From a virus (taxonomy: Duplodnaviria; Caudoviricetes), in the IMG/VR virus record IMGVR_UViG_3300036801_000089, positions 1 through 50,707 of that record: a stretch of 50,707 bases of DNA, one strand, 5' to 3'. Shown piece after piece: positions 1 to 50,707 of this stretch. Below the pieces are notes generated by a model. The model saw only the letters and a list, made by a program, of their open reading frames with translations. It searched no databases and was not told the DNA's origin. A program made the position numbers and the translations under genes. Positions within the stretch are counted from its first letter, which is position 1, and every line of letters begins with the position of its first letter.

Positions 1-394
1 AACCTCGGTGATGATGGCCTTGCGGGACGCATTTTGCGTCGCACTTGGAGCATTTGTTTGGTCGGATTGTTTTCCCTCTGCGAATAGACTTAAAGAGAGC
101 GTTTTGCGCTCTTTTCCGTTCCGGATGCCTTTTTTGCCACAGTCTGAGATTGGCATCTTTTTTAGCTTTATTACGCTTGGCTTCGTATTCTTTGTATTTC
201 TCAGGGTGGAGGCGGTGCCATTCTCGCTGCGATTCCCTGTAGTGGGTCGGATCTGCGCGGAATCGAGCACGTCTTTTTTCAATGTCCCTTGTGTAATGCA
301 ACCGTTTTCTTTTTTCCGCGTATGCGGAGATTTTTTCGGCATTTTTCTTACGCCATTCTCGTTGGTATTCGGGAGTGTGTGAAAGTTTTGACAT
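1..394 (-). CDS. HNH-like homing endonuclease, 3' end runs off the window
   Basis: Manual translation from ATG at 394: MSKLSHTPEYQREWRKKNAEK...RAQNALFKSIRRGKTIRPNKCSKC...QGHHH, a K/R/E-rich N-terminus then CxxC/HH. Not in the ORF track. TAAAAT lies 6 nt before the ATG (leaderless). Confidence 0.7.
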   Translation of the reverse strand, partial: MSKLSHTPEYQREWRKKNAEKISAYAEKRKRLHYTRDIEKRRARFRADPTHYRESQREWHRLHPEKYKEYEAKRNKAKKDANLRLWQKRHPERKRAQNALFKSIRRGKTIRPNKCSKCDAKCVPQGHHHRG

Positions 395-427
395 TGAATA
401 ATTTTACTACAAAGGACGCCAAACCAT

Positions 428-610
428 ATGGCAAAAGATAACTTTCTTTCCAACTTCGATTCTCCTGTTCAGACTCAACCTCCCAAAGGTTCAGCCGAAG
501 GGACAATTCAATATGGCGAAGTAACATCAATTTCTGAGGCTAATGACCCTATGGGAGTTTTACCCCGTGACGCGAAGCCGCGCAATATCGGCCCAGCGTC
601 GAAGGACTAA
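428..610 (+). CDS. small hypothetical head-region protein
   Basis: AAAGGA RBS; co-oriented with head genes. Confidence 0.55.
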   Translation: MAKDNFLSNFDSPVQTQPPKGSAEGTIQYGEVTSISEANDPMGVLPRDAKPRNIGPASKD

Positions 611-615
611 GTTGA

Positions 616-1035
616 GTGGCTTCGCCCCCGAATCCTCTCGGAGGTGGCGGTGCCCCGCCGCAAGGTGGCGGGATGCTTGGGACCATTCTCGGCGCTTTGA
701 GCAATCGAGCCTCGACGAATCCCGGACAGGATTTCTCACAGCAGTCGGCAGCGTTACAAGGTGCCGACCCTTCGATGGTGCTGCGGCAACTGGAATCGGT
801 GAACCAGATGCTCGGCGTGCTGTTCGTAAAGACGTTTCAGACCCTTCCGAACGTGGCAAACCAGATCAGCGCAACGATGAAGGCGCTAAGTCGGGCGATA
901 AAGGAAGGCCAGCAAGCGAGTAACGTCGGGGAAGTGGTTAAAAATTCAGATAGTTCCGGGTCACAGCCGATCAGTTTCAGTGCCGTACAGCAGGGGCAAC
1001 CACCGACCGGAAATGAGCCTCCGCCGAGCACGTAA
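616..1035 (+). CDS. P/G/Q-rich hypothetical head-region protein
   Basis: Tightly packed ORF upstream of the scaffold gene. Confidence 0.65.
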   Translation: MASPPNPLGGGGAPPQGGGMLGTILGALSNRASTNPGQDFSQQSAALQGADPSMVLRQLESVNQMLGVLFVKTFQTLPNVANQISATMKALSRAIKEGQQASNVGEVVKNSDSSGSQPISFSAVQQGQPPTGNEPPPST

Positions 1036-1050
1036 AAGGGGGATTTATTT

Positions 1051-1215
1051 ATGGGAAAACAAGGAAAATGGCGACCAGGTGGCACGGGAACTCCGCATGT
1101 GCCTTCCCCAGCGAGTGCTGGGCCATGCCCGAAGTGCAAGAGCAAGTCCACCGTAACGGTGAAGGACGGGTATGCGTGTAATGCGTGCGGAAATGCCTGG
1201 GGAGGTGTCCGGTGA
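1051..1215 (+). CDS. 54-aa zinc-ribbon microprotein
   Basis: Manual translation MGKQGKWRPGGTGTPHVPSPASAGPCPKCKSKSTVTVKDGYACNACGNAWGGVR; AAGGGGG RBS; stop overlaps the next GTG start (GTGA). Confidence 0.75.
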   Translation: MGKQGKWRPGGTGTPHVPSPASAGPCPKCKSKSTVTVKDGYACNACGNAWGGVR

Positions 1216-2027
1216 GCGTAGATGCGATCAAAAAATTCTTGGAATCAGCGACCGAGTACCCGGACAATACGCCGATCACGATTGGCGAACAGCAGATTCC
1301 TCTTGGATCTCTCCGGCAACTGAATGCCTCTGACCGCGCCGCGCTTTCCGACCGCATCAAGCAAGTCGAAACGAAGGAAAGCGAACTCAACACCCGGCAG
1401 CAGAACATCGTGGACCTGGCGCAGAAGGCACAACAGGCGTATGCAGCCGCCGAAGAAGCCCGCAAAACTGCGACCACACGGCAACCGGAACCCGGCGCCG
1501 ACCCGTTCGCCGATCCGTGGCTTGCTCCGGTAAAAGGCGCACTCGATGCCCGCGACAAGAAGATCGACGACCTCACTAACCAGCTCAAGACCGTGCTGGG
1601 CACCGTGACGCAGGCTGCAACCGTGTGGGCACAAGACCGCTGGGACCGCGAATACGATGGCCTGAACTTTGGCAAGCGCGACAAGAAGCCTACCCGCGAT
1701 GAAATCCTGAAATTCGCCCAAGAAAACAAGCTGGTGGACCGTCACGGAATGCCCTCGATCCGTGAGGCATGGAACAAGATGTCGGAAGCCGACCGCATGG
1801 AAGAAGCACGCAAGGAAGCCATCGAAAAAGGCCGGGAAGAGGGTCGCATGGAAGCGATGGCCGCGCGCGTCACGCCTCCGGGAGTGTCAGGCATCGGGCA
1901 AGGGCCGGCAGCGCAACCGCGCAAGATCGGGCCTGAGACGGACGTGCTGGGCGATTTGTACGGCGACGCGATTAAAGACCCTGAGCTTCGAGCAATGATC
2001 GAGCAAATGGGTCCAGGTTTGATGTAG
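1212..2027 (+). CDS. putative capsid scaffolding protein
   Basis: Coiled-coil, charged protein directly upstream of the major capsid gene; GGAGGT RBS before GTG 1212. Confidence 0.65.
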   Translation: MSVDAIKKFLESATEYPDNTPITIGEQQIPLGSLRQLNASDRAALSDRIKQVETKESELNTRQQNIVDLAQKAQQAYAAAEEARKTATTRQPEPGADPFADPWLAPVKGALDARDKKIDDLTNQLKTVLGTVTQAATVWAQDRWDREYDGLNFGKRDKKPTRDEILKFAQENKLVDRHGMPSIREAWNKMSEADRMEEARKEAIEKGREEGRMEAMAARVTPPGVSGIGQGPAAQPRKIGPETDVLGDLYGDAIKDPELRAMIEQMGPGLM

Positions 2028-2053
2028 GGATTTTTTCCTAAAAGGAGCCTTAA

Positions 2054-3058
2054 ATGGCACTCTCAGTCGGAACTGGAATTAATCAGCCTAGTGCGTTGCT
2101 CGTCAACACGCTGAACTCCATCGCGCAGAAAATGATCTTCCCGAAGGTGGCCGATCTCGTGTTTCAACCGAGTCCGACCTTCAGCTACTTGAACCAGTAC
2201 GCCAAGAAGTACAACGCAGGGGCCGAAATTGTGTACCCCTTGCTGACCACCAAGATCACCACGCGCGGTTCCTACTGGGGCGACCAGCTATTGCCGACTT
2301 CGGCGATTGACGCCATCCAGCCCGCTGACCAGGTGTGGCGCGGCTATTTCCAAGCGGTGACGCTGCCCGTGATGGACATTGTGATTGGCCGCGGCGGTCC
2401 GGTGGGCCTTGATCTGGTAAAGACCTACGTGCAGGCGGCAGCAGGCTCGATGCTGGACATGCTGGCCGAGGCGGTAGCGGGGAACTCGCCATTCAATTCG
2501 GCGACCGACCTTGACTCGATCAGCGCATGGGTACTGTCTACCACGAATACGATTGCGGGCATCAACCGCTCGACGAACACGTTCTGGCAACCGCAGGCGA
2601 ACCAGTCGATTGCTGGCTCGCTGACTCCGGCGAAACTACTGACTGCATATTTCTTGGCGACTTACGGGTACGATGAACCCAACCTGCTGATATTAAATAA
2701 TACCGACTTCGCCAAGTTCGAAGCACAGTTCACGCAGAACTCCAGTTCGGCAGCTTCGACAACCATCATCCGGGCGACTGACAACTACGCGGACACAGCG
2801 CCAATCCAGACTTCGTTCCGGTATCACATGCGGTTCAAGAACGCCGTGGTACTCGCCGACCAGCATTTTCCGGCAGGGACAGGGTATCTGCTGAATACGA
2901 AGTACATATGGATGATCTATAACATGGGGAGCTACTTCCGTATGACCCCGTGGATCATGCCTTCGAACCAGGATGTAATCACGGCGCGCATACATTTGAT
3001 CGCGCAATTGGGCTGCAACCGCCCGATCGCAAACGTAGCCCTCACGAATTTGAGCTAA
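2054..3058 (+). CDS. major capsid protein
   Basis: 334 aa, strong AAGGAG RBS, position after scaffold, capsid-like C-terminus (YLLNTKYI...LGCNRP). Confidence 0.75.
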   Translation: MALSVGTGINQPSALLVNTLNSIAQKMIFPKVADLVFQPSPTFSYLNQYAKKYNAGAEIVYPLLTTKITTRGSYWGDQLLPTSAIDAIQPADQVWRGYFQAVTLPVMDIVIGRGGPVGLDLVKTYVQAAAGSMLDMLAEAVAGNSPFNSATDLDSISAWVLSTTNTIAGINRSTNTFWQPQANQSIAGSLTPAKLLTAYFLATYGYDEPNLLILNNTDFAKFEAQFTQNSSSAASTTIIRATDNYADTAPIQTSFRYHMRFKNAVVLADQHFPAGTGYLLNTKYIWMIYNMGSYFRMTPWIMPSNQDVITARIHLIAQLGCNRPIANVALTNLS

Positions 3059-3090
3059 CGAGATTCGGTAGCAGGACAAGGAGAGTTTCA

Positions 3091-3597
3091 ATGGCAATCA
3101 ATGTCAGTTTAGAGCGCACATTCCCAGGATTTGGTGTCTCCTCACTGCAATCCATCCAACGCGCCACCGGGATTGCCGTCAGTTCGGGGACCACGTACTA
3201 CGTTCCCGGCACATCTTCGAACAGCGTGGCCGGACTCTTGGTGCCCACCGTCACGGTAGGGCGAGTGCGCGTGAAGGTCTACAACGGCAGCGGCACATCT
3301 CCAACGCTGACGAAATTGCAGATCATGGGCTTCGACGGAACGAATAGCGTCGTGATTGCCGACTGGAACTTTGGCACGGCGGTTACGCTGTCCTCGACGA
3401 GCTGGGCCGACCTGATGACTGACTTTATCTGCGATACGGCGCCATCGACGACCAGCGGCGGTGCAGTCGGGTTTTTGATTGGCAGCGCCAGCGCGGTCAC
3501 TGGCAACGGCGGGATTCAGTGCATCAAGGTCATTCCAACGCTGGGCGGCACGGGTCCAGCCTGCACGATGGACGTAGAGATTTTCGGCCTCATTTGA
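3091..3597 (+). CDS. putative capsid decoration/cement protein
   Basis: G/T/S-rich beta protein right after the capsid gene; AGGAG RBS. Confidence 0.5.
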   Translation: MAINVSLERTFPGFGVSSLQSIQRATGIAVSSGTTYYVPGTSSNSVAGLLVPTVTVGRVRVKVYNGSGTSPTLTKLQIMGFDGTNSVVIADWNFGTAVTLSSTSWADLMTDFICDTAPSTTSGGAVGFLIGSASAVTGNGGIQCIKVIPTLGGTGPACTMDVEIFGLI

Positions 3598-3616
3598 GGC
3601 GGGAAACAATTCTCCA

Positions 3617-3675
3617 CTGGTCGGCAGCGAGCCGGGGCTGGGCAAATCGCCCGGTTTCCGGCTCGTACCAGTTTT
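3617..3675 (+). terminator. long hairpin, probable intrinsic terminator or processing site after capsid genes
   Basis: GAGCCGG-GGCTGGGC/GCCCGGT-TTCCGGCTC inverted repeat followed by TTTT. Confidence 0.5.
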
Positions 3676-3686
3676 AGGGGCACAAC

Positions 3687-3986
3687 ATGATTACCGTGTC
3701 TGGCACGAATCTAGTCGGCGACATTGCTACCCTTGCAACGGCTATCTCCCTAGAAGTATCGAGCGTATTCGGACGCACTGGCGACGTAGTAGCGACGTTG
3801 GGAGATTACGATTTCAGCCTGATTAGCGGGACGCTATCCGAATCTCAGTTGCCCGCAGTGATTAGCGATGAGATTGCGAGCCTGCGAGTCAGAGTACAAG
3901 CACTAGAATTGGCACTCGCGGACCTGGGAATCAACGTGGAAGAGTACGAAGCTGAGTACATAGGAGAACACGTAAATGGCTCTTAA
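3687..3986 (+). CDS. short virion protein with tail-fibre-type repeat
   Basis: VSSVFGRTGDVVA..GDYD motif common in phage fibres; C-terminal coiled coil. Confidence 0.55.
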   Translation: MITVSGTNLVGDIATLATAISLEVSSVFGRTGDVVATLGDYDFSLISGTLSESQLPAVISDEIASLRVRVQALELALADLGINVEEYEAEYIGEHVNGS

Positions 3987-4593
3987 CACACAAGGCCAAG
4001 TGGGGTTACAACTTCCCAAGCTGGCGACTGGAGTGAACGCCTCTTTTTCACAAGGGAACCTCGGGGAATCGCTTGTCTCGGAAGTGATGGCACGGTATTA
4101 CCAGCTTTCCTATAACGGGCTTGTATTCACCGCTTCGCATTCGGCGGCGCAGGCACTCTCAGTCAACTCGACCACGTTCACCGGCCTCGCGGTTGCCAAT
4201 CCAGCAAACTCAGGGAAGAATTTGGTTATCTTGGATGTCTCGATTGGATTAGCGTCAGTTCTGACCGCCGTTTGTACGCCGCGCCTTGGGTATGCGGCTA
4301 TAGTCGCGCTCACGGCAGGCAATTCCGTAGGACCAACAGCGGCGATTGTCGGAAACGCTGGCGGGGTAGCCAAAGTGGGAGCGAGCGGAACTCTCGGGGC
4401 GGCTCCGGTCAGTATACGTCCGATCAACGGCGTTCAATGGGTTACCGCAAACGTCACGACAGCGATGATTTATTCTAAGGACGACGTTGGCGGGGCAATC
4501 ATCATCCCGCCTGGGCAGATGCTAACGCTCGACTCCCTCGTTGGAGCGTGTAGCGTACTTGCCGGGATTACTTGGGCAGAGATAGCCGTCTAA
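3976..4593 (+). CDS. putative virion structural protein
   Basis: A/G/T/V-rich; AGGAG RBS; within the structural operon. Confidence 0.6.
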   Translation: MALNTQGQVGLQLPKLATGVNASFSQGNLGESLVSEVMARYYQLSYNGLVFTASHSAAQALSVNSTTFTGLAVANPANSGKNLVILDVSIGLASVLTAVCTPRLGYAAIVALTAGNSVGPTAAIVGNAGGVAKVGASGTLGAAPVSIRPINGVQWVTANVTTAMIYSKDDVGGAIIIPPGQMLTLDSLVGACSVLAGITWAEIAV

Positions 4594-4594
4594 C

Positions 4595-5854
4595 ATGGCA
4601 ACGACTCCCATTGCGCTGTTTAGCGGGTCGCTGGTAGGCGACGTGCTGATTCAGGCCCGCGAAACCGTCCCAGATATGCCCAGTTCGCTGCCCGCGCCCG
4701 TGGCGGCAGCGGCAGTCACGACTCCCGGTACGGGCACGCTCGCGGCAGGCACCTACTTCGTCGAAGTGACGCAGCTAAATCAGTGGGGCGAGACGCTGGC
4801 CTCGACGGAATCCGCGCAACTTACGGTTCTGGCGACCAACGCCATTCAGATCACGTCAGCACTCCAGGTCGGCGCTATTAAAATAAGAGCGTATCTGACG
4901 CAGGCGAATGGCGTTTCCGGTAGCGAATCGCAGTACGTGGAATCGGCGACATCGCCGTTCACGATTCTCGCCCCTCCCACACTCGCGGGATCTCCACCAA
5001 CCCGCAGCACGGCATGGCTCCCTGACTCGGATGGTGGATTCATCTCTGCGGGGGCTATCTATCGCTGGCTGAACGCTGGCATGGAACTCATCGCTCGGAA
5101 CACGGGCGGGTTTCAGGACTATTCGGCGATCGGCAGCGTCATCAATCAGCCGCTCTACCAGATACCGGGAACGTGGAACGCGATTACGGCCATTTGGTAC
5201 GACGGCTACTGGATGGAAGGTGGCGATCCGGGGTACTTCTGGCGACGGAACTCGATTACCAGCCAAGTGTTGTCAAAAGCACACATTTCCGTGAACAACG
5301 GAAGGGCAATCTTGGAAGTGTACCCTCAGCCGGCCAGAACCTCGATCAGCACGACGTTGGTTGGGTCACTGAGCGCCACGGCGACCACGCTGACGCTCGC
5401 AAATGCCGCTTTCACCCTACCATTCGGTTTTGTGTCGATCGGCTCGGAAATCATGGCCTACGCGACTATCAGCGGCAGTACGCTGACGGGCCTGATACGC
5501 GGGCTTGGCGGGACATCAGCCATCGCGCACACGGACGGGGAAACGGCCATCGAGTGCAATATCGCTTGGATGGGCAAACGGCAGTCCTCGCAGACGTTTT
5601 CGCCTGGGCAGTCGCTTTCTGTGTTGCCGATCAGCTCGGGATGGGACCAGCTTCTTGTCCAATACATCGCGGGGCGCGCGAAGATTGTCGAGCATGATAT
5701 GCAGTCGATGAGCGCGTTCCAGCAGGACATGGAAAAACAGATCAAGGCATGGAGCAACGTGAATAAGGGCGTCGTGCGTCGTCGGCAGGTAGGCGGAGGT
5801 AACAGTCCAATCGTGTACTACGGAGACATGGCCGGGGGGATCATCGTACCATGA
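4595..5854 (+). CDS. putative head-tail adaptor protein with inserted domains
   Basis: Position; adaptor-like segments (IYRWLNAG, LEVYPQP, LLVQYIAGRA) interrupted by T/S/G-rich inserts. Confidence 0.5.
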   Translation: MATTPIALFSGSLVGDVLIQARETVPDMPSSLPAPVAAAAVTTPGTGTLAAGTYFVEVTQLNQWGETLASTESAQLTVLATNAIQITSALQVGAIKIRAYLTQANGVSGSESQYVESATSPFTILAPPTLAGSPPTRSTAWLPDSDGGFISAGAIYRWLNAGMELIARNTGGFQDYSAIGSVINQPLYQIPGTWNAITAIWYDGYWMEGGDPGYFWRRNSITSQVLSKAHISVNNGRAILEVYPQPARTSISTTLVGSLSATATTLTLANAAFTLPFGFVSIGSEIMAYATISGSTLTGLIRGLGGTSAIAHTDGETAIECNIAWMGKRQSSQTFSPGQSLSVLPISSGWDQLLVQYIAGRAKIVEHDMQSMSAFQQDMEKQIKAWSNVNKGVVRRRQVGGGNSPIVYYGDMAGGIIVP

Positions 5855-8800
5855 GTTTTCAGCCTTTAACGCAGGGGCCGTGGCTAAAGGGATTGGTTTC
5901 TAGCAATCAGCCGCTCTCGCAGCCAAAGGGTTCATTCCCGCGCGGGTCGAATCTTGTGCTGATGGAGCGCGGTGCGCTGACGCCGTGCGATGGATCGGGA
6001 ATCATCAACTGGTTTAGCGCGGCGGTGCAGAACTCGCAGGGACGATTTATGTCACTGTTTCTGTACGAGCCTACCGGAGTGAATCCGTATTATTTAGCGC
6101 TCGCGCAGGCCAAGGATCAGCATCTCGGAGCACCGATAGCAATTTCCGCGACTCCTTCTACGGGAGGCAGTCTTACTTCGGGAACCACATATTATTATAA
6201 GATTACCGCGCTTGATGGGGTTGGCGGGGAAACGATCGCCTCGAACGAAATCAGTGGGATGCCTTCCGGGGGAAACCTATCCAACACGTTGGTATGGAAT
6301 GTTGTGCCCAATGCGTTTGGCTACAACGTCTATCGCTCGACAACTACCGGCACGGAAATTTTGCTTACTGGTAGCGGTTTGCCGCAGCTTCAACCGAATC
6401 CACTGACAGGAACGGTAACATTTATAGATGCGGGAACAGGAACAACCTCTGTCACAGCATACAACATCGTAGCATCGCCTTCTGGGGCTTTTATTGGACC
6501 TCATTCTTCTGTAGCCGGTTTTGATCTTACCGTCAATCCTGTGGTTATGCAGATTGGGCAAGTTTGGACGGTGGCTGGCTGTGGTGTTGTTGGGACATTT
6601 TCATTCAATCAAGCGTACACCATAACAGCTATTTCTGGAATTAGCATAATGGCCACAGCAACAACCGGAAACACGCAGGCATTTGGACTTGCTAGTGGTG
6701 GAGGAACGATCACTGGAGGTGGAACTTCTCCTCCAGTTTCCGACACGACGCAGCAAACAGTTCTTTTCCTCATGCCGATAGGAATGGTGCCAATTTCCTA
6801 TAGCAACTCCAATATCGTAGCCTACTTCCCGGCTTCCCTTTCCGCTCTCGGACAAGTTCCTACTGGTGGTAGTGGAGGTTCTGGCACTACAGGTCCGGGA
6901 ATCTCATGGCAGGGTTCCTCAACGCCTTCTGGTGGCGTAGCAGGCTTGGTCGGGCCACTCCCGCAGATGAAGCAGTTCACCAATCGCGTGATGATCGCGC
7001 TCGGAAACGGGTTTGCTCCGCAGATGCTTTCCGATGCCAGCGGTACACCTGTGAATCCTGCGTTTACGGGAGCGATTGCCTCAGTATCAGTTTCCGGGGA
7101 TCAAGTGACGGTGACGGTCGCTGGCAGCGTAACGATCACGACTTCCAATCTTCCCGTAGGCTCAAATGTGATTCTTTCAGGGATGAGTGATTCGACCTAC
7201 AACGGAGTTTTTCCGGTGATTACGGTAACTCCCGGAGCGGGTGGAAGTTTTGTGATTCGGAACGTCAATGCTAGTGGCGGTGCGTCTACGGGCACATTCA
7301 CAGTGTCCACGACGCCGATTATCAGCACGTTCGTTCCAGCCTACGATGCTTGGCAATCCGATTCGCCGTATGCACTAAAATCTATCATCGTTCCAGCCAA
7401 TATCCCTTGGGCGCCGAAAGTAGCGTACTCGGCGCAATCTGCGATTATCCCGACTGCTGCAAACGTGAATGGCTTTTACTTTGTGGCCACTGCGGGAGGC
7501 ACCAGTGGCGCGACGGAACCTACCTGGCCGTCGACTATCGGCAATACAGTATCGGATGGCACTGTAACCTGGACTTGTGCGGGATCAACGCTTTACTTCT
7601 ATACGGCAACTCAGGGTGGAACGAGCGCGAATTCCACGCAAAAGGGTCTCTTTGGGACTATTGTGCCAACCACCGTGCCCGCGTTTCCGCAAACCATTGG
7701 AGCAACACTAACCGATGGCAGTGTCATATGGACAAATTCCGGCTTAGTCTCCTCTTCGGCACCACCACCACCCGGCGCAGGCCACATCGAAGTCTACGCA
7801 GGATCACTGTGGGCCTTGAATACCTCACCGACGAACACAGCGAATGGCCTCGATGGTCCCTGTGCTCTCCGCATGTCGAACACCAACAACCCGAATGCTT
7901 GGAACCCGGTGAACCAAGCGTTTCTCGATAAGGACGATGGCGCGGAAGGTATGGGCATGGGGAAATTCACAATCACTGCTCAGGGCATTCCGCCGCAAGG
8001 CTCGCTCATTGCCTTCAAGTACCGCGTGCCCTACCAGATCATCGGCGTATTCGGTGCCAGCAATTTCGCTATTCAGCCGGTTTCCTCGGATATGGGATGC
8101 CTCGCGCCGCGCTCGATCACGTTCGTACCCGGCTACGGACTGATGCGCTATTCACATTTGGGAATCGCCGTGTTCAACGGCTTCCGCGACGAGGTGATTA
8201 GTGAGCAGATCCGGCCGTATCTATTCCCGGTTAATGATTTTGACTCACGCGACATTGTGGTTGCTGATGCTAATTATCTGCCTCTAAGCTGGGCCGCGCA
8301 GACGGCTAATCCGCCCATGTACGCCTTCGCCATGCCGATTGGCAATAGCGGAGGGAAACTCACGCGCATCATGCTCTACGATTTGGTCTTGAAGGCATGG
8401 GCGGCGCCCGCGGACCTCCCGTTTGCGATTGGCTGTATGGCCCAAGTTCAGCCGGTTACGTCGAATCCACTGACGATCCTTGGCGGCTTCAGCGATGGGT
8501 GCCTACAACGCTGGCAGGCCGGCGACGTGAACTGGTACACGGGCGGTGGGGCCGCAGTTCAGGAAGTGGTATGGTCGCTGCGGACGGTGACGGTAGCCTC
8601 GCAGAACTCCAGTCAGAGATTGTGGGCACGCAAGATGATTGTCCGCGGCACGGGATCGAACTCGGATACCGACCTGTTCAGCGTCATCAACGTGCAGATT
8701 CGGCAGAGCGGCGTTGTGCAATCCTCGGTAAACTACAAAATATCGAATCAGGGTGATTTCGACCTGTTCGCGGACATTGGCCTGACGGGATTGCGGTTCG

Positions 8801-8895
8801 ACGCCATTATCAGCGGGGATGACCACCTTGAACTGGATGGGATCGACTGGGCGGTAGAACCGCGTCCGTTTGGCGTTCCGGTTTCAGCAGTTTAG
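5851..8895 (+). CDS. putative tail nozzle/stabilisation protein with accessory inserts
   Basis: 1014 aa after the adaptor; C-terminal DMGCLAPRSI-type propeller segment; FN3-like and TSGATEPTWP...DGTVTWT inserts. Confidence 0.55.
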   Translation: MSFQPLTQGPWLKGLVSSNQPLSQPKGSFPRGSNLVLMERGALTPCDGSGIINWFSAAVQNSQGRFMSLFLYEPTGVNPYYLALAQAKDQHLGAPIAISATPSTGGSLTSGTTYYYKITALDGVGGETIASNEISGMPSGGNLSNTLVWNVVPNAFGYNVYRSTTTGTEILLTGSGLPQLQPNPLTGTVTFIDAGTGTTSVTAYNIVASPSGAFIGPHSSVAGFDLTVNPVVMQIGQVWTVAGCGVVGTFSFNQAYTITAISGISIMATATTGNTQAFGLASGGGTITGGGTSPPVSDTTQQTVLFLMPIGMVPISYSNSNIVAYFPASLSALGQVPTGGSGGSGTTGPGISWQGSSTPSGGVAGLVGPLPQMKQFTNRVMIALGNGFAPQMLSDASGTPVNPAFTGAIASVSVSGDQVTVTVAGSVTITTSNLPVGSNVILSGMSDSTYNGVFPVITVTPGAGGSFVIRNVNASGGASTGTFTVSTTPIISTFVPAYDAWQSDSPYALKSIIVPANIPWAPKVAYSAQSAIIPTAANVNGFYFVATAGGTSGATEPTWPSTIGNTVSDGTVTWTCAGSTLYFYTATQGGTSANSTQKGLFGTIVPTTVPAFPQTIGATLTDGSVIWTNSGLVSSSAPPPPGAGHIEVYAGSLWALNTSPTNTANGLDGPCALRMSNTNNPNAWNPVNQAFLDKDDGAEGMGMGKFTITAQGIPPQGSLIAFKYRVPYQIIGVFGASNFAIQPVSSDMGCLAPRSITFVPGYGLMRYSHLGIAVFNGFRDEVISEQIRPYLFPVNDFDSRDIVVADANYLPLSWAAQTANPPMYAFAMPIGNSGGKLTRIMLYDLVLKAWAAPADLPFAIGCMAQVQPVTSNPLTILGGFSDGCLQRWQAGDVNWYTGGGAAVQEVVWSLRTVTVASQNSSQRLWARKMIVRGTGSNSDTDLFSVINVQIRQSGVVQSSVNYKISNQGDFDLFADIGLTGLRFDAIISGDDHLELDGIDWAVEPRPFGVPVSAV

Positions 8896-8900
8896 GAGAT

Positions 8901-9302
8901 ATTAAAATAATAACTGTCCGCACACTCCGAGAAGAAGAACCGATGCCCCAGCACCTCGGGACTGGCTTCGAGGCTATGCCCGTGATGAAGTCGTTTTGCT
9001 GGGTGGCCGAAAAGGAAGGGCGAATTATCGGGATGCTGCTGGCGGCGCCGTGCCACGGATTGATCTTTCTAATTCGCCTGCGAGTGGCCGAGGGGGCCCC
9101 GGTGACTACCACGGCGCTGCTTTTCCGGCACTGCATGAGGGATGCTAAGGCGATGGGATTCGTAGGCTATTTTTCGTACATTGACCCCGGCAGGGATATG
9201 GAACGAGCACTGATACCGATATGCAGGCGTGCGGGCGGGATTCAGGACATGACTTTGCACGTTCCCTTGGTAGGTTCACTGGAAAAGGCGGCGAGTTTCT
9301 GA
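8901..9302 (+). CDS. GNAT-fold-like protein of the podoviral tail/ejection module (start 8901 ATT or 8943 ATG)
   Basis: CWVAEKEGRIIGML strand motif; position between nozzle and ejection genes. Confidence 0.5.
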   Translation: MKIITVRTLREEEPMPQHLGTGFEAMPVMKSFCWVAEKEGRIIGMLLAAPCHGLIFLIRLRVAEGAPVTTTALLFRHCMRDAKAMGFVGYFSYIDPGRDMERALIPICRRAGGIQDMTLHVPLVGSLEKAASF

Positions 9303-9694
9303 TGCCACAAGCACTACTTCCAGCCATCGCAGCAATTGTGGGAATCGCGGGAACAGGTTTCGGCGTAGTCGAGCAATTGACCCATTCGGGAGGCGCCGCG
9401 CCGAAACCGCCGACCACGCCAGCCGGGGTTACGCCGCAGCAATCGTTGCAGGAAAAGGCGCTGATTAGCCAGCAGCTTCCGAACGTGATTGGACAGACTT
9501 CTGGCCTAACAAGTCAGAATTACGATGAACTGATTGCGCAGATTCTTTCGGGAGTGACAGGCCAGCCGGGGGCAAATGCAGCGGGACAAGCGGCAGGAAA
9601 TCAAGCATTCACTCCCGCAAATAGCCAGCCGACAAACGCGATTGTGAATAACGGAGTTCCTAATCTAGCGGATATTTCTAGTTTCTTAGGGTGA
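9302..9694 (+). CDS. putative ejection/pilot protein
   Basis: Hydrophobic A/G N-terminus then Q/A-rich; position. Confidence 0.55.
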   Translation: MPQALLPAIAAIVGIAGTGFGVVEQLTHSGGAAPKPPTTPAGVTPQQSLQEKALISQQLPNVIGQTSGLTSQNYDELIAQILSGVTGQPGANAAGQAAGNQAFTPANSQPTNAIVNNGVPNLADISSFLG

Positions 9695-9698
9695 ACGA

Positions 9699-10328
9699 AT
9701 GAGCGATTTTTTAGGAAACATCGGAAATTTCTTCGGAAGTTCAGCAGGTAAAGGACTCGGTGAAATCGCTGGCCTCGGGGCCACGGGCGCGGGCCTTGTC
9801 GGGAACCTCGCGGCGGATCGGCAGCGTTCGGCAGCGGCATCGGCAGCGCAGAAAAATATGAACCTGACACCGCAGCAGCTTGCCGCACAGGTCACGGGTG
9901 CCACGCAGCCTCTAAACGCCGGGCTGATTCAGGCAATTACCGGGAACGTCAACGCGAATCTCGCCGAGCAGGGTCTTTCGCAGGCTCCGGGTATACAGGC
10001 GACGGCATTAGCGCAAGCCTTAGCTGGTCCTGAACAGCAAAATCAAGACGCTGCACTGCGACTTGTGTTGGCTAAACTCGGACTTCCAGAGGAGTTTTTG
10101 AAATCTATTCCTCCCAACGCGAATCTATCGCCACTGCTGGCTATGCTAATGAAGGGCTTTGGCGGATCGGGCTCGACATTCAAGATGCCATTCAGCGTGA
10201 TTCCTCCTAATCCAGAGAATCAGCCGCAAGGCAACTATGATTTCGGATCGTTAGTCCCTCCGGTGAATCCCGATACTACGGGCAGCTACGATTTCGGTAG
10301 CCTCACGCCTCCTAGTGGAGGTGGCTAA
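9699..10328 (+). CDS. putative ejection protein
   Basis: G/A/Q-rich; C-terminal duplicated YDFGSLxPP. Confidence 0.55.
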   Translation: MSDFLGNIGNFFGSSAGKGLGEIAGLGATGAGLVGNLAADRQRSAAASAAQKNMNLTPQQLAAQVTGATQPLNAGLIQAITGNVNANLAEQGLSQAPGIQATALAQALAGPEQQNQDAALRLVLAKLGLPEEFLKSIPPNANLSPLLAMLMKGFGGSGSTFKMPFSVIPPNPENQPQGNYDFGSLVPPVNPDTTGSYDFGSLTPPSGGG

Positions 10329-11647
10329 TGGGGTGGTTGGGCCGTGGACTAGGTGATTTTGGCTCCCAAGTTGGTGCGGGGTACGACATCAACCAGCAAT
10401 GGAAGCAGCGGTCGCAGCAGATGGCGATGGAGCAGGCGCGGCAGAAGCTCGCTGATTTGATGGGGCCGCTTCAGCTTCAGCAGCTACAGCAGCAGATCAA
10501 ACAGATGCAGGCACCGCAATTTCAGGGAACCGCCAAGACTCCCGGTGGTGGCGAGGCTGCGATTATCCGTGATCCTGAGAAGGGCGCTATCACAACGCAG
10601 GACATTCTTCCCGGAATGAAGATGACTGACGTAGATGCACGAATCTCGAAGATGATTCAAGGTGCGCCTACGCATCAAGCCAAACTCTTACTCCAGTCCA
10701 TACGCGAGCGGGTGAACGATCCCAACGGTGATCCTGCGGTCATTTTGAAAGATGCGGAGACGGCCTACTCGAAATATATTGAGCAAGGCAAGCCTCAGAA
10801 AAAAGAGGACGTTGATCTTACGAAAGGTGTCATCACGCACTACGACGAGGAAGGAAATGCCACAACCTATCCGATCTTCAAGGGCGGGAAGATCAATCCC
10901 GACCTACTCGACGCGCAGCGCGAGATAGTCGATTCCGCCATCACGTCCAATCAAAACAAGTTTGAACAGCAAGAGCGACTGCAAACAGACCGCATGGATG
11001 CGTATGCCAAAACCTACGCACAGATGCGCGGACAAGTCTATCAATATAACGTGCTGGACAAAAACACTGGCGAGCCTGTGATGGTGAACGCCAACACAAT
11101 CAACGATAATCCCGGTCGATATATGGCTGGTAGTCTCGGCCAGCAACTCAAAAACCGCGAAGGTGTTTTCGATGAGATTAAATACACGTCCAGCCAATTC
11201 GACGACGCTCTAAGGGGAATGACGGACAACGACTTTAAGACACTGCCGCGAGCGCAGATTGCTCTGGCTCTGCAAGATCGTGATCCACGCTCGGCGATGT
11301 CGCAATTGGTGGGAAGTGAGGTAGGGGCAACGCTCACACCAGCGCAAATGAACTATGTGACGGGGCTTTCTTCGCTTCAAGAATCAGCCATGTCGTTGCG
11401 CTCGATCGCTGGAATGGGCCAAGGATCGGATACGCTACGTAACGCGATTATGCGCATGTTGCCTGGGCCTACAACGCCATCTATTCCGTATGCTAGACGG
11501 CAGATGGACTTATTCAACGGCGAAGTCAATGCTCTCCACAGGCCGATCCCTGCAAGCATTCAAAACAGTATGGGGGGTAATACGCCGCAGATTGCAGCAC
11601 CGCCACCGGGAGCAAAGGTGCGAGATTATTCACAGATTGGACGATAA
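10328..11647 (+). CDS. putative ejection (internal virion) protein
   Basis: MGWLGRGLGDFG..., Q-rich coiled coil; TAATG coupling. Confidence 0.55.
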   Translation: MGWLGRGLGDFGSQVGAGYDINQQWKQRSQQMAMEQARQKLADLMGPLQLQQLQQQIKQMQAPQFQGTAKTPGGGEAAIIRDPEKGAITTQDILPGMKMTDVDARISKMIQGAPTHQAKLLLQSIRERVNDPNGDPAVILKDAETAYSKYIEQGKPQKKEDVDLTKGVITHYDEEGNATTYPIFKGGKINPDLLDAQREIVDSAITSNQNKFEQQERLQTDRMDAYAKTYAQMRGQVYQYNVLDKNTGEPVMVNANTINDNPGRYMAGSLGQQLKNREGVFDEIKYTSSQFDDALRGMTDNDFKTLPRAQIALALQDRDPRSAMSQLVGSEVGATLTPAQMNYVTGLSSLQESAMSLRSIAGMGQGSDTLRNAIMRMLPGPTTPSIPYARRQMDLFNGEVNALHRPIPASIQNSMGGNTPQIAAPPPGAKVRDYSQIGR

Positions 11648-12583
11648 ATGCCTGACGATTTCCAATACGTGAAATTGCCTGATGGAAGCTATGGAAAGTT
11701 TCGCTCGGACGCGACCGATGAAGTCATTCGTTCAGCTATTTCCAAGGATTTTCCAGATGCGTTCAAACCAAAGGAATCACCAATGGCCGAGACGCTTGGA
11801 AAGACGACGGGAATCAGTGCCCGTTCCGAACCGTCGCAAGGCCCTCTGATCGACACCATCGAAAAAGCGCGCGAGTGGCTACAAAACAAAGTCACGACAG
11901 GATCTCAGGCGGGCGCGGGCGAGTTTATGGCTTCCGCTCCACTGGGAGTATTGCGTGTCGCCAAGGGCGGCGCGGAACTGACAAACTCACCGTGGCAGGC
12001 CACAAAAGACGTTGTTGGTGGAGGATTGCAAGCGGCCACGATGCCCGGAATGGTTATTGCGCCAGAAGCAGGCGAAGCAGCAGCAGGAATGATACCTAGT
12101 GCTGCGCGAGCTGGAAAGAAATTCGAGGAAGTCATGGGTGCCGCACGGGATATTCCCATCAAGGCGGGCGGTCCAGTAGCGGAAGCTATGCGTGGCAAGG
12201 AAATAGCTTCCCGCGGCGGTCAACTTCCAAAGATTCTGCGTGATTTCGTTCGCCGCACATCTGACGTGGAAGGCGAGCCAATTACCTATCAGGAAGCCCG
12301 AGACTTCTATACCAACGCTCGTTTGGCGATGAGTGAGTACCTTGCAACCAAGCCGAATATGTGGCGACAGGTAACGATTTTCAAGAACGCGCTCGGCGAA
12401 GCTCTCCAAGATGCTGCCAACACCGCAGGGAAGGGATCGGAATATCGAAGCGCAATGGCTGAGTATCGTCGAGCGGCGAATCTTAAAAAAGTATTGTCAG
12501 CGGCAGCGGGACTCGGCATATCCAGCCTCGCTAGTAGCGGAGTGAGAAAAACGATTTCAACTTTATCGGATGTAGCGAAATAG
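11648..12583 (+). CDS. putative ejection (internal virion) protein
   Basis: YVKLPDGSY..F..DAT N-terminus typical of large internal virion proteins; A/G-rich. Confidence 0.55.
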   Translation: MPDDFQYVKLPDGSYGKFRSDATDEVIRSAISKDFPDAFKPKESPMAETLGKTTGISARSEPSQGPLIDTIEKAREWLQNKVTTGSQAGAGEFMASAPLGVLRVAKGGAELTNSPWQATKDVVGGGLQAATMPGMVIAPEAGEAAAGMIPSAARAGKKFEEVMGAARDIPIKAGGPVAEAMRGKEIASRGGQLPKILRDFVRRTSDVEGEPITYQEARDFYTNARLAMSEYLATKPNMWRQVTIFKNALGEALQDAANTAGKGSEYRSAMAEYRRAANLKKVLSAAAGLGISSLASSGVRKTISTLSDVAK

Positions 12584-12694
12584 CCGACCCTGCACGCAGA
12601 AAGAGAGAAAGACAATGAGTGCCAGCAACGGAATGGGCAATCCAGAAGCGCCCCAAAGTGAGCCTACGACGATCCAAAAAAGTATGGTTTTCAT
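12563..12694 (-). CDS. 43-aa membrane microprotein
   Basis: Manual translation MKTILFWIVVGSLWGASGLPIPLLALIVFLSFCVQGRLFRYIR; GGAG RBS. Confidence 0.55.
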   Translation of the reverse strand: MKTILFWIVVGSLWGASGLPIPLLALIVFLSFCVQGRLFRYIR

Positions 12695-12726
12695 GTCGGC
12701 AGTCTCCAGTGTCGTGAGCATACGCT

Positions 12727-12903
12727 ATGCCCAACAAGAAAGTCAAGACTATGCCACTACATAAGGGATCATCGAAGAAGGTTGTCAGCGAGAACATACG
12801 GGAACTCATGGATTCAGGCAGGCTGCAAAAGCAAGCCGTAGCAATCGCACTGAGCGAGAAGCGTAGAGGCCGAAAATCGAAGCGCAGTTCACGGAGGAAA
12901 TAA
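12727..12903 (+). CDS. small basic protein (DUF6496-like)
   Basis: MPLHKGSSKKVVSENIRELM...QKQAVAIALSEKRR motif; manual translation. Confidence 0.65.
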   Translation: MPNKKVKTMPLHKGSSKKVVSENIRELMDSGRLQKQAVAIALSEKRRGRKSKRSSRRK

Positions 12904-13040
12904 TGTTCAGCAAAAAGCCATCGGGAAGCCAAATGGAGTCCAAGGAAGCCAGCGAAAAGAACGATTTCATGGCCCGCTTCCAGAAGAAGGGCAAGCGCGG
13001 CTCGAAGAAGCATGGTCGGCGCATGTCGAAGAGGGCGTAA
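12903..13040 (+). CDS. small basic protein
   Basis: TAATG coupling at both ends; MFSKKP...KKGKRGSKKHGRRMSKRA. Confidence 0.55.
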   Translation: MFSKKPSGSQMESKEASEKNDFMARFQKKGKRGSKKHGRRMSKRA

Positions 13041-14128
13041 TGGTCAAACGGCTCATTATTATTTTAATACTGATCGCGTGTCCTGCGTTTTTGCACGCGC
13101 AGCAGCTTACCGTGAGCGCCACGGTTACAGGGTCGAACGGCCCGTGGGCCAATGGGACAGCCCACGCTTCCCTGGTGTGTCCAGGAAACGCCCAGGCTTA
13201 TAGCGGCACATTTCCCATTGCGCGCGATACGCCTACGGTCGCGCTCGACGGGAATGGACACTTCTCGCAGGTGCTTTTCGATACGTCACAACTCAAAGAC
13301 GTTAACGGTAGCGCGATGACGACGTGTTCTTACGTATTCAGGATCACCGAGGCGTGCGGAATCTCCAATTTCAGCACAGGTGCGCTCACGGGCATCACTG
13401 GAGCAGGGCCGGTGGACCTCACATCGCAGATCAACACGTTTACGGTGCCACTTTCGGCAGGCTGCGCGGTGCCCGCTGGCACGGTGACCAGCATTACGGC
13501 CACGGCGCCCATTGTGGTGACGCCTACCCCCCTTACAGGCATAGGCGTGGTGAGTTGTCCTACCTGCGCCGCTGGCGGGACCATCAGCATTACGGCGACC
13601 GCGCCTATTGTGATAACCCCTAGCCCGACCACAGGCACAGGCGTAATTAGTTTGAGCATCACGCCGACGACGTGTACCAACCAAGTTATCTCTGCGATCA
13701 GCGCATCCGGGGTAGGCACCTGCCACACGGTAGCGGGCGCGGACATGGCGAATAATACGGTCACAGCGACACAGCTTGCCACACAGTACAGCAAGCTGCG
13801 CTGCGACACGGGACTTGGAGACGGCCTGAACGCCGTGGCTGCGGGCACGTATCTGCAAACGAACTGCTACAACGATTCGGGAGTGACGTGGACGATCACG
13901 CGCATCGGGTGCTTCACCGACAATGGCGGGTCATCGACGCTGAACGCGACGAACGGCGCGGCAACTGGGCTGCTGACTGGTGCGGTGACCTGTACGGCAG
14001 CGGCAGGTGGCGCAGCGGGAACGCAAAGCGCAACAACGACGATCGCCAGCGGCGACGTAATCAAGTTTACGTGGGTTGCCGATGGCACCAGCAAGCAGAC
14101 GGAATGGTTTATATCTCTCACTCAATGA
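13040..14128 (+). CDS. fibre-like protein with Sec signal peptide
   Basis: MVKRLIIILILIACPAFLHA|QQ; T/G/C-rich; duplicated SITATAPIVxTP repeat. Confidence 0.7.
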   Translation: MVKRLIIILILIACPAFLHAQQLTVSATVTGSNGPWANGTAHASLVCPGNAQAYSGTFPIARDTPTVALDGNGHFSQVLFDTSQLKDVNGSAMTTCSYVFRITEACGISNFSTGALTGITGAGPVDLTSQINTFTVPLSAGCAVPAGTVTSITATAPIVVTPTPLTGIGVVSCPTCAAGGTISITATAPIVITPSPTTGTGVISLSITPTTCTNQVISAISASGVGTCHTVAGADMANNTVTATQLATQYSKLRCDTGLGDGLNAVAAGTYLQTNCYNDSGVTWTITRIGCFTDNGGSSTLNATNGAATGLLTGAVTCTAAAGGAAGTQSATTTIASGDVIKFTWVADGTSKQTEWFISLTQ

Positions 14129-14877
14129 AAAAGCTGCTCATTCTAGTTATGTTGCTGTGCTGTGCCTCAGCCGCTCACGGGGCCGTTACGGTTAGTCAAA
14201 TCGTGACGAGCACGCAAACAACCAACAATGTTACTGTTACGCTCACGCCAAACGCTTCCGGCGACATGCTATTGGTCTGGTTTTGTACCGGATCGGGATT
14301 CAGCGGCAACACTTCAGACAATGTAAATGCCGGGAATTATGTGGTTGTGGCGACTTCGGTCAACTCTGGCGGGGCAATCACAAACTCTTGCGAATGGTGT
14401 TATCACTTGAATGTGGCAGCATCGGCTACGACTGTTACTGTGGCGACCAGCGGGACCGATACCTCCATAGTCATCTACGACCTTGCAGGCGCGGCCACCG
14501 TTTCGCCGATTGCCGATCATCACGAAGCTCAGGGCACGACAACATCGGGAACCACGACTAGCCTGACTACTTCGGCATCAGGTTCCGCACTGTTTGCTGG
14601 ATTCGGCGATTTTAACGCCACCTCGATCAACGCCTATATCGCTACAGCGGGAAGTGGATGGACTTCGGTGACTGGAAACAACGTGGCAGCGCAATGCACA
14701 GGTTGCCAGAATGTTCATTACTACCCTCTTGGGACTGAAGATCAACTCTCGGTCGGTAGCGGAACTTTTACGGTCACGGCAACGCTATCGGCGTCGGGTC
14801 ACTGGGCCGGGGCATCGGTAGCCATTGCGCCAGCATCAGTGCCGAGCGTTCCGCGACATCATCAGGGCACATGGTGA
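14125..14877 (+). CDS. S/T-rich beta protein with Sec signal peptide
   Basis: MKKLLILVMLLCCASAAHG|AV; ATGA overlap with the previous stop. Confidence 0.7.
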   Translation: MKKLLILVMLLCCASAAHGAVTVSQIVTSTQTTNNVTVTLTPNASGDMLLVWFCTGSGFSGNTSDNVNAGNYVVVATSVNSGGAITNSCEWCYHLNVAASATTVTVATSGTDTSIVIYDLAGAATVSPIADHHEAQGTTTSGTTTSLTTSASGSALFAGFGDFNATSINAYIATAGSGWTSVTGNNVAAQCTGCQNVHYYPLGTEDQLSVGSGTFTVTATLSASGHWAGASVAIAPASVPSVPRHHQGTW

Positions 14878-14894
14878 AAATGGAGGGCAATTTG

Positions 14895-17090
14895 GTGAAA
14901 AAGTGGTTGCTCATTTCGGTGCTGTGCGTGGCAGCGGTGGCTCACGCGCAACAAAAGACAAATCTAACCGCCGCTAGCGCGAATTGCACGTCCATGTCCT
15001 GCCTTTCCATTTCTGTCGATCCGGGCCAAGGCGGGGCGACGTTCACGATTACAGCCAACGCCTCGGGGAACACAATCCAGTTTGAAGCCTCGGGCGACGG
15101 CGGCACAACGCGGGTGGCGCTAAACGTCACGCCAAGCAACAGCCCTACGGCGGTTACGTCCTCAACAGGGACGGGAACTTGGCAGGCGAATACCGCTGGC
15201 TACACCAACGTCTACATGCGCATATCCACATTAGTTGGCGGATCAACTACCGTTTCCATTGTGCCATCGAATGCTTCAGCTCGGGCTGGAGGGGGTGGCG
15301 GTGGCGTTACCTGCACCCCCACCGTAGGCGGACTGGTTCCCACACCGCCGAACGACACAAGCTTGTTTCTGAATGGTGAATGTTTATGGAGTCATGCCAC
15401 AGGAAGTTATAATACCGTAATCGATGCAACGAACTATGGAGTCACTAGCGGTGGTGAACAGTTCGATGTTGGATTCTCAAACACGAGTCACACGATCACT
15501 TTTCCCAACAACGATTGCCCAACAAATGCTCCACTAGGAGCGATCATTTTCGGGACGACTTTCGCATCTACATTTTCAGGTGCTGGATCACTAATAATTG
15601 CGCAAGGAACCATCACTGGTGTATGCAATGTCGGTTCTGGCACGTTGACAGCCTCGGCAGCGGCAGGAAGTGATTGCATTTCTGGAGCAGGAACGCTTTG
15701 TTCGATAACCTGGGGAACCGACCAGACTTCTAACTTGGCGACATTTGCTACCGACGTGATTTCAGACCCGAACTGCGCCGTAGGTATTTTGCCAGCCGGA
15801 GTGTTCCTTGTGCAGTCTGGATTCGCAAATGACATTCCCGCTAATTCATGCGCGGCTGCGACTGGCAGCAACTTTCAAGGCCCGGCATTCACAGGAATCG
15901 GCCCTTATTGGGCATCAACGACTATCGTACCAACGCCGAACTTTGATACCACGCCTGGTAGCGGGAACAGTTGCGACGGTGGCGTAACCCAAACGGCGTG
16001 CTTCTTCAGCACTCCCGCCGCTATCATCGCAAATTTCGGAATCAGCGGAAACGGCAATCCATGCACTGGAAAGACAGATACTTTTACGGGAGTCGAACTC
16101 AACGGCGGAACTATAGAAGCTAATGCGTATGCGTACAGCGTGCTCTTGTCGAACTGGTGTACAGACGACGCAAATTCGATCGGCTTATTGACCAATAGCG
16201 CGAGTCAAGTAAGTATACAGAATACGACAATAAGCGCATTCGGGTCGCTTCCATGCAAGAACACCCAACATAGCCCAAACTTTGTTTACGTGAGCGTCTC
16301 CCAGTGCGCCAACGGAACGCGCAGTACTACGGCCAATACTTGTGGTCTCTATAACGTGGGTACTGGCCATTGGGAATCGCGTGATTCAGTTTACGGCTGT
16401 AAAACATCGCAGAGTGTAATTACAATTCTCAATAGCGCTAATGCCACGCTGAACCTTGATGGTGGCTATCTCGCACTAATAAATACTGCGGCCAACGATG
16501 CCTATCTGCTTTTAAATGAAGGGACCGCTAATCTCAGTAAGGTTTTTATCAGTGATGTGGATAGCAGTGCTGGCACTCCAAATTACGGGATTTATACCGT
16601 AAGTCCGGCAAAAACAAATCTTCGCGATACGACCGTCGATATGACCTACATCGGCGCCATTGCATTCGACACCTTGGATGCAGGCGGTGAAATAGCGGAT
16701 TTTGGCGGGAATCTCATAACAACCGTAGCGGCCAACAAGCTGGGAGCCGGATCATTGCTTGGTGGTAAATTCGTTCAAGCTACCGGCCTGCCATCTATCG
16801 CTTCCGGCTTTGGCACCGGCGCATCCGTTGTTTTAGGTTCGTATTGGGATTCGTTCACCATCAACGTAGGCACTAGTAACACGGGCACGGGAGTGCTAAC
16901 GCTTCCAACCGCTCCAAATGGATGGTCCTGTTCGGCAACGGATGTGAGCACCACGAGCACAACTGTATCGCAGACTAAAGTAGTACCGACTTCTACAACT
17001 TCGGTGACTTTCCAGAATTACACGGACATTTCCGGCACTCACGCATGGGTCGATAGCGACATTTTGAACGTGCAGTGCAATCCCTACTAG
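14895..17090 (+). CDS. tailspike/adhesin-like (beta-helix-like) protein with Sec signal peptide
   Basis: GGAGG RBS, GTG start, MKKWLLISVLCVAAVAHA|QQ; GGLVPTPP and VIDATNYG fibre/spike motifs; Cys-rich. Confidence 0.7.
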   Translation: MKKWLLISVLCVAAVAHAQQKTNLTAASANCTSMSCLSISVDPGQGGATFTITANASGNTIQFEASGDGGTTRVALNVTPSNSPTAVTSSTGTGTWQANTAGYTNVYMRISTLVGGSTTVSIVPSNASARAGGGGGGVTCTPTVGGLVPTPPNDTSLFLNGECLWSHATGSYNTVIDATNYGVTSGGEQFDVGFSNTSHTITFPNNDCPTNAPLGAIIFGTTFASTFSGAGSLIIAQGTITGVCNVGSGTLTASAAAGSDCISGAGTLCSITWGTDQTSNLATFATDVISDPNCAVGILPAGVFLVQSGFANDIPANSCAAATGSNFQGPAFTGIGPYWASTTIVPTPNFDTTPGSGNSCDGGVTQTACFFSTPAAIIANFGISGNGNPCTGKTDTFTGVELNGGTIEANAYAYSVLLSNWCTDDANSIGLLTNSASQVSIQNTTISAFGSLPCKNTQHSPNFVYVSVSQCANGTRSTTANTCGLYNVGTGHWESRDSVYGCKTSQSVITILNSANATLNLDGGYLALINTAANDAYLLLNEGTANLSKVFISDVDSSAGTPNYGIYTVSPAKTNLRDTTVDMTYIGAIAFDTLDAGGEIADFGGNLITTVAANKLGAGSLLGGKFVQATGLPSIASGFGTGASVVLGSYWDSFTINVGTSNTGTGVLTLPTAPNGWSCSATDVSTTSTTVSQTKVVPTSTTSVTFQNYTDISGTHAWVDSDILNVQCNPY

Positions 17091-17091
17091 A

Positions 17092-18099
17092 ATGAAAACC
17101 TTAATCGTATTCCTGCTTCTGGCCGCAACAGCGAACGCCCAGCGTAATGCTGACCCGACGATGACCATTCCTGTTCTCCCATCGCCTACGGCGACGAGCC
17201 ACTCGGTCACGCTTTCATGGACGGCTGCGACTTCCTGCGGATATGACCTGACTGGAAAGGTTCCGCAGACCTGTTCTGGATATAACGTGCTGCGAAGCCA
17301 GACTCCCGGAACGGAAATAGCATTATCGCCTGCGCTCGTTCCGGGGACGAGTTTCGTCGATACCAGCGTGGTTGCCGGACAAACGTACTACTACGTCGTG
17401 ACCACGATGAATTCAGCGAGCATCACGTCGGTATTCAGCAACGAAGTTCAAGCCGTGATTCCCGTAGACATCAGCTTTACGCCCGTGCGGATAAAGCCTG
17501 GTACGGCCTATACGGATTCGCAAGGAAATCTCTGGTCGGTGGATACGACGTATTGCGTCGGGGGAAGCACCTTTACCACACCCCATGCGATTGCCGGCGC
17601 GTTGCCTTCTCTGGCTGATGGAGCTTTGTATCAGACCGAACGCTACGACAATCCCGGCGTAACAACCTGCACGATCCCGGCGCCCGCAGGAACTTATTTG
17701 CTGACGATCAAGTTTTCCGAAATCTACTTTACGGCGGTGGGCCAGCGAGTTTTCAATGTGACTATCAACGGGGTCCATGTTTTATCAAATTTCGACATTT
17801 TCGCGGCAGCGGGCGGGGAATACAAGGCCATCGACAAGACGATTATGGTCACCTCGACAGGTACGATCATTGTTTCGTTCGTGAAGGGCACTGCGAACAA
17901 TGCCAAGTATGATTCGATTCAACTGGTGCAAGCTGGAACACCGCCCCCGCCAATAATGTCAACGTCTTGCTCATGGCTCACGGACGGGGTGACCTGGAGA
18001 TGCGATACGACGACAACCAACATGACCACGGGGACGGGAATTCTAAGTATCGTAACTAGTGGTACACTTTCCAATACGAATAACGGGATACACCCATAG
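17092..18099 (+). CDS. secreted FN3 + malectin-domain protein
   Basis: Signal peptide; SVTLSW...YNVLRS...YYYVV...S..SNEV (FN3); LYQTERY...FSEIYF...QRVFNV.ING..VLSNFDIFAAAGG (malectin). Confidence 0.8.
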   Translation: MKTLIVFLLLAATANAQRNADPTMTIPVLPSPTATSHSVTLSWTAATSCGYDLTGKVPQTCSGYNVLRSQTPGTEIALSPALVPGTSFVDTSVVAGQTYYYVVTTMNSASITSVFSNEVQAVIPVDISFTPVRIKPGTAYTDSQGNLWSVDTTYCVGGSTFTTPHAIAGALPSLADGALYQTERYDNPGVTTCTIPAPAGTYLLTIKFSEIYFTAVGQRVFNVTINGVHVLSNFDIFAAAGGEYKAIDKTIMVTSTGTIIVSFVKGTANNAKYDSIQLVQAGTPPPPIMSTSCSWLTDGVTWRCDTTTTNMTTGTGILSIVTSGTLSNTNNGIHP

Positions 18100-18241
18100 T
18101 GACTTGCCATCGAGCGAATCGAAGGGAATATTGTTTTGACGCTGTATGTAAGAGGGACGCCGATCATGGAATACACATTGCCAACAGATACAGCGAAGAG
18201 ATTGCGGGAACAATTAAATAAAGTTCTCATTGGAGAGCGAT

Positions 18242-18655
18242 ATGGACGCTAATTTAGCGGTAACACAGTTCACCGCTGCGGGCGTGGCGGTGTGGGCGAT
18301 CCAGCAACTCAAGAACGCATCGTGGTTTCCTTGGCTGAAGCAAAACGGGCAGGCATGGGGAAAGCGTCTCCTGAGCATCGCCACGGCGATCGGCATTCAT
18401 ACCGGCATCGGCTACGTGTGGAACGCAGGAACGCCGCCGACAGGGTATCAGTACCAGCTAATTATCAACATTCCAGCAGTCTCGATAATTGCCATCACGA
18501 TGTGGCATTGGTTGAGTCAATATGTGCTACAGGAAGCGTTTTACCAGGTGTCCTATAACAGAGTGACTTTGACATCAACCCCTGAAGGCCGTGTTGCTCC
18601 AGCGCAAGTCACAGAACACGGTCAACTTGTGATACCAAAAACTCCAGAAGAATAG
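18242..18655 (+). CDS. holin-like membrane protein
   Basis: About three hydrophobic segments; adjacent to lysozyme. Confidence 0.5.
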   Translation: MDANLAVTQFTAAGVAVWAIQQLKNASWFPWLKQNGQAWGKRLLSIATAIGIHTGIGYVWNAGTPPTGYQYQLIINIPAVSIIAITMWHWLSQYVLQEAFYQVSYNRVTLTSTPEGRVAPAQVTEHGQLVIPKTPEE

Positions 18656-18657
18656 CT

Positions 18658-18852
18658 ATGAAAGACCCACGCATGATACTCGGTGCAGCCTTGTTACTGA
18701 TGATGTTCATCCTCGCCGAGACAATCGCGCTTGGCAAGGTTCATCAGGAAACAAGTTTCGGCTTACAGGAACTCCTCGGGAGCTTCCAGACCCTCGCAGG
18801 CGCGTTCGCAGGCTGGGCCTTCGGTAGATCAATGGAGCTTCCGCCTAAGTGA
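18658..18852 (+). CDS. small membrane protein
   Basis: Two hydrophobic segments. Confidence 0.5.
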   Translation: MKDPRMILGAALLLMMFILAETIALGKVHQETSFGLQELLGSFQTLAGAFAGWAFGRSMELPPK

Positions 18853-18865
18853 TCCCTAAAACTCC

Positions 18866-19204
18866 ATGATCTCGCCAAACTTCCATATCACCAGCGGACT
18901 AGCAAAAGCGGCTCCCCTCGTTGGTGGCGTCGTGATTATTTCGTCCATTATAGATTCCAGCCAGCAAATTTCGCCTTGGACGGATGTTTGGCGCGTCGCA
19001 ATCAGCGTGTCCTTGGGTGTTTTCATCACTTTAGTGGGCATGATCTATCACAACATGGAGAGCCGCACTGCGAACCTGGAAAAGAACTGCCTTGGCAGGA
19101 CGGAGTACGACATGCGGAATCTGGACCTAGAGAGGCATCTGGACCGCATCGAGAAACACTTGGAAGTTAACGACAGGAAAATCGAGAATCTTCGAGATCA
19201 ATAG
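18866..19204 (+). CDS. membrane protein with C-terminal coiled coil (lysis-region type)
   Basis: TM segment followed by LERHLDRIEKHLE. Confidence 0.5.
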   Translation: MISPNFHITSGLAKAAPLVGGVVIISSIIDSSQQISPWTDVWRVAISVSLGVFITLVGMIYHNMESRTANLEKNCLGRTEYDMRNLDLERHLDRIEKHLEVNDRKIENLRDQ

Positions 19205-19213
19205 GAGGACACA

Positions 19214-19414
19214 ATGGGTTTTCTATTCTCGTTTCTCGTTCTGATCATCATCCTAGGATTAATTTGGTGGGTCGTATCTGTATTGCCGATTCCCGAGCCA
19301 TTCAAAACCATCGCACTCGTCGTTCTTGTGGTGGTCTGCCTGCTGTATCTGCTGTCCATGCTGTTCGGGATGGCGCCGGCGTTCCCGGTGTTTCGGGGAC
19401 CGTACCACTACTAG
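19214..19414 (+). CDS. small two-TM membrane protein (Thivi_2564-like)
   Basis: LIILGLIWWVV..LPIPEPFKTI..VV pattern; AGGAGG RBS. Confidence 0.65.
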   Translation: MGFLFSFLVLIIILGLIWWVVSVLPIPEPFKTIALVVLVVVCLLYLLSMLFGMAPAFPVFRGPYHY

Positions 19415-19830
19415 ACCCACTGCCCTGTGCGCGTTTGCTCCGCGAGCCGTTCTGCGCGCGCTCCCACCTGAGTCGCCCAGCGAGACTCTAGCATTTCCGA
19501 CGCTGCACGCTCCCAATCGCCCTGCGCGAACGCGGACAGCATACGAGGGAACCCTTCTAGGCCAGCGAATCCCAAATTGAAGGTCATATTCGCCAGAACG
19601 CCTTGCCGCGCCGGATCAAGCGCCTCGAAGTAGGGTAGGCGCACCTGTAGTTGGGTGAGCACTTTCTGGATGTCATTGGAGAGAAGTAAGTCGATCTCTG
19701 TGTCGGAGAGTCCCACGTCGGTTAGGTTGCGGCCCACGCCGATCGTGGTCTTGCCCACTGTGTCGAGGTAGGGGAATTTTTCTACCCCCTCGTCACGTCG
19801 TAGTTGCGAGGAGATTGAATCGACGGGCAT
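19411..19830 (-). CDS. endolysin, GH24 phage lysozyme
   Basis: LRRDEG...YLDTVG.TTIGVGRNL catalytic E/D/T motif; NM.FNLG, S.WATQVG.RA. Confidence 0.9.
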   Translation of the reverse strand: MPVDSISSQLRRDEGVEKFPYLDTVGKTTIGVGRNLTDVGLSDTEIDLLLSNDIQKVLTQLQVRLPYFEALDPARQGVLANMTFNLGFAGLEGFPRMLSAFAQGDWERAASEMLESRWATQVGARAERLAEQTRTGQWV

Positions 19831-19843
19831 ATTATTTTAATAA

Positions 19844-20716
19844 TTACACCGTGACTTGCAGCATATCCGCTTCCATTTGCATGAGGTTCAGGCCCGTTGG
19901 CGTCATATGGCTCCTGCGGTTGATGAACTCCGGCGAAATAAGCGCGTGTACTTCGTCGATGTATGGACCGTTCGAGGGATCGTTGTACAGCCAGAACGCC
20001 TGGGTGATTTCGATTAAGCCGCCCCAGGAGATGCAGGTAAAAGTAACGGTGCCATCGGCGTTGGTGACGTATTTCGGAACCCATACAGCGTGGCCGCCCC
20101 AGGAGCCAGGGACCGCATCCGGCCCGCTCGACACATCCCACACGTTTAATCCCTGAACCGATACGGGTAGCTGGATTCCAAGAAACACTCCGCCGAACAG
20201 GTGAATCGCTTGCTTGATCTCGGCAATGTTGCGCGGATTGGGATCGGCGTACATGCTCAGAGAGTAGGAATAGAAACTCGACTTGCGCCACGCATTGAGT
20301 ACGCTGATCTCATAGCAGCCCTGGTCGGTGCGAGGCTTTCCGGGCACATAGCCGCACCAATTCTCGTAGCCAGCGAGAATCACAGAATCGGGAGGAGTAT
20401 CGGCGAAGCTGCGCGCGGCGGCTGAAAATATCTGCTGCGCGTGGCCGACGGCTGCAATCACGCAATCGCCGAGCGCGTCATTGAGCATCATCGAGAAATC
20501 CTTGATGCCCATCGTGTAATCCACCGAGGGTGGCGCCGGAGGAAGCGTTGAAAGGAGATATTTCCCGAGCTTGAGCGTGCGAGGGTCGATGATGGCTGGT
20601 TTCTTGCCGAGTTTGCAGATCGGGACGGGATGGTGATGGTGGTGGAAATGGTGATGAGGTTCACGCCGATTTTCGGCGTGGTGGTGGTGATGATGATGGC
20701 GGCGTTTCATGTTCAT
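19844..20716 (-). CDS. papain-like (C1-type) cysteine peptidase with poly-His N-terminus
   Basis: ND.LGDCV (Cys), GGHAV (His), ISWG motifs. Confidence 0.7.
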   Translation of the reverse strand: MNMKRRHHHHHHHAENRREPHHHFHHHHHPVPICKLGKKPAIIDPRTLKLGKYLLSTLPPAPPSVDYTMGIKDFSMMLNDALGDCVIAAVGHAQQIFSAAARSFADTPPDSVILAGYENWCGYVPGKPRTDQGCYEISVLNAWRKSSFYSYSLSMYADPNPRNIAEIKQAIHLFGGVFLGIQLPVSVQGLNVWDVSSGPDAVPGSWGGHAVWVPKYVTNADGTVTFTCISWGGLIEITQAFWLYNDPSNGPYIDEVHALISPEFINRRSHMTPTGLNLMQMEADMLQVTV

Positions 20717-21237
20717 CGGATACTCCTCAGCACAGCTTTAATGACTTTATCACGGCTTTCGTCGATTGTTTCCGCGGCGGTGTTGCATTCAATCTCTGGC
20801 GTTAGAGGTGGCTCATACGGATCGTCGATTCCGGTGAAGTTCCATAATTCTCCGGCTCTGACTTTGGCATACAACCCTTTCGGATCACGAGTCTCGCAGA
20901 CCGAAAGCGGTGCGTGTACATGCACTTCAATGATTTTACCAAGTGTTTTGTAGACTTCCTGCCTAGTGTCGTAATAGGGAGAGATGACGGCAACCATCAC
21001 GATGATGCCATTGCGAGCGAGCAAATGCGCGACGTAACCGATTCTGTGGATGTTGTCGTCACGGTCAGTCTTAGTGAATCCCAAGCCGCTGGTGAGATTC
21101 TTGCGCACATCGTCACCATCTAGAACTTCGACTGGCAGTTTGCGCCTGATAAGTTCTTTGGCTACTGCCTGACAAATGGTGGTTTTGCCAGAGCCGCTGA
21201 GTCCAGTTAGCCAGACGACCAAGCCTTCTTTACTCAC
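20713..21237 (-). CDS. cysC: adenylyl-sulfate (APS) kinase
   Basis: WLTGLSGSGKTT P-loop, LDGDDVR, LGF...DR..NI.RIG, RDPKGLY, FTGIDDPYEPP. Confidence 0.95.
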   Translation of the reverse strand: MSKEGLVVWLTGLSGSGKTTICQAVAKELIRRKLPVEVLDGDDVRKNLTSGLGFTKTDRDDNIHRIGYVAHLLARNGIIVMVAVISPYYDTRQEVYKTLGKIIEVHVHAPLSVCETRDPKGLYAKVRAGELWNFTGIDDPYEPPLTPEIECNTAAETIDESRDKVIKAVLRSIR

Positions 21238-22867
21238 GACGCCACCAACGGCAAATCCAGCGGAACAATTTCTGGAGCCAACTAACGTGGTGATGATGAT
21301 GATGGCGTTCGTGCTTTCGGGCCGTATCTATAATTTTGGCAGCCACGGCGATCATCAACTTGCGATTGTTCTCCGGCACCTGCTCCCACGGGACCGCTGA
21401 GGCTTTCCGTGTCTCGTACCCGAAACCCGGAGCAAGGTGCTCATAAGTATCGTGAAAGCGTTTTGCAAGTCGTTCTTCCTCCGTGGCAGGCTCGGTATAG
21501 ATTTCAGCAGCAGCGGCGATAAACTTGTTTTGCTGAGTATTATTATTCCACGGAAAGGGAGCATCGGGGACAGGTTTCCCGAGAAATTTACACAGTACGT
21601 TCCATCCATCGCTGGCTGGGATGTCGAGAATCAGCAAGTCATCGGGACGATATTTGAAATACCGCTTCACTTCCGCGTTGTGACGCCGATACCGCGCAAG
21701 GAAGACCTCGGTGTTGAAATCTTTCTGGCCGTACAGGATCGTGTGAATGTGATTGGTGAAGGGATATTTATCCCACACCCAGCGGGTAGGATTGTAGCGG
21801 TAGTCCCAAAGCCTCTCCACGCTTTTGATCCAATTCCGCTCGTCGCGCACCGTGAGGATGAACTTCGAGCCGGGATACAAACTGTCTAATTGCCGATAGA
21901 GCAAGGGAATCGGGTTATCGGAGAGCGCGTACCAGCGTTCGAGAGTTTTTGATCTGCCCTGCTGCGACTCCCACCAGATCAAGGGAGCTTCTCCGGCACC
22001 CCAATGAAAGCTATCGAAGCCGAGAGCCTGAAATGCTTTGTGTAGCGAGCTGGTCGCCGTCTTGTGCATTCCAATTCCGAAGATGCGGGTCGGCAGCGGT
22101 GTAAGCGTGATGGTGCGCGAGTCGGGATGACGCCGCACCGCGCCGAGGCCGAACCGCCCGTAATTCACAACTGTTTGCGTGCGAGCGGCCACGGTCAGTA
22201 CATGCTGCTTGGTTTCATACTTCTGCGCCTCGGGATACTCTTTGAAGCGAATCTCGGCGGGATGGGGGATCGTATTCAGGAAGCCGTTGTCGATGTGCCG
22301 CATCGAATAGCCCATCCGTTGCAGGCGGAAGATCATGTCCATATCTTCGCTGCCCCAAACATCGAAAATCTCGTCGTACCCTCCGGTCTTGATGAAGTCT
22401 TGCGCCCGGATTGCCAGGCGACCGGCATAGCCACGCATCGGACGGGAAGGACCGTGGGGAAGGCTATGGATGAGCGGAAAATCAGGGCATAGGAATATCC
22501 GCGGCTCGGCGAACTGGTCGCTGATAAATTGAGCGAATCCGAGGCCAGTGTAATTGTCCGCATCGAGGGTAACGAGAATGTCCGCGCCTTCGAGGATGCC
22601 GCACCTGGCCGCTAAATTTTTAGCGTGGGCCATACGAAACGGCCCAGGCACCGGATCAAGGAAAGAGTAGACGACTAGCCGACCAGATTCGATGTCCTGC
22701 TGGTGATTCCTAAAGAGATAAGGAAGCAGATCATCAGGGCTGGAATAGTCAAGGACGACGAATACGGCGTTCGCGTAGGATGCGTTGTCGGCGAGATTGC
22801 GGGGAAGGGTTGACTTGAGATGCTGGGCGCGATTCTTGCACGTAGTGACGAAGGCGATTCGTTTCAT
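21230..22867 (-). CDS. GT-A glycosyltransferase (GT2/GT7-like) fused to a PAPS-dependent sulfotransferase
   Basis: N-half: TTCKNR, AKNLA, LDAD, GGYDE...WGSED. C-half: GIGMHKTATSSL (5'-PSB) and FILTVRD..W..S (3'-PB). Confidence 0.85.
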   Translation of the reverse strand: MKRIAFVTTCKNRAQHLKSTLPRNLADNASYANAVFVVLDYSSPDDLLPYLFRNHQQDIESGRLVVYSFLDPVPGPFRMAHAKNLAARCGILEGADILVTLDADNYTGLGFAQFISDQFAEPRIFLCPDFPLIHSLPHGPSRPMRGYAGRLAIRAQDFIKTGGYDEIFDVWGSEDMDMIFRLQRMGYSMRHIDNGFLNTIPHPAEIRFKEYPEAQKYETKQHVLTVAARTQTVVNYGRFGLGAVRRHPDSRTITLTPLPTRIFGIGMHKTATSSLHKAFQALGFDSFHWGAGEAPLIWWESQQGRSKTLERWYALSDNPIPLLYRQLDSLYPGSKFILTVRDERNWIKSVERLWDYRYNPTRWVWDKYPFTNHIHTILYGQKDFNTEVFLARYRRHNAEVKRYFKYRPDDLLILDIPASDGWNVLCKFLGKPVPDAPFPWNNNTQQNKFIAAAAEIYTEPATEEERLAKRFHDTYEHLAPGFGYETRKASAVPWEQVPENNRKLMIAVAAKIIDTARKHERHHHHHHVSWLQKLFRWICRWWRRE

Positions 22868-22868
22868 G

Positions 22869-23468
22869 CTAGTGAATTGAGATTTCTGGATGCCCGGCTG
22901 CTGCGGCAACCGCATTATAGTCGTGCTTAAAGTCGCTTACGCGATTGTAAAACTTAGGAGTCACCGTGAGTTGTCTCGCCCCGACGTGAAAGGAAGTTGT
23001 GAGCGTCTTAGTGCCCGTTGCGGGAAGCTGGCCCATAAATCCCTCGATGGCGGCGAGGATCACATTCGCTAGGCCGATAACGATATTCAAGATTGGATTG
23101 TTGCCGATATTGAGCGCGTTGAAGAAGGTTTGGAAGTTGTTCACGATGTCGCTTAGGAAGGTGCGAATCTTCGCCAGCAGGGTAGCCTTGTCAGTTGGAT
23201 TCGCGTCCGCATTGTACTCACTGATGGCAGCGGAGAGGTCGGCAAAGGTGGCCTTGATGAGCACGATAATCGCGGCGGCACCTGGAGGCATCAGCGGGCC
23301 AAGAACGGTCACGATGCCCTGGAGCGCGGTTAGGCCAATCGGAATCCACGTAAGGATGTCATTGAACACGTTGCAGCCACCGAGAAACAGTGCTGAGGTG
23401 CCAGCGGAGAACAGTAGGAGCACCTTACCCGTCCACTTGCTGAAATCCCTGCGAGTCAAAAGATTCAT
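22869..23468 (-). CDS. twin-arginine (Tat) lipoprotein
   Basis: TRRDFS Tat motif, hydrophobic stretch, LGGC lipobox. Confidence 0.7.
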   Translation of the reverse strand: MNLLTRRDFSKWTGKVLLLFSAGTSALFLGGCNVFNDILTWIPIGLTALQGIVTVLGPLMPPGAAAIIVLIKATFADLSAAISEYNADANPTDKATLLAKIRTFLSDIVNNFQTFFNALNIGNNPILNIVIGLANVILAAIEGFMGQLPATGTKTLTTSFHVGARQLTVTPKFYNRVSDFKHDYNAVAAAAGHPEISIH

Positions 23469-23566
23469 TGGGTAGTTTCCTCTCGCGGGAGAATATCACG
23501 ATTGCCGAATACTGCCACTAGAAATACTCCTTGACACTGATTTGGTACACATGATACAGATGTCCC
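23469..23566. promoter_or_regulatory. divergent promoter region
   Basis: TTGACA at 23531 (+) before a leaderless-looking RHH gene; TGaTATTCT extended -10 on the minus strand. Confidence 0.45.
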
Positions 23567-23725
23567 ATGCGAGACACTACGAATCTGAACATTCGCAAAT
23601 TTCCCAATCATTTACTGACAACGCTAAAGATTCAAGCAACGCTGCGCGGGTTGACACTGAAGGATTTTGTCATCAAAATTCTCGGCGATGCAACGAAACG
23701 AGGCGAACAAGGACGGTCCACATGA
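23567..23725 (+). CDS. ribbon-helix-helix (Arc/FitA-like) regulator
   Basis: Manual translation MRDTTNLNIRKFPNHLLTTLKIQATLRGLTLKDFVIKIL... Confidence 0.7.
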   Translation: MRDTTNLNIRKFPNHLLTTLKIQATLRGLTLKDFVIKILGDATKRGEQGRST

Positions 23726-23847
23726 AGCGATATTATTTTAATAAGTACGCAGTGTTTAACGAAGTAATGGCGCTGGTTGGCGTGGCCCTGCTGATCGTGT
23801 GCGCGTGGCTGCTGGCCGTCGCGTTTACGCCGAATGGAGGACGATGA
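23722..23847 (+). CDS. small membrane protein
   Basis: ATGA overlaps at both ends; one TM segment. Confidence 0.5.
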   Translation: MKRYYFNKYAVFNEVMALVGVALLIVCAWLLAVAFTPNGGR

Positions 23848-24611
23848 TGAGCACAAAATCTGAAGCAACAGCGAAGGTGCCGCCGCGAGAAGGACACGTT
23901 CAGGTGGACATTAGCTTTGATCGTGCTCCCCAAGTAGCACTCGCGCAGAGACAGCCGCAGCTTTCCGAACAACTCTTGGCGTGTAAAATTACCGACCAAC
24001 TATCGCTGAACCATGCAAGCAAACATATTCAGCTAGCAGTCGAGTGGCTGAAAGCCGTGGACCGCATCATGGACCCGGTGCGCGAGGCAACGCATCGTGC
24101 CTGGAAATCGGCGATAGCCGCGCAGGACGAGTTCAAGGCGCCTGTGGAACGCCCGCTGAAGATGCTCAAGGCTCTGGCAGCGAAGTATCTGGCCGATGTC
24201 GAAGCCGAAAAACAGCGCAAGCAGCGTGAAGCCGATGAGGAACAACGCAGGAAGAACGAAGCGGACGCGCGGAGCATGGCTGCGGACCTGAAAAGGATGG
24301 GTGCCAGCAAGGAAGAGATCGCCGACGTGAGACAGGAAATCAAGGCAACGCCCGCAGCGGTGGTTCAGGCTGAGGCTGCGGCACCGTCAGGCATGAGTAG
24401 CCGGATGCTGTACTCGGCAGAAATTGTGGACATGAAAGCGTTTTTGACACATCTGGTGAGTGACCAATACCTGCTGACGCTGTTTGGCTACAGTGCCAGT
24501 TTCAAAAAGAGCATAGAGAGCGAACTGAGATCGGAAGCAACGAACCGTAAGGACAAGTACGACATTCCCGGCACACGTTTAGTGAAAACACCATCCGGCG
24601 CGTGGAGGTAA
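23844..24611 (+). CDS. coiled-coil recombination-module protein (Gp157/Gam-like)
   Basis: Long coiled coil ending IPGTRLV; upstream of the putative recombinase. Confidence 0.5.
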   Translation: MMSTKSEATAKVPPREGHVQVDISFDRAPQVALAQRQPQLSEQLLACKITDQLSLNHASKHIQLAVEWLKAVDRIMDPVREATHRAWKSAIAAQDEFKAPVERPLKMLKALAAKYLADVEAEKQRKQREADEEQRRKNEADARSMAADLKRMGASKEEIADVRQEIKATPAAVVQAEAAAPSGMSSRMLYSAEIVDMKAFLTHLVSDQYLLTLFGYSASFKKSIESELRSEATNRKDKYDIPGTRLVKTPSGAWR

Positions 24612-24613
24612 CA

Positions 24614-25975
24614 ATGGCTAAACAGACGAAGGAAGAAGAAACGGAATTTACCGAACTGGCCCCCCGCACGACGCAAATTATCCGTGCTGCGCCGGCGGAC
24701 CTGATGCTGACCCCGGCATTCGATCTAGACACAGCTCAAAACCGACTCGCCGAACTGCAAAAGTTCGTGGAATTTTACATGAAGGAAGGCGAGGACTTCG
24801 GCAAGATCCCCGGTACGCCGAAACCGACGCTGTATAAATCCGGTGCTGACAAGCTCTGCGACATCTACGCGCTAGCCGATAAGTACCAAGTGACGAACCG
24901 GACGGAGGATTGGGACCGCAGCCTGTTCGACTATGAGGTTGAATGCTCACTGGTATCGAAGCGTACTGGACAGCTCGTGTCTACGGGCCTCGGCTCATGC
25001 AATTCGTTCGAGGGAAAATATCGCTGGCGCGAAAACAAGCGGGCGTGCCCTGCCTGCGGCAAAGAAACCATTATCAAAGGGAAAGAGGAATACGGTGGCG
25101 GGTGGCTGTGCTGGAGGAAAGAAGGCAAGTCGGACGGCTGCGGCGCGAAATTCCCAATTGAAGATGATTCGATTATCTCACAGCAAGTCGGGAAAACACA
25201 GAACGATGACGTGGCAACTCTGAAGAACACGATCCTGAAGATGGCAAAGAAGCGCGCGAAGGTGGACGCGGTACTCTCAGCTACCCGGTCGAGCGGACTA
25301 TTCACGCAGGACATGGACGACATCCAGCCGGCAGAGGAACCGCCCGCCAATAATCATAAGAGTCAAGAGCCACCCAAGAAGGCGGCGCCACCCGCGGCGC
25401 GAACCGCGAAGCCAGCAAGCACGGGCCAGGAGAACGTAACCCTAACCCCGTACAAAGAGGGATTCGTAGCCCTGTCAGGCAATGGGTTGCCGATCGTGCG
25501 CTCGAACCTGGATAACAAAATGATGGCCGAACTGGGGTGGAAGTGGGAAGGGAATATAGCGATCATTCCCGCCAAGAACGGATTTAAATTCGTAGACCTG
25601 TGCAAGAAGCACAACGTAGGCACGATTTGGATGGAAGCACCGCAGCGTGGCCCACTGGCGCCACCGAAGGCGAATATCCCGCCGATGCCCGTCATCGAGG
25701 ACGAACCGGAACCAAGCAACGGAAGTGATCCCATCATTACCTCGGCGAAGCGAGTGCGCGGGACCAAGCCGGGTGCCAAAGAATATCTAGCGGTGGAGTG
25801 GGACGGTAAGAGGGCGAGCTGCTGGGGAAAACGCCTATGGCCCCATATCGAGCATCACGTTGGACGGCCAGCGGTGCTGACACTGGAAACGAAGGGCCAG
25901 TACACCAATGTCGTTGGTATCGTAAGTCTCGATGGCGAGGAATTTTTCACGGAGCCAATCGAGGATAGGACTTGA
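24614..25975 (+). CDS. putative single-strand annealing/recombination protein
   Basis: DFGKIPGTPKPTLYKSGADKL, G.GSCNSFE.KY, NTILKMAKKRA.VDAVL..T..SGLFTQD motifs; internal Zn ribbon. Confidence 0.55.
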   Translation: MAKQTKEEETEFTELAPRTTQIIRAAPADLMLTPAFDLDTAQNRLAELQKFVEFYMKEGEDFGKIPGTPKPTLYKSGADKLCDIYALADKYQVTNRTEDWDRSLFDYEVECSLVSKRTGQLVSTGLGSCNSFEGKYRWRENKRACPACGKETIIKGKEEYGGGWLCWRKEGKSDGCGAKFPIEDDSIISQQVGKTQNDDVATLKNTILKMAKKRAKVDAVLSATRSSGLFTQDMDDIQPAEEPPANNHKSQEPPKKAAPPAARTAKPASTGQENVTLTPYKEGFVALSGNGLPIVRSNLDNKMMAELGWKWEGNIAIIPAKNGFKFVDLCKKHNVGTIWMEAPQRGPLAPPKANIPPMPVIEDEPEPSNGSDPIITSAKRVRGTKPGAKEYLAVEWDGKRASCWGKRLWPHIEHHVGRPAVLTLETKGQYTNVVGIVSLDGEEFFTEPIEDRT

Positions 25976-26136
25976 TCTTGCCCGCACACGCAGCGCGCAA
26001 GTCCTGGGAGACTCGGGATACTAACCCATACATTCTCCGGCTCCCAGGATTGTTATTTCAATACTGTAGCGGGGAACTCGTCGGTAAAATGGCTTTTTGA
26101 AATCACTGGCGCGTAACGGAACTGCGAGGTACCTGA

Positions 26137-26625
26137 GTGAAGCTCGACGCCAATTTCAGCCCGGACCGAAAATATCGCTATCGACTCCGGCGCATTTGGA
26201 GCGAAAAGCCGCCGCTGGTTTGGATCATGCTCAATCCTTCGACGGCAGACGAGCGTCGCGACGATCCGACCATACGCCGCTACATTGCTCGAGGACTAAA
26301 TGAAGGGTACGGCGGCGTGATCATCTTGAATATTTTTGCATGGCGTTCAACGTGGCCCGGAGGGCTGCTGCAAACCACCGATCCGAATGGCCCGGAAAAC
26401 GACGGATACATTGAGCGTGAGACAGTTTCGAGGCAAGTGATTTGCGCGTGGGGCAGCTTACACAAATCCCTGCGGCAGAGAGAATGCGATGTGCTTGAGA
26501 TGCTTTCCGGGAGGACGTTGTTCTACCTAAAAATAAATAAAATGACGGGAAGTCCGGCGCATCCGCTGTATCTGTCAAAGAAATTGACCATGAAGCCGTT
26601 TTTAGCTGAACCGACTGGCGCGTAA
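26137..26625 (+). CDS. DUF1643 family protein
   Basis: YRYRL.R.W, IMLNPSTAD..DDPTIRR, N.FA.RST.P, AWG, P.HPLY. Confidence 0.85.
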   Translation: MKLDANFSPDRKYRYRLRRIWSEKPPLVWIMLNPSTADERRDDPTIRRYIARGLNEGYGGVIILNIFAWRSTWPGGLLQTTDPNGPENDGYIERETVSRQVICAWGSLHKSLRQRECDVLEMLSGRTLFYLKINKMTGSPAHPLYLSKKLTMKPFLAEPTGA

Positions 26626-26644
26626 CTGGAATTTGGGAGGAGCA

Positions 26645-26947
26645 ATGGAAGATTCCGAGATCATCAAGAGTTTCGAGTCCGACTCCGGCGCCGGCGCTGC
26701 CGATAGCTGGCGACCTGTGAGAATTGCGCCGCCCGATGGAGAGGTTCATTTTCTGGGCGATGTTAAAGGGCCGCCCTCTGAGCGGAGAACGCGCCTTAAC
26801 GGAAAAATGGCTGAAGCTAGGCCGTGCGCGAATTATACAAACTGCCTTTGTGGAGGACGTAACTTTGAACTTCGGTATGACGGCTTTATTCCCATCGTTG
26901 GAACGGACGTGGTAATTACATGCGAGCATCAAATCCTAGCAGACTGA
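26645..26947 (+). CDS. hypothetical protein
   Basis: GGAGG RBS; lies between repeat copies. Confidence 0.5.
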   Translation: MEDSEIIKSFESDSGAGAADSWRPVRIAPPDGEVHFLGDVKGPPSERRTRLNGKMAEARPCANYTNCLCGGRNFELRYDGFIPIVGTDVVITCEHQILAD

Positions 26948-27025
26948 GCGCGGAAACGGTTTTGGTTTGAAACCGACTGGCGCGTAACTGACAGGCCGGG
27001 GCGAGGCGCGTGGAGTACGAGATCA

Positions 27026-27241
27026 ATGAGAAAACTTTTGTGCTGGGTTTTCGGTCATCAATACGCGGAGATTATGCGGTTGTCGGATTTCTGTCACCTA
27101 GTCGGATGCGTTCGCTGCAAGAAACGATGGGGAATGAATACGGCCGTTCACGCCCTCGTGGAATGGGACATGCAGCTAGAAGACTTTCATAGATCAATGG
27201 GTCCAGTTGCGAGAAAACGGTCTACAAAGAAAGGAATTTGA
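27026..27241 (+). CDS. small Cys/His protein
   Basis: LLCWVFGH...CVRC pattern common in phage microproteins. Confidence 0.55.
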   Translation: MRKLLCWVFGHQYAEIMRLSDFCHLVGCVRCKKRWGMNTAVHALVEWDMQLEDFHRSMGPVARKRSTKKGI

Positions 27242-27244
27242 TCC

Positions 27245-27382
27245 ATGAGCAAGAAACTTGATCCCGATATTCGAGCACTGAAAATGTGCGTAAAAGCATT
27301 AGAGAAAATCGGCACACCGAGAATGCTCCAAGCCAACCTTGACTTTCTCGTAGGTCGTTTTAGGAAGAAAGGAACTTCATGA
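27245..27382 (+). CDS. hypothetical microprotein
   Basis: Manual translation MSKKLDPDIRALK...; AAGGA RBS; ATGA coupling. Confidence 0.5.
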   Translation: MSKKLDPDIRALKMCVKALEKIGTPRMLQANLDFLVGRFRKKGTS

Positions 27383-27834
27383 GCGGCCTACCTGAGAAGT
27401 GGAAAGAAGCGATACGCGAAGTTGTGGACCAGTATTTTTACCCTGATGACACAGAGAAAGAGATGACTGCTGAAATCACTGCCGCTCTCACTAAATTGTG
27501 GCAGGAGCAGCAAGCCCAGGAGCAACGGGACCTGGAAGCGGCTAACAAAACCGGCTTTCGACACGGCAGAGAGTGGGAATTGGCTGAATGGGAACGCCAC
27601 TTGCTTGAGCATTCTCCGCGCATTCCTGGGGTATGTTCATGGTGCTCGGGAGAGAAAGACCATGATGCCGAACTGAGTAAGCGGGTGCGAAATCAAGCCC
27701 TACTTGACGCGGCTGGTGTTTGCATTCCAACGGAAGAAGGCGATGATTGTAATGGTGGTTGCCATGATTCAGACGCAGCGGCCATCCGCGCCCTGCTGGA
27801 TAAACCGGAGTCTACTGTGAGGGAGCAGCCATGA
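27379..27834 (+). CDS. hypothetical protein
   Basis: Coupled ORF in the early array. Confidence 0.6.
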   Translation: MSGLPEKWKEAIREVVDQYFYPDDTEKEMTAEITAALTKLWQEQQAQEQRDLEAANKTGFRHGREWELAEWERHLLEHSPRIPGVCSWCSGEKDHDAELSKRVRNQALLDAAGVCIPTEEGDDCNGGCHDSDAAAIRALLDKPESTVREQP

Positions 27835-28433
27835 TCTTAACGGCGGCACAAATGCAAGGATATTTAGATCGGATCGAGCAGCTAGAAGCCGAACTGATCG
27901 CTGTAAGGGCTCCCATCGAAGCTACTGACGAAGAGTTTGATATTTGGATGACGCTGCGAAAGCATATTTTCACCCTAGAATCCGAACGCGACCAATTCCA
28001 AAAGCTATTTGAAGATGCATTTGAAAAACTCACCACATCCCGAGCGGAAATAGCGGCTATCGTGCAGTTGGCGGCTAATAAGTTACAAGGGTGGAAGGAT
28101 CAATATGAGTCAGAACATGGCCAAGTTGATCGAGAAACAAACGTTTGGGAAGCCAATGAACTAGAGCAGCAGTATTGTGAAACATTACAAGAATCGATTG
28201 ACGCCATTCTCGCCCTCGCCAAGCTCCCGCACCGATTGGCGCTAGAAGAGAGAGTAGCGGAGGATGTGCTGAAACAGCTTGGGGTTTGTAATAGCTGGCA
28301 CCGTAGTGACTTGGACTACAGAGAACCAAACGCTTTACACATCCCGGTCCACTGCTACGAGTGTCGGATGTATGACACAGCTATTTCAGCGGCCCGCGCC
28401 AATCTCGCCCGCATCAAGCGGGAGAGGGAATAA
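27831..28433 (+). CDS. hypothetical protein
   Basis: Coupled ORF; GGGAG RBS. Confidence 0.6.
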   Translation: MILTAAQMQGYLDRIEQLEAELIAVRAPIEATDEEFDIWMTLRKHIFTLESERDQFQKLFEDAFEKLTTSRAEIAAIVQLAANKLQGWKDQYESEHGQVDRETNVWEANELEQQYCETLQESIDAILALAKLPHRLALEERVAEDVLKQLGVCNSWHRSDLDYREPNALHIPVHCYECRMYDTAISAARANLARIKRERE

Positions 28434-28437
28434 GTTA

Positions 28438-28680
28438 ATGCCTCACACAAGATTAACTAAAAGCAAGTCTCTCGTTGGCCAAGAGGAAACCATTACGGCA
28501 ATGGACCTGCGTAAAACTCCTGGCGATATTTTGATGCAGGTTCAAATGGGGGAAATTTTTAACATTACCAGAAATGGCGTTATCGTTGCTGTGCTGTCGG
28601 CACCCGAGATGAATGCTCTAGAGCTTGGAGCAGAAGTACGTAGGATAGAGCACAAGCGGGAGAGGGAGCAGGGGGGATGA
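28438..28680 (+). CDS. Phd/YefM-family antitoxin-like protein
   Basis: TITAMDLRKTPGDILMQVQMGEIFNITRNGVIVAVL matches the Phd/YefM pattern. Confidence 0.7.
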   Translation: MPHTRLTKSKSLVGQEETITAMDLRKTPGDILMQVQMGEIFNITRNGVIVAVLSAPEMNALELGAEVRRIEHKREREQGG

Positions 28681-28931
28681 TAAAACGTAACGAGTTAACT
28701 GACCCCTCTAGTTGCATGAATCGCGCCAAGGATAATGAGATGACATTCGTTTTATTGGGCCGTGATGTTGCCGCCCCAGTAGCAATCAGGGCTTGGGTTA
28801 TAGAGCGTATTCGCATCGGAAAGAATGTGGCTGACGATCCACAAATCGTAGAGGCAATAAAGTGTGCCGCAGAAATGGAACGTAACATCTCTCAGGCCGA
28901 AGGTTGCGTGAAAGGGATTTGCAAAGAGTAA
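28677..28931 (+). CDS. conserved phage hypothetical protein
   Basis: SC.NRA.D.E..FVLLGRD.AAP..IR.W motif. Confidence 0.6.
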   Translation: MIKRNELTDPSSCMNRAKDNEMTFVLLGRDVAAPVAIRAWVIERIRIGKNVADDPQIVEAIKCAAEMERNISQAEGCVKGICKE

Positions 28932-28960
28932 GTTTTAGATCGTTTTCTTTTAACTGAACT

Positions 28961-29158
28961 TTGGGAGGCGTGTTGGCTACCATCTTAGAGAAAAAATACA
29001 CCGAATCCGATTCCGACATTGAATTACTGCGCGCCATTCATGTACTAGCCTCTGATAAAAACGAAAGATTGTTCCTCTCCGATTGCATTGAATGGCTCGG
29101 GATCAAGATGGCCGAAATCGACAGGCTTGCTCTGATCCTGCTGGATAAACAGCCGTGA
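28961..29158 (+). CDS. hypothetical protein
   Basis: GGAGG near start (true start may be slightly downstream); flanked by a 16-bp direct repeat. Confidence 0.45.
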   Translation: MGGVLATILEKKYTESDSDIELLRAIHVLASDKNERLFLSDCIEWLGIKMAEIDRLALILLDKQP

Positions 29159-29249
29159 GCGCTGCGTGAAAGGGATTTAAGGAAGGATGTGATGCCCTCT
29201 GAAACCCATTGACGGAATCAATTCCGGGTTCCAGCAGTAATCGCGGCAC

Positions 29250-29507
29250 ATGAGCGACGAACGAGGTGCGATTTTGGAGGAACGAACTGTGACCGACAAA
29301 GAATTTCCCATGATTGGCGAGGATGGCAAGCCTAGTGTTTCAGTTCCTTGGTACGTTGGAGAGGCTCTTTATCGACTCTATTCTGAACTTTACGGAACGG
29401 CCCAAAGCATTGAACGAATCAGCGAGCGTGGGGGTTTCGGATACCGTGAGTTGTACCACATGGCGGTAAGGCGACAACAAAAGATAGCTAGGGGGAACAA
29501 ACCATGA
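29250..29507 (+). CDS. hypothetical protein
   Basis: Y...YG..QS.ERI.ERGGFG motif seen in phage proteins. Confidence 0.55.
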   Translation: MSDERGAILEERTVTDKEFPMIGEDGKPSVSVPWYVGEALYRLYSELYGTAQSIERISERGGFGYRELYHMAVRRQQKIARGNKP

Positions 29508-29896
29508 CCGAAAACGAATCAGCCATCTGGACCGAAGCCCTGAAACTGGCAAGCCAGCACCGGTACATACCCTATGATGAGGCTGGCGGAGACATTCTTT
29601 GCGGGTGCGGTAAAGTCATGGAGTTTTCACAGGGGACAGAAAGGTTTAAACAATGGCAGCATCACGTCGGCACCCTCCAGCGCCCGCAGCCGAAACCGGA
29701 GCCGAGATACCGAATCGAGCAATCCGATTGGTGGTTATGGATACAAGACGAACATCATTCCGAACGGGAATATAAGGTGGCGGCGCAATTCAATAAAACA
29801 ATTCCCAACGCCGAAGCCCGTGCCCGCAAGCTGTGCGCCGAACTCAACGCGGAACCGGAGCACGCACCCTGCACCACCAGTAAGGCCCGCTGTTGA
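29504..29896 (+). CDS. hypothetical protein
   Basis: Coupled ORF. Confidence 0.55.
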   Translation: MTENESAIWTEALKLASQHRYIPYDEAGGDILCGCGKVMEFSQGTERFKQWQHHVGTLQRPQPKPEPRYRIEQSDWWLWIQDEHHSEREYKVAAQFNKTIPNAEARARKLCAELNAEPEHAPCTTSKARC

Positions 29897-29991
29897 GTGA
29901 AAGCGGTCTAAATGGATAAAGCCTTCGGCAATCCCGATAACTTTTCCCACACATCCACAGGAAATCCACAGACTGACATGGGCATTTACCC

Positions 29992-30021
29992 TTGACACGA
30001 AATGCTGGCTAAATCTATTAT
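29992..30021 (+). promoter_or_regulatory. sigma70-type promoter for replication genes
   Basis: TTGACA-N18-TATTAT. Confidence 0.5.
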
Positions 30022-30110
30022 CTCGCCCGCGCCGCAACGGCGTTTTTTGTTGAGACGGGGGCCGTGCTCATCCCACGGCTTCCGATTTTCCCGGATGAGG
30101 GGATTTCGAT

Positions 30111-30785
30111 TTGAGCCATCAAGCAACTACATGGGTAATGGAGTTTTCGGATTCAGAACTCGCCGATCGTCTCGTCCTTGGAGCAATAGCCCACCGCGTT
30201 TCAAATGACAACGGAGAAGCGTTCCCATCTATCGGGACCATTGCCAGAGAATCCCGCCTCAGTGAACGATCTGTGCACTACTCGATCAAACATCTACAAG
30301 AGATGGGAGAGTTGGAAGTAGACCCGCAATCTTCGCCTCTAGGAACGAATACCTACCGTTTTCCTAAATTTTTAAGATGGGTGCAAAGTTTGCACCCCGG
30401 GGGTGCAAAATCTGAGGCGAAAGGGGTGCACCAAAAGGCGAAAGGGGTGCAAGCCGTTGCACCCGAACCGTCATTAGAACCATCAGTAAAGCAACCGTCA
30501 GTGGAAAGCGCAGCACCAGACGAATGCGCCATCTGCGGAAAGCTTATGCAATTCTGTCCTGTGCAGGGCAGGCATAGTGCCTCAGCAATTAGAAAGTCAC
30601 AGGCAGGCAAGCGTCATTTTCCATCCAAGGGTGGGTATCAGAAAAAGGAGTATGTACATGTCGAAGCAGAGCCAGCGAGAAGCCCGGCAGAAAGAAGAAG
30701 AGAAGGAGAAGCTGAAGCACGAAAAGTTCTTGGACACCCTGAACTCTTACCTGAAGATATTCGGAGAATTATTACCGCGAAATAA
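30111..30785 (+). CDS. replication initiator (N-terminal wHTH, lambda O-like)
   Basis: RLVL.AIA....GEAFPSIGTIARESRLSERSV...I..L...G HTH; internal iterons. Confidence 0.8.
   Translation: MSHQATTWVMEFSDSELADRLVLGAIAHRVSNDNGEAFPSIGTIARESRLSERSVHYSIKHLQEMGELEVDPQSSPLGTNTYRFPKFLRWVQSLHPGGAKSEAKGVHQKAKGVQAVAPEPSLEPSVKQPSVESAAPDECAICGKLMQFCPVQGRHSASAIRKSQAGKRHFPSKGGYQKKEYVHVEAEPARSPAERRREGEAEARKVLGHPELLPEDIRRIITAK
30378..30466. repeat. putative origin iterons (GGGTGCA direct and inverted copies)
   Basis: Six GGGTGCA/TGCACCC copies inside the initiator gene, plus duplicated AGGCGAAAGGGGTGCA. Confidence 0.7.
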
Positions 30786-31311
30786 AGAGTTGGGTCCGCT
30801 GACCGCAGTTGGTGTTGCGGGGTACGAGATTGCTTTAAGGCATCTCTCGCCCGAGCAATTGCGAAAAGCCTGCGAGGAAGGACTAACATACTGGAAGTTT
30901 TTTCCCTCAAGCGGAGAGATTGCGGAGTCCTGGGCCAATGTGCGTAAACGGCAAGAGGAAGCGGCTGTGTCTTACGGCCATTCCCCAAGCACCCACTACG
31001 ATGAAGGCAATCGACTTTCGCAAGAAGATTTACAGGTGATAAATGAGGCGTTTGCGACACTCGCGGAAAAGCTGTCGCTGGACAACGTAATAAAGCAGAA
31101 AGCACGCCAAGAACGCAAGGCGACTGAACTTGAGATTCCGAGTGTGGAGCTTATTCCCACAGTGAACGGGGTACCCTTGACTGAGTGGGCGCTGAACCAA
31201 GATTTGAGCGATGATCTACCTCGGACGCCCCAAGAGATCGAACTCATCAAGAGCGTAAAACAAGTGAATAAACGGAAAGGGAAACGCAGTCATTATGTCA
31301 GGCAACCATGA
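30658..31311 (+). CDS. putative helicase loader/inhibitor (lambda P/G39P-like)
   Basis: L..LSPEQL.KA......KFFPS.GEI motif; AGGAG RBS; overlaps the initiator by 128 nt. Confidence 0.5.
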   Translation: MSKQSQREARQKEEEKEKLKHEKFLDTLNSYLKIFGELLPRNKELGPLTAVGVAGYEIALRHLSPEQLRKACEEGLTYWKFFPSSGEIAESWANVRKRQEEAAVSYGHSPSTHYDEGNRLSQEDLQVINEAFATLAEKLSLDNVIKQKARQERKATELEIPSVELIPTVNGVPLTEWALNQDLSDDLPRTPQEIELIKSVKQVNKRKGKRSHYVRQP

Positions 31312-31528
31312 CCACTACACAGAGACCTGCGGCAGCAGATTACGTGAAGTGATGACCAGGGCTGCGGCCGGTGGATACTGGTACACAGCGCGGCAATTAT
31401 CGGAATTGCTCGGGTGTTCCATAAATCAAGTTCATGTCGGGCTTACTGCGATAGTGACGGGGCCGTACAAGATCAATCGGCGTGGGCCAAAGAATCGCTA
31501 TGAGTACCAGATCGAGAGGATCGAATGA
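31295..31528 (+). CDS. small HTH protein
   Basis: TARQLSELLGCSINQV HTH-like segment. Confidence 0.5.
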   Translation: MSGNHDHYTETCGSRLREVMTRAAAGGYWYTARQLSELLGCSINQVHVGLTAIVTGPYKINRRGPKNRYEYQIERIE

Positions 31529-31851
31529 GCGGATATAAATTCCATGTATACACCTACCAGCACATTGATTACCAAGATTTTACTATTCATCCGTGTGAGG
31601 CTTGGTACAAAAAATGGACCGACGATAATTTTGAGGACGTGATGGCCGCTGTCCGCCAAGAATTTGAGATGGCTGGATGGGAAGGTGACGGCGAGATACG
31701 GCTGATCTGGTTGCCCTCGTTTTTATTCCTCAATTCCGCCGATGAGCTTCTCATATGGCACGTAAAGCAATCGAATAATGGCACATCGTTTTTGGCCTCG
31801 AAGATAGAACTCCCGTTCCCGAGTTTATTAAAAATGGCGAGTCCGGCATGA
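31525..31851 (+). CDS. hypothetical protein
   Basis: Coupled ORF; GWEGDG and VKQSNNGTSF motifs. Confidence 0.6.
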   Translation: MSGYKFHVYTYQHIDYQDFTIHPCEAWYKKWTDDNFEDVMAAVRQEFEMAGWEGDGEIRLIWLPSFLFLNSADELLIWHVKQSNNGTSFLASKIELPFPSLLKMASPA

Positions 31852-31967
31852 AAACCATCAAAGAGTGGCTAGAGTCGAAATGGTTCTTCTGTGGGAACTG
31901 TACGGCGAAACTGTGCGCCGCATGGCGACCGGCGCAGTGTCCCAAGTGCAAGGCGATGATTTATTAA
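31848..31967 (+). CDS. zinc-finger microprotein
   Basis: Manual translation ...FCGNC...QCPKC; ATGA coupling. Confidence 0.5.
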   Translation: MKTIKEWLESKWFFCGNCTAKLCAAWRPAQCPKCKAMIY

Positions 31968-32003
31968 AATAATAACGTCTGCCGACTAGAAAGGGAGAAA
32001 CCA

Positions 32004-32615
32004 ATGAAAGAAATCTATCCGCTGGCGTGGCCCGAGGGCTGGCCGAGGACGCCACTGCAAAACAGGGAATCACGGCCGGCTTGGAAAAAGACTGAGCGTC
32101 ACGCGGTCGATGCGCTGGAACTGGAACTGAAACGGTTTGGGGCTGTCGCTCCAGTCATCACACGCCGTGATCCTGATGATCTGCGCTCCGCGCCAGATCC
32201 CTCGATTGCTGTTTGGTTCTCGCGGCGTAGAGGCGAAGAGGATTTTAGTTGGCAGCATGCCTTGGGAATTGAAAACCCAGCTCCCACGATCGAAGAGATC
32301 AAAGAAGCGTTCACGCGCAAAGCGGCACCGTTCCATCCCGACAAGGGCGGCGACGTGGAAACTTGGCACGCGCTCGACAAGCACAAGCGGAATGCACTCG
32401 CCTATGTGAATCGCATGTCTGGTGCGTCGAGAGACTTTTGCGTGCCCTGCGATAACTTCAAAGAGTCGCGGTGGAACATCAACGCGATCCGCATGACGAT
32501 TCACTCGCTGCGGCAGATGGAACGGGATGGTACGTCTGGACTGCTGGAACGGGCCATGAAGGGATTCGCGGCATTGCCGCAGGAGGCCAGTCATGGCGCA
32601 GCCGTTTCTCGCTGA
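32004..32615 (+). CDS. J-domain (DnaJ-like) protein
   Basis: LGI....TIEEIK.AF...A..FHPDKGG (HPD intact); YPL.WP.GWPRT N-terminus. Confidence 0.8.
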   Translation: MKEIYPLAWPEGWPRTPLQNRESRPAWKKTERHAVDALELELKRFGAVAPVITRRDPDDLRSAPDPSIAVWFSRRRGEEDFSWQHALGIENPAPTIEEIKEAFTRKAAPFHPDKGGDVETWHALDKHKRNALAYVNRMSGASRDFCVPCDNFKESRWNINAIRMTIHSLRQMERDGTSGLLERAMKGFAALPQEASHGAAVSR

Positions 32616-33075
32616 ACAATCCGGCACCGATGAAGTGACGCGCCTTCGTCGGGAGATCGCGGGCTTGGAACAAGAATTGCGCGATGCCAAAGACGGCGAG
32701 GAAATGGCCAAACAAGCTAGTTCCGACGCCCTCCAAGTGATACGAGCTTTACGGGAATCGCCACTCGCTCAAGTCCACAAGGTTCTAAAAATGTTATTCG
32801 GGGAAATATCACGCGTCGATGCCGGAGAAGTAACGCCCCCTCAAGTCGAAACGACATCGCGCGCGAATTCTGTATGGGACAAATGGATTCAGAAACTTGG
32901 GGGCAATCGCGGCGCTATTTTGAAATCGCTTTTGGAGCACGGAGAAATGACGCGCGTTCAGTTGCGCGTAGCCTCCCAGGTTCCCGAAGGCAGTCTGAAC
33001 GGGATTACCAGTGAGCTTTACAAGATGGGGCTTATCAATCGCGCTGGCGGGAAATACAGTCTAAAACAACTCTAA
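32593..33075 (+). CDS. coiled-coil + wHTH protein
   Basis: C-terminal ILKSLLEHGEMTR.QL...L.K.GLI pattern. Confidence 0.5.
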   Translation: MAQPFLAEQSGTDEVTRLRREIAGLEQELRDAKDGEEMAKQASSDALQVIRALRESPLAQVHKVLKMLFGEISRVDAGEVTPPQVETTSRANSVWDKWIQKLGGNRGAILKSLLEHGEMTRVQLRVASQVPEGSLNGITSELYKMGLINRAGGKYSLKQL

Positions 33076-33704
33076 TGCCCAACCTTGCCATCACGAAAAA
33101 GGAAGCTCTCGCCAGAACCGCCGAGATCAAGCGGGAGGTAGGCACGGCGAAGAAAATGCGGATTCGCATCCTGCGCACGATCGCCGCGAGCGTAGACCGC
33201 CGCGAGTACGAGATTGCCGGGTTTGAGGATCTGGCCGCGTGGCTGGAGCATGTCGGGATAGAAACGAGCGTGAGCCACTTCCTGCGACTGCTGCACAACA
33301 TTCGGGCTTTGAAGCATGTCACTGACGCCCAGTTGGAAGCGATGCCGGAGGGTAACGCCCACACCCTCGCGCGATTGCCGGAAAAGACGCGGCGCGACCC
33401 GAAGATGATTGAACGCGCGGTAAGTGAGAAGCCGGCAGAGTTCAAGGCTCGGGTCGAGGGAACGACGAAAGAAGCGCCGGAGGGATGGAAAACATTCGCG
33501 CTGCGCGTTCCAGAGGGGGTCTATGGGTTGATGATCCGTGCCCAAGAGAGGGTAGCTAACGTCTTACAGCTTGATCTCAGTGATGAAGTTAAACGTACAG
33601 CCAATCTCATCACCATTTGGGAAGGAATTGCTCAAATGGTAGTTGATTCACAGTTATCCGACGTGCGGATTAAGACTGAACTCGTTGGAAATGATTCAGA
33701 ATAA
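33075..33704 (+). CDS. hypothetical protein
   Basis: TAATG coupling; 209 aa. Confidence 0.6.
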   Translation: MPNLAITKKEALARTAEIKREVGTAKKMRIRILRTIAASVDRREYEIAGFEDLAAWLEHVGIETSVSHFLRLLHNIRALKHVTDAQLEAMPEGNAHTLARLPEKTRRDPKMIERAVSEKPAEFKARVEGTTKEAPEGWKTFALRVPEGVYGLMIRAQERVANVLQLDLSDEVKRTANLITIWEGIAQMVVDSQLSDVRIKTELVGNDSE

Positions 33705-34099
33705 AATTCAGGTGTGTAAATGATCTCATCACGGACAACGCAGGCGAAAATATCGAACTTCCCAATTTTAGACTTCATGTCTACTGATACGGTATTGTTT
33801 TTATTTCTGTACCCAGTTCTGACTTCAACTCGCAGCAATCGGCCATCTTTTAGAATCGCAAGATCACAAGAGCATGATGAACTGACAGCCCTAAAAACTT
33901 CAAATCCTTTTGAGAGAAGGTCAGCACATACGCGCAACTCGTTCATCGCTCCAGTCGTTGCTGACGGCAATCCGGTTCCACATTTCCCTGCCTTTAGATT
34001 GTTTCTCGCTGTCCTGCATTTCCTACTACAATATTTTTGGAAGATGGGCCGTACGGCTTCAAAAAATGTACCGCAGTGCTTGCACTTCCTATCCTTCAT
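33632..34099 (-). CDS. PD-(D/E)XK homing-type endonuclease with N-terminal Zn finger
   Basis: GGAGG RBS; CKHCG..YCSRKC; G...E..V...L...G..VF......CDL......RVEVRT; AT-rich, antisense insertion. Confidence 0.7.
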   Translation of the reverse strand: MKDRKCKHCGTFFEAVRPIFQKYCSRKCRTARNNLKAGKCGTGLPSATTGAMNELRVCADLLSKGFEVFRAVSSSCSCDLAILKDGRLLRVEVRTGYRNKNNTVSVDMKSKIGKFDIFACVVRDEIIYTPEFYSESFPTSSVLIRTSDNCESTTI

Positions 34100-34152
34100 A
34101 GAACCTCCTGATAGTGCTATTATGCGCTTTCGTATGCCATCGTGGGACGATA

Positions 34153-34488
34153 ATGCCGAAGCATGAATCCATCCGTGTTGACCGCGAGTTGACCGCGCAA
34201 CGCCGCGGCGACGGCACGTACCTGGACCGTCGATCACAGGTGCACCAGGACGGGCTAGAGTACCTGAAGGGGGTGGACATCCGTAATCGGCGGTGGGAGG
34301 TATGGGAGCGGGACGGCCGGCGATGCGTTGAGTGCGGGGTGTACGTGACGTTTGAGCAAATGGAAATGGACCATGTAGCCAAAAATTACGGGCAAAAGCG
34401 GCACGATAACATCGAGAATTTACAGACGTTGTGCGGGCCATTCCAGAACGGCTGTCATCGAGGCAGCAAACACGCGAAACACGCATAA
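34153..34488 (+). CDS. HNH endonuclease
   Basis: RDG.RCVECG...MDH.....HDNIENLQTLC...CH. Confidence 0.8.
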   Translation: MPKHESIRVDRELTAQRRGDGTYLDRRSQVHQDGLEYLKGVDIRNRRWEVWERDGRRCVECGVYVTFEQMEMDHVAKNYGQKRHDNIENLQTLCGPFQNGCHRGSKHAKHA

Positions 34489-34497
34489 AGGAGCGAC

Positions 34498-34782
34498 ATG
34501 GCGAAAGCGGCAGCGACAAAACGGGCCAAGCAGCAGGATTTGCCAGGGATGGAGGACAGACGTATCAATGAACTCGACCAAGCGGCACTCGACTATGCCG
34601 AAGGACGGGATGAGCGCATGGAACTGACGAAGAAGGAAGTCGAACTGAAAACCAAATTGATCACGCTGATGCACCGTTATAACAAAAAGACGTACAAGTA
34701 CGAGGACATCGAAATTGAACTGGTGCCCGAGGGTGAGAAGGTGAAGGTTCGAATCCACAAGGAAAAGGAAAAGGACGAGTAA
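34498..34782 (+). CDS. hypothetical protein
   Basis: AAGGAG RBS; charged helical protein. Confidence 0.65.
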   Translation: MAKAAATKRAKQQDLPGMEDRRINELDQAALDYAEGRDERMELTKKEVELKTKLITLMHRYNKKTYKYEDIEIELVPEGEKVKVRIHKEKEKDE

Positions 34783-34967
34783 TGTCCGAGCACTACACCA
34801 GAAATACAGAAGCGGCTTCCGCGTGGTGCAACAAGTGTAACCGCACGACGATGCACCGAATTGACGGAGGCCGAAAAGGGCCGTGCTCAGAGCATCAGAC
34901 CCCGATTAAGAAGAAGTCAGTCGAGCCGTCAAAGAGCGGAGATTTATTCAAGGAAGAGGAAAAGTGA
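34782..34967 (+). CDS. small zinc-binding protein
   Basis: WCNKC...H...GPC. Confidence 0.55.
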   Translation: MSEHYTRNTEAASAWCNKCNRTTMHRIDGGRKGPCSEHQTPIKKKSVEPSKSGDLFKEEEK

Positions 34968-35311
34968 CATCTCTCGTTTCACGATCACTGGCCGAGCTGC
35001 GCAAGCGGGCGCCGCATTGCCCAGTGGACAAGGCCGAGCGGTGGATACCCGGCGCCAACATCCGGCGTGACCTCTTCAACCTGTTCGATCTGGTCTGGTT
35101 ATCGTTGAGCATGGACAGCCAGGATGGTCAGATCGTAGGGATACAGGTGACGGACAACGCGCACCTCGCCGAGCACATCACGAAGATCAAGGCGAATCCG
35201 ATCACGAAGCAGTGGGTCGCCTGCGGCGGCGGGATCACGGTCCACGCCTGGGCGAAGATGGGTGCCCGAGGGAAGCGGAAGCGGTGGACATTGACGGAGC
35301 ATGACCTATGA
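34964..35311 (+). CDS. restriction-endonuclease-fold (resolvase-like) protein
   Basis: RRDLF.LFD.....IQVT PD-(D/E)XK variant. Confidence 0.55.
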   Translation: MTSLVSRSLAELRKRAPHCPVDKAERWIPGANIRRDLFNLFDLVWLSLSMDSQDGQIVGIQVTDNAHLAEHITKIKANPITKQWVACGGGITVHAWAKMGARGKRKRWTLTEHDL

Positions 35312-35469
35312 AGCTGCCCAAGTTGCTGATTAAGCTGGCGCCAGAGGCGCGTTGCGTAAGGTGCGGGCAAGCGGGATATGTAGCGGAAAAAGCAGAACTC
35401 TGTTTAGCGTGCCTCAACGTAAGTCTTTTGATCTACGCGAAGCGGAAGAAAGCAGAGGTATTAAAATAA
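35308..35469 (+). CDS. zinc-finger microprotein
   Basis: Manual translation ...CVRCG...LCLAC; ATGA coupling. Confidence 0.45.
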   Translation: MKLPKLLIKLAPEARCVRCGQAGYVAEKAELCLACLNVSLLIYAKRKKAEVLK

Positions 35470-35471
35470 TA

Positions 35472-35603
35472 ATGGCTACCTGCGACGAATGTGGCGAAAT
35501 GGGAGTTTCGGTATGCCCATTGTGCGACTGTTGCTCGGAGTGCTGTCCAGAGCCGGAAAATTGGTCATCGGATTACATCCAAGATGATGAGGAAAGCGAA
35601 TAA
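35472..35603 (+). CDS. Cys-rich acidic microprotein
   Basis: MATCDECGEMGVSVCPLCDCCSECC... Confidence 0.5.
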   Translation: MATCDECGEMGVSVCPLCDCCSECCPEPENWSSDYIQDDEESE

Positions 35604-35767
35604 TGACCCGAGACGCCATTTACGAGCTGCTGATCCAGAAGATCATGCCGCACCTGCGCGACAGCCTGACGACGGAAGAGATTACCAACCTTGACGGAAT
35701 CTTGTGGACACTGGCTAGAACCATCGCCGAAGCCCCGCAGAAGTCACAAGAAACAGATTCTCAGTGA
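35603..35767 (+). CDS. hypothetical microprotein
   Basis: TAATG coupling; manual translation MTRDAIYELLIQKIMPHL... Confidence 0.45.
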   Translation: MTRDAIYELLIQKIMPHLRDSLTTEEITNLDGILWTLARTIAEAPQKSQETDSQ

Positions 35768-35848
35768 GTTTTAAGGCCCGATAGGAAGGAAAGCGGGTTT
35801 GTTACCCCTGCCGGCGAGATCGTGGCTGTAATGGCGTTCTATGAGGTT

Positions 35849-36241
35849 TCAGGGTTCGAGCGTGCCCAGTTCCTTGAGTCCGACAGCAATCGACGGCGGC
35901 AGGGGAATTTCCTGATTAAGCGGACGCCACATATGCAGACAGTTTGGATGATTGTTGATCCACTTGGAACGCGGTGGGTGTAGCTGCATCACGGTTTCCT
36001 CATCATCCCAAAACAGCGATTTGATGTAACACATTTCTTCCCAGTTTGGCGGGCGATTGCGCAGCGATACGGAGACATGCTCCCAAGGAATGCCTTCGTT
36101 CGCATCCCCAGGACTAGCAATTACCATCAATTTGCGCCCGCACGGTCCATCAATCAGAAAAGCGCCGTAGTCATCCCCAGGATTAGATCCGTACTCGCCA
36201 TCCCGGAATCGAAAGCGTTCTATTTTCGGAGAGAATTTCAT
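35849..36241 (-). CDS. conserved phage protein (WEHVSVS...CLHxWRP family)
   Basis: WEHVSVS..R.P.WEEMC.IK.LFW..EE..Q.HP....INNHP.CLH.WRP. Confidence 0.75.
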   Translation of the reverse strand: MKFSPKIERFRFRDGEYGSNPGDDYGAFLIDGPCGRKLMVIASPGDANEGIPWEHVSVSLRNRPPNWEEMCYIKSLFWDDEETVMQLHPPRSKWINNHPNCLHMWRPLNQEIPLPPSIAVGLKELGTLEP

Positions 36242-36548
36242 TTCATCCCCGCGATCTGCCCTATCGCAACATCCAGCGCGCACAGCACGCACAATTTGTC
36301 CCCAGTACGGATGCACTCGGCGCCGCATTTCTGGCAGCGGGTAAAGATCGGCGCGAGCTGCAAGAGCCGATCGGCCTCCGCAAGCCGCGCTTCCGTTTGC
36401 TTGATGTCCATGATTTGACCTCCAAGAATAATTTTACCGAGGCTTACCTACCTCGGCTGTCGCGGTACCACCCGCGAAGGCTAAGCGCCGACTAGGAGAA
36501 AGCTGGACCGTGCGTCCAGGGGGCTTCCAAGAGGAGCCGGCGCTAAGA

Positions 36549-36881
36549 TCAAGCTGGTACACAGATTCCTTCTTGGCCCATGTCGTTTGTGCAGCCGTCA
36601 GGGACAATGACTTTGACACAGCATCCGCGAGGATCACCCTGAAAGCATGGCTTGCACAAGTACGGGTCAAGTTCATCCTCAATGCGCTGCCTGATACGTT
36701 CAGATTTGATGCAGACATCGTTATGAGAATGGCGATAGGGACAATTCCCATTGCAGTGTAACTCCATGATCCGTTGATACGTAGAAGCAAGGCGCATCAC
36801 GCGATACAGAGCACCCAAAGGAACTGAGGAATGATGTGCCATAACATAAACGAACTCCAGTTTGTCTTTTGTGCTGACCAT
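36549..36881 (-). CDS. hypothetical protein
   Basis: GGAGG RBS; QGDPRG motif. Confidence 0.6.
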   Translation of the reverse strand: MVSTKDKLEFVYVMAHHSSVPLGALYRVMRLASTYQRIMELHCNGNCPYRHSHNDVCIKSERIRQRIEDELDPYLCKPCFQGDPRGCCVKVIVPDGCTNDMGQEGICVPA

Positions 36882-37070
36882 GTTGCCTCCGTGTTTAAAG
36901 TCCTGACCGGACTGTACCCGCTTCCGCGTGCGGGGTTACGCTCCTAGCAGGTGCGCGAAAATGCGGCAGAGAGCCAGTGTCCATGTCGCAGTCGCGGTAA
37001 GGAAGAAAACGATTTCAAAATTAGTCATTGGTTTCATAGACTTACGCTCCTATTATTAAAATAATACTGC

Positions 37071-37742
37071 CTACTGCGCGAGCAATTCTAATTCTAGGGC
37101 CATAAGTGCGGTCCTGACGTTGTTTGTCGCGTCTTTTGCTATGCGTAGGAAGTCTGGTACGGTCGAGGTAGGCTTCGCTTCGACGGTCCACACTCGCGCA
37201 AGCAATTCTGCGAGTGCTTCGCGCATCCCGTAAGAGCTGAACTCCAACACGCGACACCTAGACAGGAATCGTTTCTCCATGCCATCGGTGCCATTGCCCG
37301 TGAAGATCCAGATCGTTTGCGGTGGCGCCGCAGTGCTGTCCAATTTCGACAATAGCGCGAGCTGGGCGCCATCGGTCATTCGGTCAAATTCATCGACACA
37401 GACCACGTGGAAGCCGCCACCTTGCGGACAGTACCAGCACATGCGCGTTACTTCATCAATCGCTTGCGCGGTACACCGTTGACTCGGGATATGGTGGAAT
37501 TCGCCGCCGATCGCCGCACACAATGCCTGCGCCATAGACGTTTTACCCGTGCCAGGCGGTCCGACAAACACCCACGCGCTAACAGTGGGCCGCGTGGCGA
37601 ACGCCGCGAGTATCTTCTTCACCTTGTCGAGCCCGATAAACTCGGGAATCGTGGAGGGTCGATACTTTTCGGCCAGTGGCTTGTTAAGGTGCTGATTGAA
37701 TACGCTCGGGTCGCTATTCGGAAACAGGCTTTGTGTGCTCAT
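37071..37742 (-). CDS. clamp-loader-clade AAA+ ATPase (RarA/RFC/DnaX-like)
   Basis: LAEKYRP, GPPGTGKT, VDEFD and SRC motifs. Confidence 0.85.
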   Translation of the reverse strand: MSTQSLFPNSDPSVFNQHLNKPLAEKYRPSTIPEFIGLDKVKKILAAFATRPTVSAWVFVGPPGTGKTSMAQALCAAIGGEFHHIPSQRCTAQAIDEVTRMCWYCPQGGGFHVVCVDEFDRMTDGAQLALLSKLDSTAAPPQTIWIFTGNGTDGMEKRFLSRCRVLEFSSYGMREALAELLARVWTVEAKPTSTVPDFLRIAKDATNNVRTALMALELELLAQ

Positions 37743-37753
37743 GGTCGATTCAC

Positions 37754-37984
37754 CTATTCCCAGTAAATCCCGCCTAGCGCGCCGCGAACACGCACTAGAC
37801 CGAGATCCCGCATACCCTGATTCCGTTCGCGCCGTGCTCGATTCCGACCCGCATTCAAATGCTTTTGATACTCCGCGCGGATCTCTTCAACCGTCGCATA
37901 TCCCGTGCGAACATACGACCAACGCAAACAAGCACATTCCGCTTGCGCGTCATTCAATGATGTGATGTGTAGTTTGTGTGCCAT
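37754..37984 (-). CDS. hypothetical protein
   Basis: GGAGAG RBS; first gene of the leftward unit. Confidence 0.55.
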   Translation of the reverse strand: MAHKLHITSLNDAQAECACLRWSYVRTGYATVEEIRAEYQKHLNAGRNRARRERNQGMRDLGLVRVRGALGGIYWE

Positions 37985-38025
37985 TCTCTCTCCCTTGGCG
38001 TCTGGTAAACGCCTTGTGTAAATGG

Positions 38026-38055
38026 ACGATACTCTTGTTGGGCATAATGTGTCAA
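38026..38055 (-). promoter_or_regulatory. leftward sigma70-type promoter
   Basis: TTGACA-N18-TATCGT on the minus strand. Confidence 0.5.
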
Positions 38056-38656
38056 TCTCTAAATCAGGCGAAACAGGCGAACATATTGTAAATTCTCCGC
38101 TCACCTGCTACCCTTTTGCCCGTGTCCAAGCTAACTACAGACCGCACTCTCAAAGCCAGATTGACGGTCAGGCGCATGCGCATGTCGTTGCCATTCGCGG
38201 CCCGTCGCGCATGGGGTTTGCGCTTGCAGGCCATCAAGGGTGGACGCGCAGTCCAACGGCTGTACAAGCTACGCGGTGAGCATCCGCTCGTGAAGTACAA
38301 CGAAGAACGGCGAAAGTTAAAGTCTCTTAAAATGAATGAGATACAAAAGCCACGTTCAGGAAGTACGCTTCATTTAGAGTGAAGTGCAACAAAGCAATAG
38401 ACTTCCACCAACACATATTGTTGTTTATCAGACCATGTTGGGCATCCGTCTGCCGATGCGTTGCTGTTTAATTGCCGATCGATTGCCACGCGAACGGCGG
38501 GCGATTAGCGCGCGCACCACACACGCCGGCGGACAAGCTTTCCGGGTACCCTTTGACCTAATTGGCAAGCCCCCGGCCTGTTTATGCGGGTTCAGGGAAG
38601 ATCGCTTCCACTAGGCCCTCACAGAAATCAGGGTGGTTTCATGCCCAAGTAGAATA

Positions 38657-38709
38657 TGTGACAGGTGTGACAGAATCTACTTGACAAGGTGTGACGAGTG
38701 TGACAGATT
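38657..38709 (+). promoter_or_regulatory. promoter with four TGTGAC direct repeats (putative RHH operator)
   Basis: TTGACA(38681)-N17-CAGATT, 7 nt before the ATG; TGTGAC at 38657, 38666, 38690, 38699. Confidence 0.6.
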
Positions 38710-38716
38710 GCGGGGC

Positions 38717-39142
38717 ATGGCAGCACTCCACATCCGTGACATCAGTGACGCATTATTAAAGCAGTTGAAGAAGGATGCGGTCGAGTGTGGATTGACGCTG
38801 AAGCAGTATGTGGTTGGGAAGTTGGCAACGCCGAGCGGGAGCGGGGTAGTGAAACAGGATCACGCGAGCCTCATAAGCTCGAATTCCGAGTGCAACTCTC
38901 GGCTCCGCAACCAGAATGAGGTAGAGGATGAGGAATCCCGAGAAGATCAAGATAGTGGAGCAATGGACGTGCCTAGGAGTGAGGCGGTACCAACGGTTAG
39001 CGGACGGGAGCCTGCTAGAACTCGAAAGCGGAAGCCTGCTGGCAAAAGAGCCGGTAACGGTGATAAACCGACCTGCATCCACGGAGCCGAGAAGGGGTAC
39101 TACTGCGGGATGTGTGGAGGGAAAGCGAAGATCGTCGAATGA
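38717..39142 (+). CDS. RHH regulator with disordered linker and C-terminal Zn knuckle
   Basis: MAALHIRDISDALLKQLKKDA..CGLTLKQYV (RHH); CIHG....CGMC at the C-terminus. Confidence 0.6.
   Translation: MAALHIRDISDALLKQLKKDAVECGLTLKQYVVGKLATPSGSGVVKQDHASLISSNSECNSRLRNQNEVEDEESREDQDSGAMDVPRSEAVPTVSGREPARTRKRKPAGKRAGNGDKPTCIHGAEKGYYCGMCGGKAKIVE
38840..38913 (+). tRNA. tRNA with CAT anticodon (Met/fMet-like)
   Basis: Cloverleaf: acceptor GCGGGG/CTCCGC with A1:A72 mismatch; D stem GTGA/TCAC; anticodon arm CGAGC-CTCATAA-GCTCG; T arm CCGAG-TGCAACT-CTCGG; encoded CCA. Confidence 0.85.
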
Positions 39143-39152
39143 GGGGTGAGGA

Positions 39153-40184
39153 GTGAAAGCCGCGATAGTTCTGACCTCGATCAACGACTGCGAAGAACTC
39201 CTCGACGGGTACCTTGATAATCTCAGCAGGTTTGGACGCGAAGCCAGTATTATTTTAATACCGGACATGAAAACGCGAGCGCAGAGGATTCGCAAAGCGG
39301 TCAAGTGTCCGACGATGGGGGAGCAAGATTCATTCCTCAAGATCGTGGGTTTACCACCGCAAGAAATCCCTTTCAACTCCGACAATCGCCGCAACGTAGG
39401 CTACCTGATGGCGCTGGTCGAAGGCGCCGAGATGATTGTGTCGATCGACGATGATAACTTCTGCCCAGTGAGCGAAGACTTTATCGGGGCGCACCTCGCG
39501 GCGCTGGAGAAGCACAACCCACTAGTCAGCACTGAAGATGGCTGGTACAACAATTGCAATCTGCTGAAAATCATGGGGCGGGAGATCTTCGCCCGCGGAT
39601 TCCCCTACTACGCGCGAAAACCGTTCAAGATGCACACACAATACGCGCAAGATGGGGAAGTGGTCATTAATGCGGGGATGTGGACAGGCGCGCCGGATGT
39701 GGATGCGATTACCTGGCTCCAGCGTCCCGGACACGTGGCGCGGTGCACGGGCAATGCGGTGTTGGCTCCCGATACTTGGTGCCCCATCAATTCACAGAAT
39801 ACGGCAGTGCGGCGGGACGCGATGGCCGCATATTATTTTGTGTGCATGGAAGCGCCGATTGATCGCTACGGAGATATTTTTCAAGGGTACTTCGCATTGA
39901 AGTGCGCGAAGCACTTAGGATTGACGGCGCGGTTTGGAACTCCAGTGGCGACGCATCGGCGTAACTCGCACAACTATCTGGCCGACGCGGAGAAGGAAAT
40001 TTTCGGGATCAGGCTCATGGAAGAATTGCTTCCGAAGTTGGTTGAGCATAAACTGACGGGCAGTTCGTTCGGCGAAGCGTACTTGTCGCTCGCGGATTTT
40101 ATCGAATCGCAGGACGCACAGTTTTTCAAGAACACGGCGCGCCGAATGCGGCTGTGGGCTACGACGTGCCAAAGGATCGGATGA
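39153..40184 (+). CDS. RGP/STELLO-like GT-A protein (UDP-arabinopyranose mutase-like)
   Basis: RRNVGYL.A....IVSIDDDN, GMW.G.PDVDA, PINSQNT and RYGDI motifs. Confidence 0.7.
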   Translation: MKAAIVLTSINDCEELLDGYLDNLSRFGREASIILIPDMKTRAQRIRKAVKCPTMGEQDSFLKIVGLPPQEIPFNSDNRRNVGYLMALVEGAEMIVSIDDDNFCPVSEDFIGAHLAALEKHNPLVSTEDGWYNNCNLLKIMGREIFARGFPYYARKPFKMHTQYAQDGEVVINAGMWTGAPDVDAITWLQRPGHVARCTGNAVLAPDTWCPINSQNTAVRRDAMAAYYFVCMEAPIDRYGDIFQGYFALKCAKHLGLTARFGTPVATHRRNSHNYLADAEKEIFGIRLMEELLPKLVEHKLTGSSFGEAYLSLADFIESQDAQFFKNTARRMRLWATTCQRIG

Positions 40185-40231
40185 AAGCTGAACACCTTTC
40201 TGTGAAGTGGTCGAAGGCATCGTAGGCCGAA

Positions 40232-40897
40232 ATGAGAATGCTTGATTTATTTTGCGGACGTTGGGGCTGGAGTAAATCCTTTGCTCTGCGCGGGTGGCAT
40301 TGCATCGGTCTTGACTTGGTGCGCCCACCTGAGATTCCGTTTGCGAACTGCGAATTCATCTGTGAGGACATTCTCAATGTCGACGCGCGTTGGGTTAACA
40401 ATGACAGATTCGATTTCATCTGCGCTTCGCCGCCGTGCCAGCAGTTTTCGGTGCATGGCATGAAGCACTTCCATCCGAATCCGCCGTACCCGAAATTGGG
40501 CATTCAGCTATTCGAGTATACGCGGAGAATTTGCGAGGAATCAGGCGTGCCTTACGTGATTGAGAATGTGCGAGCGGCACAGCAATTCGTGGGCAATGCC
40601 GTGCATCACTGCGGGCCGTTTTATTTGTGGGGAACGGGAGTGCCGCCGCTGGTAAGCCGCGGTGTGAAAAAGGGCATTGATTGGGGATCGTCAAAGGCCG
40701 TGAACGCCATGGCAACTCAGGAAGAAAAGCGCAAGTATCGTGACAAGCCGTACTACCACAACCGCGCCTTTTCAATGAGCCTCAAGCGCCATGAAGATCA
40801 GGCCCGAGTGGCCACGATCCCGCCCGAACTTTCCAACGCCGTGGCCGATTATGCCAAGAGGCTTTTGGAACAGAGAGCGGTGAGCACGGCATCGTAG
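40232..40897 (+). CDS. C5-cytosine DNA methyltransferase (short form)
   Basis: LDLFCG..G (motif I), SPPCQ (IV), IENV (VI). Confidence 0.8.
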   Translation: MRMLDLFCGRWGWSKSFALRGWHCIGLDLVRPPEIPFANCEFICEDILNVDARWVNNDRFDFICASPPCQQFSVHGMKHFHPNPPYPKLGIQLFEYTRRICEESGVPYVIENVRAAQQFVGNAVHHCGPFYLWGTGVPPLVSRGVKKGIDWGSSKAVNAMATQEEKRKYRDKPYYHNRAFSMSLKRHEDQARVATIPPELSNAVADYAKRLLEQRAVSTAS

Positions 40898-40926
40898 GCC
40901 GAAAAGATTTGGGGCTAAAAGCTGAC

Positions 40927-41121
40927 ATGTCGATTGGAAACCCAAGCGAACACTATGCTCTGCTTTCAGAGCTGGAATATTTTCACATGGACCGTGAACA
41001 ACTAATTTTCGTAACGATTTGCAGGGAGCTAACGAAGCGAGGAAAGATTCAACCCTTTAAAGCGGCGCACCTCGCGGAAATTGTCGAGGCTGAACTTTTG
41101 CGGTGGGAAAAGTGGCAATGA
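40927..41121 (+). CDS. hypothetical protein
   Basis: Lies between 20-bp repeats. Confidence 0.45.
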   Translation: MSIGNPSEHYALLSELEYFHMDREQLIFVTICRELTKRGKIQPFKAAHLAEIVEAELLRWEKWQ

Positions 41122-41174
41122 AAGATTTGGGGCTAAAAGCAAAAGACCCGTAACGGACATTTGGGAGGCGGACA

Positions 41175-41459
41175 GTGAAAATTTCCAAGTGGGTTGACAT
41201 GTCACAGGAAGTAGAAATTGAAATTGGCTGTGACGACATCCGCGGTGCACTAGCGGAACAGTTTGCCATCGTCGCGGTTGACGGGTCGCATGCGGGCGAA
41301 CTGACGTTGGCGTTTAGCTGCATCGCTAAGTTTTTTAATGCCCTCGCTGATGAACAGATAGCGTTATTGACCATCAATCAACGCCGTGTCGTTGGGAACT
41401 ACCTGAGCGATCAGGCCAAGCGATTCGCAATCACCGAAGTTGCGGGCCACGCGGTCTAA
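41175..41459 (+). CDS. hypothetical protein
   Basis: GGAGG RBS. Confidence 0.55.
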   Translation: MKISKWVDMSQEVEIEIGCDDIRGALAEQFAIVAVDGSHAGELTLAFSCIAKFFNALADEQIALLTINQRRVVGNYLSDQAKRFAITEVAGHAV

Positions 41460-41553
41460 CAGAACCAAGATTTGAGCACGGCGACCGAGCACGCAGCACC
41501 AAAGTAGAGTTGCGGGCCACGCGGTTTCAGAAAAGATTTTTGGGATAAAACCT

Positions 41554-42912
41554 ATGGCTAAAGTGATCCTTGCTGGCGGTCCAAGTTTTGCCCTGTTCAA
41601 CCCGTCGCTTCACGCGAGCCTTGGGCTTCTCTACCTCGCATCTGCCCTGCGCGAAGTAGGCCACGAAGTTAAAATAATCGACTGCCACAAAATTTCCACG
41701 TTCGATCCCGAAACCAACAAACTGATCGTCCGCCACGAGGACATGGAACCCTGCGACATCCTGGGCGTGTCGATCGTTACCCCGAACGCGGAGTTTGGCG
41801 GGCAGCTCGCCGCGGCGTGGCCGGCGAAAGTGAAAGTGGCTGGCGGGCCGCATGTGACCTACATCATCGAAGGGCCGCACGCGCACTTCAAGCAGAAGAA
41901 GTATTTCGAGGGCTTCGATTTCCTGATGACCGGGGAGTGCGAGGAATCGTTCGTCGAGTTTTGCAACAAGTGGGACCGGGGAGAGGATGTAACCAAGGTT
42001 GCTGGTGTGGCATGGTTCGGGCCGCTCGGGATGCAGCACCTTCCCTCACCGCCGCTGCCTGATGTGACGAAGATGAAAACTCCCGCATATGATCTGTGGG
42101 GAAATTATTCTAAGGGAGGGCTTAATGTCACTTCCATTCACGGGACCAGTATCGACGTGGCAGAAAGAACCATCGGCTCCCTCTGGACCGCAAGAGGATG
42201 CCCCTACGGTTGTTCCTTTTGTGCCGACGCCCGAACCAAACTTCGAGAAGAAACCTTTGACCAAATCGAATCGGAAGTCAAAGCCCTTGCCGAAATCGGA
42301 GTAACGGCGTTACGCGTTTGGGATGATGTGCTCACGATTAAGGCCAAGCGTTGCCGGGAACTCGCGGCACTCTTCCACGACTACGGAATGCTGTGGCGCG
42401 GCTGGAGTCGAGTGAACTTGATGGACCCTCAGCTATTCAAAGACCTCGCTGCTCTCGGTTGCACCGAAATGGGATTTGGCGTAGAGCACGGCTCGCGTCG
42501 AATGCTGAAGGCGATGAACAAAGGGACAACACCAGAGGCGAATACCAAAGGGGTGAGGCTCTGCCAAGATGCGGGGATCTCGGCTCGCGCCTACTTGTTG
42601 ATTGGTTTTCCCGGTGAAACTTGGGAGTCCATCGAGGAAATGCGGCAATGGATAGAAGATTGCCACCCCGACGCTGCAAGCCTGCACATGTTTCAACCAT
42701 ACCCAGGGTGTGAAGTGTGGAACGTGCCGGAGAAATTCGGCGTTACGATTCCACCCGATTCGTTCTCGAAGATGTGGGAACTAAATGATGACGACCCCAG
42801 CACAACGGTTCTTGATCTTCCGACTATGAACACAGCAGAATTATTTGAAGCCCGAAAGATGCTCCACAACTGGATTACCGAAAATATCTCTCTGCGTTTG
42901 GCTACCCGTTGA
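41554..42912 (+). CDS. cobalamin-binding radical SAM enzyme (class B methyltransferase-like)
   Basis: SLGLLYLAS.L and GGPH (B12 domain); RGCPYGCSFC (CxxxCxxC); G.E.GS; IGFPGET; PYPG. Confidence 0.9.
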   Translation: MAKVILAGGPSFALFNPSLHASLGLLYLASALREVGHEVKIIDCHKISTFDPETNKLIVRHEDMEPCDILGVSIVTPNAEFGGQLAAAWPAKVKVAGGPHVTYIIEGPHAHFKQKKYFEGFDFLMTGECEESFVEFCNKWDRGEDVTKVAGVAWFGPLGMQHLPSPPLPDVTKMKTPAYDLWGNYSKGGLNVTSIHGTSIDVAERTIGSLWTARGCPYGCSFCADARTKLREETFDQIESEVKALAEIGVTALRVWDDVLTIKAKRCRELAALFHDYGMLWRGWSRVNLMDPQLFKDLAALGCTEMGFGVEHGSRRMLKAMNKGTTPEANTKGVRLCQDAGISARAYLLIGFPGETWESIEEMRQWIEDCHPDAASLHMFQPYPGCEVWNVPEKFGVTIPPDSFSKMWELNDDDPSTTVLDLPTMNTAELFEARKMLHNWITENISLRLATR

Positions 42913-43622
42913 GACTCAGTATTATTTTAATAGGCCGCTCCGATAATTACGGCGGCGACTTCGTAGGCCGCTTAAACCGCTCACTGGAAAGCATCATGCC
43001 GCTCGGTGCCGAAGTGATCTTCGTCGAGTGGAATCCGCTCGGCGACCGCCCGCGCATCAACACTGAGATTCGACATCGCGGCGTGCGCATCATTACCGTG
43101 TACCCGGAAGTTCACCGCTCGCTGCCGGGACATGAATTGTTTCCAGTATTCGAGTACCGCGCAAAGAACGTGGGGATTCGCAGAGCAAAGGGCGACTGGA
43201 TTCTGTGTCTAAACTCGGACATCATCCTGAGCGAACAAATGCTGCGGTGCCTCACTTGCTCATTCGATGACACCTGTTTTTACCGAGCGCGGCGGCACGA
43301 CATGGACGGCGAGAGACTGGTGCAAATCTGTGATGGCCCAGGAGACTTCGTACTTATGCACAGGATTCGCTGGAACCATCTTCGCGGATACCTTGATCTG
43401 GTAAGCTACACACACCTTGACTCGCTGCTATTGTGGAATGCGCTCGACGCGGGCCTGCAAGATGCGAGGCTTGAGGCTCCCATCATCCACCAGGAGCACG
43501 ACCGCAGCGAACACAAACTGCGAACCGGAATCCATTCCAGCGACATGCCCAAGTTTATCGGAATGAAAAACGACGAGGATTGGGGACTCGCAAACCATCA
43601 ACTGCCCGAGGTGACGACGTGA
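42909..43622 (+). CDS. GT-A (family 2-like) glycosyltransferase
   Basis: R.D.YGGDF..R, AKNVGIRRA.GDWIL..NSD, GDF.L, HQEH. Confidence 0.8.
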   Translation: MRLSIILIGRSDNYGGDFVGRLNRSLESIMPLGAEVIFVEWNPLGDRPRINTEIRHRGVRIITVYPEVHRSLPGHELFPVFEYRAKNVGIRRAKGDWILCLNSDIILSEQMLRCLTCSFDDTCFYRARRHDMDGERLVQICDGPGDFVLMHRIRWNHLRGYLDLVSYTHLDSLLLWNALDAGLQDARLEAPIIHQEHDRSEHKLRTGIHSSDMPKFIGMKNDEDWGLANHQLPEVTT

Positions 43623-44629
43623 AGGTTGGCTTGCTATACCCGACAGTCGGTGCTCTCGTAGAAAAAATGGCGGCAATTTTCCCCGGACTCACCGTCATAG
43701 GCCCGCCCTGCGACGATCTCTACAAATGGGATAAGCGCATCCTGCCGCTCGCCAAGGCCAACGGACGCATCGCGGAGTGGAAGGAACTGGGCCTCGACAT
43801 TCACTTCGAGGAAAAGCCCTACAGCGAATGCGACTTCTCGAAGTTCGATCTACTGATCGAATCGGTCGAAACATTCAACTACGCTGCATCGTGGCGCGAG
43901 CACTGCACACGTATCGAGTGTCCCATTATCGTGTTCGTCTGCTGGTACGATTCCCCAGCCTACCTTCCGCACGACTACCTCAAGAAAATAGAAAACTTCC
44001 CAGTCCTGCTCGGGATGCCTTCGCACTTGAATGCGTGGCGCGCTGCGCTGCCTGACGTGAACCCCGCTGCTGTTCCGGTAGGCGACTGGTGGTTCGAGCG
44101 TCCGTGGACAGGAGTGCGCGAGGAAGCCTTGTTCGTGCTAGCGGGCAAGGACATCTGGCGCCCTGCGGACAAGACGGTGTGCGGCGTGGATCTGTGGGAA
44201 AAACTCTGTGAACGGTTTCCAGGAAAGATGCACCACCACGACGGAGCGATCGACTTCAAGACCTCGAAGCAGATGGCCGAGATGTGCAGCGAGTATCGCG
44301 TGTTCGTGAACCTCGACCGCAGCGGTGCGCGCCCACTGTGTACCTCGTTTACGGAAGCGGTTGCTGCGGGAATGCCCGTAATAGCTCGGAATCAGCCGGG
44401 ATTGTCCTACAAGGATTACATTAACGGAAACGGGGTCTGCACAGATAATTTCGACGAGATGTGTGATTTCATTGAGCAGTGTTTTGAAAACATGGAGTTT
44501 GCGCGGGAGTGCAGCCGCCAAAGCCGTAAGATTGGCAAAGCGTCATTCTCGGTCGAGGCGGTGCGCCCGACTTACGAAGAGGCGGCGGTGCGCGCGATGG
44601 CCGTGTTTCACCAGGGGCATTGGCGATGA
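43619..44629 (+). CDS. GT-B (family 4-like) glycosyltransferase
   Basis: YRVFVN...SFTEAVAAGMPVI...NG motif. Confidence 0.75.
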   Translation: MKVGLLYPTVGALVEKMAAIFPGLTVIGPPCDDLYKWDKRILPLAKANGRIAEWKELGLDIHFEEKPYSECDFSKFDLLIESVETFNYAASWREHCTRIECPIIVFVCWYDSPAYLPHDYLKKIENFPVLLGMPSHLNAWRAALPDVNPAAVPVGDWWFERPWTGVREEALFVLAGKDIWRPADKTVCGVDLWEKLCERFPGKMHHHDGAIDFKTSKQMAEMCSEYRVFVNLDRSGARPLCTSFTEAVAAGMPVIARNQPGLSYKDYINGNGVCTDNFDEMCDFIEQCFENMEFARECSRQSRKIGKASFSVEAVRPTYEEAAVRAMAVFHQGHWR

Positions 44630-45456
44630 TCTCCCTACTTCTCCCATCCCGCAAGCGCCCGGAGATTTTCGCACGCATGGTCGAATCGGTAAGAAAGACC
44701 GCGATAAAATATGTCGAGATTGTGGCTATGTTTGATGAGGACGACGAAGCGAGTGCCGAGGCTGCGAAGGTTGATCCCAAGACATGCGCCGATATTATTT
44801 TAATAGGACCGCGCCTGCGCCAGATGACCGTATATTGGAATCTATGCTTCGATCATTGCAAGGGGGCGATTGTCTGCCAAGCAAACGATGACATGGTGTT
44901 CACCACAAAGGGTTGGGATGTAATGGTCGAGGATGCCTTCGCAGCGGTGCCCGACAAGATCATGCTGGCGCACGGCTCCGATGTATTCGGTCACGGCAGT
45001 AACTTTGGACCGCACGCCTTCGTAAGCCGAAGGTGGGTCGAAGCACTGGGATATTTTATCCCTCCGTACTTTTCGTCAGATTTCGGCGACGCTTGGATTT
45101 GCGAGATAGCGAACATGCTCGGTCGCCGGCGCTTCCTGAATTTCAACATTGAACACAGACATTTTTCCCACGGCATGATGGAGCTGGACGAGAACACAGC
45201 CGAACGGCTCCAGCGGCACCGCGAGGATGATCCCGAAACGCTGTACTACAGTCCAGCGATGCAAGCGGAACGGCAGCGCGACGCTGAGAAACTAGCGAAA
45301 CTCATGGACAAAAACCTGAGCACAAAGGGCTGGTGCCCGCCGCATTCGAACATACGAAGCGCGGGGATGTGCCCGCATTGCGAGAGCCTGTCGACCGTGG
45401 CAGTGGGCGTGGGGAAGTTTTTTTGCAACCGCTGCGGAAAAGACTTCGTGAGATGA
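44626..45456 (+). CDS. GT-A glycosyltransferase with C-terminal zinc ribbon
   Basis: ISLLLPSR.RP, NDD, T.GWD, D.W..I, IEHRH; tail CPHCESLSTV...CNRCG. Confidence 0.8.
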   Translation: MISLLLPSRKRPEIFARMVESVRKTAIKYVEIVAMFDEDDEASAEAAKVDPKTCADIILIGPRLRQMTVYWNLCFDHCKGAIVCQANDDMVFTTKGWDVMVEDAFAAVPDKIMLAHGSDVFGHGSNFGPHAFVSRRWVEALGYFIPPYFSSDFGDAWICEIANMLGRRRFLNFNIEHRHFSHGMMELDENTAERLQRHREDDPETLYYSPAMQAERQRDAEKLAKLMDKNLSTKGWCPPHSNIRSAGMCPHCESLSTVAVGVGKFFCNRCGKDFVR

Positions 45457-46121
45457 AACTCGAACTCCTAATCCTTAGTATGCCAACCCGCGTAGAATTT
45501 CTGAAGCGGTTGCTTTTGTGTCTTGCACGTCAACGTGAGGGAGTTGGGAACGTAGCAGTGCGGATCAGAACATGCGATCCAAGCCTTACTCTCGGGGAGA
45601 ACCGCGAGCTATTGCGACGGGCTTCCAATGCCGAGTACATTGCTTTCGTCGATGATGACGATCTCGTGGCTCCAGATTATGTGTCCACAATTCTGCCACT
45701 ACTTGACGGCGTGGACCAAATTGGTTTTGAACTTCAATGCTATATCGACGCAGTAGCCCTGCCAAAAAAGACTATTCATTCATTGAGGCATACCGGATGG
45801 TTTGAAAATGCACTCGGATATTTTCGGGACATCTCGCATCTAAATCCGATGCGGCGCGAACTCGCGCTACTTGAACCGATGGAAGGCGGGCACGGAGAGG
45901 ACAAACGATGGTCGGATCGGATGCGCGGGAAGGTCAAGACGGAACACTACATCCCGCGAGTCATGTACCATTATTATTTTAATACGAAGAAGAATCAGGG
46001 TGCGCCGTGCCCGAAATGCGCGAGCGAATCAACGGTGCTGGTCGAGACGGGAACATGGTGCAACGGCTGCGGGGTTCTGTTTTCGGAACATCCTATTCAG
46101 AAGTCGTGTCTTTGGGTGTAG
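45453..46121 (+). CDS. GT-A glycosyltransferase with C-terminal zinc ribbon
   Basis: LGENR..L, EYIAFVDDDD, GED..W; tail CPKCASESTV...CNGCG. Confidence 0.8.
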   Translation: MKLELLILSMPTRVEFLKRLLLCLARQREGVGNVAVRIRTCDPSLTLGENRELLRRASNAEYIAFVDDDDLVAPDYVSTILPLLDGVDQIGFELQCYIDAVALPKKTIHSLRHTGWFENALGYFRDISHLNPMRRELALLEPMEGGHGEDKRWSDRMRGKVKTEHYIPRVMYHYYFNTKKNQGAPCPKCASESTVLVETGTWCNGCGVLFSEHPIQKSCLWV

Positions 46122-46350
46122 TGCCATCCGTCCAAAAGTTGCAGACATAAGAGGGGTCTACGGAGTCATCGTCTGAAGGTCGGAAGATTTCGCAGGTGGT
46201 AAACCGATCTATTACGCGCTTGAAAAAATGGGCGCAATTCCCGCAAACGCCTCTGCCCTCGCCTTCGCGGTAATTCACTTCCTCTTCGTCAAATTTGTAG
46301 GGCCTATTTTCGATGAGGCGCTGGTAGGCTTCTTTGCTGACGGTTGCCAT
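46093..46350 (-). CDS. small four-Cys protein (HiPIP-like spacing)
   Basis: Y....CGNC.HF...C.....V....VCNFW. Confidence 0.5.
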   Translation of the reverse strand: MATVSKEAYQRLIENRPYKFDEEEVNYREGEGRGVCGNCAHFFKRVIDRFTTCEIFRPSDDDSVDPSYVCNFWTDGTTPKDTTSE

Positions 46351-46551
46351 CTAGTGAGCCTTTCCAAAGGCAGCTTTTATTACTGCGTCAAACTCTTTCC
46401 AGATATTCTGCCAGTGCCGGCCAAAGGGGGTATCGCCTTGCGTCTGAGAGACATATTCTCTGTGGAGAACTGATCTGCTTGCTGCTTTTGCCTCTAGCGT
46501 TTGAATCCGACGCTCAAGTTCGGCAATCTTTTCTTGGATGGGAATTTTCAT
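46351..46551 (-). CDS. hypothetical protein
   Basis: Packed minus-strand unit; GAGG RBS. Confidence 0.55.
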   Translation of the reverse strand: MKIPIQEKIAELERRIQTLEAKAASRSVLHREYVSQTQGDTPFGRHWQNIWKEFDAVIKAAFGKAH

Positions 46552-46956
46552 TTAATGTACCTCAACGGGTGGAACTTCCACGTCGGAAGGTCGCTGCCGA
46601 GCTTTGGCTTCCAGTGCCGCAATCTCTTCCTTAGTCAGTTCCGGTATCGGAACAGCGGGTGGCTTGAGAGGTTGACCACACCAATAGCAAAAATTATCTT
46701 CGGCGTCTGCAATTCTGCCGCACTTGCAGGATATGCCGTGAATAATCCTTGTCCCGTCAACTCTGCACCAAATATCGCCATCTTGAGGCACCTTACTACA
46801 TTTTAGACATGCTGATCTTGACGGGATAGCAGTATTGATCTGCGCTGGTTGTTTATCCATCATTGCGCGCACGGTGGGTTTGCACATACACCTACACTGG
46901 GGATCAATGCACGCAGCGTGCTGTCCGCTAACACAAGCCTCGCAAAAACCTGGGAT
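46552..46956 (-). CDS. double zinc-ribbon protein (start 46956 ATC or 46887 ATG)
   Basis: CLKC..WCRVDG..CKCG..FCYWCG. Confidence 0.6.
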   Translation of the reverse strand: MPGFCEACVSGQHAACIDPQCRCMCKPTVRAMMDKQPAQINTAIPSRSACLKCSKVPQDGDIWCRVDGTRIIHGISCKCGRIADAEDNFCYWCGQPLKPPAVPIPELTKEEIAALEAKARQRPSDVEVPPVEVH

Positions 46957-46977
46957 AAAGCACCTCTCTGTAAATTA

Positions 46978-47157
46978 TTATTTTAATACTGGCCGCTTGC
47001 GCTTCCATCGGGCTAGTGCGGCGTCGCGGGCCTTCAAACGGTTAGCGCGTGACTTCGCAGGACTCGATACTCTCCCGCCTTTGGCGCCACGGCAGGAGAG
47101 ACACGGGAATGGCCGTGAGTGAATTGCGCAGATGCCTTGAGTTTGTGTTCCTCTCAT
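46978..47157 (-). CDS. small basic protein
   Basis: GAKGG...K...AALARW motif. Confidence 0.55.
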   Translation of the reverse strand: MRGTQTQGICAIHSRPFPCLSCRGAKGGRVSSPAKSRANRLKARDAALARWKRKRPVLK

Positions 47158-47227
47158 AGTGATGCCCAAGCTAACATAGGTGTCCTTTGATTTGCAATGA
47201 CGCCAGAATGTCGATACACTTCCCGCG

Positions 47228-47485
47228 ATGCCCGAACTTCCGCCGTGCCCGAATCATACCGAAGGAACCTGTCCGCGCTCCGATGTGTACGTCGAGAAAG
47301 AGGGCGACACGTTTTTTACGTTTCGGTGCCGCACTTGCTGTTCGTCAAACGTATTCCCCAAAGAAAAAGAGGAATCGGCCGGCCGTTATCAAAGCTGGCT
47401 GAAGCATCAAGCTGCCCGCACTGCCCAAGTTCGCTACGAATCAAGTAGACCTGAATACTCGCTGCCGAGCGATAGGAGAAAATAA
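47228..47485 (+). CDS. small zinc-binding protein
   Basis: CPNH...CRTC. Confidence 0.55.
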   Translation: MPELPPCPNHTEGTCPRSDVYVEKEGDTFFTFRCRTCCSSNVFPKEKEESAGRYQSWLKHQAARTAQVRYESSRPEYSLPSDRRK

Positions 47486-47668
47486 ATGCCGACTGACACA
47501 ATCCAAAAGCACAATGCTTCAAGTTATACCGTGGCCGAAAATGTCTGTTCAAGGCACGGTCACACCCTAGCTCTCTTTGCAGTTGATAAACCAAACAAAA
47601 AAGAGACTTTCCTGTGTAGCAAATGCGGGCTGTCTCTCGATGAAATACGTAAAGGGGAGATGGACTAA
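47486..47668 (+). CDS. small zinc-binding protein
   Basis: AGGAG RBS; C..HGH...CSKCG. Confidence 0.55.
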   Translation: MPTDTIQKHNASSYTVAENVCSRHGHTLALFAVDKPNKKETFLCSKCGLSLDEIRKGEMD

Positions 47669-48219
47669 TGGGAATGTCCGCTGAAGCCCGCGCTGCCGCA
47701 TCCGAGCGCATGAAAGCGATGCTCGCCAAGAAACGCGAGAAGAAGTCTGCCGTCGATCCCGCCCTACAAGAAGCGATGGCGAAGCAGCCGATACGGTCTA
47801 GCGCAAATGTTCCAGACACGGCTAACTCTACTGGACTACCACCCGTCACGTTTCATGTTCCCGAAGGTCAGTCGCAATATGTTCCCAACTCAATAAATGT
47901 CGCAGTGGACTGGGAAAGAACGCCAATGCCCGAGGCGCAGACCTTCTACGCGCACCTGAAAGCAGAGTTCGAGAAGGCAGGGAAGATCCTCAACGCCCGA
48001 TCCAGCGAGCGCACAATGGGATATACCTGCTTCATGTGCAAGAAGCACTTTGCCGGCAATCCGGGCTTCACGGACTATTCGTACCGTGATCCAGATACGG
48101 GACTCTCACCTCGGGTGGACTGCTGCGGGGAACTCTGTGTGATCAACTACCACAAATTCAGGATTGACATGCGCCTCGCGGAAAACGTGAAGCGCGGCGC
48201 CGAGCAGCGGGGAGAGTAG
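47668..48219 (+). CDS. hypothetical protein upstream of terminase
   Basis: Coupled to terL; small-subunit role unproven. Confidence 0.55.
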   Translation: MGMSAEARAAASERMKAMLAKKREKKSAVDPALQEAMAKQPIRSSANVPDTANSTGLPPVTFHVPEGQSQYVPNSINVAVDWERTPMPEAQTFYAHLKAEFEKAGKILNARSSERTMGYTCFMCKKHFAGNPGFTDYSYRDPDTGLSPRVDCCGELCVINYHKFRIDMRLAENVKRGAEQRGE

Positions 48220-50018
48220 TGAAAGCGCCAGAACAAACCTGGCTTGACCGCTCCCGCCAACTCTTTACTCGCCTCCCCGTCCGACACATTTCAACGCAGC
48301 GAATGGCCCCGTTTATTTTCAATCCTAACCAGGAACTTCGCTGGCGCATGATCTGCGAGCAGTGGCGCACGCAAAAGATTATCCGCATCATCGACCTAAA
48401 ATCTCGTCGCGTGGGAGTCTCCGCGCAGACCGATGCGATGATGTGGGCATTCGCTCTGGCCTTCCCGCACATGAACACAAAGATCGTGGCGCACTTGGCA
48501 GGGTCAGCCGAAGAATTGTTCCGCGTACCCTCAGACCTCGCGCGCGCATTCCCCGGATTCCCGCTAGAAGATATTCAGCAGAAGCGATTGCTGTTTCGCC
48601 ATCCTGACGGGGATAGCCAGATGACGATGGCGACGGCGGGCACACCGTCTGCGGGACGCGGCGGAACCCTGTCCGCGCTGCATCTTTCCGAAGCTGCCTT
48701 CTATCCTTCGGACGAATCGTTTACGTCCATGATTTCCTCAGTCAGCAAGGGCGAAGGCAGCATCATCGTGATCGAGTCCACGGCGAATGGAAGGGAGGGA
48801 CCAGGTGAAGCGTTCGCGGAATACTGGGAAAACGCGGTGGCTGGTCGCAACGGCTACATTCCAATTTTTCTCGGATGGCTCAATGACCCGCAGTGTCGTC
48901 GTCCTGAAGAAGAAGCTGGAGATGCCCCGAAGGACGATCTTGAAAAAGAATTAATGCTCCCGCCGTTCAATGCCACGCGCGAGCAGATTGCGTGGATGCG
49001 GAGAACCAAGTCAGACGACTGCCGCGGACAGGAAGTTAAGTGGCTGCAAGATTTTCCGCACTGTCCCGAGGTTGCTTTTCAGGTGTCAGGTTTCCCTGCG
49101 TTCCCGCGTGAGGAGTTAGCCTATGCCGAATCGACGATCAAAGACCCGCTATGCCGAGGCAAGTTCGAGCGCACCCCTGTAGCGCCGGGATATAAATTCG
49201 TGCGCGATGACATGGGACCAGTATTCCTATGGAAGTTTCCCTACGATGAACGAAAGAAGCCCGATGGACTGCACTACTATGTGGGCGCGGACGCGGCACT
49301 GGGAACCGAGGAAGGCGACTTCGCGGCTTATGTCTGCATCTGCGGGGAAACCGGGGAACTGGCTGCTAGATTTGCCGAACGCATCGCACCGGAAGTTCTG
49401 GCCGACCAGCTTGATATGTGCGGAAGATTCTTTAGCACCGCAATGCTGAACATCGAGTTAACCGGGAACCTCGGGCGCTGGGCGCTTATTATTTTGCGCG
49501 ACAAATACCGCTACCCGAAGATTTACGCATGGAAGGGCCGCGACGACCGGAAGCGCGGCAAGAGCCGGAGCATTGCTCTCGGATTCGAGATGAACCAAGC
49601 AACACGCCGACTGATCGTGGACGCTGCGCGGCACGGGATTCGCATGGGCATTAAGCAGGAGCCGGGAGCACTTCGCATTCACGACCGCGCACTGATGAGT
49701 CAATTGTCGCTGATGACGATCAAGGAATGGCGCTGGGAAGTGCTGCGGGATCACGACGACATTGCCGTAGCTTGGATGATTGCGTGTTTGACGCGAGAGC
49801 AGTATCCTCCTGCGCGTATGAAGTTCGCACCTAAGAACACGATGGACCCGGAGAATCCGCGAGCTATGCTCGATGGTTTGCCGATCAAAGAAGAAATTTC
49901 TGGCTTCCTGAGGCAAGAAATGTACCAGACAATGACGCGCTCGGGCCTGCGGCGGGACTCGAACGGCTGGATGAAGGGGAATGGACGCCGGAAGATCGAC
50001 CGACTCGCTGGAATCTAG
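48219..50018 (+). CDS. terL: terminase large subunit
   Basis: Walker A KSRRVGVS, Walker B LHLSE, IESTANG coupling motif, RNase H-like GAD...HDD. Confidence 0.9.
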   Translation: MKAPEQTWLDRSRQLFTRLPVRHISTQRMAPFIFNPNQELRWRMICEQWRTQKIIRIIDLKSRRVGVSAQTDAMMWAFALAFPHMNTKIVAHLAGSAEELFRVPSDLARAFPGFPLEDIQQKRLLFRHPDGDSQMTMATAGTPSAGRGGTLSALHLSEAAFYPSDESFTSMISSVSKGEGSIIVIESTANGREGPGEAFAEYWENAVAGRNGYIPIFLGWLNDPQCRRPEEEAGDAPKDDLEKELMLPPFNATREQIAWMRRTKSDDCRGQEVKWLQDFPHCPEVAFQVSGFPAFPREELAYAESTIKDPLCRGKFERTPVAPGYKFVRDDMGPVFLWKFPYDERKKPDGLHYYVGADAALGTEEGDFAAYVCICGETGELAARFAERIAPEVLADQLDMCGRFFSTAMLNIELTGNLGRWALIILRDKYRYPKIYAWKGRDDRKRGKSRSIALGFEMNQATRRLIVDAARHGIRMGIKQEPGALRIHDRALMSQLSLMTIKEWRWEVLRDHDDIAVAWMIACLTREQYPPARMKFAPKNTMDPENPRAMLDGLPIKEEISGFLRQEMYQTMTRSGLRRDSNGWMKGNGRRKIDRLAGI

Positions 50019-50044
50019 TATTAAAATAATAATGGAGGCGAACC

Positions 50045-50551
50045 ATGCCAGCGTATCGGCCAGAATTGCAACGGTTTTGGGAGAAAGTAAAAAAGACCGA
50101 TTATTGCTGGATTTGGAAAGGCAGAATCACTGATCTAGGATACGGAGAGTTCTACCCATACGATAGATCAATAGTAAAAGCTCATCGCTATTCTTATGTC
50201 TTAAAAAATGGGCCTATACCCAACGGGAAGGAATTGGATCACCTTTGCCGCAATCGGGCTTGTGTGAATCCAGATCATCTTGAACTAGTGACGCACAGAG
50301 AAAATATTTTGAGGGGAATTGCCCCATCCTCAGTAAATGCAAAGAAAAATGCCTGCATTCACGGGCATTTATTTGTTCCCGAAAATACCAAGATGGAACT
50401 GACGCCAGAAGGAACTCCTGCCAGAAGATGTCGCATTTGTGAAATACTGCGTGGCGCGAGGCGAGGATGGCAAAGGACAGTACGTAGCGAGGAAAAACTT
50501 AAACATCTACTTACGATCGCGCAGGAGAATAACAATGTGTCCAGCTTATAA
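50045..50551 (+). CDS. HNH homing endonuclease
   Basis: RFW.KV....CW.W.G...GYG, AHR.SY, LDHLCRNRACVNPDHLE.VT..EN. Confidence 0.9.
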   Translation: MPAYRPELQRFWEKVKKTDYCWIWKGRITDLGYGEFYPYDRSIVKAHRYSYVLKNGPIPNGKELDHLCRNRACVNPDHLELVTHRENILRGIAPSSVNAKKNACIHGHLFVPENTKMELTPEGTPARRCRICEILRGARRGWQRTVRSEEKLKHLLTIAQENNNVSSL

Positions 50552-50707
50552 TCGTGGCGATGCAAGCCTCGAATCGTACCTCGTAAAGATCATCGCGGCT
50601 CTGTGCCGACAAGCAGGCGGGGAGATTCGCATCCGTGGCGACCTGATCGACATGATCGACCAGCCTGTGACTCTGCTAAAAGACTGGGACTCTAAAAACC
50701 AGGAGCT
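50535..50707 (+). CDS. hypothetical protein, truncated by window end
   Basis: AGGAG RBS; open frame MCPAYNRGDASLESYLVK... to the end. Confidence 0.5.
   Translation, partial: MCPAYNRGDASLESYLVKIIAALCRQAGGEIRIRGDLIDMIDQPVTLLKDWDSKNQE

Follow-up and report, generated by a model that had tools for sequence, protein, structure and literature searches.

What reads an AT-only, nearly palindromic 13-mer that recurs along a soil phage genome? In the window (the whole 50,707-nt stretch analysed here, a phage genome record that is 91% complete, with a G+C fraction of 0.50–0.59), exact matching to TATTAWWWTAATA finds 13 copies (Table 1). All are a single asymmetric 13-mer in two orientations, eight on the + strand as TATTATTTTAATA and five on the − strand, i.e. 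as the reverse complement TATTAAAATAATA, just as an earlier note made from the sequence had counted. That note also expected far fewer than one copy by chance, which holds: base composition predicts approximately 0.0005 copies, 100 dinucleotide shuffles gave a mean of 0.00 matches to TATTAWWWTAATA, and 200 codon-aware shuffles (permuting synonymous codons inside our own ORF calls and shuffling intergenic bases) gave a mean of 0.05 and a maximum of 1. Chance and codon-aware shuffles thus place the expectation at about 0–0.07 copies; the motif read backwards as a control occurred 0 and 0 times. Because four other contigs carry the motif at homologous positions (16 copies in the closest relative, G001, two each in L009 and L012, and one in L014), an assembly artefact is ruled out. 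L012 is 100% identical to both window ends and spans the 4.3 kb missing from the window, in which a 14th copy lies. Besides these properties, the motif is lineage-specific, evenly spaced, associated with gene starts and located at mosaic junctions, features that go beyond the earlier note.

Table 1. Motif copies, near copies and candidate protein genes in the window
Feature	Position	Strand	Description
Near copy	2691..2702	+	TATTAAATAATA, 12-mer (5-2-5, 2-base centre), inside major capsid gene
Near copy	4876..4888	+	TATTAAAATAAGA, 12/13 (one mismatch), inside gene 4595-5854
Near copy	6190		two mismatches
Motif copy	8900..8912	+	TATTAAAATAATA on +, A-form toward downstream gene; intergenic
Motif copy	13057..13069	+	TATTATTTTAATA on +; within lipoprotein gene 13040-14128
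Motif copy	19830..19842	-	A-form on - strand; at start of lysozyme gene 19411-19830(-)
Motif copy	23731..23743	+	9 nt after ATG of small ORF 23722-23847; reads YYFN
Motif copy	31962..31974	+	A-form; 29 nt before ATG 32004; window only, not G001
Candidate motif binder, 209 aa	33075..33704	+	lineage-specific; weak ParB/KorB-like fold matches, predicted homodimer
Small HNH endonuclease, 111 aa	34153..34488	+	Pfam HNH, E 1.8e-4; second candidate enzyme for a cut or nick
Hjc-like PD-(D/E)XK-fold protein, 115 aa	34964..35311	+	lineage-specific; candidate enzyme for a cut or nick
Motif copy	35459..35471	+	A-form; includes TAA stop of 35308-35469; ATG 35472 follows directly
Motif copy	37054..37066	-	T-form toward gene
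Motif copy	39248..39260	+	inside RGP-like glycosyltransferase gene 39153-40184, near codon 32; reads SIILI
Motif copy	42920..42932	+	11 nt after TTG start of GT2-like gene 42909-43622; reads SIILI
Motif copy	44793..44805	+	inside glycosyltransferase gene 44677-45456, near codon 39; window only, not G001
Motif copy	45972..45984	+	inside GT2-like gene 45333/45612-46121; reads YHYYFNT
Motif copy	46976..46988		divergent intergenic region; 89 nt upstream of leftward gene 46552-46887
Motif copy	50019..50031	+	directly after stop of large terminase 48219-50018; 13 nt before ATG 50045

Lineage restriction and origin in place

Nine relatives with 40–91% capsid identity contain neither copies of the motif nor a substitute motif, and the motif is restricted to a sub-lineage bearing a different early module. 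At the 10 sites common to the window (G000) and G001, 130/130 motif positions are identical, versus 424/495 positions (86%) of the homologous flanks (P about 2e-9), a difference that reflects purifying selection on the motif. Within ±90 nt, no position outside the motif is conserved.

The sites arose by substitution within conserved genes, part of the changes being non-synonymous. In gap-free alignments, KIFLI and NFYLI of G003 and G004 became SIILI at 39248, and SIVTS (G003) and SVVMA (G004) occupy the place of the 42920 copy; at 45972, G003 and G005 have YHYYFRT with C-ending codons, and at 44793 the window reads DIILI, where G001 has PMIF. Both frames in which the earlier note had placed copies inside genes (YYFN and IILI) were verified, and its three near copies were located. 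The capsid near copy, also found in L014, is the product of four synonymous changes (CTG ATA TTA AAT AAT ACC in G000 and G001 versus CTG ATY CTG AAY AAC ACN in five relatives, all encoding LILNNT), and the near copy at 4876 of four synonymous changes and one non-synonymous change. Two further two-mismatch matches, at 26051 and 37051, appear to reflect chance or self-overlap. Creation in place with amino-acid changes, together with the four synonymous changes in the capsid gene, amounts to positive selection. Synonymous recoding, origin in place and exact conservation at the common sites therefore bear out the suggestion that selection acts on the DNA; this lineage built its sites by point mutation, even silently recoding its capsid gene.

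Symmetry, gene starts and mosaic junctions

The 5-nt arms are perfect in 29/29 copies of G000 and G001 (10 homologous pairs among the 29), where AT-only arms pair by chance in 1/32 of cases. The outer positions are weakly mirrored, with C in 19/29, A in 18/29 and T in 16/29 copies on one side, and A in 10/29, T in 13/29 and G in 10/29 on the other, resulting in a weak extension of the 5-3-5 symmetry to 8-3-8, which adds to the support for a dimeric protein that the symmetry had first hinted at. The centre is TTT/AAA in every copy; since this is one duplex but two different RNAs, it argues for recognition of double-stranded DNA.

The orientation of the motif relative to transcription is mixed, also within genes. 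On automatic ORF calls, 6/13 sites in G000 (P 0.002) and 9/16 in G001 (P 6e-5) lie at most 30 nt from a start, versus 12–13% of random positions. The sites of G001 are evenly spaced (coefficient of variation of gaps 0.56, P 0.011), and no gap exceeds 5.3 kb once two near copies are included post hoc (P 0.00015). At six loci, a start codon overlaps or adjoins the motif without room for a Shine-Dalgarno sequence, at motif position 13 (G000 19830, G001 3352, G001 49107 and L014 8737) or 0–2 nt past the motif (35459 and G001 44734), and all six are A-form (6/6, two-sided P 0.03). The remaining intergenic copies are followed after 13–89 nt by a start with a Shine-Dalgarno sequence. At 19830, the final A of the motif opens the ATG of the lysozyme gene (Phage_lysozyme, E 2.4e-9), and at 35459 the motif provides the TAA stop of the preceding gene, immediately followed by the next ATG. 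The 8900 copy lies 4 nt past the stop of 5851-8895 and 30 nt ahead of ATG 8943; the 37054 copy lies between the stop of an AAA/clamp-loader-like ATPase gene, 37071-37742(-), and the Shine-Dalgarno sequence and ATG 37037 of a 33-aa ORF. The copy at 13057, retained in G001 (10450), falls in the signal peptide (…RLIIILILIAC…) of its lipoprotein, 17 nt past the ATG.

Many sites also coincide with junctions. Seven of the 13 lie at most 12 nt from a breakpoint in G000–G001 homology, a closeness shared by 4.5% of positions drawn at random (P 5e-7) and by 24% of gene starts (P 0.02); the breakpoint counts are inflated by the conserved word anchoring local alignments. Homology with G001 begins exactly at the motif at 23731 (left flank 14/45 identical, right flank 41/45) and 46976 (8/45 versus 44/45), and at the motif at 37054 (17/45 versus 40/45). 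The match of one contig (run X2) ends at 46989, by the 46976 site. The 35459 copy is followed by a small gene that G000 has and G001 lacks, and the 8900 copy is retained in G001 (14778) and L014 (8737), with a different neighbouring arrangement in each of the three strains. Two non-homologous endolysin genes, the lysozyme gene of G000 and a VanY/M15 endolysin gene of G001, abut the motif. On inspection, the breakpoint at 44793 is a mere step in divergence, and the junction at 50019 lies 25 nt beyond the motif.

Candidate readers of the motif

Most likely, a dimeric DNA-binding protein encoded by the phage docks at the motif. Somewhat more tentatively, at slightly below an even chance, we consider the copies to resemble operators, serving a dimeric protein that came in with the early-gene module and for which the product of 33075-33704 is the best candidate, with the sites doubling as recombination junctions. 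Three observations sit uneasily with an operator: with 13 exact copies and one one-mismatch copy, the set tolerates less variation than operators usually do and is more reminiscent of an enzyme recognition site; the six A-form start overlaps are not predicted by a purely symmetric role at the DNA level; and in G001 a terminator hairpin directly 5′ of the motif-ATG of the endolysin gene (3352; MFE −19.5 versus a background median of −9.6) would suit a promoter. If transcription started at the last A of the motif or close to it, the copies could be phage-specific promoters or initiation elements giving leaderless or short-leader mRNAs, with shared promoters acting as recombination linkers. The late promoter of T4 is AT-only, phage RNA polymerases use short promoters, and promoter–stem-loop cassettes serve as recombination linkers in T4-type phages. 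The starts at or just past the end of the motif, the short leaders of the other intergenic copies, that hairpin, the even spacing (as in phage promoters) and the confinement to a lineage with a different early module would all fit, and the motif contains −10-like hexamers in both orientations, some copies being paired by a scanner with weak −35 boxes. Promoters, however, provide no reason for palindromy and agree poorly with mixed orientation, and copies 8–17 nt past well-supported starts (in signal peptides at 13057, G001 8684 and G001 10450; also 23731, 42920 and G001 33013) would yield transcripts without those starts. With no conserved flanking position, no sigma factor or RNA polymerase gene among the ORFs scanned, and no excess of sigma-70-like matches between 30 and 50 kb (14 versus 12.2 in shuffles), we regard a promoter as quite unlikely. 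A reading in mRNA, where an A/U-only leader or early-coding element would drive or repress translation initiation or mark a cleavage site, is highly improbable: both orientations give UAUUA-WWW-UAAUA, positions −30 to +17 around starts fall inside the ribosome footprint and the genes without a Shine-Dalgarno sequence adjoin the A-form, but the centre is always AAA or UUU where others would be expected if it were irrelevant, a 5-bp A-U stem is too weak for folding, and mid-gene copies (39248, 44793 and 45972), the capsid near copy and the even spacing are left unexplained.

The strictness of the word could instead reflect all-or-none recognition (29/29 identical across two genomes) by a phage endonuclease or nickase, whose breaks would start recombination or recombination-dependent replication and create hot spots of cassette exchange, resembling the localised nicks of T5-type and tf-type phages. 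The lineage-specific module contains two nuclease-like genes. The Hjc-like protein is 95% identical in G001 and absent from G003–G007; it has Hjc as its atlas lead (score 0.88), a model with a mean pLDDT of 90, and Hjc resolvases and restriction-endonuclease folds as its best Foldseek matches (E 0.02–0.1). The HNH protein, which matches PHROG HNH families, is 74% identical in G001. A palindrome suits a dimeric restriction-like enzyme, even spacing, the proximity to breakpoints, the three arrangements at 8900 and the exchanged endolysins agree with cutting, and such an enzyme would spare the host, the 42 genomes surveyed from the candidate host group being free of the motif. Nick sites would nevertheless not be expected to associate so strongly with gene starts, phages commonly encode Hjc-like resolvases and HNH proteins, the HNH protein also occurs (about 35% identical) in G004 and G005, both without the motif, the breakpoint counts are inflated, two junctions weaken on inspection, and near copies shaped under coding constraint suggest graded affinity, making a cut or nick site unlikely. 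That the word is a pure recombination linker without any biochemical reader, kept solely because modules swap there, is very doubtful. The junctions themselves and a possible exonuclease/annealase pair (lineage-specific genes 23844-24611 and 24614-25975; a weak PHROG exonuclease match and our reading of the sequence) point that way, but second-order selection is too weak for non-synonymous and fourfold synonymous recoding in conserved genes or for holding 130/130 positions identical, 13 bp is very short for homologous exchange, and none of 43 other phage loci encoding 24614-25975 homologues has the motif or any dispersed repeat. The decoy for a host protein that the earlier note had also considered finds no support, because the lack of copies in 42 genomes of Acidobacteriota, the candidate host group, is what chance predicts (about 0.7 copies).

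A putative operator network

For an operator network, the best candidate binder is encoded by 33075-33704, present in G000 and G001 (82% identity), absent from G003–G007 and the single match in a search of the viral collection. Other contigs encode more distant homologues, P0006–P0012, which are 41–61% identical. Belonging to the early module of the motif lineage, it is supported by this phyletic match; about 15 other genes have the same pattern, so the profile does not single it out. Its AlphaFold2 model (mean pLDDT 78) has ParB/KorB/Spo0J DNA-binding domains in four of its eight best VIA-align matches (6s6h_B, Z 6.3, rmsd 3.7 over 95 residues; 8qa8_A, Z 5.8; 1vz0_A, Z 5.7; 1r71_A, Z 5.0), all under the caution line of Z 8. 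A homodimer is predicted from our own alignment with a score of 0.58 (best of three controls 0.00), a mark attained by 20/30 proteins solved as pairs and 1/23 solved as single chains; contacts agree between runs by at least 83%, with a partner pLDDT of at least 76. By sequence, the protein has no Pfam hit at all and no ParB, KorB or HTH family in Pfam or a PDB profile search. In G001 the motif overlaps the ATG of its homologue, and in G000 the 31962 copy heads the gene run 32004-33704, of which it is the last gene, a placement like that of autoregulation. No ParA/IncC partner, repressor or integrase was found among 44 window ORFs scanned against Pfam (of approximately 80 crude ORF calls). Two RHH proteins named earlier (23567-23725 and 38717-39142, weak FitA-like_RHH matches) are poor candidates, because motif-bearing G001 has no detectable homologue of either.

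In such a network, the 13-mer would be the invariant core of a palindrome of approximately 19 bp (CAT-TATTA-TTT-TAATA-ATG) bound by a phage-encoded homodimer that may have entered the G000/G001 lineage together with its distinctive early-gene module. Once the protein was in place, selection could have made sites approximately every 3.5 kb via point substitution, favouring the entrances of genes and operons, where a bound dimer might gate transcription as an operator or roadblock, similar to KorB operators or to stoperators without polarity. The same exact word at many gene boundaries would therefore also offer a microhomology junction for cassette exchange between related phages.

The dispersed operator network proposed in the earlier note thus remains our preferred, if tentative, reading, but its analogy with L5 stoperators fails: these are asymmetric and co-oriented with transcription, and the phage motif differs in both defining features. 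Cluster O mycobacteriophage genomes contain over 30 invariant palindromes of 7-3-7 form, whose centre is in most cases TTT/AAA (PMC4351075), and KorB binds 12 operators on RP4 (PMC7314908). On these descriptions, the 17-bp repeats of Cluster O phages and the KorB operators of plasmid RK2 are the closest analogues and fit better than L5 stoperators.

A strongly selected site network in one phage lineage

The window contains 13 exact matches to TATTAWWWTAATA, an AT-only palindrome of the form TATTA-WWW-TAATA, where base composition predicts 0.0005 copies and 100 dinucleotide shuffles gave none. An earlier note, made from the sequence alone, had counted eight copies in one form and five in the other, and the exact search bears this out: all 13 matches are the single word TATTATTTTAATA, found eight times on the + strand and five times on the − strand. 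The enrichment also stands after codon-aware shuffling, as shuffles preserving every protein and the codon pool (n = 200) gave a mean of 0.05 copies and a maximum of 1. The three near copies that the note had mentioned are real as well: those at 4876 and 6190 depart from the motif by one and two mismatches, and the one at 2691 is a 12-mer whose centre has 2 bases. In the 29 copies of the window and its closest relative (G001), the arms TATTA and TAATA are always perfect and the centre is invariably TTT/AAA; the motif contains neither G nor C and occurs in both orientations, which we designate the A-form and the T-form. The three bases beyond one arm tend to CAT (C in 19, A in 18 and T in 16 of the 29), and those beyond the other to ATG (A in 10, T in 13, G in 10), although these counts are not independent, since the 29 copies contain 10 homologous pairs. 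This weak mirroring would make the motif the core of an 8-3-8 palindrome; no further conserved positions were found within ±90 nt.

The motif resides in a tailed phage, whose record of 50,707 bases has an estimated completeness of 91%. A further contig (L012) is 100% identical to both window ends and bridges the gap with 4,278 extra bases (L012:1875-6152), which include a 14th copy of the motif at L012:5827. Because L012 joins both ends, the genome measures about 55 kb and the record is circularly permuted or terminally cut. Recognizable genes are collected in the table; the majority of early genes have no known family, no tRNAs were found, and neither half of the window matched the GenBank phage set in Megablast. 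The genome carries a set of sugar and sulphate genes that is unusually large for a 55-kb phage. Besides an APS kinase and a B12-binding radical-SAM protein, it includes an RGP-like glycosyltransferase, three or four other glycosyltransferases and a sulfotransferase joined to a glycosyltransferase domain. Their products may glycosylate or sulfate the virion or the surface of the host.

Features of the window and of G001 (contig L039) referred to in the text
Feature	Position	Strand	Remark
Major head protein	2054-3058		structural gene
Gene with motif in signal-peptide core	13040-14128		
Lysozyme	19411-19830	-	Phage_lysozyme
Sugar/sulphate gene set, first part	20713-22915	-	
Small protein, ribbon-helix-helix segment	23567-23725		weak FitA-like_RHH match
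Gene with weak exonuclease match	23844-24611		PHROG match
Zinc-ribbon gene	24614-25975		phrog_10048
Candidate motif-binding protein	33075-33704		209 aa
HNH endonuclease gene	34153-34488		
PD-(D/E)XK-like gene	34964-35311		Hjc-type
AAA/clamp-loader-like ATPase	37071-37742	-	replication
Small protein, ribbon-helix-helix segment	38717-39142		weak FitA-like_RHH match
Sugar/sulphate gene set, second part	39153-46121	+	
C-5 cytosine DNA methylase	40232-40897		
Large terminase	48219-50018		packaging gene
HNH_3 homing-type endonuclease gene	50045-50551		free-standing; Pfam E 1.7e-15
VanY/Peptidase_M15 endolysin (G001)	L039:3364-3822		
Gene with motif in signal-peptide core (G001)	L039:7535-8710	-	
Gene with motif in signal-peptide core (G001)	L039:9373-10476	-	
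153-codon insert gene (G001)	L039:14796-15257		Cys-rich

Selection acts on these sites as DNA, as the earlier note had proposed, and the support comes from their conservation, their origin in place within genes and synonymous recoding. G001 aligns to only 44% of the window, at identities of 66–94%, yet at the 10 shared sites the motif is identical in 130/130 positions, compared with 424/495 (86%) in the homologous 45-nt flanks (P ~2e-9). At 39248, 42920 and 45972, motif-less relatives align gap-free, so the motif arose there by substitutions. Some substitutions changed the protein (KIFLI to SIILI, SIVTS to SIILI and YHYYFRT to YHYYFNT). In the capsid gene, where the exact 13-mer would introduce a stop codon, a 12-nt form is present in the window, in G001 and in the closely related fragment L014; it amounts to four synonymous changes (CTG ATC CTG AAC AAC to CTG ATA TTA AAT AAT) that keep LILNN. 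The near copy at 4876 combines four synonymous changes with one non-synonymous change. Sites also turn over: the copy at 44793 occurs in the window only (DIILI, against PMIF in G001), and six sites occur in G001 only.

The motif is restricted to one narrow lineage. Capsid searches yielded 26 related loci, and ten related records were searched in full (seven complete with terminal repeats, two linear at 98–99% completeness and one at 52%). G001, with 99% capsid identity, holds 16 copies, and the nine other records (40–91%) hold none. Among all fetched relatives' loci, the motif occurs only in pieces of G001 and in three fragments close to the two motif-bearing genomes: L009 (two copies), L012 (two) and L014 (one). 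No replacement motif was found in five motif-less relatives (G003–G007), where no 11–14-mer occurs more than 7 times; the most repeated ones occur 2–7 times, and those inspected are local. Two such groups are three 14-mers with 31-bp spacing that resemble iterons (G005 21436-21512; L049) and four 13-mers about 400 bp apart (G004 38902-40098; L046/L047). A scan of the viral collection with the 16-mer CAT+motif returned no further motif-bearing lineage among the matches listed, which besides G001 were single chance hits in AT-rich contigs and one unrelated contig of 53% G+C (L154). Two unrelated IMG/VR contigs of 44–46% G+C (L120 and L133), without similarity to this phage, have in common a repeat, about 40 nt long, in which ATG follows the 13-mer; it occurs twice in each 4-kb contig. 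Taken together, the copies form a real, strongly selected, lineage-specific site network.

The host is probably a soil acidobacterium. This assignment draws on capsid relatives in two contigs from Acidobacteriota genome bins (titled Bryobacterales, with 87% identity, and Terracidiphilus, with 41%) and on the presence of the sequence, as contigs, in three soil-metagenome DNA runs (no RNA run is listed); it is weak, because binning does not prove a host. In the two binned genomes and 41 from the order of one of them (42 distinct genomes, ~240 Mb), the motif has 0 copies where chance predicts ~0.7. There is thus no host-wide signal, and a protein reading the motif would act on phage DNA only; a host-genome signal of the Chi or uptake-sequence type was rejected.

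Placement at gene starts and mosaic junctions

Copies cluster around translation starts. By crude automatic ORF calls, 6/13 copies in the window and 9/16 in G001 have a start codon within 30 nt, compared with 12–13% of random positions (P 0.002 and 6e-5); once the starts in the window were checked by hand against relatives, this rose to 9/13. Distances to starts range from -89 to +360 nt. Copies upstream of genes are mostly in the A-form, TATTAAAATAATA followed by the gene. At four loci the ATG starts at the last A of the motif (the lysozyme of the window, the VanY/M15 endolysin and the homologue of the 209-aa candidate gene in G001, and a gene on L014), at two more it follows 0–2 nt after the motif, and the remaining upstream copies lie at 13–89 nt with a Shine-Dalgarno sequence downstream. 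Relative to local transcription, 5–6 copies in the window are A-form and 7–8 T-form. A terminator-like hairpin adjoins the motif at G001 3352 only. Spacing is more even than chance in G001 (gap coefficient of variation 0.56, P 0.011), where, with two 5-2-5 near copies added post hoc, no gap exceeds 5.3 kb (P 0.00015), and is marginally even in the window (P 0.07).

Copies inside genes are read as IILI and YYFN, the two frames named in the earlier note, and once as IKII. IILI twice forms the core of a signal peptide, a coding context that is tolerant of the motif word. Such a hydrophobic core (…LIIILIL…AC, lipobox-like) contains the motif in one gene of the window and in two of G001.

Many copies also sit where homology between the two genomes ends. 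Seven of the 13 lie within 12 nt of such an end, compared with 4.5% of random positions (P 5e-7) and 24% of gene starts (P 0.02), with the caveat that a conserved word anchors local alignments. At the clean junctions (23731, 37054 and 46976), one flank is 89–98% identical and the other is at random level, with the switch at the edge of the motif; a contig from run X2 ceases to match at 46989, a single base beyond the motif. The small gene that directly follows the motif at 35459 in the window is missing there from G001. Site 8900 shows three arrangements in three strains. In G001 an extra 153-codon gene lies between 23-nt direct repeats that end in the first arm of the motif, which looks, from the sequence, like the trace left by an insertion through short-homology recombination; in L014 the motif end is overlapped by the ATG of a different gene; the window has the third arrangement. 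The same slot behind the motif is filled by two unrelated endolysins, a Phage_lysozyme in the window and a VanY/Peptidase_M15 protein in G001, a non-orthologous replacement in which each ATG overlaps the last A of the motif. Two sites are less clear-cut: 44793 is a mere divergence step across which protein homology continues, and the junction at 50019, formed by an HNH_3 endonuclease gene of the window, sits 25 nt past the motif. This gene is inserted just downstream of the large terminase and is missing from L009 and G001, whose sequences otherwise align there.

Candidate readers and competing explanations

The early region (23.7–37 kb) of the two motif-bearing genomes differs from the version in other relatives, and genes present in both and absent from G003–G007 include those at 23722-25975, 33075-35767, 36238-36411 and 36936-37037. 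One lineage-specific pair, the gene with a weak exonuclease match and its zinc-ribbon neighbour, may on sequence grounds be a recombination module. Homologues of the zinc-ribbon gene occur at 44 loci, 43 of them soil-phage loci outside the lineage; none of these 43 bears the motif, and the eight highest-count 12-mers inspected at the homologue loci were all tandem arrays.

The best candidate for a motif-binding protein is the 209-aa product. It has no Pfam hit, and none of its 12 homologues has a Pfam domain; searches for loci with relatives gave just G001 from the viral collection and a single 2.9-kb metagenome fragment, with none from genomes. The motif overlaps the ATG of its G001 homologue, and in the window a copy heads its gene run. 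Its AlphaFold2 model is all-helical (mean pLDDT 78), with no N-terminal ParB/CTPase domain visible. Foldseek against the PDB returned nothing, PDB sequence and profile searches returned nothing relevant, and Atlas gave only leads below 0.9 (e.g. 'DUF1016/ParB HTH' at 0.86). The best eight rows of an exhaustive VIA-align search include ParB (6s6h_B; Z 6.3, rmsd 3.7, 95 residues aligned), KorB (8qa8_A, Z 5.8; 1r71_A, Z 5.0) and Spo0J (1vz0_A, Z 5.7), all aligned to residues 24–132; we treat this match as a lead, because the tool warns that Z below 8 can reflect a common helical arrangement. A homodimer model made with our own alignment as input scored 0.58, against 0.00 for the best control, a mark attained by 20/30 proteins solved as pairs and by 1/23 solved as single chains. 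With contact agreement of at least 83% and partner pLDDT of at least 76 across the dimer runs, the modelling supports pairing as a homodimer. Should this candidate be the reader, the absence of the 13-mer from the 42 host-group genomes would make the two an orthogonal protein–DNA pair.

Other early proteins were considered. The PD-(D/E)XK-like protein looks, in its model (pLDDT 90), like an Hjc-type nuclease, with weak Foldseek rows to Hjc resolvases and restriction folds (E 0.02–0.1). The earlier note had suggested ribbon-helix-helix proteins as binders. Two small proteins do have similar N-terminal segments of this kind, each encoded just upstream of a motif copy, but they were rejected as binders because neither has a detectable homologue in G001.

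The perfect dyad, the identity of the centre at duplex level and the mixed orientation speak for recognition of double-stranded DNA by a dimeric protein and against either a promoter or an RNA signal. It is quite possible, if still short of probable, that the copies are operator-like sites of a putative dimeric regulator, which we favour because of the association with starts, the graded near copies and the autoregulation-like placement at the candidate gene. The near-total exactness of the copies, the two nuclease genes and the mosaic junctions would suit the recognition site of an endonuclease or nickase, an explanation that we consider unlikely. A phage promoter could explain why genes without a Shine-Dalgarno sequence adjoin A-form copies, one of which has a terminator directly upstream; promoters of the T4-late or T7 type are all co-directional and upstream, whereas seven of the loci here lie inside well-supported genes, either in their first 8–17 nt or midway, and we give this explanation little credence. 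Under a regulator, a nuclease or a promoter alike, the role of the motif at junctions is probably a by-product.

A more far-reaching proposal, which we rate as doubtful, gives the junctions a function of their own. After the capture of a new early module, the lineage would have written a private, evenly spaced, genome-wide 'address' by point mutation, down to the synonymous recoding of its capsid gene. The copies would then be loading sites about 3.5 kb apart for a putative ParB/KorB-like dimer, encoded by the phage, that would coat, organise or gate its chromosome, and would double as a standard connector for the exchange of cassettes (endolysins, small early genes) among phages with the system. 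The modular theory of phage evolution postulates linker sequences, and if this proposal were true, the motif would be a real example of them.

Comparison with known repeat systems

Dispersed short repeats in phages, such as stoperators, SAS and those of Cluster O, are already known and mostly unexplained. The network described here belongs to this known but unexplained kind and is unusually informative on how such networks originate and relate to phage mosaicism. What is new is that close relatives without the motif reveal the creation of sites one by one, by substitution in conserved genes after a module swap, which gives a datable case of such a network, regulatory or organisational, arising from nothing. 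The network is also tied to cassette exchange at exact junctions, which bears on how mosaicism arises. If the ParB/KorB-like candidate is the reader, this would be plasmid-style global control in a phage of uncultured soil bacteria. In the literature on related repeat systems, we found no published description of this motif or phage group.

Cluster A stoperators are bound by the immunity repressor of a temperate phage. Like the motif, they are 13-bp sites scattered in many copies, both within genes and at their boundaries, which implies genome-wide control by one phage protein. The likeness to the stoperators of phage L5, raised in the earlier note, fails on symmetry and orientation: stoperators (L5 gp71) are asymmetric and oriented with transcription (PMC4351075, PMC3203893), whereas the motif is symmetric and of mixed orientation. 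The window ORFs scanned gave no match to an integrase or repressor family. The SAS of Cluster K are 13-bp words in 11–19 copies, tightly tied to translation starts, asymmetric, in a single orientation, containing AGGAG, 3–7 bp upstream of starts and confined to the non-structural genome half (PMC3203893). Like the motif, SAS sometimes contain the upstream stop codon, are essentially absent from the host genome and have no explained function; unlike SAS, the motif lacks a Shine-Dalgarno sequence and occurs on both sides of starts and mid-gene, over the whole genome and in both orientations.

The closest mechanistic model would be KorB, by analogy, whose operator OB on the IncP-1 plasmids RK2/RP4 is a 13-bp palindrome. 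In both cases about a dozen copies of a short palindrome are dispersed over one replicon of ~55–60 kb; the window has 13, to which the L012 bridge adds a 14th, and G001 has 16. In the KorB system, a single dimeric regulator of the ParB family, encoded by the element itself, binds the operators (12 on RP4; PMC7314908) and governs its own operon along with many others. Among known folds, the 209-aa candidate best matches, if weakly, KorB/ParB DNA-binding domains; no sequence-level ParB/KorB signature was found in it, and no N-terminal ParB/CTPase domain is visible in its model. Of the 44 window ORFs (of ~80) scanned against Pfam, none matched a ParA/IncC or KorA partner, with 4.3 kb of the genome lying outside the window. 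The sites here also hug start codons rather than promoters, and they lie on a phage genome instead of a plasmid.

The closest analogue, judged by architecture, is the 17-bp repeat TGTTCGG-NNN-CCGAACA (7-3-7) of the Cluster O mycobacteriophages, Corndog and its relatives; it is present in all five Cluster O phages, with 34 sites in Corndog, and has no explained function, a dimeric DNA-binding protein being inferred by its authors (PMC4351075). Both systems have invariant inverted arms exactly 3 bp apart, a TTT/AAA centre (29/34 in Corndog, 13/13 in the window) and tens of copies genome-wide, which lie intergenically, just inside 5′ ends or mid-gene without an orientation rule; no integrase was seen in either, and a dimeric DNA-binding protein is inferred for both. 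The motif is an analogue, not a member, as its AT-only arms of 5 to 8 are unrelated in sequence to the G+C-rich arms of 7, and it is sparser, with 13–16 sites per ~55 kb against 34 per genome; the Cluster O phages are not known to be relatives of this one. The Cluster O authors saw repeats rarely, if at all, at insertions, deletions or rearrangements (PMC4351075), whereas many copies here lie at mosaic junctions. Finally, the Cluster O repeat is cluster-wide, while relatives of this phage at 90% capsid identity lack the motif, and it is this difference that exposes its origin by point mutation.

Follow-up and report, generated by a model that had tools for sequence, protein, structure and literature searches.

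CysC turns adenylyl-sulfate (APS) into PAPS, the donor for sulfotransferases, and several bacterial sulfotransferase loci carry a PAPS supply of their own, namely NodH with NodP/NodQ in rhizobia, RaxST with RaxP/RaxQ, and CyrJ with CyrN. In a giant virus, the ma457-ma468 cluster of Moumouvirus australiensis holds a SAT/APS kinase, a sulfotransferase, a glycosyltransferase and two papain-like proteins, and in the available part of the article the authors suggest sulfated sugars in this virus, with validation needed (PMC10117803). For phages, the available parts of two studies present cysC as an auxiliary metabolic gene of assimilatory sulfate reduction, as which viral cysC is routinely tallied in metagenomes, and the word sulfotransferase has 0 occurrences in those parts of either text (PMC10914622; bioRxiv 10.1101/2021.01.05.425418). 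Glycan sulfation by phages was not described in the literature searched.

We analysed a 50,707-base record of a soil phage, 91% complete (the window, meaning this whole stretch of DNA), in which a gene for a fused glycosyltransferase (GT) and sulfotransferase (ST) overlaps cysC. Domain identity, intact motifs, gene coupling, and the recurrent linkage and fusion to CysC were established by computation. It is probable that the locus is a phage-borne sulfation module in which CysC feeds the fused GT-ST; the core of this explanation, that CysC provides PAPS to the fused sulfotransferase, is quite likely.

Gene order and coupling

The genes form a run on the minus strand. The first gene of the cassette encodes a 199-aa membrane/lipoprotein-like protein (22869..23468, minus strand; open reading frame and translation), in which we spotted by eye TRRDFSK and LGGC sequences that we take to be a Tat-like motif and a lipobox. 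It matched no Pfam, PHROG or NCBIfam family and was not kept beside the GT-ST fusion in other phages. The GT-A glycosyltransferase/Sulfotransfer_4 fusion of 545 aa (21230..22867, minus strand; Pfam, AF2, Foldseek and homolog N-termini) follows, and then cysC, predicted to encode an APS kinase of 174 aa from a GTG start (20713..21237, minus strand; Pfam, NCBIfam and motifs), and a predicted papain-like (C1-type) cysteine peptidase of 290 aa (19844..20716, minus strand; phrog_19005, AF2 and Foldseek). An endolysin of the phage lysozyme type (19411..19830, minus strand; Phage_lysozyme E 2.4e-9, phrog_7 endolysin E 2.7e-17) is the last gene of the run.

Between the four cassette genes there is first a gap of 1 nt, then an overlap of 8 nt and finally one of 4 nt. 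The open frame of the fusion gene covers 21230-22915 on the minus strand (561 aa), and its ATG at 22867, from which 545 aa are counted, is separated by 1 nt from the stop of the gene before it; as the real start, this ATG fits both the N-termini of homologs and the junction sequence. The stop TAA (21232-21230) lies within GTGAGTAA, as does the GTG of cysC at 21237. The sequence-only reading had described the fusion gene as overlapping cysC, and direct inspection of the letters bore this out with the 8-nt overlap, by which the two genes are predicted to be translationally coupled. The cysC stop TGA (20715-20713) overlaps the ATG (20716) of the peptidase gene. Contigs of two further soil metagenome runs, from other studies, bridge the cysC/GT-ST junction, so the adjacency is not an artefact of one assembly.

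The peptidase, which has a His-rich N-terminus, matched phrog_19005 (E 4e-29), and its N79, C85 and H209 are invariant. Its AF2 model (pLDDT 87) resembled xylellain (3ois, 1.4e-9) and cathepsins in Foldseek. This gene is the commonest neighbour of the fusion in other phages; the two adjoin in 12 of the 38 viral loci and in 2 of the 3 loci from genomes. Viral structural neighbours of the modelled C1 peptidase include lysins with peptidoglycan-binding or muramidase parts, and by its model the protein looks more like a lysis peptidase than a glycan enzyme.

The fused enzyme and its kinase

The GT-A domain occupies about residues 17-265 of the 561-aa frame (22121..22867, minus strand), as judged from Glyco_transf_7C, invariant columns and Foldseek. 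Glyco_transf_7C matched at 158-218 (E 2.3e-9, 37.2 bits against a cut-off of 23), and Glyco_tranf_2_2 stayed under its cut-off (24.2 against 27.3 bits). The Sulfotransfer_4 domain (PF17784) was placed at residues 277-462 (21530..22087, minus strand) by Pfam (E 6.8e-37, 127.8 bits against a cut-off of 22.8, profile positions 1-214 of 215), by PDB profile matches and by Foldseek, and a second profile search gave the same coordinates with 129.4 bits. A C-terminal extension, residues 463-561 (21233..21529, minus strand), was delimited by alignment and low-pLDDT helices; it contains a His6 tract and a Trp/Arg-rich helical tail, matched nothing in Pfam, is common only to the closest relatives in the alignment (P0001-P0004), and shows indel variation in a related soil contig. 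The AF2 model of the fusion protein had a mean pLDDT of 80.7, with values mostly of 72-95 in the Sulfotransfer_4 domain.

Motif conservation was scored on 32 aligned family sequences in the 561-aa numbering. In the GT domain, D118-A119-D120 (DxD) was invariant, as were E190, D191 and D193 of WGSEDMD at 187-193. The 5'-phosphosulfate-binding (5'-PSB) loop G280-L291 reads GIGMHKTATSSL, with G280, G282, T288, S290 and L291 invariant; in the 3'-phosphate-binding (3'-PB) motif R357 occurs in at least 90% of the sequences and S365 is invariant. The two names follow what we take to be the usual sulfotransferase motif definitions. Thus the earlier claim of intact GT-A and PAPS-binding motifs in one polypeptide held, with Sulfotransfer_4, Glyco_transf_7C and APS_kinase all above their Pfam cut-offs. 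The fusion has the profile, motifs and fold of Sulfotransfer_4 together with a GT-A fold carrying a DxD site. Both predicted domains are expected to be catalytic, and they may act in sequence on one acceptor, in which case the sulfated group would be the sugar added by the GT domain.

The ST domain gave PDB profile matches to a Schistosoma sulfotransferase (4.6e-18), Cpz8 (9kf1, 2.3e-17) and SgdX2 (8y9p, 9.2e-15), and Foldseek returned the same set for the model (Cpz8 9kf2, E 7.4e-10, TM by target 0.74; SgdX2 8y9p, TM 0.75). The nearest solved ST4 structures are named for small-molecule substrates and not for glycans, which runs against the proposed module. These closest relatives, Schistosoma SULT-OR, Cpz8 of caprazamycin synthesis and the 'activating sulfotransferase' SgdX2, would favour an ST acting on a small metabolite, signalling molecule or peptide, with the GT serving a separate step or substrate and with sulfate that might be an activating leaving group, as in SgdX2. 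High conservation across diverse phages would likewise fit a universal small acceptor. Such a non-glycan acceptor is nevertheless improbable given that all 32 aligned members have the GT-ST fusion with an invariant linker between the domains, that ST4 domains recur in fusions with GTs of other types, and that phage cysC/sulfotransferase neighbourhoods are rich in sugar-nucleotide genes. In bacteria too, ST4 domains are fused to multi-GT proteins, an observation that points to a glycan target.

The 174-aa protein is a canonical predicted APS kinase, CysC. It matched APS_kinase (PF01583, E 3.4e-58, 196.4 bits, profile positions 2-151 of 152) and, in NCBIfam, PRK00889 (250.7 bits against a cut-off of 244) and TIGR00455 (222.5 against 138.7). 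Its P-loop GLSGSGKTT at residues 12-20 and LDGD at 39-42 are invariant in five phage CysC proteins, and the same P-loop and DGD motifs are named for viral CysC in the available text of bioRxiv 10.1101/2021.01.05.425418. The 50,707-base record gave no match to ATP sulfurylase (PF01747), in agreement with the sequence-only reading, and none to PAPS_reduct/CysD/CysH (PF01507), while control genomes gave matches to both. A complete PAPS system of the NodPQ/RaxPQ type, with its own ATP sulfurylase, was rejected on these grounds for the 91%-complete record.

In the sulfation module that we propose, CysC would phosphorylate APS supplied by the host ATP sulfurylase, so that PAPS would be on hand in infection whatever the host's APS-kinase capacity. 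Hosts do not all possess an APS kinase: of 121 genomes sampled within one prophage host's phylum, 89 had one, a tally that takes in the unpublished genome G136. With a nucleotide sugar as donor, the GT-A domain would glycosylate an acceptor, and the Sulfotransfer_4 domain would use PAPS for sulfation, the likeliest site being the added sugar or the one next to it.

Distribution of the fusion and of phage cysC

The fusion family is almost virus-only, with Atlas clusters 97-100% viral, and is 46-67% identical across otherwise unrelated phages. A prophage glycan modifier of the serotype-conversion kind was considered and rejected: full-length copies numbered 3 in 185,579 species genomes, 1 of 38 fusion-bearing viral records was labelled provirus, integrase occurred once among 148 neighbouring proteins, and Phage_integrase had no match in the window (of a record that may lack 9%).

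Among 38 other viral records that encode the fusion, 6 had an APS_kinase match; of the 13 with a completeness of at least 90%, 3 had one. Four strong cysC genes (G001, G013, G016 and G025) sit at a distance of about 0.1-1.4 kb, and the fusion is directly followed by a fifth match, which is atypical. Two homologs are triple fusions, with CysC N-terminal in P0049 and C-terminal in P0041. The remaining 32 records carried no cysC, which indicates that the phage kinase is optional for the module. The sequence-only reading had regarded cysC as a dedicated donor supply for glycan sulfation. The coupling, the linkage, the triple fusions and the survey below argue for PAPS supply, but 'dedicated' needs qualifying, as most phages with the fusion have no cysC; the gene would be an optional booster of the sulfation module rather than a sulfur-assimilation gene.

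We also surveyed phage cysC at large, taking the best 80 of 210 loci by likeness to this CysC, which gave 63 non-redundant phage records, many of them fragments and a few labelled provirus. A sulfotransferase above the Pfam cut-off was present in 35 of the 63, lying within 5 kb of cysC in 28 and within 1 kb in 16, whereas PAPS_reduct (the PAPS-reductase/CysD family) was found anywhere in 5; in the 13 records of this sample that were at least 90% complete, the counts were 10 and 0. As a placement control, 24 of 30 in the first batch lay within 5 kb against 5.7 +/- 2.0 expected, and 0 of 10,000 shuffles reached 24, under a null of random positions that ignores the clustering tendency of accessory genes. 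Near cysC (64 loci, again from the best 80 of 210), sugar-nucleotide genes included NAD epimerase/GDP-mannose dehydratase (16), UDP-glucose dehydrogenase (7) and DegT (4). Computation thus showed a general linkage between phage cysC and sulfotransferases, the survey of neighbours having been put forward together with the original claim.

These counts bear on the assimilatory reading, that cysC is an ordinary auxiliary gene making PAPS for host CysH and that the adjacent ST is incidental. It is the interpretation given in the available parts of PMC10914622 and bioRxiv 10.1101/2021.01.05.425418, and in 3 of the 63 records (G073, G075 and G080, from the best 80 of 210 loci) cysC does lie no more than about 2 kb from a PAPS_reduct gene. 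We regard it as very improbable here, in view of the 8-nt coupling to the sulfotransferase gene, the triple fusions, the failure to find cysH, cysD or sat in the record, and the survey excess of nearby sulfotransferases over PAPS_reduct; an assimilatory gene set was rejected on the PF01507 results for the window and the survey. The sequence-only reading had denied cysC a role in sulfur assimilation, and the coupled genes, the record without sulfurylase or reductase, and the scarcity of PAPS_reduct in the survey all sided with it.

Candidate acceptors and comparison with known systems

Our tentative choice of acceptor is a glycoconjugate close to the membrane in the envelope of the infected cell; examples would be a lipid-linked glycan, a unit of LPS or EPS, or a polymer of the cell wall. 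Working at the inner membrane face, the enzyme would alter the cell surface, with receptor masking or lysis-related remodelling as the outcome. This choice is favoured by the position of the gene among lysis genes and by terminal membrane anchors in some homologs: a terminal hydrophobic 19-mer lies outside the conserved core in 13 of 120 homologs (C-terminal in 10, N-terminal in 3). Several observations point away from the envelope, namely the 107 homologs without a hydrophobic anchor, the window without an integrase match, and the near confinement of the family to viruses, which is odd for a function of the lysogenic-conversion type. A further one is the identity of 46-67% between unrelated phages: it implies that the acceptor is conserved, and glycans of the cell surface are variable.

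The main rival to the envelope keeps the chemistry and the role of CysC and moves the acceptor to phage virion proteins (capsid decoration, tail or fibre); late in infection these would receive O-linked sugar and sulfate from the enzyme, in the manner proposed for giant-virus fibrils. The restriction of the family to viruses agrees with this, and an operon on the endolysin's strand would fit late expression. Five further predicted or weakly matched GT genes lie in the window just upstream of terminase. The modelled GT fold also matches polypeptide GalNAc-transferases. Of the cellular GT-only homologs looked at, the nearest, Pedobacter L045, belongs to a peptide-type cluster in which its neighbours are a PLOD-type GT, HlyD and a C39-peptidase ABC exporter. 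The Moumouvirus australiensis glycosylation cluster, as described in the available part of PMC10117803, has a comparable gene set. We nevertheless hold a virion acceptor to be unlikely: structural proteins are unrelated among these phages, yet the enzyme is strongly conserved; terminal anchors are ill-suited to a soluble virion-modifying enzyme; the fusion is not beside structural genes in most loci; and the papain-like neighbour resembles a lysis peptidase.

Phages can also glycosylate DNA bases, and the 39-46 kb part of the window contains a C5 cytosine methylase fragment, a B12 radical SAM enzyme and several GTs. Together with two DNA_methylase and two UDG proteins among the 148 neighbours, this would suit an enzyme that hypermodifies phage DNA with a sulfated sugar on a hydroxymethylated base. 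That role is highly unlikely, since thymidylate-synthase-type hydroxymethylases occurred in 2 of 38 fusion records and 0 of 13 near-complete ones, the fusion has no constant DNA-metabolism neighbour, and some homologs carry membrane anchors. Tet_JBP matched 0 of the 38 records, in a search whose control was also silent.

Returning to glycan sulfation, it is plausible, if a little short of probable, that phages sulfate glycans, that this family puts a sulfated sugar on a conserved cell or virion target, and that phage cysC genes are mostly PAPS suppliers for several phage ST families. If so, phage cysC would commit host APS to sulfated glycans at the expense of cysteine, and metagenomic counts of viral cysC would say little on sulfur assimilation. 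Such counts, made as a measure of a phage boost to assimilatory sulfate reduction (available parts of PMC10914622 and bioRxiv 10.1101/2021.01.05.425418), would instead track phage-directed sugar sulfation, which uses up activated sulfate, if the usual partner of cysC is a phage sulfotransferase. The family of the fused enzyme comprises hundreds of uncharacterised proteins, is strongly conserved and occurs almost only in viruses. What the enzyme makes would add a new, phage-made type of chemistry to the surface or the virion, with possible effects on adsorption, superinfection exclusion, lysis and particle behaviour in soil, and the compact two-step enzyme may serve for making sulfated sugars.

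Among known enzymes, Schistosoma SULT-OR (4mua/5tiv), Cpz8 (9kf1/9kf2) and SgdX2 (8y9p) share with the ST domain the Pfam family, the fold and the aligned 5'-PSB and 3'-PB motifs (profile E 4.6e-18 to 9.2e-15; Foldseek E about 1e-9, TM by target 0.6-0.77), but they are stand-alone proteins of about 200-260 aa with small-molecule names and no GT, at 18-26% identity. By Foldseek of the model, the GT domain resembles the chondroitin polymerase K4CP (2z86, 4e-9), the heparosan synthase PmHS2 (8viw, 7.7e-9), GalNAc-T2 and beta4GalT1, which are of GT2/GT7/GT27 type and have the GT-A fold, DxD and a WG-x-ED-type motif (E 4e-9 to 1e-6, identity 13-17%). The cysC of phage auxiliary-gene reports, as far as the available text describes it, belongs to the same phage-encoded enzyme family with conserved P-loop and DGD motifs, whereas the gene context here points to PAPS use by a phage sulfotransferase. 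By gene descriptions in the available text, the Moumouvirus australiensis cluster likewise combines an APS-kinase protein, an ST, a GT and papain-like proteins in a virus; it differs in its eukaryotic host, its 642-aa bifunctional SAT/APS kinase, and its separate ST and GT within a 12-gene sugar-synthesis cluster. The papain-like HMM had no match in one giant-virus locus, L126.

The bacterial loci of NodH, RaxST and CyrJ are alike in that a sulfotransferase is linked to an extra activation enzyme, which makes sulfation independent of the assimilatory pool. They add ATP sulfurylase or sit in cellular biosynthetic clusters, whereas the locus described here has the APS-kinase step only, is carried by a phage, and has its sulfotransferase fused to a glycosyltransferase.

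Organization of the cassette and its enzymes

The spacing of gene junctions placed five genes in one minus-strand run, spanning 23468 to 19411. The first gene encoded a 199-aa membrane or lipoprotein-like protein (22869-23468), and was followed by the glycosyltransferase-sulfotransferase fusion (GT-ST; a 561-aa open frame called at 21230-22915), cysC (20713-21237; 174 aa, APS kinase, Pfam E 3.4e-58), a gene for a 290-aa phrog_19005 protein with a papain-like cysteine peptidase fold, and an endolysin gene ending at 19411. The fusion most likely started at the ATG at 22867, as in the sequence-only reading, judging from the position of this codon 1 nt past the stop of the upstream gene and from a 32-sequence alignment in which homolog N-termini began at the same point. 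The fusion stop codon TAA sat within GTGAGTAA, which also contained the GTG start of cysC; the overlap of the two genes claimed earlier was thus read directly, and amounted to 8 nt. The TGA stop of cysC likewise overlapped the ATG of the following gene. Contigs of two other soil runs bridged the cysC/fusion junction, one identical across 390 nt and one divergent. Promoter-like and terminator-like sites between 19000 and 24000 were not enriched over shuffled sequence, and therefore no operon boundaries were drawn from them. The 199-aa protein carried a Tat-like motif (TRRDFSK), a lipobox (LGGC) and two more hydrophobic stretches. It matched no family (Pfam included) and was absent beside the fusion in other phages; it may be a membrane protein that acts in superinfection exclusion or lysis. 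A soil contig from run X3, about 6-9% divergent, contained ~0.95 kb of extra sequence at the junction of cysC (3' end) with the peptidase gene (5' end; window 20620-20712) and a 202-nt difference inside the C-terminal extension of the fusion (window 21281-21484), indicating that the module varies through insertions between close relatives.

Pfam assigned Sulfotransfer_4 (ST4, PF17784) to residues 277-462 of the fusion (E 6.8e-37) and Glyco_transf_7C to residues 158-218 (E 2.3e-9), and APS kinase to the cysC product. Motif conservation was determined in an alignment of 32 fusion-family members, with residues numbered along the 561-aa frame. In the GT domain, D118-A-D120, E190, D191 and D193 were invariant (32/32), as were G280, G282, T288, S290 and L291 of the 5'-phosphosulfate loop (32/32); in the 3'-phosphate motif, S365 was invariant and R357 was present in at least 90% of members. 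These residues bore out the claim that intact GT-A and PAPS-binding motifs reside in one polypeptide. By profile search of the PDB, the sulfotransferase motifs aligned with those of a Schistosoma sulfotransferase (4.6e-18), Cpz8 (2.3e-17) and SgdX2 (9.2e-15). The same three proteins were recovered by a fold search with one half of the AlphaFold2 model (mean pLDDT 80.7), and the other half matched the GT-A enzymes K4CP chondroitin polymerase, heparosan synthase PmHS2, GalNAc-T2 and beta4GalT1. CysC scored above the cut-offs of two NCBIfam adenylyl-sulfate kinase models, and its P-loop GLSGSGKTT and LDGD motif were invariant in five phage CysC proteins. The GT, ST and CysC domains thus appeared intact, with nothing to suggest an inactive one, and catalysis is predicted for each. 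Beyond these domains lay a C-terminal extension without a Pfam match, where the fusion carried a His6 tract and a Trp/Arg-rich helix and where a suspected RyR-like repeat was not confirmed. The HHHHHH tract (window 21245-21300, minus strand) was conserved in the four closest relatives, and the N-terminus of the peptidase contained HHHHHHH and HHHFHHHHH (window 20621-20707, minus strand). These histidine tracts may bind metal.

Association of cysC with sulfotransferases

The sequence-only reading had proposed that cysC supplies PAPS for glycan sulfation from host APS, instead of serving sulfur assimilation. Consistent with its claim that ATP sulfurylase is missing, profile searches of the window gave no match to ATP-sulfurylase or PAPS_reduct/CysD/CysH, and control genomes were matched. 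We surveyed the neighborhoods of phage cysC genes by searching with an alignment of five CysC proteins, which gave 210 confirmed viral loci; the best 80 were kept, yielding 64 non-redundant loci, and 63 of the corresponding records were analyzed. Whole records were searched for Sulfotransfer_1, Sulfotransfer_2 and Sulfotransfer_3 and the ST4 fusion was added, with PF17784 itself searched only within 6 kb using a local profile. Distances between cysC and sulfotransferase genes were computed for a first batch and worked out by hand for a second. A sulfotransferase over the Pfam cut-off was present in 35/63 of these records from the best 80 of 210 loci, a sample representing the viral cysC genes most like that of the window, in which many records were fragments and a few were labelled provirus. 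The question of how often phage cysC neighbors a sulfotransferase was answered by 28 of the 63 records within 5 kb (16 of 63 within 1 kb), set against PAPS_reduct anywhere in only five, four of them over cut-off and three within ~2 kb of cysC. For 24 of the 30 first-batch records with a sulfotransferase, the gene lay within 5 kb of cysC, versus 5.7 +/- 2.0 expected by random placement, a count reached by 0 of 10,000 shuffles under a null that ignores clustering of accessory genes. Thirteen records were at least 90% complete; ten held a sulfotransferase, seven of these within 5 kb, and none held PAPS_reduct. Other recurrent neighbors of cysC were sugar-nucleotide enzymes (NAD epimerase/GDP-mannose dehydratase at 16/64 loci, UDP-glucose dehydrogenase at 7/64, DegT aminotransferase at 4/64, and WavE-like proteins). 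At one locus (L077, genome G046, 1667-3643), three tandem sulfotransferase genes lay directly after cysC. The curated phage collection, with five cysC records including a Salmonella scaffold, was too small for such a survey.

Viewed from the fusion, APS_kinase was matched in 6/38 viral records encoding it; of the 13 records at least 90% complete, three had a match. Four strong matches lay ~0.1-1.4 kb from the fusion. A fifth was atypical, its P-loop being fused to a cytidylyltransferase-like domain in a frame that overlapped the fusion 3' end, and a sixth was weak and far away. CysC was also found within triple fusions, at the N-terminus of homolog P0049 and at the C-terminus of homolog P0041, opposite ends that imply two independent fusion events. 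Thus, when carried by a fusion phage, cysC sits beside or within the enzyme. Most fusion-bearing phages were without cysC. The expectation that prophage hosts lacking a phage cysC encode their own APS kinase held clearly in two of three genomes and weakly (20.8 bits) in the third, a set too small to be given weight. In a sample of 121 genomes (the unpublished genome G136 included) from the phylum to which one prophage host belongs, 89 had the kinase. Host APS kinase being less than universal, its carriage by a phage is understandable. The atypical fifth match (locus L024, 6245-7114, plus strand), directly after the fusion, combined an APS-kinase-like P-loop domain (51.5 bits, covering the first 90 profile positions only) with a cytidylyltransferase-like domain that had an HxGH-type motif, and may represent an alternative route to an activated donor.

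In the proposed pathway, the one with the best support, host ATP sulfurylase would form APS, phage CysC would convert it to PAPS, and the GT-A domain of the fusion would add a sugar that its ST domain then sulfates. We infer that both domains work on one acceptor, because the fusion was constant and its linker invariant in 32 members and because other GT-ST4 fusions occur in bacteria. Together, linkage, triple fusions and the survey supported, from sequence evidence, the interpretation of cysC as a PAPS supplier for sulfation and not for assimilation, with the catalytic steps themselves predicted.

Distribution of the fusion and candidate acceptors

Of 8,000 candidates scored in a protein search with the fusion, 1,244 matched at E <= 0.001. 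The best 120 homologs were mostly ~450-470 aa long (median 465) with both domains present, and relatives past the four closest shared 56-67% identity. A single-protein query of viral contigs had returned one fusion relative and no CysC relative, so alignment queries were used instead; these gave 38 viral-contig loci encoding the fusion at 41-67% identity (46-67% for the 35 full-length matches). A search of 185,579 species, each represented by a single genome, yielded only three full-length cellular copies, in MAGs labelled Solibacteraceae, Alphaproteobacteria and Deltaproteobacteria, and three ESM Atlas clusters (87, 54 and 285 members) were 97-100% viral. The curated phage collection held no full-length fusion and one weak GT-only match. 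The fusion is a new, nearly virus-only and uncharacterised variant of known enzyme kinds.

Neighborhoods of the fusion varied widely among other phages. In a census of 148 neighbor proteins no constant partner was found besides the peptidase and cysC, the commonest families being DNA_pol_A (3/148) and several others (2/148 each). The sole frequent partner noted was the phrog_19005 protein, adjoining the fusion in 12/38 viral loci and 2/3 genome loci. A PDB sequence search with it gave only weak matches (E >= 0.25), mostly to the His-rich N-terminus. Its identity as a papain-like cysteine peptidase was settled by fold search with the predicted model (pLDDT 87), the top matches being xylellain (1.4e-9) and cathepsins; N79, C85 and H209 were invariant. 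Its viral structural neighbors included C1 peptidases from giant viruses and from phages, some of which carry annotations of peptidoglycan-binding or muramidase parts, and we read it as a lysis-type peptidase.

This location of the fusion gene among lysis genes makes an envelope target one candidate acceptor. Consistent with it, a terminal hydrophobic 19-mer lay outside the core in 13 of the 120 homologs (C-terminal in ten, N-terminal in three), and the fusion protein of the window ends in its His6 tract and Trp/Arg-rich helix. A virion protein is the other candidate, favored by the restriction of the family to viruses, the giant-virus parallel, the resemblance of the GT fold to polypeptide GalNAc-transferases, the peptide-type context of the closest cellular GT-only homolog examined, and a further GT-gene cluster ahead of the terminase. 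DNA is an unlikely acceptor, as hydroxymethylase-type thymidylate synthase homologs occurred in 2/38 fusion records and 0/13 near-complete ones. The 0/38 count for Tet_JBP carries no weight, its control having been equally silent.

The second glycan-type cluster (window 39153-46121, plus strand), just upstream of the terminase, encoded an RGP/GT75-like protein (2.1e-17), the N-terminal part of a C5 cytosine DNA methylase, a B12-binding radical SAM enzyme, two weak GT matches (GT2 and GT1), and two PHROG 'glycosyltransferase' proteins (phrog_14945 and phrog_14775). The cluster may serve to produce or attach the sugar on the product of the fusion; alternatively, it may modify virions or DNA. The closest cellular GT-only homolog examined (Pedobacter, locus L045, 4143-9593) adjoined a PLOD-type GT, HlyD and a C39-peptidase ABC exporter, as is typical of clusters that export modified peptides. 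ORFs of Sphingobacterium (L046), known by size only, resembled these neighbors in size and position, and a Marivirga GT-only homolog neighbored a polysaccharide pyruvyl transferase.

Possible host and comparison with known systems

The window, a whole IMG/VR virus record, was linear, 50,707 bases long and 91% complete (CheckV), and encoded a major head protein, large terminase and endolysin. A tRNA search found no tRNA genes in the window, and tyrosine integrase had no match in this 91%-complete record. Since soil metagenome runs from three studies contained the operon and one operon gene had homologs named from an Acidobacteriaceae MAG and Acidicapsa ligni, a phage of soil Acidobacteriota is a reasonable, if weak, guess. 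The runs listed as containing the operon included none of RNA. The carbohydrate-binding malectin fold (5.3e-21) was present in a tail-region protein (window 17092-18099, plus strand), which hints at a glycan receptor recognised by the phage.

Private PAPS supply for sulfotransferases is known in bacteria. In the literature searched, no sulfotransferase described as phage- or virus-encoded was found by that phrase, and nothing relevant joined cysC or adenylylsulfate kinase with sulfotransferase in phage or auxiliary-gene work, where supplementary gene neighborhoods could hold it. Viral cysC has been read as assimilatory sulfate reduction in two papers that deal with it in detail, PMC10914622 and bioRxiv 10.1101/2021.01.05.425418, whose main texts do not contain the word sulfotransferase (supplements may differ). 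A private PAPS supply by phage cysC is contrary to this usual reading and, supplements aside, seems absent from the open literature searched; if true, it would contradict the sulfate-assimilation reading for bacteriophage cysC. Such a supply was proposed for giant viruses in PMC10117803, which describes in Moumouvirus australiensis a glycosylation cluster of SAT/APS kinase, sulfotransferase, glycosyltransferase and two papain-like proteins, and whose authors suggest sulfated sugars, pending validation. The phage-peptidase profile had no match in the one giant-virus locus examined. Compared with the Moumouvirus australiensis cluster as described there, the window groups the same four gene kinds, a striking likeness at the level of gene kind.

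What the first reader, a model, noticed from the sequence alone, without database searches (positions are those of the whole stretch)
38717..39142. Complete tRNA gene nested in-frame inside a regulator CDS
Seen: the RHH ORF has no stop before the tRNA (38840-38913), reads straight through it on the same strand and ends in a plausible CxH...CxxC knuckle. Inference: tRNA excision by RNase P would destroy or truncate the regulator mRNA, making the two products mutually exclusive, and could control the downstream glycosylation operon.
Basis: partly seen in the sequence, partly recalled or inferred. Interest (0 to 1): 0.7.

Follow-up and report, generated by a model that had tools for sequence, protein, structure and literature searches.

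The report
tRNA gene inside a phage regulator gene
A soil phage carries a complete methionine-type tRNA gene sitting in frame inside the floppy middle of a small DNA-binding regulator gene, an arrangement seen in none of its relatives and of still untested consequence.

Summary
Window 38840-38913 (+) is a full tRNA cloverleaf, anticodon CAU, CCA encoded (Rfam 50.2 bits, cut-off 29). ARAGORN misses it at default settings and calls it tRNA-Met at 95% threshold. It lies in frame in ORF 38717-39142 (141 aa).

The ORF is real. About 30 proteins carry the same ribbon-helix-helix head and CxHG..CxxCGG tail on one chain. The tRNA encodes residues 42-66, in the variable, low-confidence linker.

The tRNA's oddities (G at position 55, A1xA72 mismatch) are family traits, not decay. 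The same D and T arms occur in 55 viral contigs but only 2 contigs of 185,579 prokaryote genomes, and the stems covary.

Nesting looks unique. 0 of 9 homologous regulator genes with DNA hold a tRNA. At most 2 of 58 other family tRNAs lie in any long open frame.

Best reading: a phage-borne tRNA gene was captured once in a tolerant linker. Cutting the tRNA out would necessarily sever the regulator mRNA, but processing, expression and any switch function are untested; no RNA data were available.

The parts
38646..38707 (.). Operator-like repeats upstream of the regulator gene: 18-nt direct repeats at 38657-38674 and 38690-38707 (89% alike, 33 nt apart), and an 18-nt inverted repeat at 38646-38663 / 38666-38683.
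   Evidence: the repeat finder. That the RHH protein binds here is an inference.
38681..38709 (+). Promoter-like TTGACA (38681-38686), 17-nt spacer ending in TGa, then CAGATT (38704-38709). It would place the transcript start at or next to ATG 38717, giving a leaderless or near-leaderless mRNA.
   Evidence: Read from the sequence. The consensus scan found 0 sites by its stricter rule, so this is an inference only.
38717..39142 (+). CDS of the 141-aa RHH-linker-knuckle regulator; the stop codon is included.
38717..38830 (+). Ribbon-helix-helix DNA-binding domain, residues 1-38.
   Evidence: Nearly identical N-terminus in P0001. Pfam FitA-like RHH at 16.4 bits, below the cut-off of 27. The family profile hits RHH antitoxins in the PDB: 7e4j_A at E 9.2e-5, 3h87_C at 6.7e-4, ParD 2an7_A at 0.008. 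AlphaFold helices 11-24 and 28-37 have pLDDT above 90.
38840..38913 (+). Complete tRNA gene. Anticodon CAU, 7/4/5/5-bp stems, A1xA72 mismatch, T-loop UGCAACU (G55), discriminator A73 and encoded CCA. It encodes residues 42-66 of the CDS.
38914..39073 (+). Rest of the variable acidic-then-basic linker, residues 67-119.
   Evidence: Aligns with the linkers of P0004, P0007, P0012 and others. Low to moderate pLDDT, no secondary structure.
38963..39142 (+). In-frame internal ATG (Met83), preceded by GGAG. This is the 59-aa product that a public gene call recorded for this locus (P0002).
   Evidence: P0002 is 100% identical to residues 83-141. Independent use of this start is untested.
39074..39139 (+). 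C-terminal Cys/His knuckle, CIHGAEKGYYCGMCGG, residues 120-141.
   Evidence: C120, C130 and C133 are invariant and H122 is at least 90% conserved. pLDDT 94. No Pfam family.
39153..40184 (+). First downstream gene, an RGP-like glycosyltransferase starting 10 nt after the regulator's stop codon. It heads a block with radical-SAM/B12 and further glycosyltransferase genes up to about 46121.
   Evidence: Pfam RGP at E 2.1e-17 and other domains. PHROG glycosyltransferases. 83% DNA identity to L002.

Best explanation
A complete tRNA gene of a phage-specific tRNA-Met(CAU) family was captured once, in this phage lineage, inside the disordered linker of an RHH + zinc-knuckle regulator gene. The insertion kept the frame and brought no stop codon.

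Shown: the DNA encodes both a family-typical tRNA and an uninterrupted regulator with both conserved domains.

Inferred: the gene is transcribed from an operator-flanked promoter as the first cistron of the glycosyltransferase block.

Inferred: each transcript then has two possible fates.
- If ribosomes read through, the 141-aa regulator is made, with 25 tRNA-encoded residues tolerated in the linker.
- If the cloverleaf folds and RNase P and the 3'-end nucleases act, a tRNA is released and the mRNA is severed between the RHH and knuckle domains.

I take the arrangement to be a tolerated accident of tRNA gene mobility rather than a selected switch.
For: The tRNA is genuine and typical of its family:
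- Rfam scores it 50.2 bits. Annotated Stenotrophomonas-phage tRNAs score 51.5-69.1 bits.
- All 20 stem pairs other than 1:72 are standard pairs.
- It keeps all 18 invariant and 19 nearly invariant family positions.
- The same D arm and T arm occur in 55 IMG/VR contigs, against 2 contigs of 185,579 prokaryote genomes. 54 of the 55 viral copies have anticodon CAT.
- In 28 distinct sequences, 91.9% of cells pair and 16 of 21 pairs change on both sides; 0 of 500 shuffles reach either value. Position 1:72 is unpaired in 23 of 28.
- ARAGORN at default misses 26 of 59 family copies, the window's among them. At 95% threshold it finds 59 of 59.

The regulator is genuine:
- 30 proteins match at E <= 1e-3, several over the full length.
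- The Cys/His positions are conserved.
- AlphaFold gives pLDDT above 90 for both end domains. The lowest confidence, 45-52 below 50, falls on the tRNA-coded stretch.

It is an insertion into the linker:
- Residues 42-66 align to gaps in most of the 24 other family members.
- The closest homologue, P0001, is nearly identical up to ...PSG and diverges at tRNA position 1.
- DNA similarity to family tRNAs is confined to 38838-38919, at most 85%.

It is lineage-specific:
- 0 of 9 homologous genes with readable DNA hold a tRNA.
- 2 of 10 related phage records have any tRNA, and the other one sits elsewhere.
- No RHH or knuckle motif occurs in the other 58 family loci or in L021.

It is not an assembly artefact: two runs bridge it with 0 differences.
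Against: - No RNA or protein evidence exists for either product, and no RNA run was listed.
- G55 replaces the near-universal U55, and ARAGORN rejects the gene at default settings. Function of the whole tRNA family is inferred from covariation only.
- With a single genome lineage I cannot test purifying selection on the CDS after the insertion. The regulator could be a recently disabled gene that happens to stay open.
- Two of the three frames across this tRNA are stop-free, so roughly 1 random insertion in 4-5 would stay open and in frame (my estimate from the sequence).
- The 74-nt tRNA span is not a multiple of 3, so the event was not a clean insertion of the tRNA alone. Its exact limits are unknown.
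- A 151-letter freshwater contig (X4 record 23) is identical over 38816-38913 and then diverges right after CCA. The RHH-tRNA junction may therefore be older and shared, with recombination at the tRNA 3' end, which I cannot resolve.
Confidence: 0.6

Rival explanations
1. Selected switch. tRNA excision by RNase P and translation of the regulator are mutually exclusive by design. The balance between them sets regulator level and thereby expression of the downstream glycosylation block.
For: The geometry makes the two fates exclusive for any one transcript. The regulator has operator-like repeats at its own promoter and is followed 10 nt later by the operon. An internal ATG with GGAG at 38963 could express the knuckle half from a cut transcript.
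Against: The arrangement is not conserved: 0 of 9 homologous genes hold a tRNA. At most 2 of 58 other family tRNAs lie in a long open frame, and none lies next to this regulator. The relative L002 runs the same downstream gene with a tRNA-free regulator and two extra ORFs in between. There are no expression data.
Confidence: 0.12
2. Relic. The tRNA-like stretch no longer yields a tRNA and survives only as 25 linker codons, a pseudo-tRNA.
For: ARAGORN at default is negative. G55 and the A1xA72 mismatch depart from canonical tRNAs. The score is about 12 bits below its nearest annotated relatives, 61.8-61.9 bits. The anticodon stem differs from the family majority.
Against: Both oddities are family traits found in free-standing copies. 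No stem pair is broken and all family-conserved positions are kept. CCA and A73 are retained. 25 other family members also fall just under ARAGORN's default threshold.
Confidence: 0.2
3. Attachment-site remnant. The tRNA sequence is an attP or att scar of a temperate phage that integrates into a host tRNA-Met gene.
For: Phages commonly integrate into tRNA genes (general knowledge). X4 record 23 diverges exactly at the tRNA 3' end.
Against: No tyrosine or serine recombinase occurs in the window or in 4 near-complete relatives, 0 of 5 records each, while the controls were positive. Three of those relatives have direct terminal repeats. The tRNA type is virus-specific: 55 viral contigs against 2 prokaryote genome contigs. 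No E. coli match.
Confidence: 0.03
4. Artefact. An assembly chimera or a sequencing error creates the open frame.
For: It is a metagenome-assembled record from a single lineage.
Against: Contigs of X1 (38560-39700) and X3 (38614-39062) span both junctions with 0 differences. The two protein domains are in the same frame, as in their homologues.
Confidence: 0.03

Closest known systems
Phage-encoded tRNA-Met genes (Stenotrophomonas Menderavirus phages Bhz51, Ps15, YB07, BUCT608, Yut2; Rhizobium phage RR1-A; Mycobacterium phages such as Bongo)
   Same: 77-80% identity over the whole tRNA for the Stenotrophomonas phages, 77% for RR1-A and 73% for the mycobacteriophages. The D arm is the same type, anticodon CAU, A73-CCA, with compensatory changes in the acceptor, anticodon and T stems.
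   Different: Those genes are free-standing, often in tRNA arrays. They have the canonical UUC T-loop and a paired 1:72. The window's copy has G55 and A1xA72 and lies inside a CDS.
Virus-specific tRNA family defined here by D arm GTGAAACAGNATCAC plus T arm GTGCAACTC (55 IMG/VR contigs; also tRNA-Arg(CCT) of Tortoise microvirus 6)
   Same: Identical D arm and T arm. Anticodon CAT as in 54 of 55 viral copies. Mismatched 1:72 and A73-CCA. Up to 85% identity.
   Different: The other copies are bounded by nearby stop codons. 13 of 58 have no open frame across them and only 2 of 58 sit in a frame open for at least 60 nt on both sides; neither of those two has recognisable domains. I found no description of this family in print, having searched only and read passages.
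Bacterial initiator tRNA (tRNA-fMet)
   Same: Anticodon CAU, unpaired 1:72, G2:C71 and C3:G70, A73. That these features define initiators is recalled knowledge, not a call.
   Different: It lacks three consecutive G:C pairs at the foot of the anticodon stem; the window has A29:U41, G30:C40, C31:G39. It has U11:A24 rather than A11:U24. The T-loop has G55.
tRNA genes co-transcribed with mRNAs and released by RNase P (bacterial mixed tRNA-protein operons; mitochondrial 'tRNA punctuation')
   Same: A sense-strand tRNA within a protein-coding transcript. Excision would separate the flanking coding segments. This comparison is general knowledge; two searches gave listings only.
   Different: In those systems the tRNA lies between coding regions. 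Here it lies inside one, in frame, between two domains of a single conserved protein.
Vischeria (eustigmatophyte) mitochondrial rps3 split by a region with two tRNA genes
   Same: [quoted passage not shown]
   Different: There the two halves are in different frames and are taken to be translated separately. Here the frame is continuous.
RHH antitoxins and repressors (FitA/VapB-like, ParD)
   Same: The N-terminal RHH resembles them. PDB profile hits: 7e4j_A at 9.2e-5, 3h87_C at 6.7e-4, 2an7_A (ParD) at 0.008. Weak Pfam FitA-like hit.
   Different: No toxin gene is adjacent. The C-terminus is a Cys/His knuckle, not a toxin-binding tail.

Membership tests
tRNA (Rfam RF00005) | Covariance-model score above the gathering threshold over the full model | tested here: met
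   50.2 bits against 29, model positions 1-71 of 71, E 1.1e-9.
tRNA (Rfam RF00005) | Cloverleaf with 7/4/5/5-bp stems and a 7-nt anticodon loop with U33 | tested here: met
   All stem pairs are standard except 1:72; the loop is CUCAUAA.
tRNA (Rfam RF00005) | Canonical T-loop U54-U55-C56 (recalled as near-universal) | tested here: not met
   The T-loop is UGCAACU, with G at position 55. Every copy selected with the T-arm motif shares it, by the way they were found, and so does a microvirus tRNA found independently by BLAST.
tRNA (ARAGORN heuristic) | Called at the default threshold | tested here: not met
   0 genes in the window. Called as tRNA-Met(cat) at -ps95, as are all 59 family copies tested; the default of 59.
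Virus-specific G55 tRNA-Met family (defined here) | D arm GTGAAACAGNATCAC and T arm GTGCAACTC | tested here: met
   Exact match at 38849-38898.
Virus-specific G55 tRNA-Met family (defined here) | Anticodon CAT, unpaired 1:72, A73-CCA | tested here: met
   CAT; A1xA72; AACCA at 38909-38913.
Bacterial initiator tRNA | Mismatch at 1:72 (recalled criterion) | tested here: met
   A1xA72. 23 of 28 aligned relatives are also unpaired there.
Bacterial initiator tRNA | Three consecutive G:C pairs 29:41, 30:40, 31:39 (recalled criterion) | tested here: not met
   A:U, G:C, C:G in the window.
Bacterial initiator tRNA | Purine11:pyrimidine24 (recalled criterion) | tested here: not met
   U11:A24.
RHH-linker-knuckle phage protein family (about 30 proteins) | N-terminal RHH with the (A/P)xLxIR motif | tested here: met
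   MAALHIRDISD...; L4 and I6 are at least 90% conserved. AlphaFold helices have pLDDT above 90.
RHH-linker-knuckle phage protein family (about 30 proteins) | C-terminal C-x-H-G...C-x-x-C on the same chain | tested here: met
   C120, H122, C130, C133.
Pfam FitA-like RHH (PF22513) | Score above the curated cut-off | tested here: not met
   16.4 bits against 27, E 0.0091. The RHH fold is supported instead by PDB profile hits.
attP of a tRNA-integrating temperate phage | Integrase gene in the genome | tested here: not met
   PF00589 and PF00239: 0 of 5 records each, controls positive. The window is estimated 91% complete, so a gene on the missing part cannot be excluded for the window itself.
RNase P substrate within an mRNA | Cleavage at tRNA position +1 in vivo | not testable with these tools
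   No RNA run was listed.

The most novel reading that the evidence does not exclude
The nested tRNA is a working member of a hitherto undescribed, virus-specific class of initiator-like tRNA-Met, marked by G55 and an obligate 1:72 mismatch. Its position inside a probably leaderless mRNA for a VapB/FitA-like RHH protein is functional. Each transcript would yield either the regulator or an initiator-type tRNA plus an uncoupled operon mRNA. That would tie expression of the phage's glycosylation genes to the state of the host's translation-initiation and tRNA-processing machinery. It might also serve as a counter-measure to toxins that cleave initiator tRNA.
Probability: 0.08. Interest if true: 0.85.

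Novelty: new variant of a known kind. Interest (0 to 1): 0.58.

Why it matters
Gene finders mask tRNAs before calling CDSs. Here the public gene call kept only the 59-aa tail (P0002) and lost a conserved two-domain regulator. Cases like this are therefore systematically hidden.

If both products are made, this is a natural example of one DNA segment serving as a structured RNA and as protein-coding sequence on the same strand. It would also be a simple system for studying competition between ribosomes and RNase P on one transcript.

Independently of the nesting, the tRNA belongs to a widespread virus-specific tRNA-Met family that standard tools half miss: ARAGORN at default of 59. Its initiator-like acceptor end raises the question of why phages carry it.

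Tried and rejected
- Close relatives of the ORF in IMG/VR: none, either by the single protein or by the small alignment A3. The 25-sequence alignment A2 was too variable for the tool.
- GTDB genomes: no relative of the regulator.
- Exact or degenerate tRNA patterns that included the anticodon arm: 0 viral hits. A pattern of the D arm plus T arm worked.
- E. coli genomes: no match to the tRNA.
- RNA evidence: no RNA holder was listed, so expression and processing could not be examined.
- X4 (freshwater) holds only short 151-letter pieces. I use its record 23 only as a hint.
- Proteins that read through a similar tRNA: no candidate of 77-247 aa shares words with residues 38-78. Other length classes were not searched.
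- The sigma-70 consensus scan found 0 promoter-like sites in 38300-39400. The promoter I describe fails its rule of at least 4 of 6 matches in the second hexamer.
- The antisense ORF 38756-39394 (212 aa) and the +1-frame ORF 38928-39149 have no Pfam family. Both overlap plus-strand genes that have homologues. I treat them as chance frames.
- The knuckle has no Pfam match, and only non-significant similarity to ribosomal protein bL32 (E 0.12-0.9).
- Literature searches gave no report of a phage tRNA nested in frame in a CDS or of this tRNA family. These were word searches of open-access text only. One search was rejected for syntax and not repeated. Supplementary files were not consulted.

Full report
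**What the window is**

The window is one entire IMG/VR virus record of 50,707 bases, estimated 91% complete. Contigs of soil metagenomes hold it. It encodes a major head protein, a large terminase, an HNH endonuclease, a replication initiator, a clamp-loader-like ATPase and a block of glycosyltransferase and radical-SAM genes.

No tyrosine or serine recombinase is found in it or in four near-complete relatives of 55-56 kb, three of which have direct terminal repeats.

**The observation**

From ATG 38717 the frame is open to TGA 39140-39142, giving 141 aa.

Rfam's tRNA model matches 38840-38910 (+) end to end at 50.2 bits, against a threshold of 29, with E 1.1e-9. It is the only Rfam family over threshold in the window. 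CCA follows at 38911-38913.

Features of the tRNA:
- Anticodon loop CUCAUAA, so anticodon CAU.
- Stems of 7, 4, 5 and 5 pairs, all standard apart from A1xA72.
- T-loop UGCAACU, with G where nearly all tRNAs have U55.

The sequence alone folds into the cloverleaf: -25.1 kcal/mol, z -2.28, and 6 of 200 shuffles fold as well.

ARAGORN at default finds nothing in the window. At 95% of its threshold it calls tRNA-Met(cat).

tRNA position 1 is the first base of codon 42, so the tRNA is read as residues 42-66.

**Is the ORF a gene?**

Yes. An exhaustive HMMER search found 30 proteins at E <= 1e-3. Many align over the whole length (P0003, P0006, P0013, P0014, P0027). They share two features:
- an N-terminal ribbon-helix-helix, of the type M(A/P)xL(H/N)IR...;
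- a C-terminal C-x-H-G-x3-G-x2-C-x2-C-G-G knuckle.

Between the two lies a linker of very variable length and sequence. In the 25-sequence alignment C120, C130 and C133 are invariant and H122 is at least 90% conserved.

A profile of the family hits RHH antitoxins in the PDB: 7e4j_A at 9.2e-5, 3h87_C at 6.7e-4, and ParD 2an7_A at 0.008. Pfam gives only a sub-threshold FitA-like RHH hit.

AlphaFold with this alignment gives pLDDT above 90 for helices 11-24 and 28-37 and 94 for the knuckle. The linker is coil, and the lowest confidence (residues 45-52, below 50) falls on the tRNA-coded stretch.

One database entry, P0002 (59 aa), is identical to residues 83-141. Evidently a gene caller kept only the part after the tRNA.

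**Is the tRNA a gene or a relic?**

Its nearest annotated relatives are tRNA-Met genes of Stenotrophomonas phages (77-80% identity), Rhizobium phage RR1-A and mycobacteriophages. Against the Stenotrophomonas copies there are compensatory changes in three stems.

A hit in Tortoise microvirus 6 turned out to be a tRNA-Arg(CCT) with the same D arm and the same UGCAACU T-loop.

I then searched for the D-arm plus T-arm combination:
- 55 IMG/VR contigs carry it.
- Only 2 contigs among one genome each of 185,579 prokaryote species carry it.
- 54 of the 55 viral copies have anticodon CAT.

I aligned 26 distinct copies with two canonical phage tRNA-Met genes, 28 sequences in all. On this alignment:
- 91.9% of cells pair.
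- 16 of 21 pairs change on both sides.
- 0 of 500 shuffles reach either value, and slid controls drop to 34-45% paired.
- Position 1:72 is unpaired in 23 of 28 sequences.

So G55 and the 1:72 mismatch are traits of a virus-specific tRNA family under structural selection. They are not signs of decay in the window's copy.

The window's copy keeps every invariant and nearly invariant family position. ARAGORN's default misses 26 of the 59 copies and finds all 59 at 95% threshold. Annotated phage tRNAs score 51.5-69.1 bits with the same Rfam model, so 50.2 bits is just under that range.

The acceptor end (unpaired 1:72, G2:C71, C3:G70, A73) resembles bacterial initiator tRNA as I recall its identity elements. 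The three G:C pairs of the anticodon stem and R11:Y24 are not present. I therefore call it initiator-like at the acceptor end only.

**Is the nesting shared?**

No.

Regulator homologues:
- The nearest phage by the downstream gene is L002 (83% DNA identity). It has an RHH-knuckle gene of 156 aa with a different RHH head, no tRNA, and two extra ORFs before the glycosyltransferase gene.
- The segment 38650-39153 has no DNA similarity to L002.
- Contigs in the runs show relatives with other cassettes here. One is the X3 joint 38631 to 38950. The other is the X2 joint 38656 to 39159, with 1649 letters between.
- Eight metagenome loci with family genes have no tRNA at E <= 1: seven complete genes of 98-124 aa and one cut gene.

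Related phage records: of ten examined, two have any tRNA, the window and G003. G003's tRNA lies elsewhere and has anticodon CUA.

Other copies of the tRNA family (58 copies):
- 13 have no open frame across them.
- Only 2 (L032, L041) lie in a frame open for at least 60 nt on both sides, with no recognisable domains.
- None of these loci has the RHH or knuckle motif.

Further points:
- No predicted protein of 77-247 aa shares words with residues 38-78.
- DNA similarity to family tRNAs is confined to 38838-38919, at most 85%.
- The closest protein homologue, P0001, is nearly identical up to ...PSG and diverges where the tRNA begins.
- The tRNA-coded residues align to gaps in most family members.

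**How it most likely arose and works**

A tRNA gene of a family that moves among phages landed in the one part of the regulator that tolerates almost any sequence. Two of the three frames through this tRNA are stop-free, as read from the sequence. An in-frame, open outcome is therefore not rare, roughly one insertion in four or five.

*Shown:* both coding potentials are intact. Two runs bridge the locus with no differences, though X1 may be the source sample.

*Inferred, transcription:*
- Transcription starts at a TTGACA-17-TGn-CAGATT promoter flanked by 18-nt direct repeats that look like the protein's operator. The strict consensus scan does not list this promoter.
- The ATG lies about 7 nt after the -10-like box and has no usable Shine-Dalgarno spacing, so the mRNA may be leaderless.

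*Inferred, fates of the transcript:*
- A translated transcript gives the 141-aa protein.
- A transcript whose cloverleaf folds is a substrate for RNase P and 3' trimming. That would release the tRNA and leave two fragments.
- The 5' fragment would be a stop-less RHH message.
- The 3' fragment carries an internal ATG (38963, preceded by GGAG) and the glycosyltransferase genes.

Whether any of this happens is untested. No RNA run was listed.

**Rivals**

- A designed switch is possible but has no comparative support.
- A dead relic is unlikely given the intact family signature, but it cannot be excluded without RNA data.
- An att site is contradicted by the absence of integrases and by the viral specificity of the tRNA type.
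- An assembly artefact is contradicted by independent contigs.

One loose end remains. A 151-letter freshwater contig (X4 record 23) is identical over 38816-38913, which is 24 nt of regulator linker plus the whole tRNA, and then diverges right after CCA. The RHH-tRNA junction may exist in a second genomic context, with recombination at the tRNA's 3' end.

**Comparison with what is known**

tRNAs co-transcribed with mRNAs and cut out by RNase P are familiar from bacterial mixed operons and mitochondrial punctuation (general knowledge). tRNA genes have also split a variable region of an organellar rps3 gene (passages of PMC13060386).

Those searches showed me no report of a complete tRNA gene lying in frame between two conserved domains of an uninterrupted phage CDS (listings only). 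They are limited to open-access text.

Passages of eLife 2023;12:e85183 state that the phages studied there generally avoid encoding tRNA-fMet. This makes an abundant initiator-like viral family worth a separate look.

**Verdict**

The mechanistic interpretation is possible but unsupported by conservation. The most likely reading is a lineage-specific, tolerated capture of a phage tRNA gene in a disordered linker. Interest is moderate, raised by the rarity of the arrangement and by the tRNA family it exposes.

Noticed in passing
window 38849-38898; loci L025-L079 (coordinates), L080, L081, L023 1193-1265: A virus-specific tRNA family with D arm GTGAAACAGNATCAC and T-loop UGCAACU (G55). It occurs in 55 IMG/VR contigs against 2 contigs of 185,579 prokaryote genomes. 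54 of the 55 viral copies have anticodon CAT. Position 1:72 is unpaired in 23 of 28 distinct sequences, an initiator-like acceptor end. ARAGORN at default misses 26 of 59 copies.
   Followed up: partly
L023 1193-1265 (Tortoise microvirus 6, MK765556.1 about 3533-3605): A 5.7-kb microvirus carries a tRNA-Arg(CCT) with the same unusual D and T arms. The record annotates a 'hypothetical protein' CDS starting inside it (locus 1203-1418), probably an over-annotation.
   Followed up: partly
L021 1501-1573 (G003:C1:43713-43785): A 56-kb relative with terminal repeats carries a tRNA with anticodon CUA (amber-suppressor type). It scores 52 bits, has two mismatches in the anticodon stem, has T-loop CGCAAAU (again G55), and encodes CCA. 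ARAGORN does not call it.
   Followed up: partly
window 38646-38707: 18-nt direct repeats TGTGACAGGTGTGACAGA / TGTGACGAGTGTGACAGA, 33 nt apart, flank a TTGACA box, and an 18-nt inverted repeat overlaps them. This is a likely operator of the RHH protein. ATG 38717 may start a leaderless mRNA.
   Followed up: partly
window 38650-39153 versus L002 2751-4001: A variable cassette lies between conserved flanks. The window has one regulator gene (with the tRNA). L002 has a Cys-rich 84-aa ORF, a different RHH-knuckle gene and two more ORFs. Metagenome contigs show further variants (X3 joint 38631 to 38950; X2 38656 to 39159 with 1649 letters between).
   Followed up: partly
window 39153-46121: Downstream block: RGP-like glycosyltransferase, a truncated-looking C-5 cytosine methylase (221 aa, matching only profile positions 1-113 of 324), a B12-binding radical-SAM enzyme, and four further glycosyltransferase-like genes. 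It may serve DNA or surface glycosylation; its function was not examined.
   Followed up: no
window 38756-39394 (-): A 212-aa antisense ORF spans the regulator gene and the start of the glycosyltransferase gene. It has no Pfam family and is probably a chance frame.
   Followed up: partly
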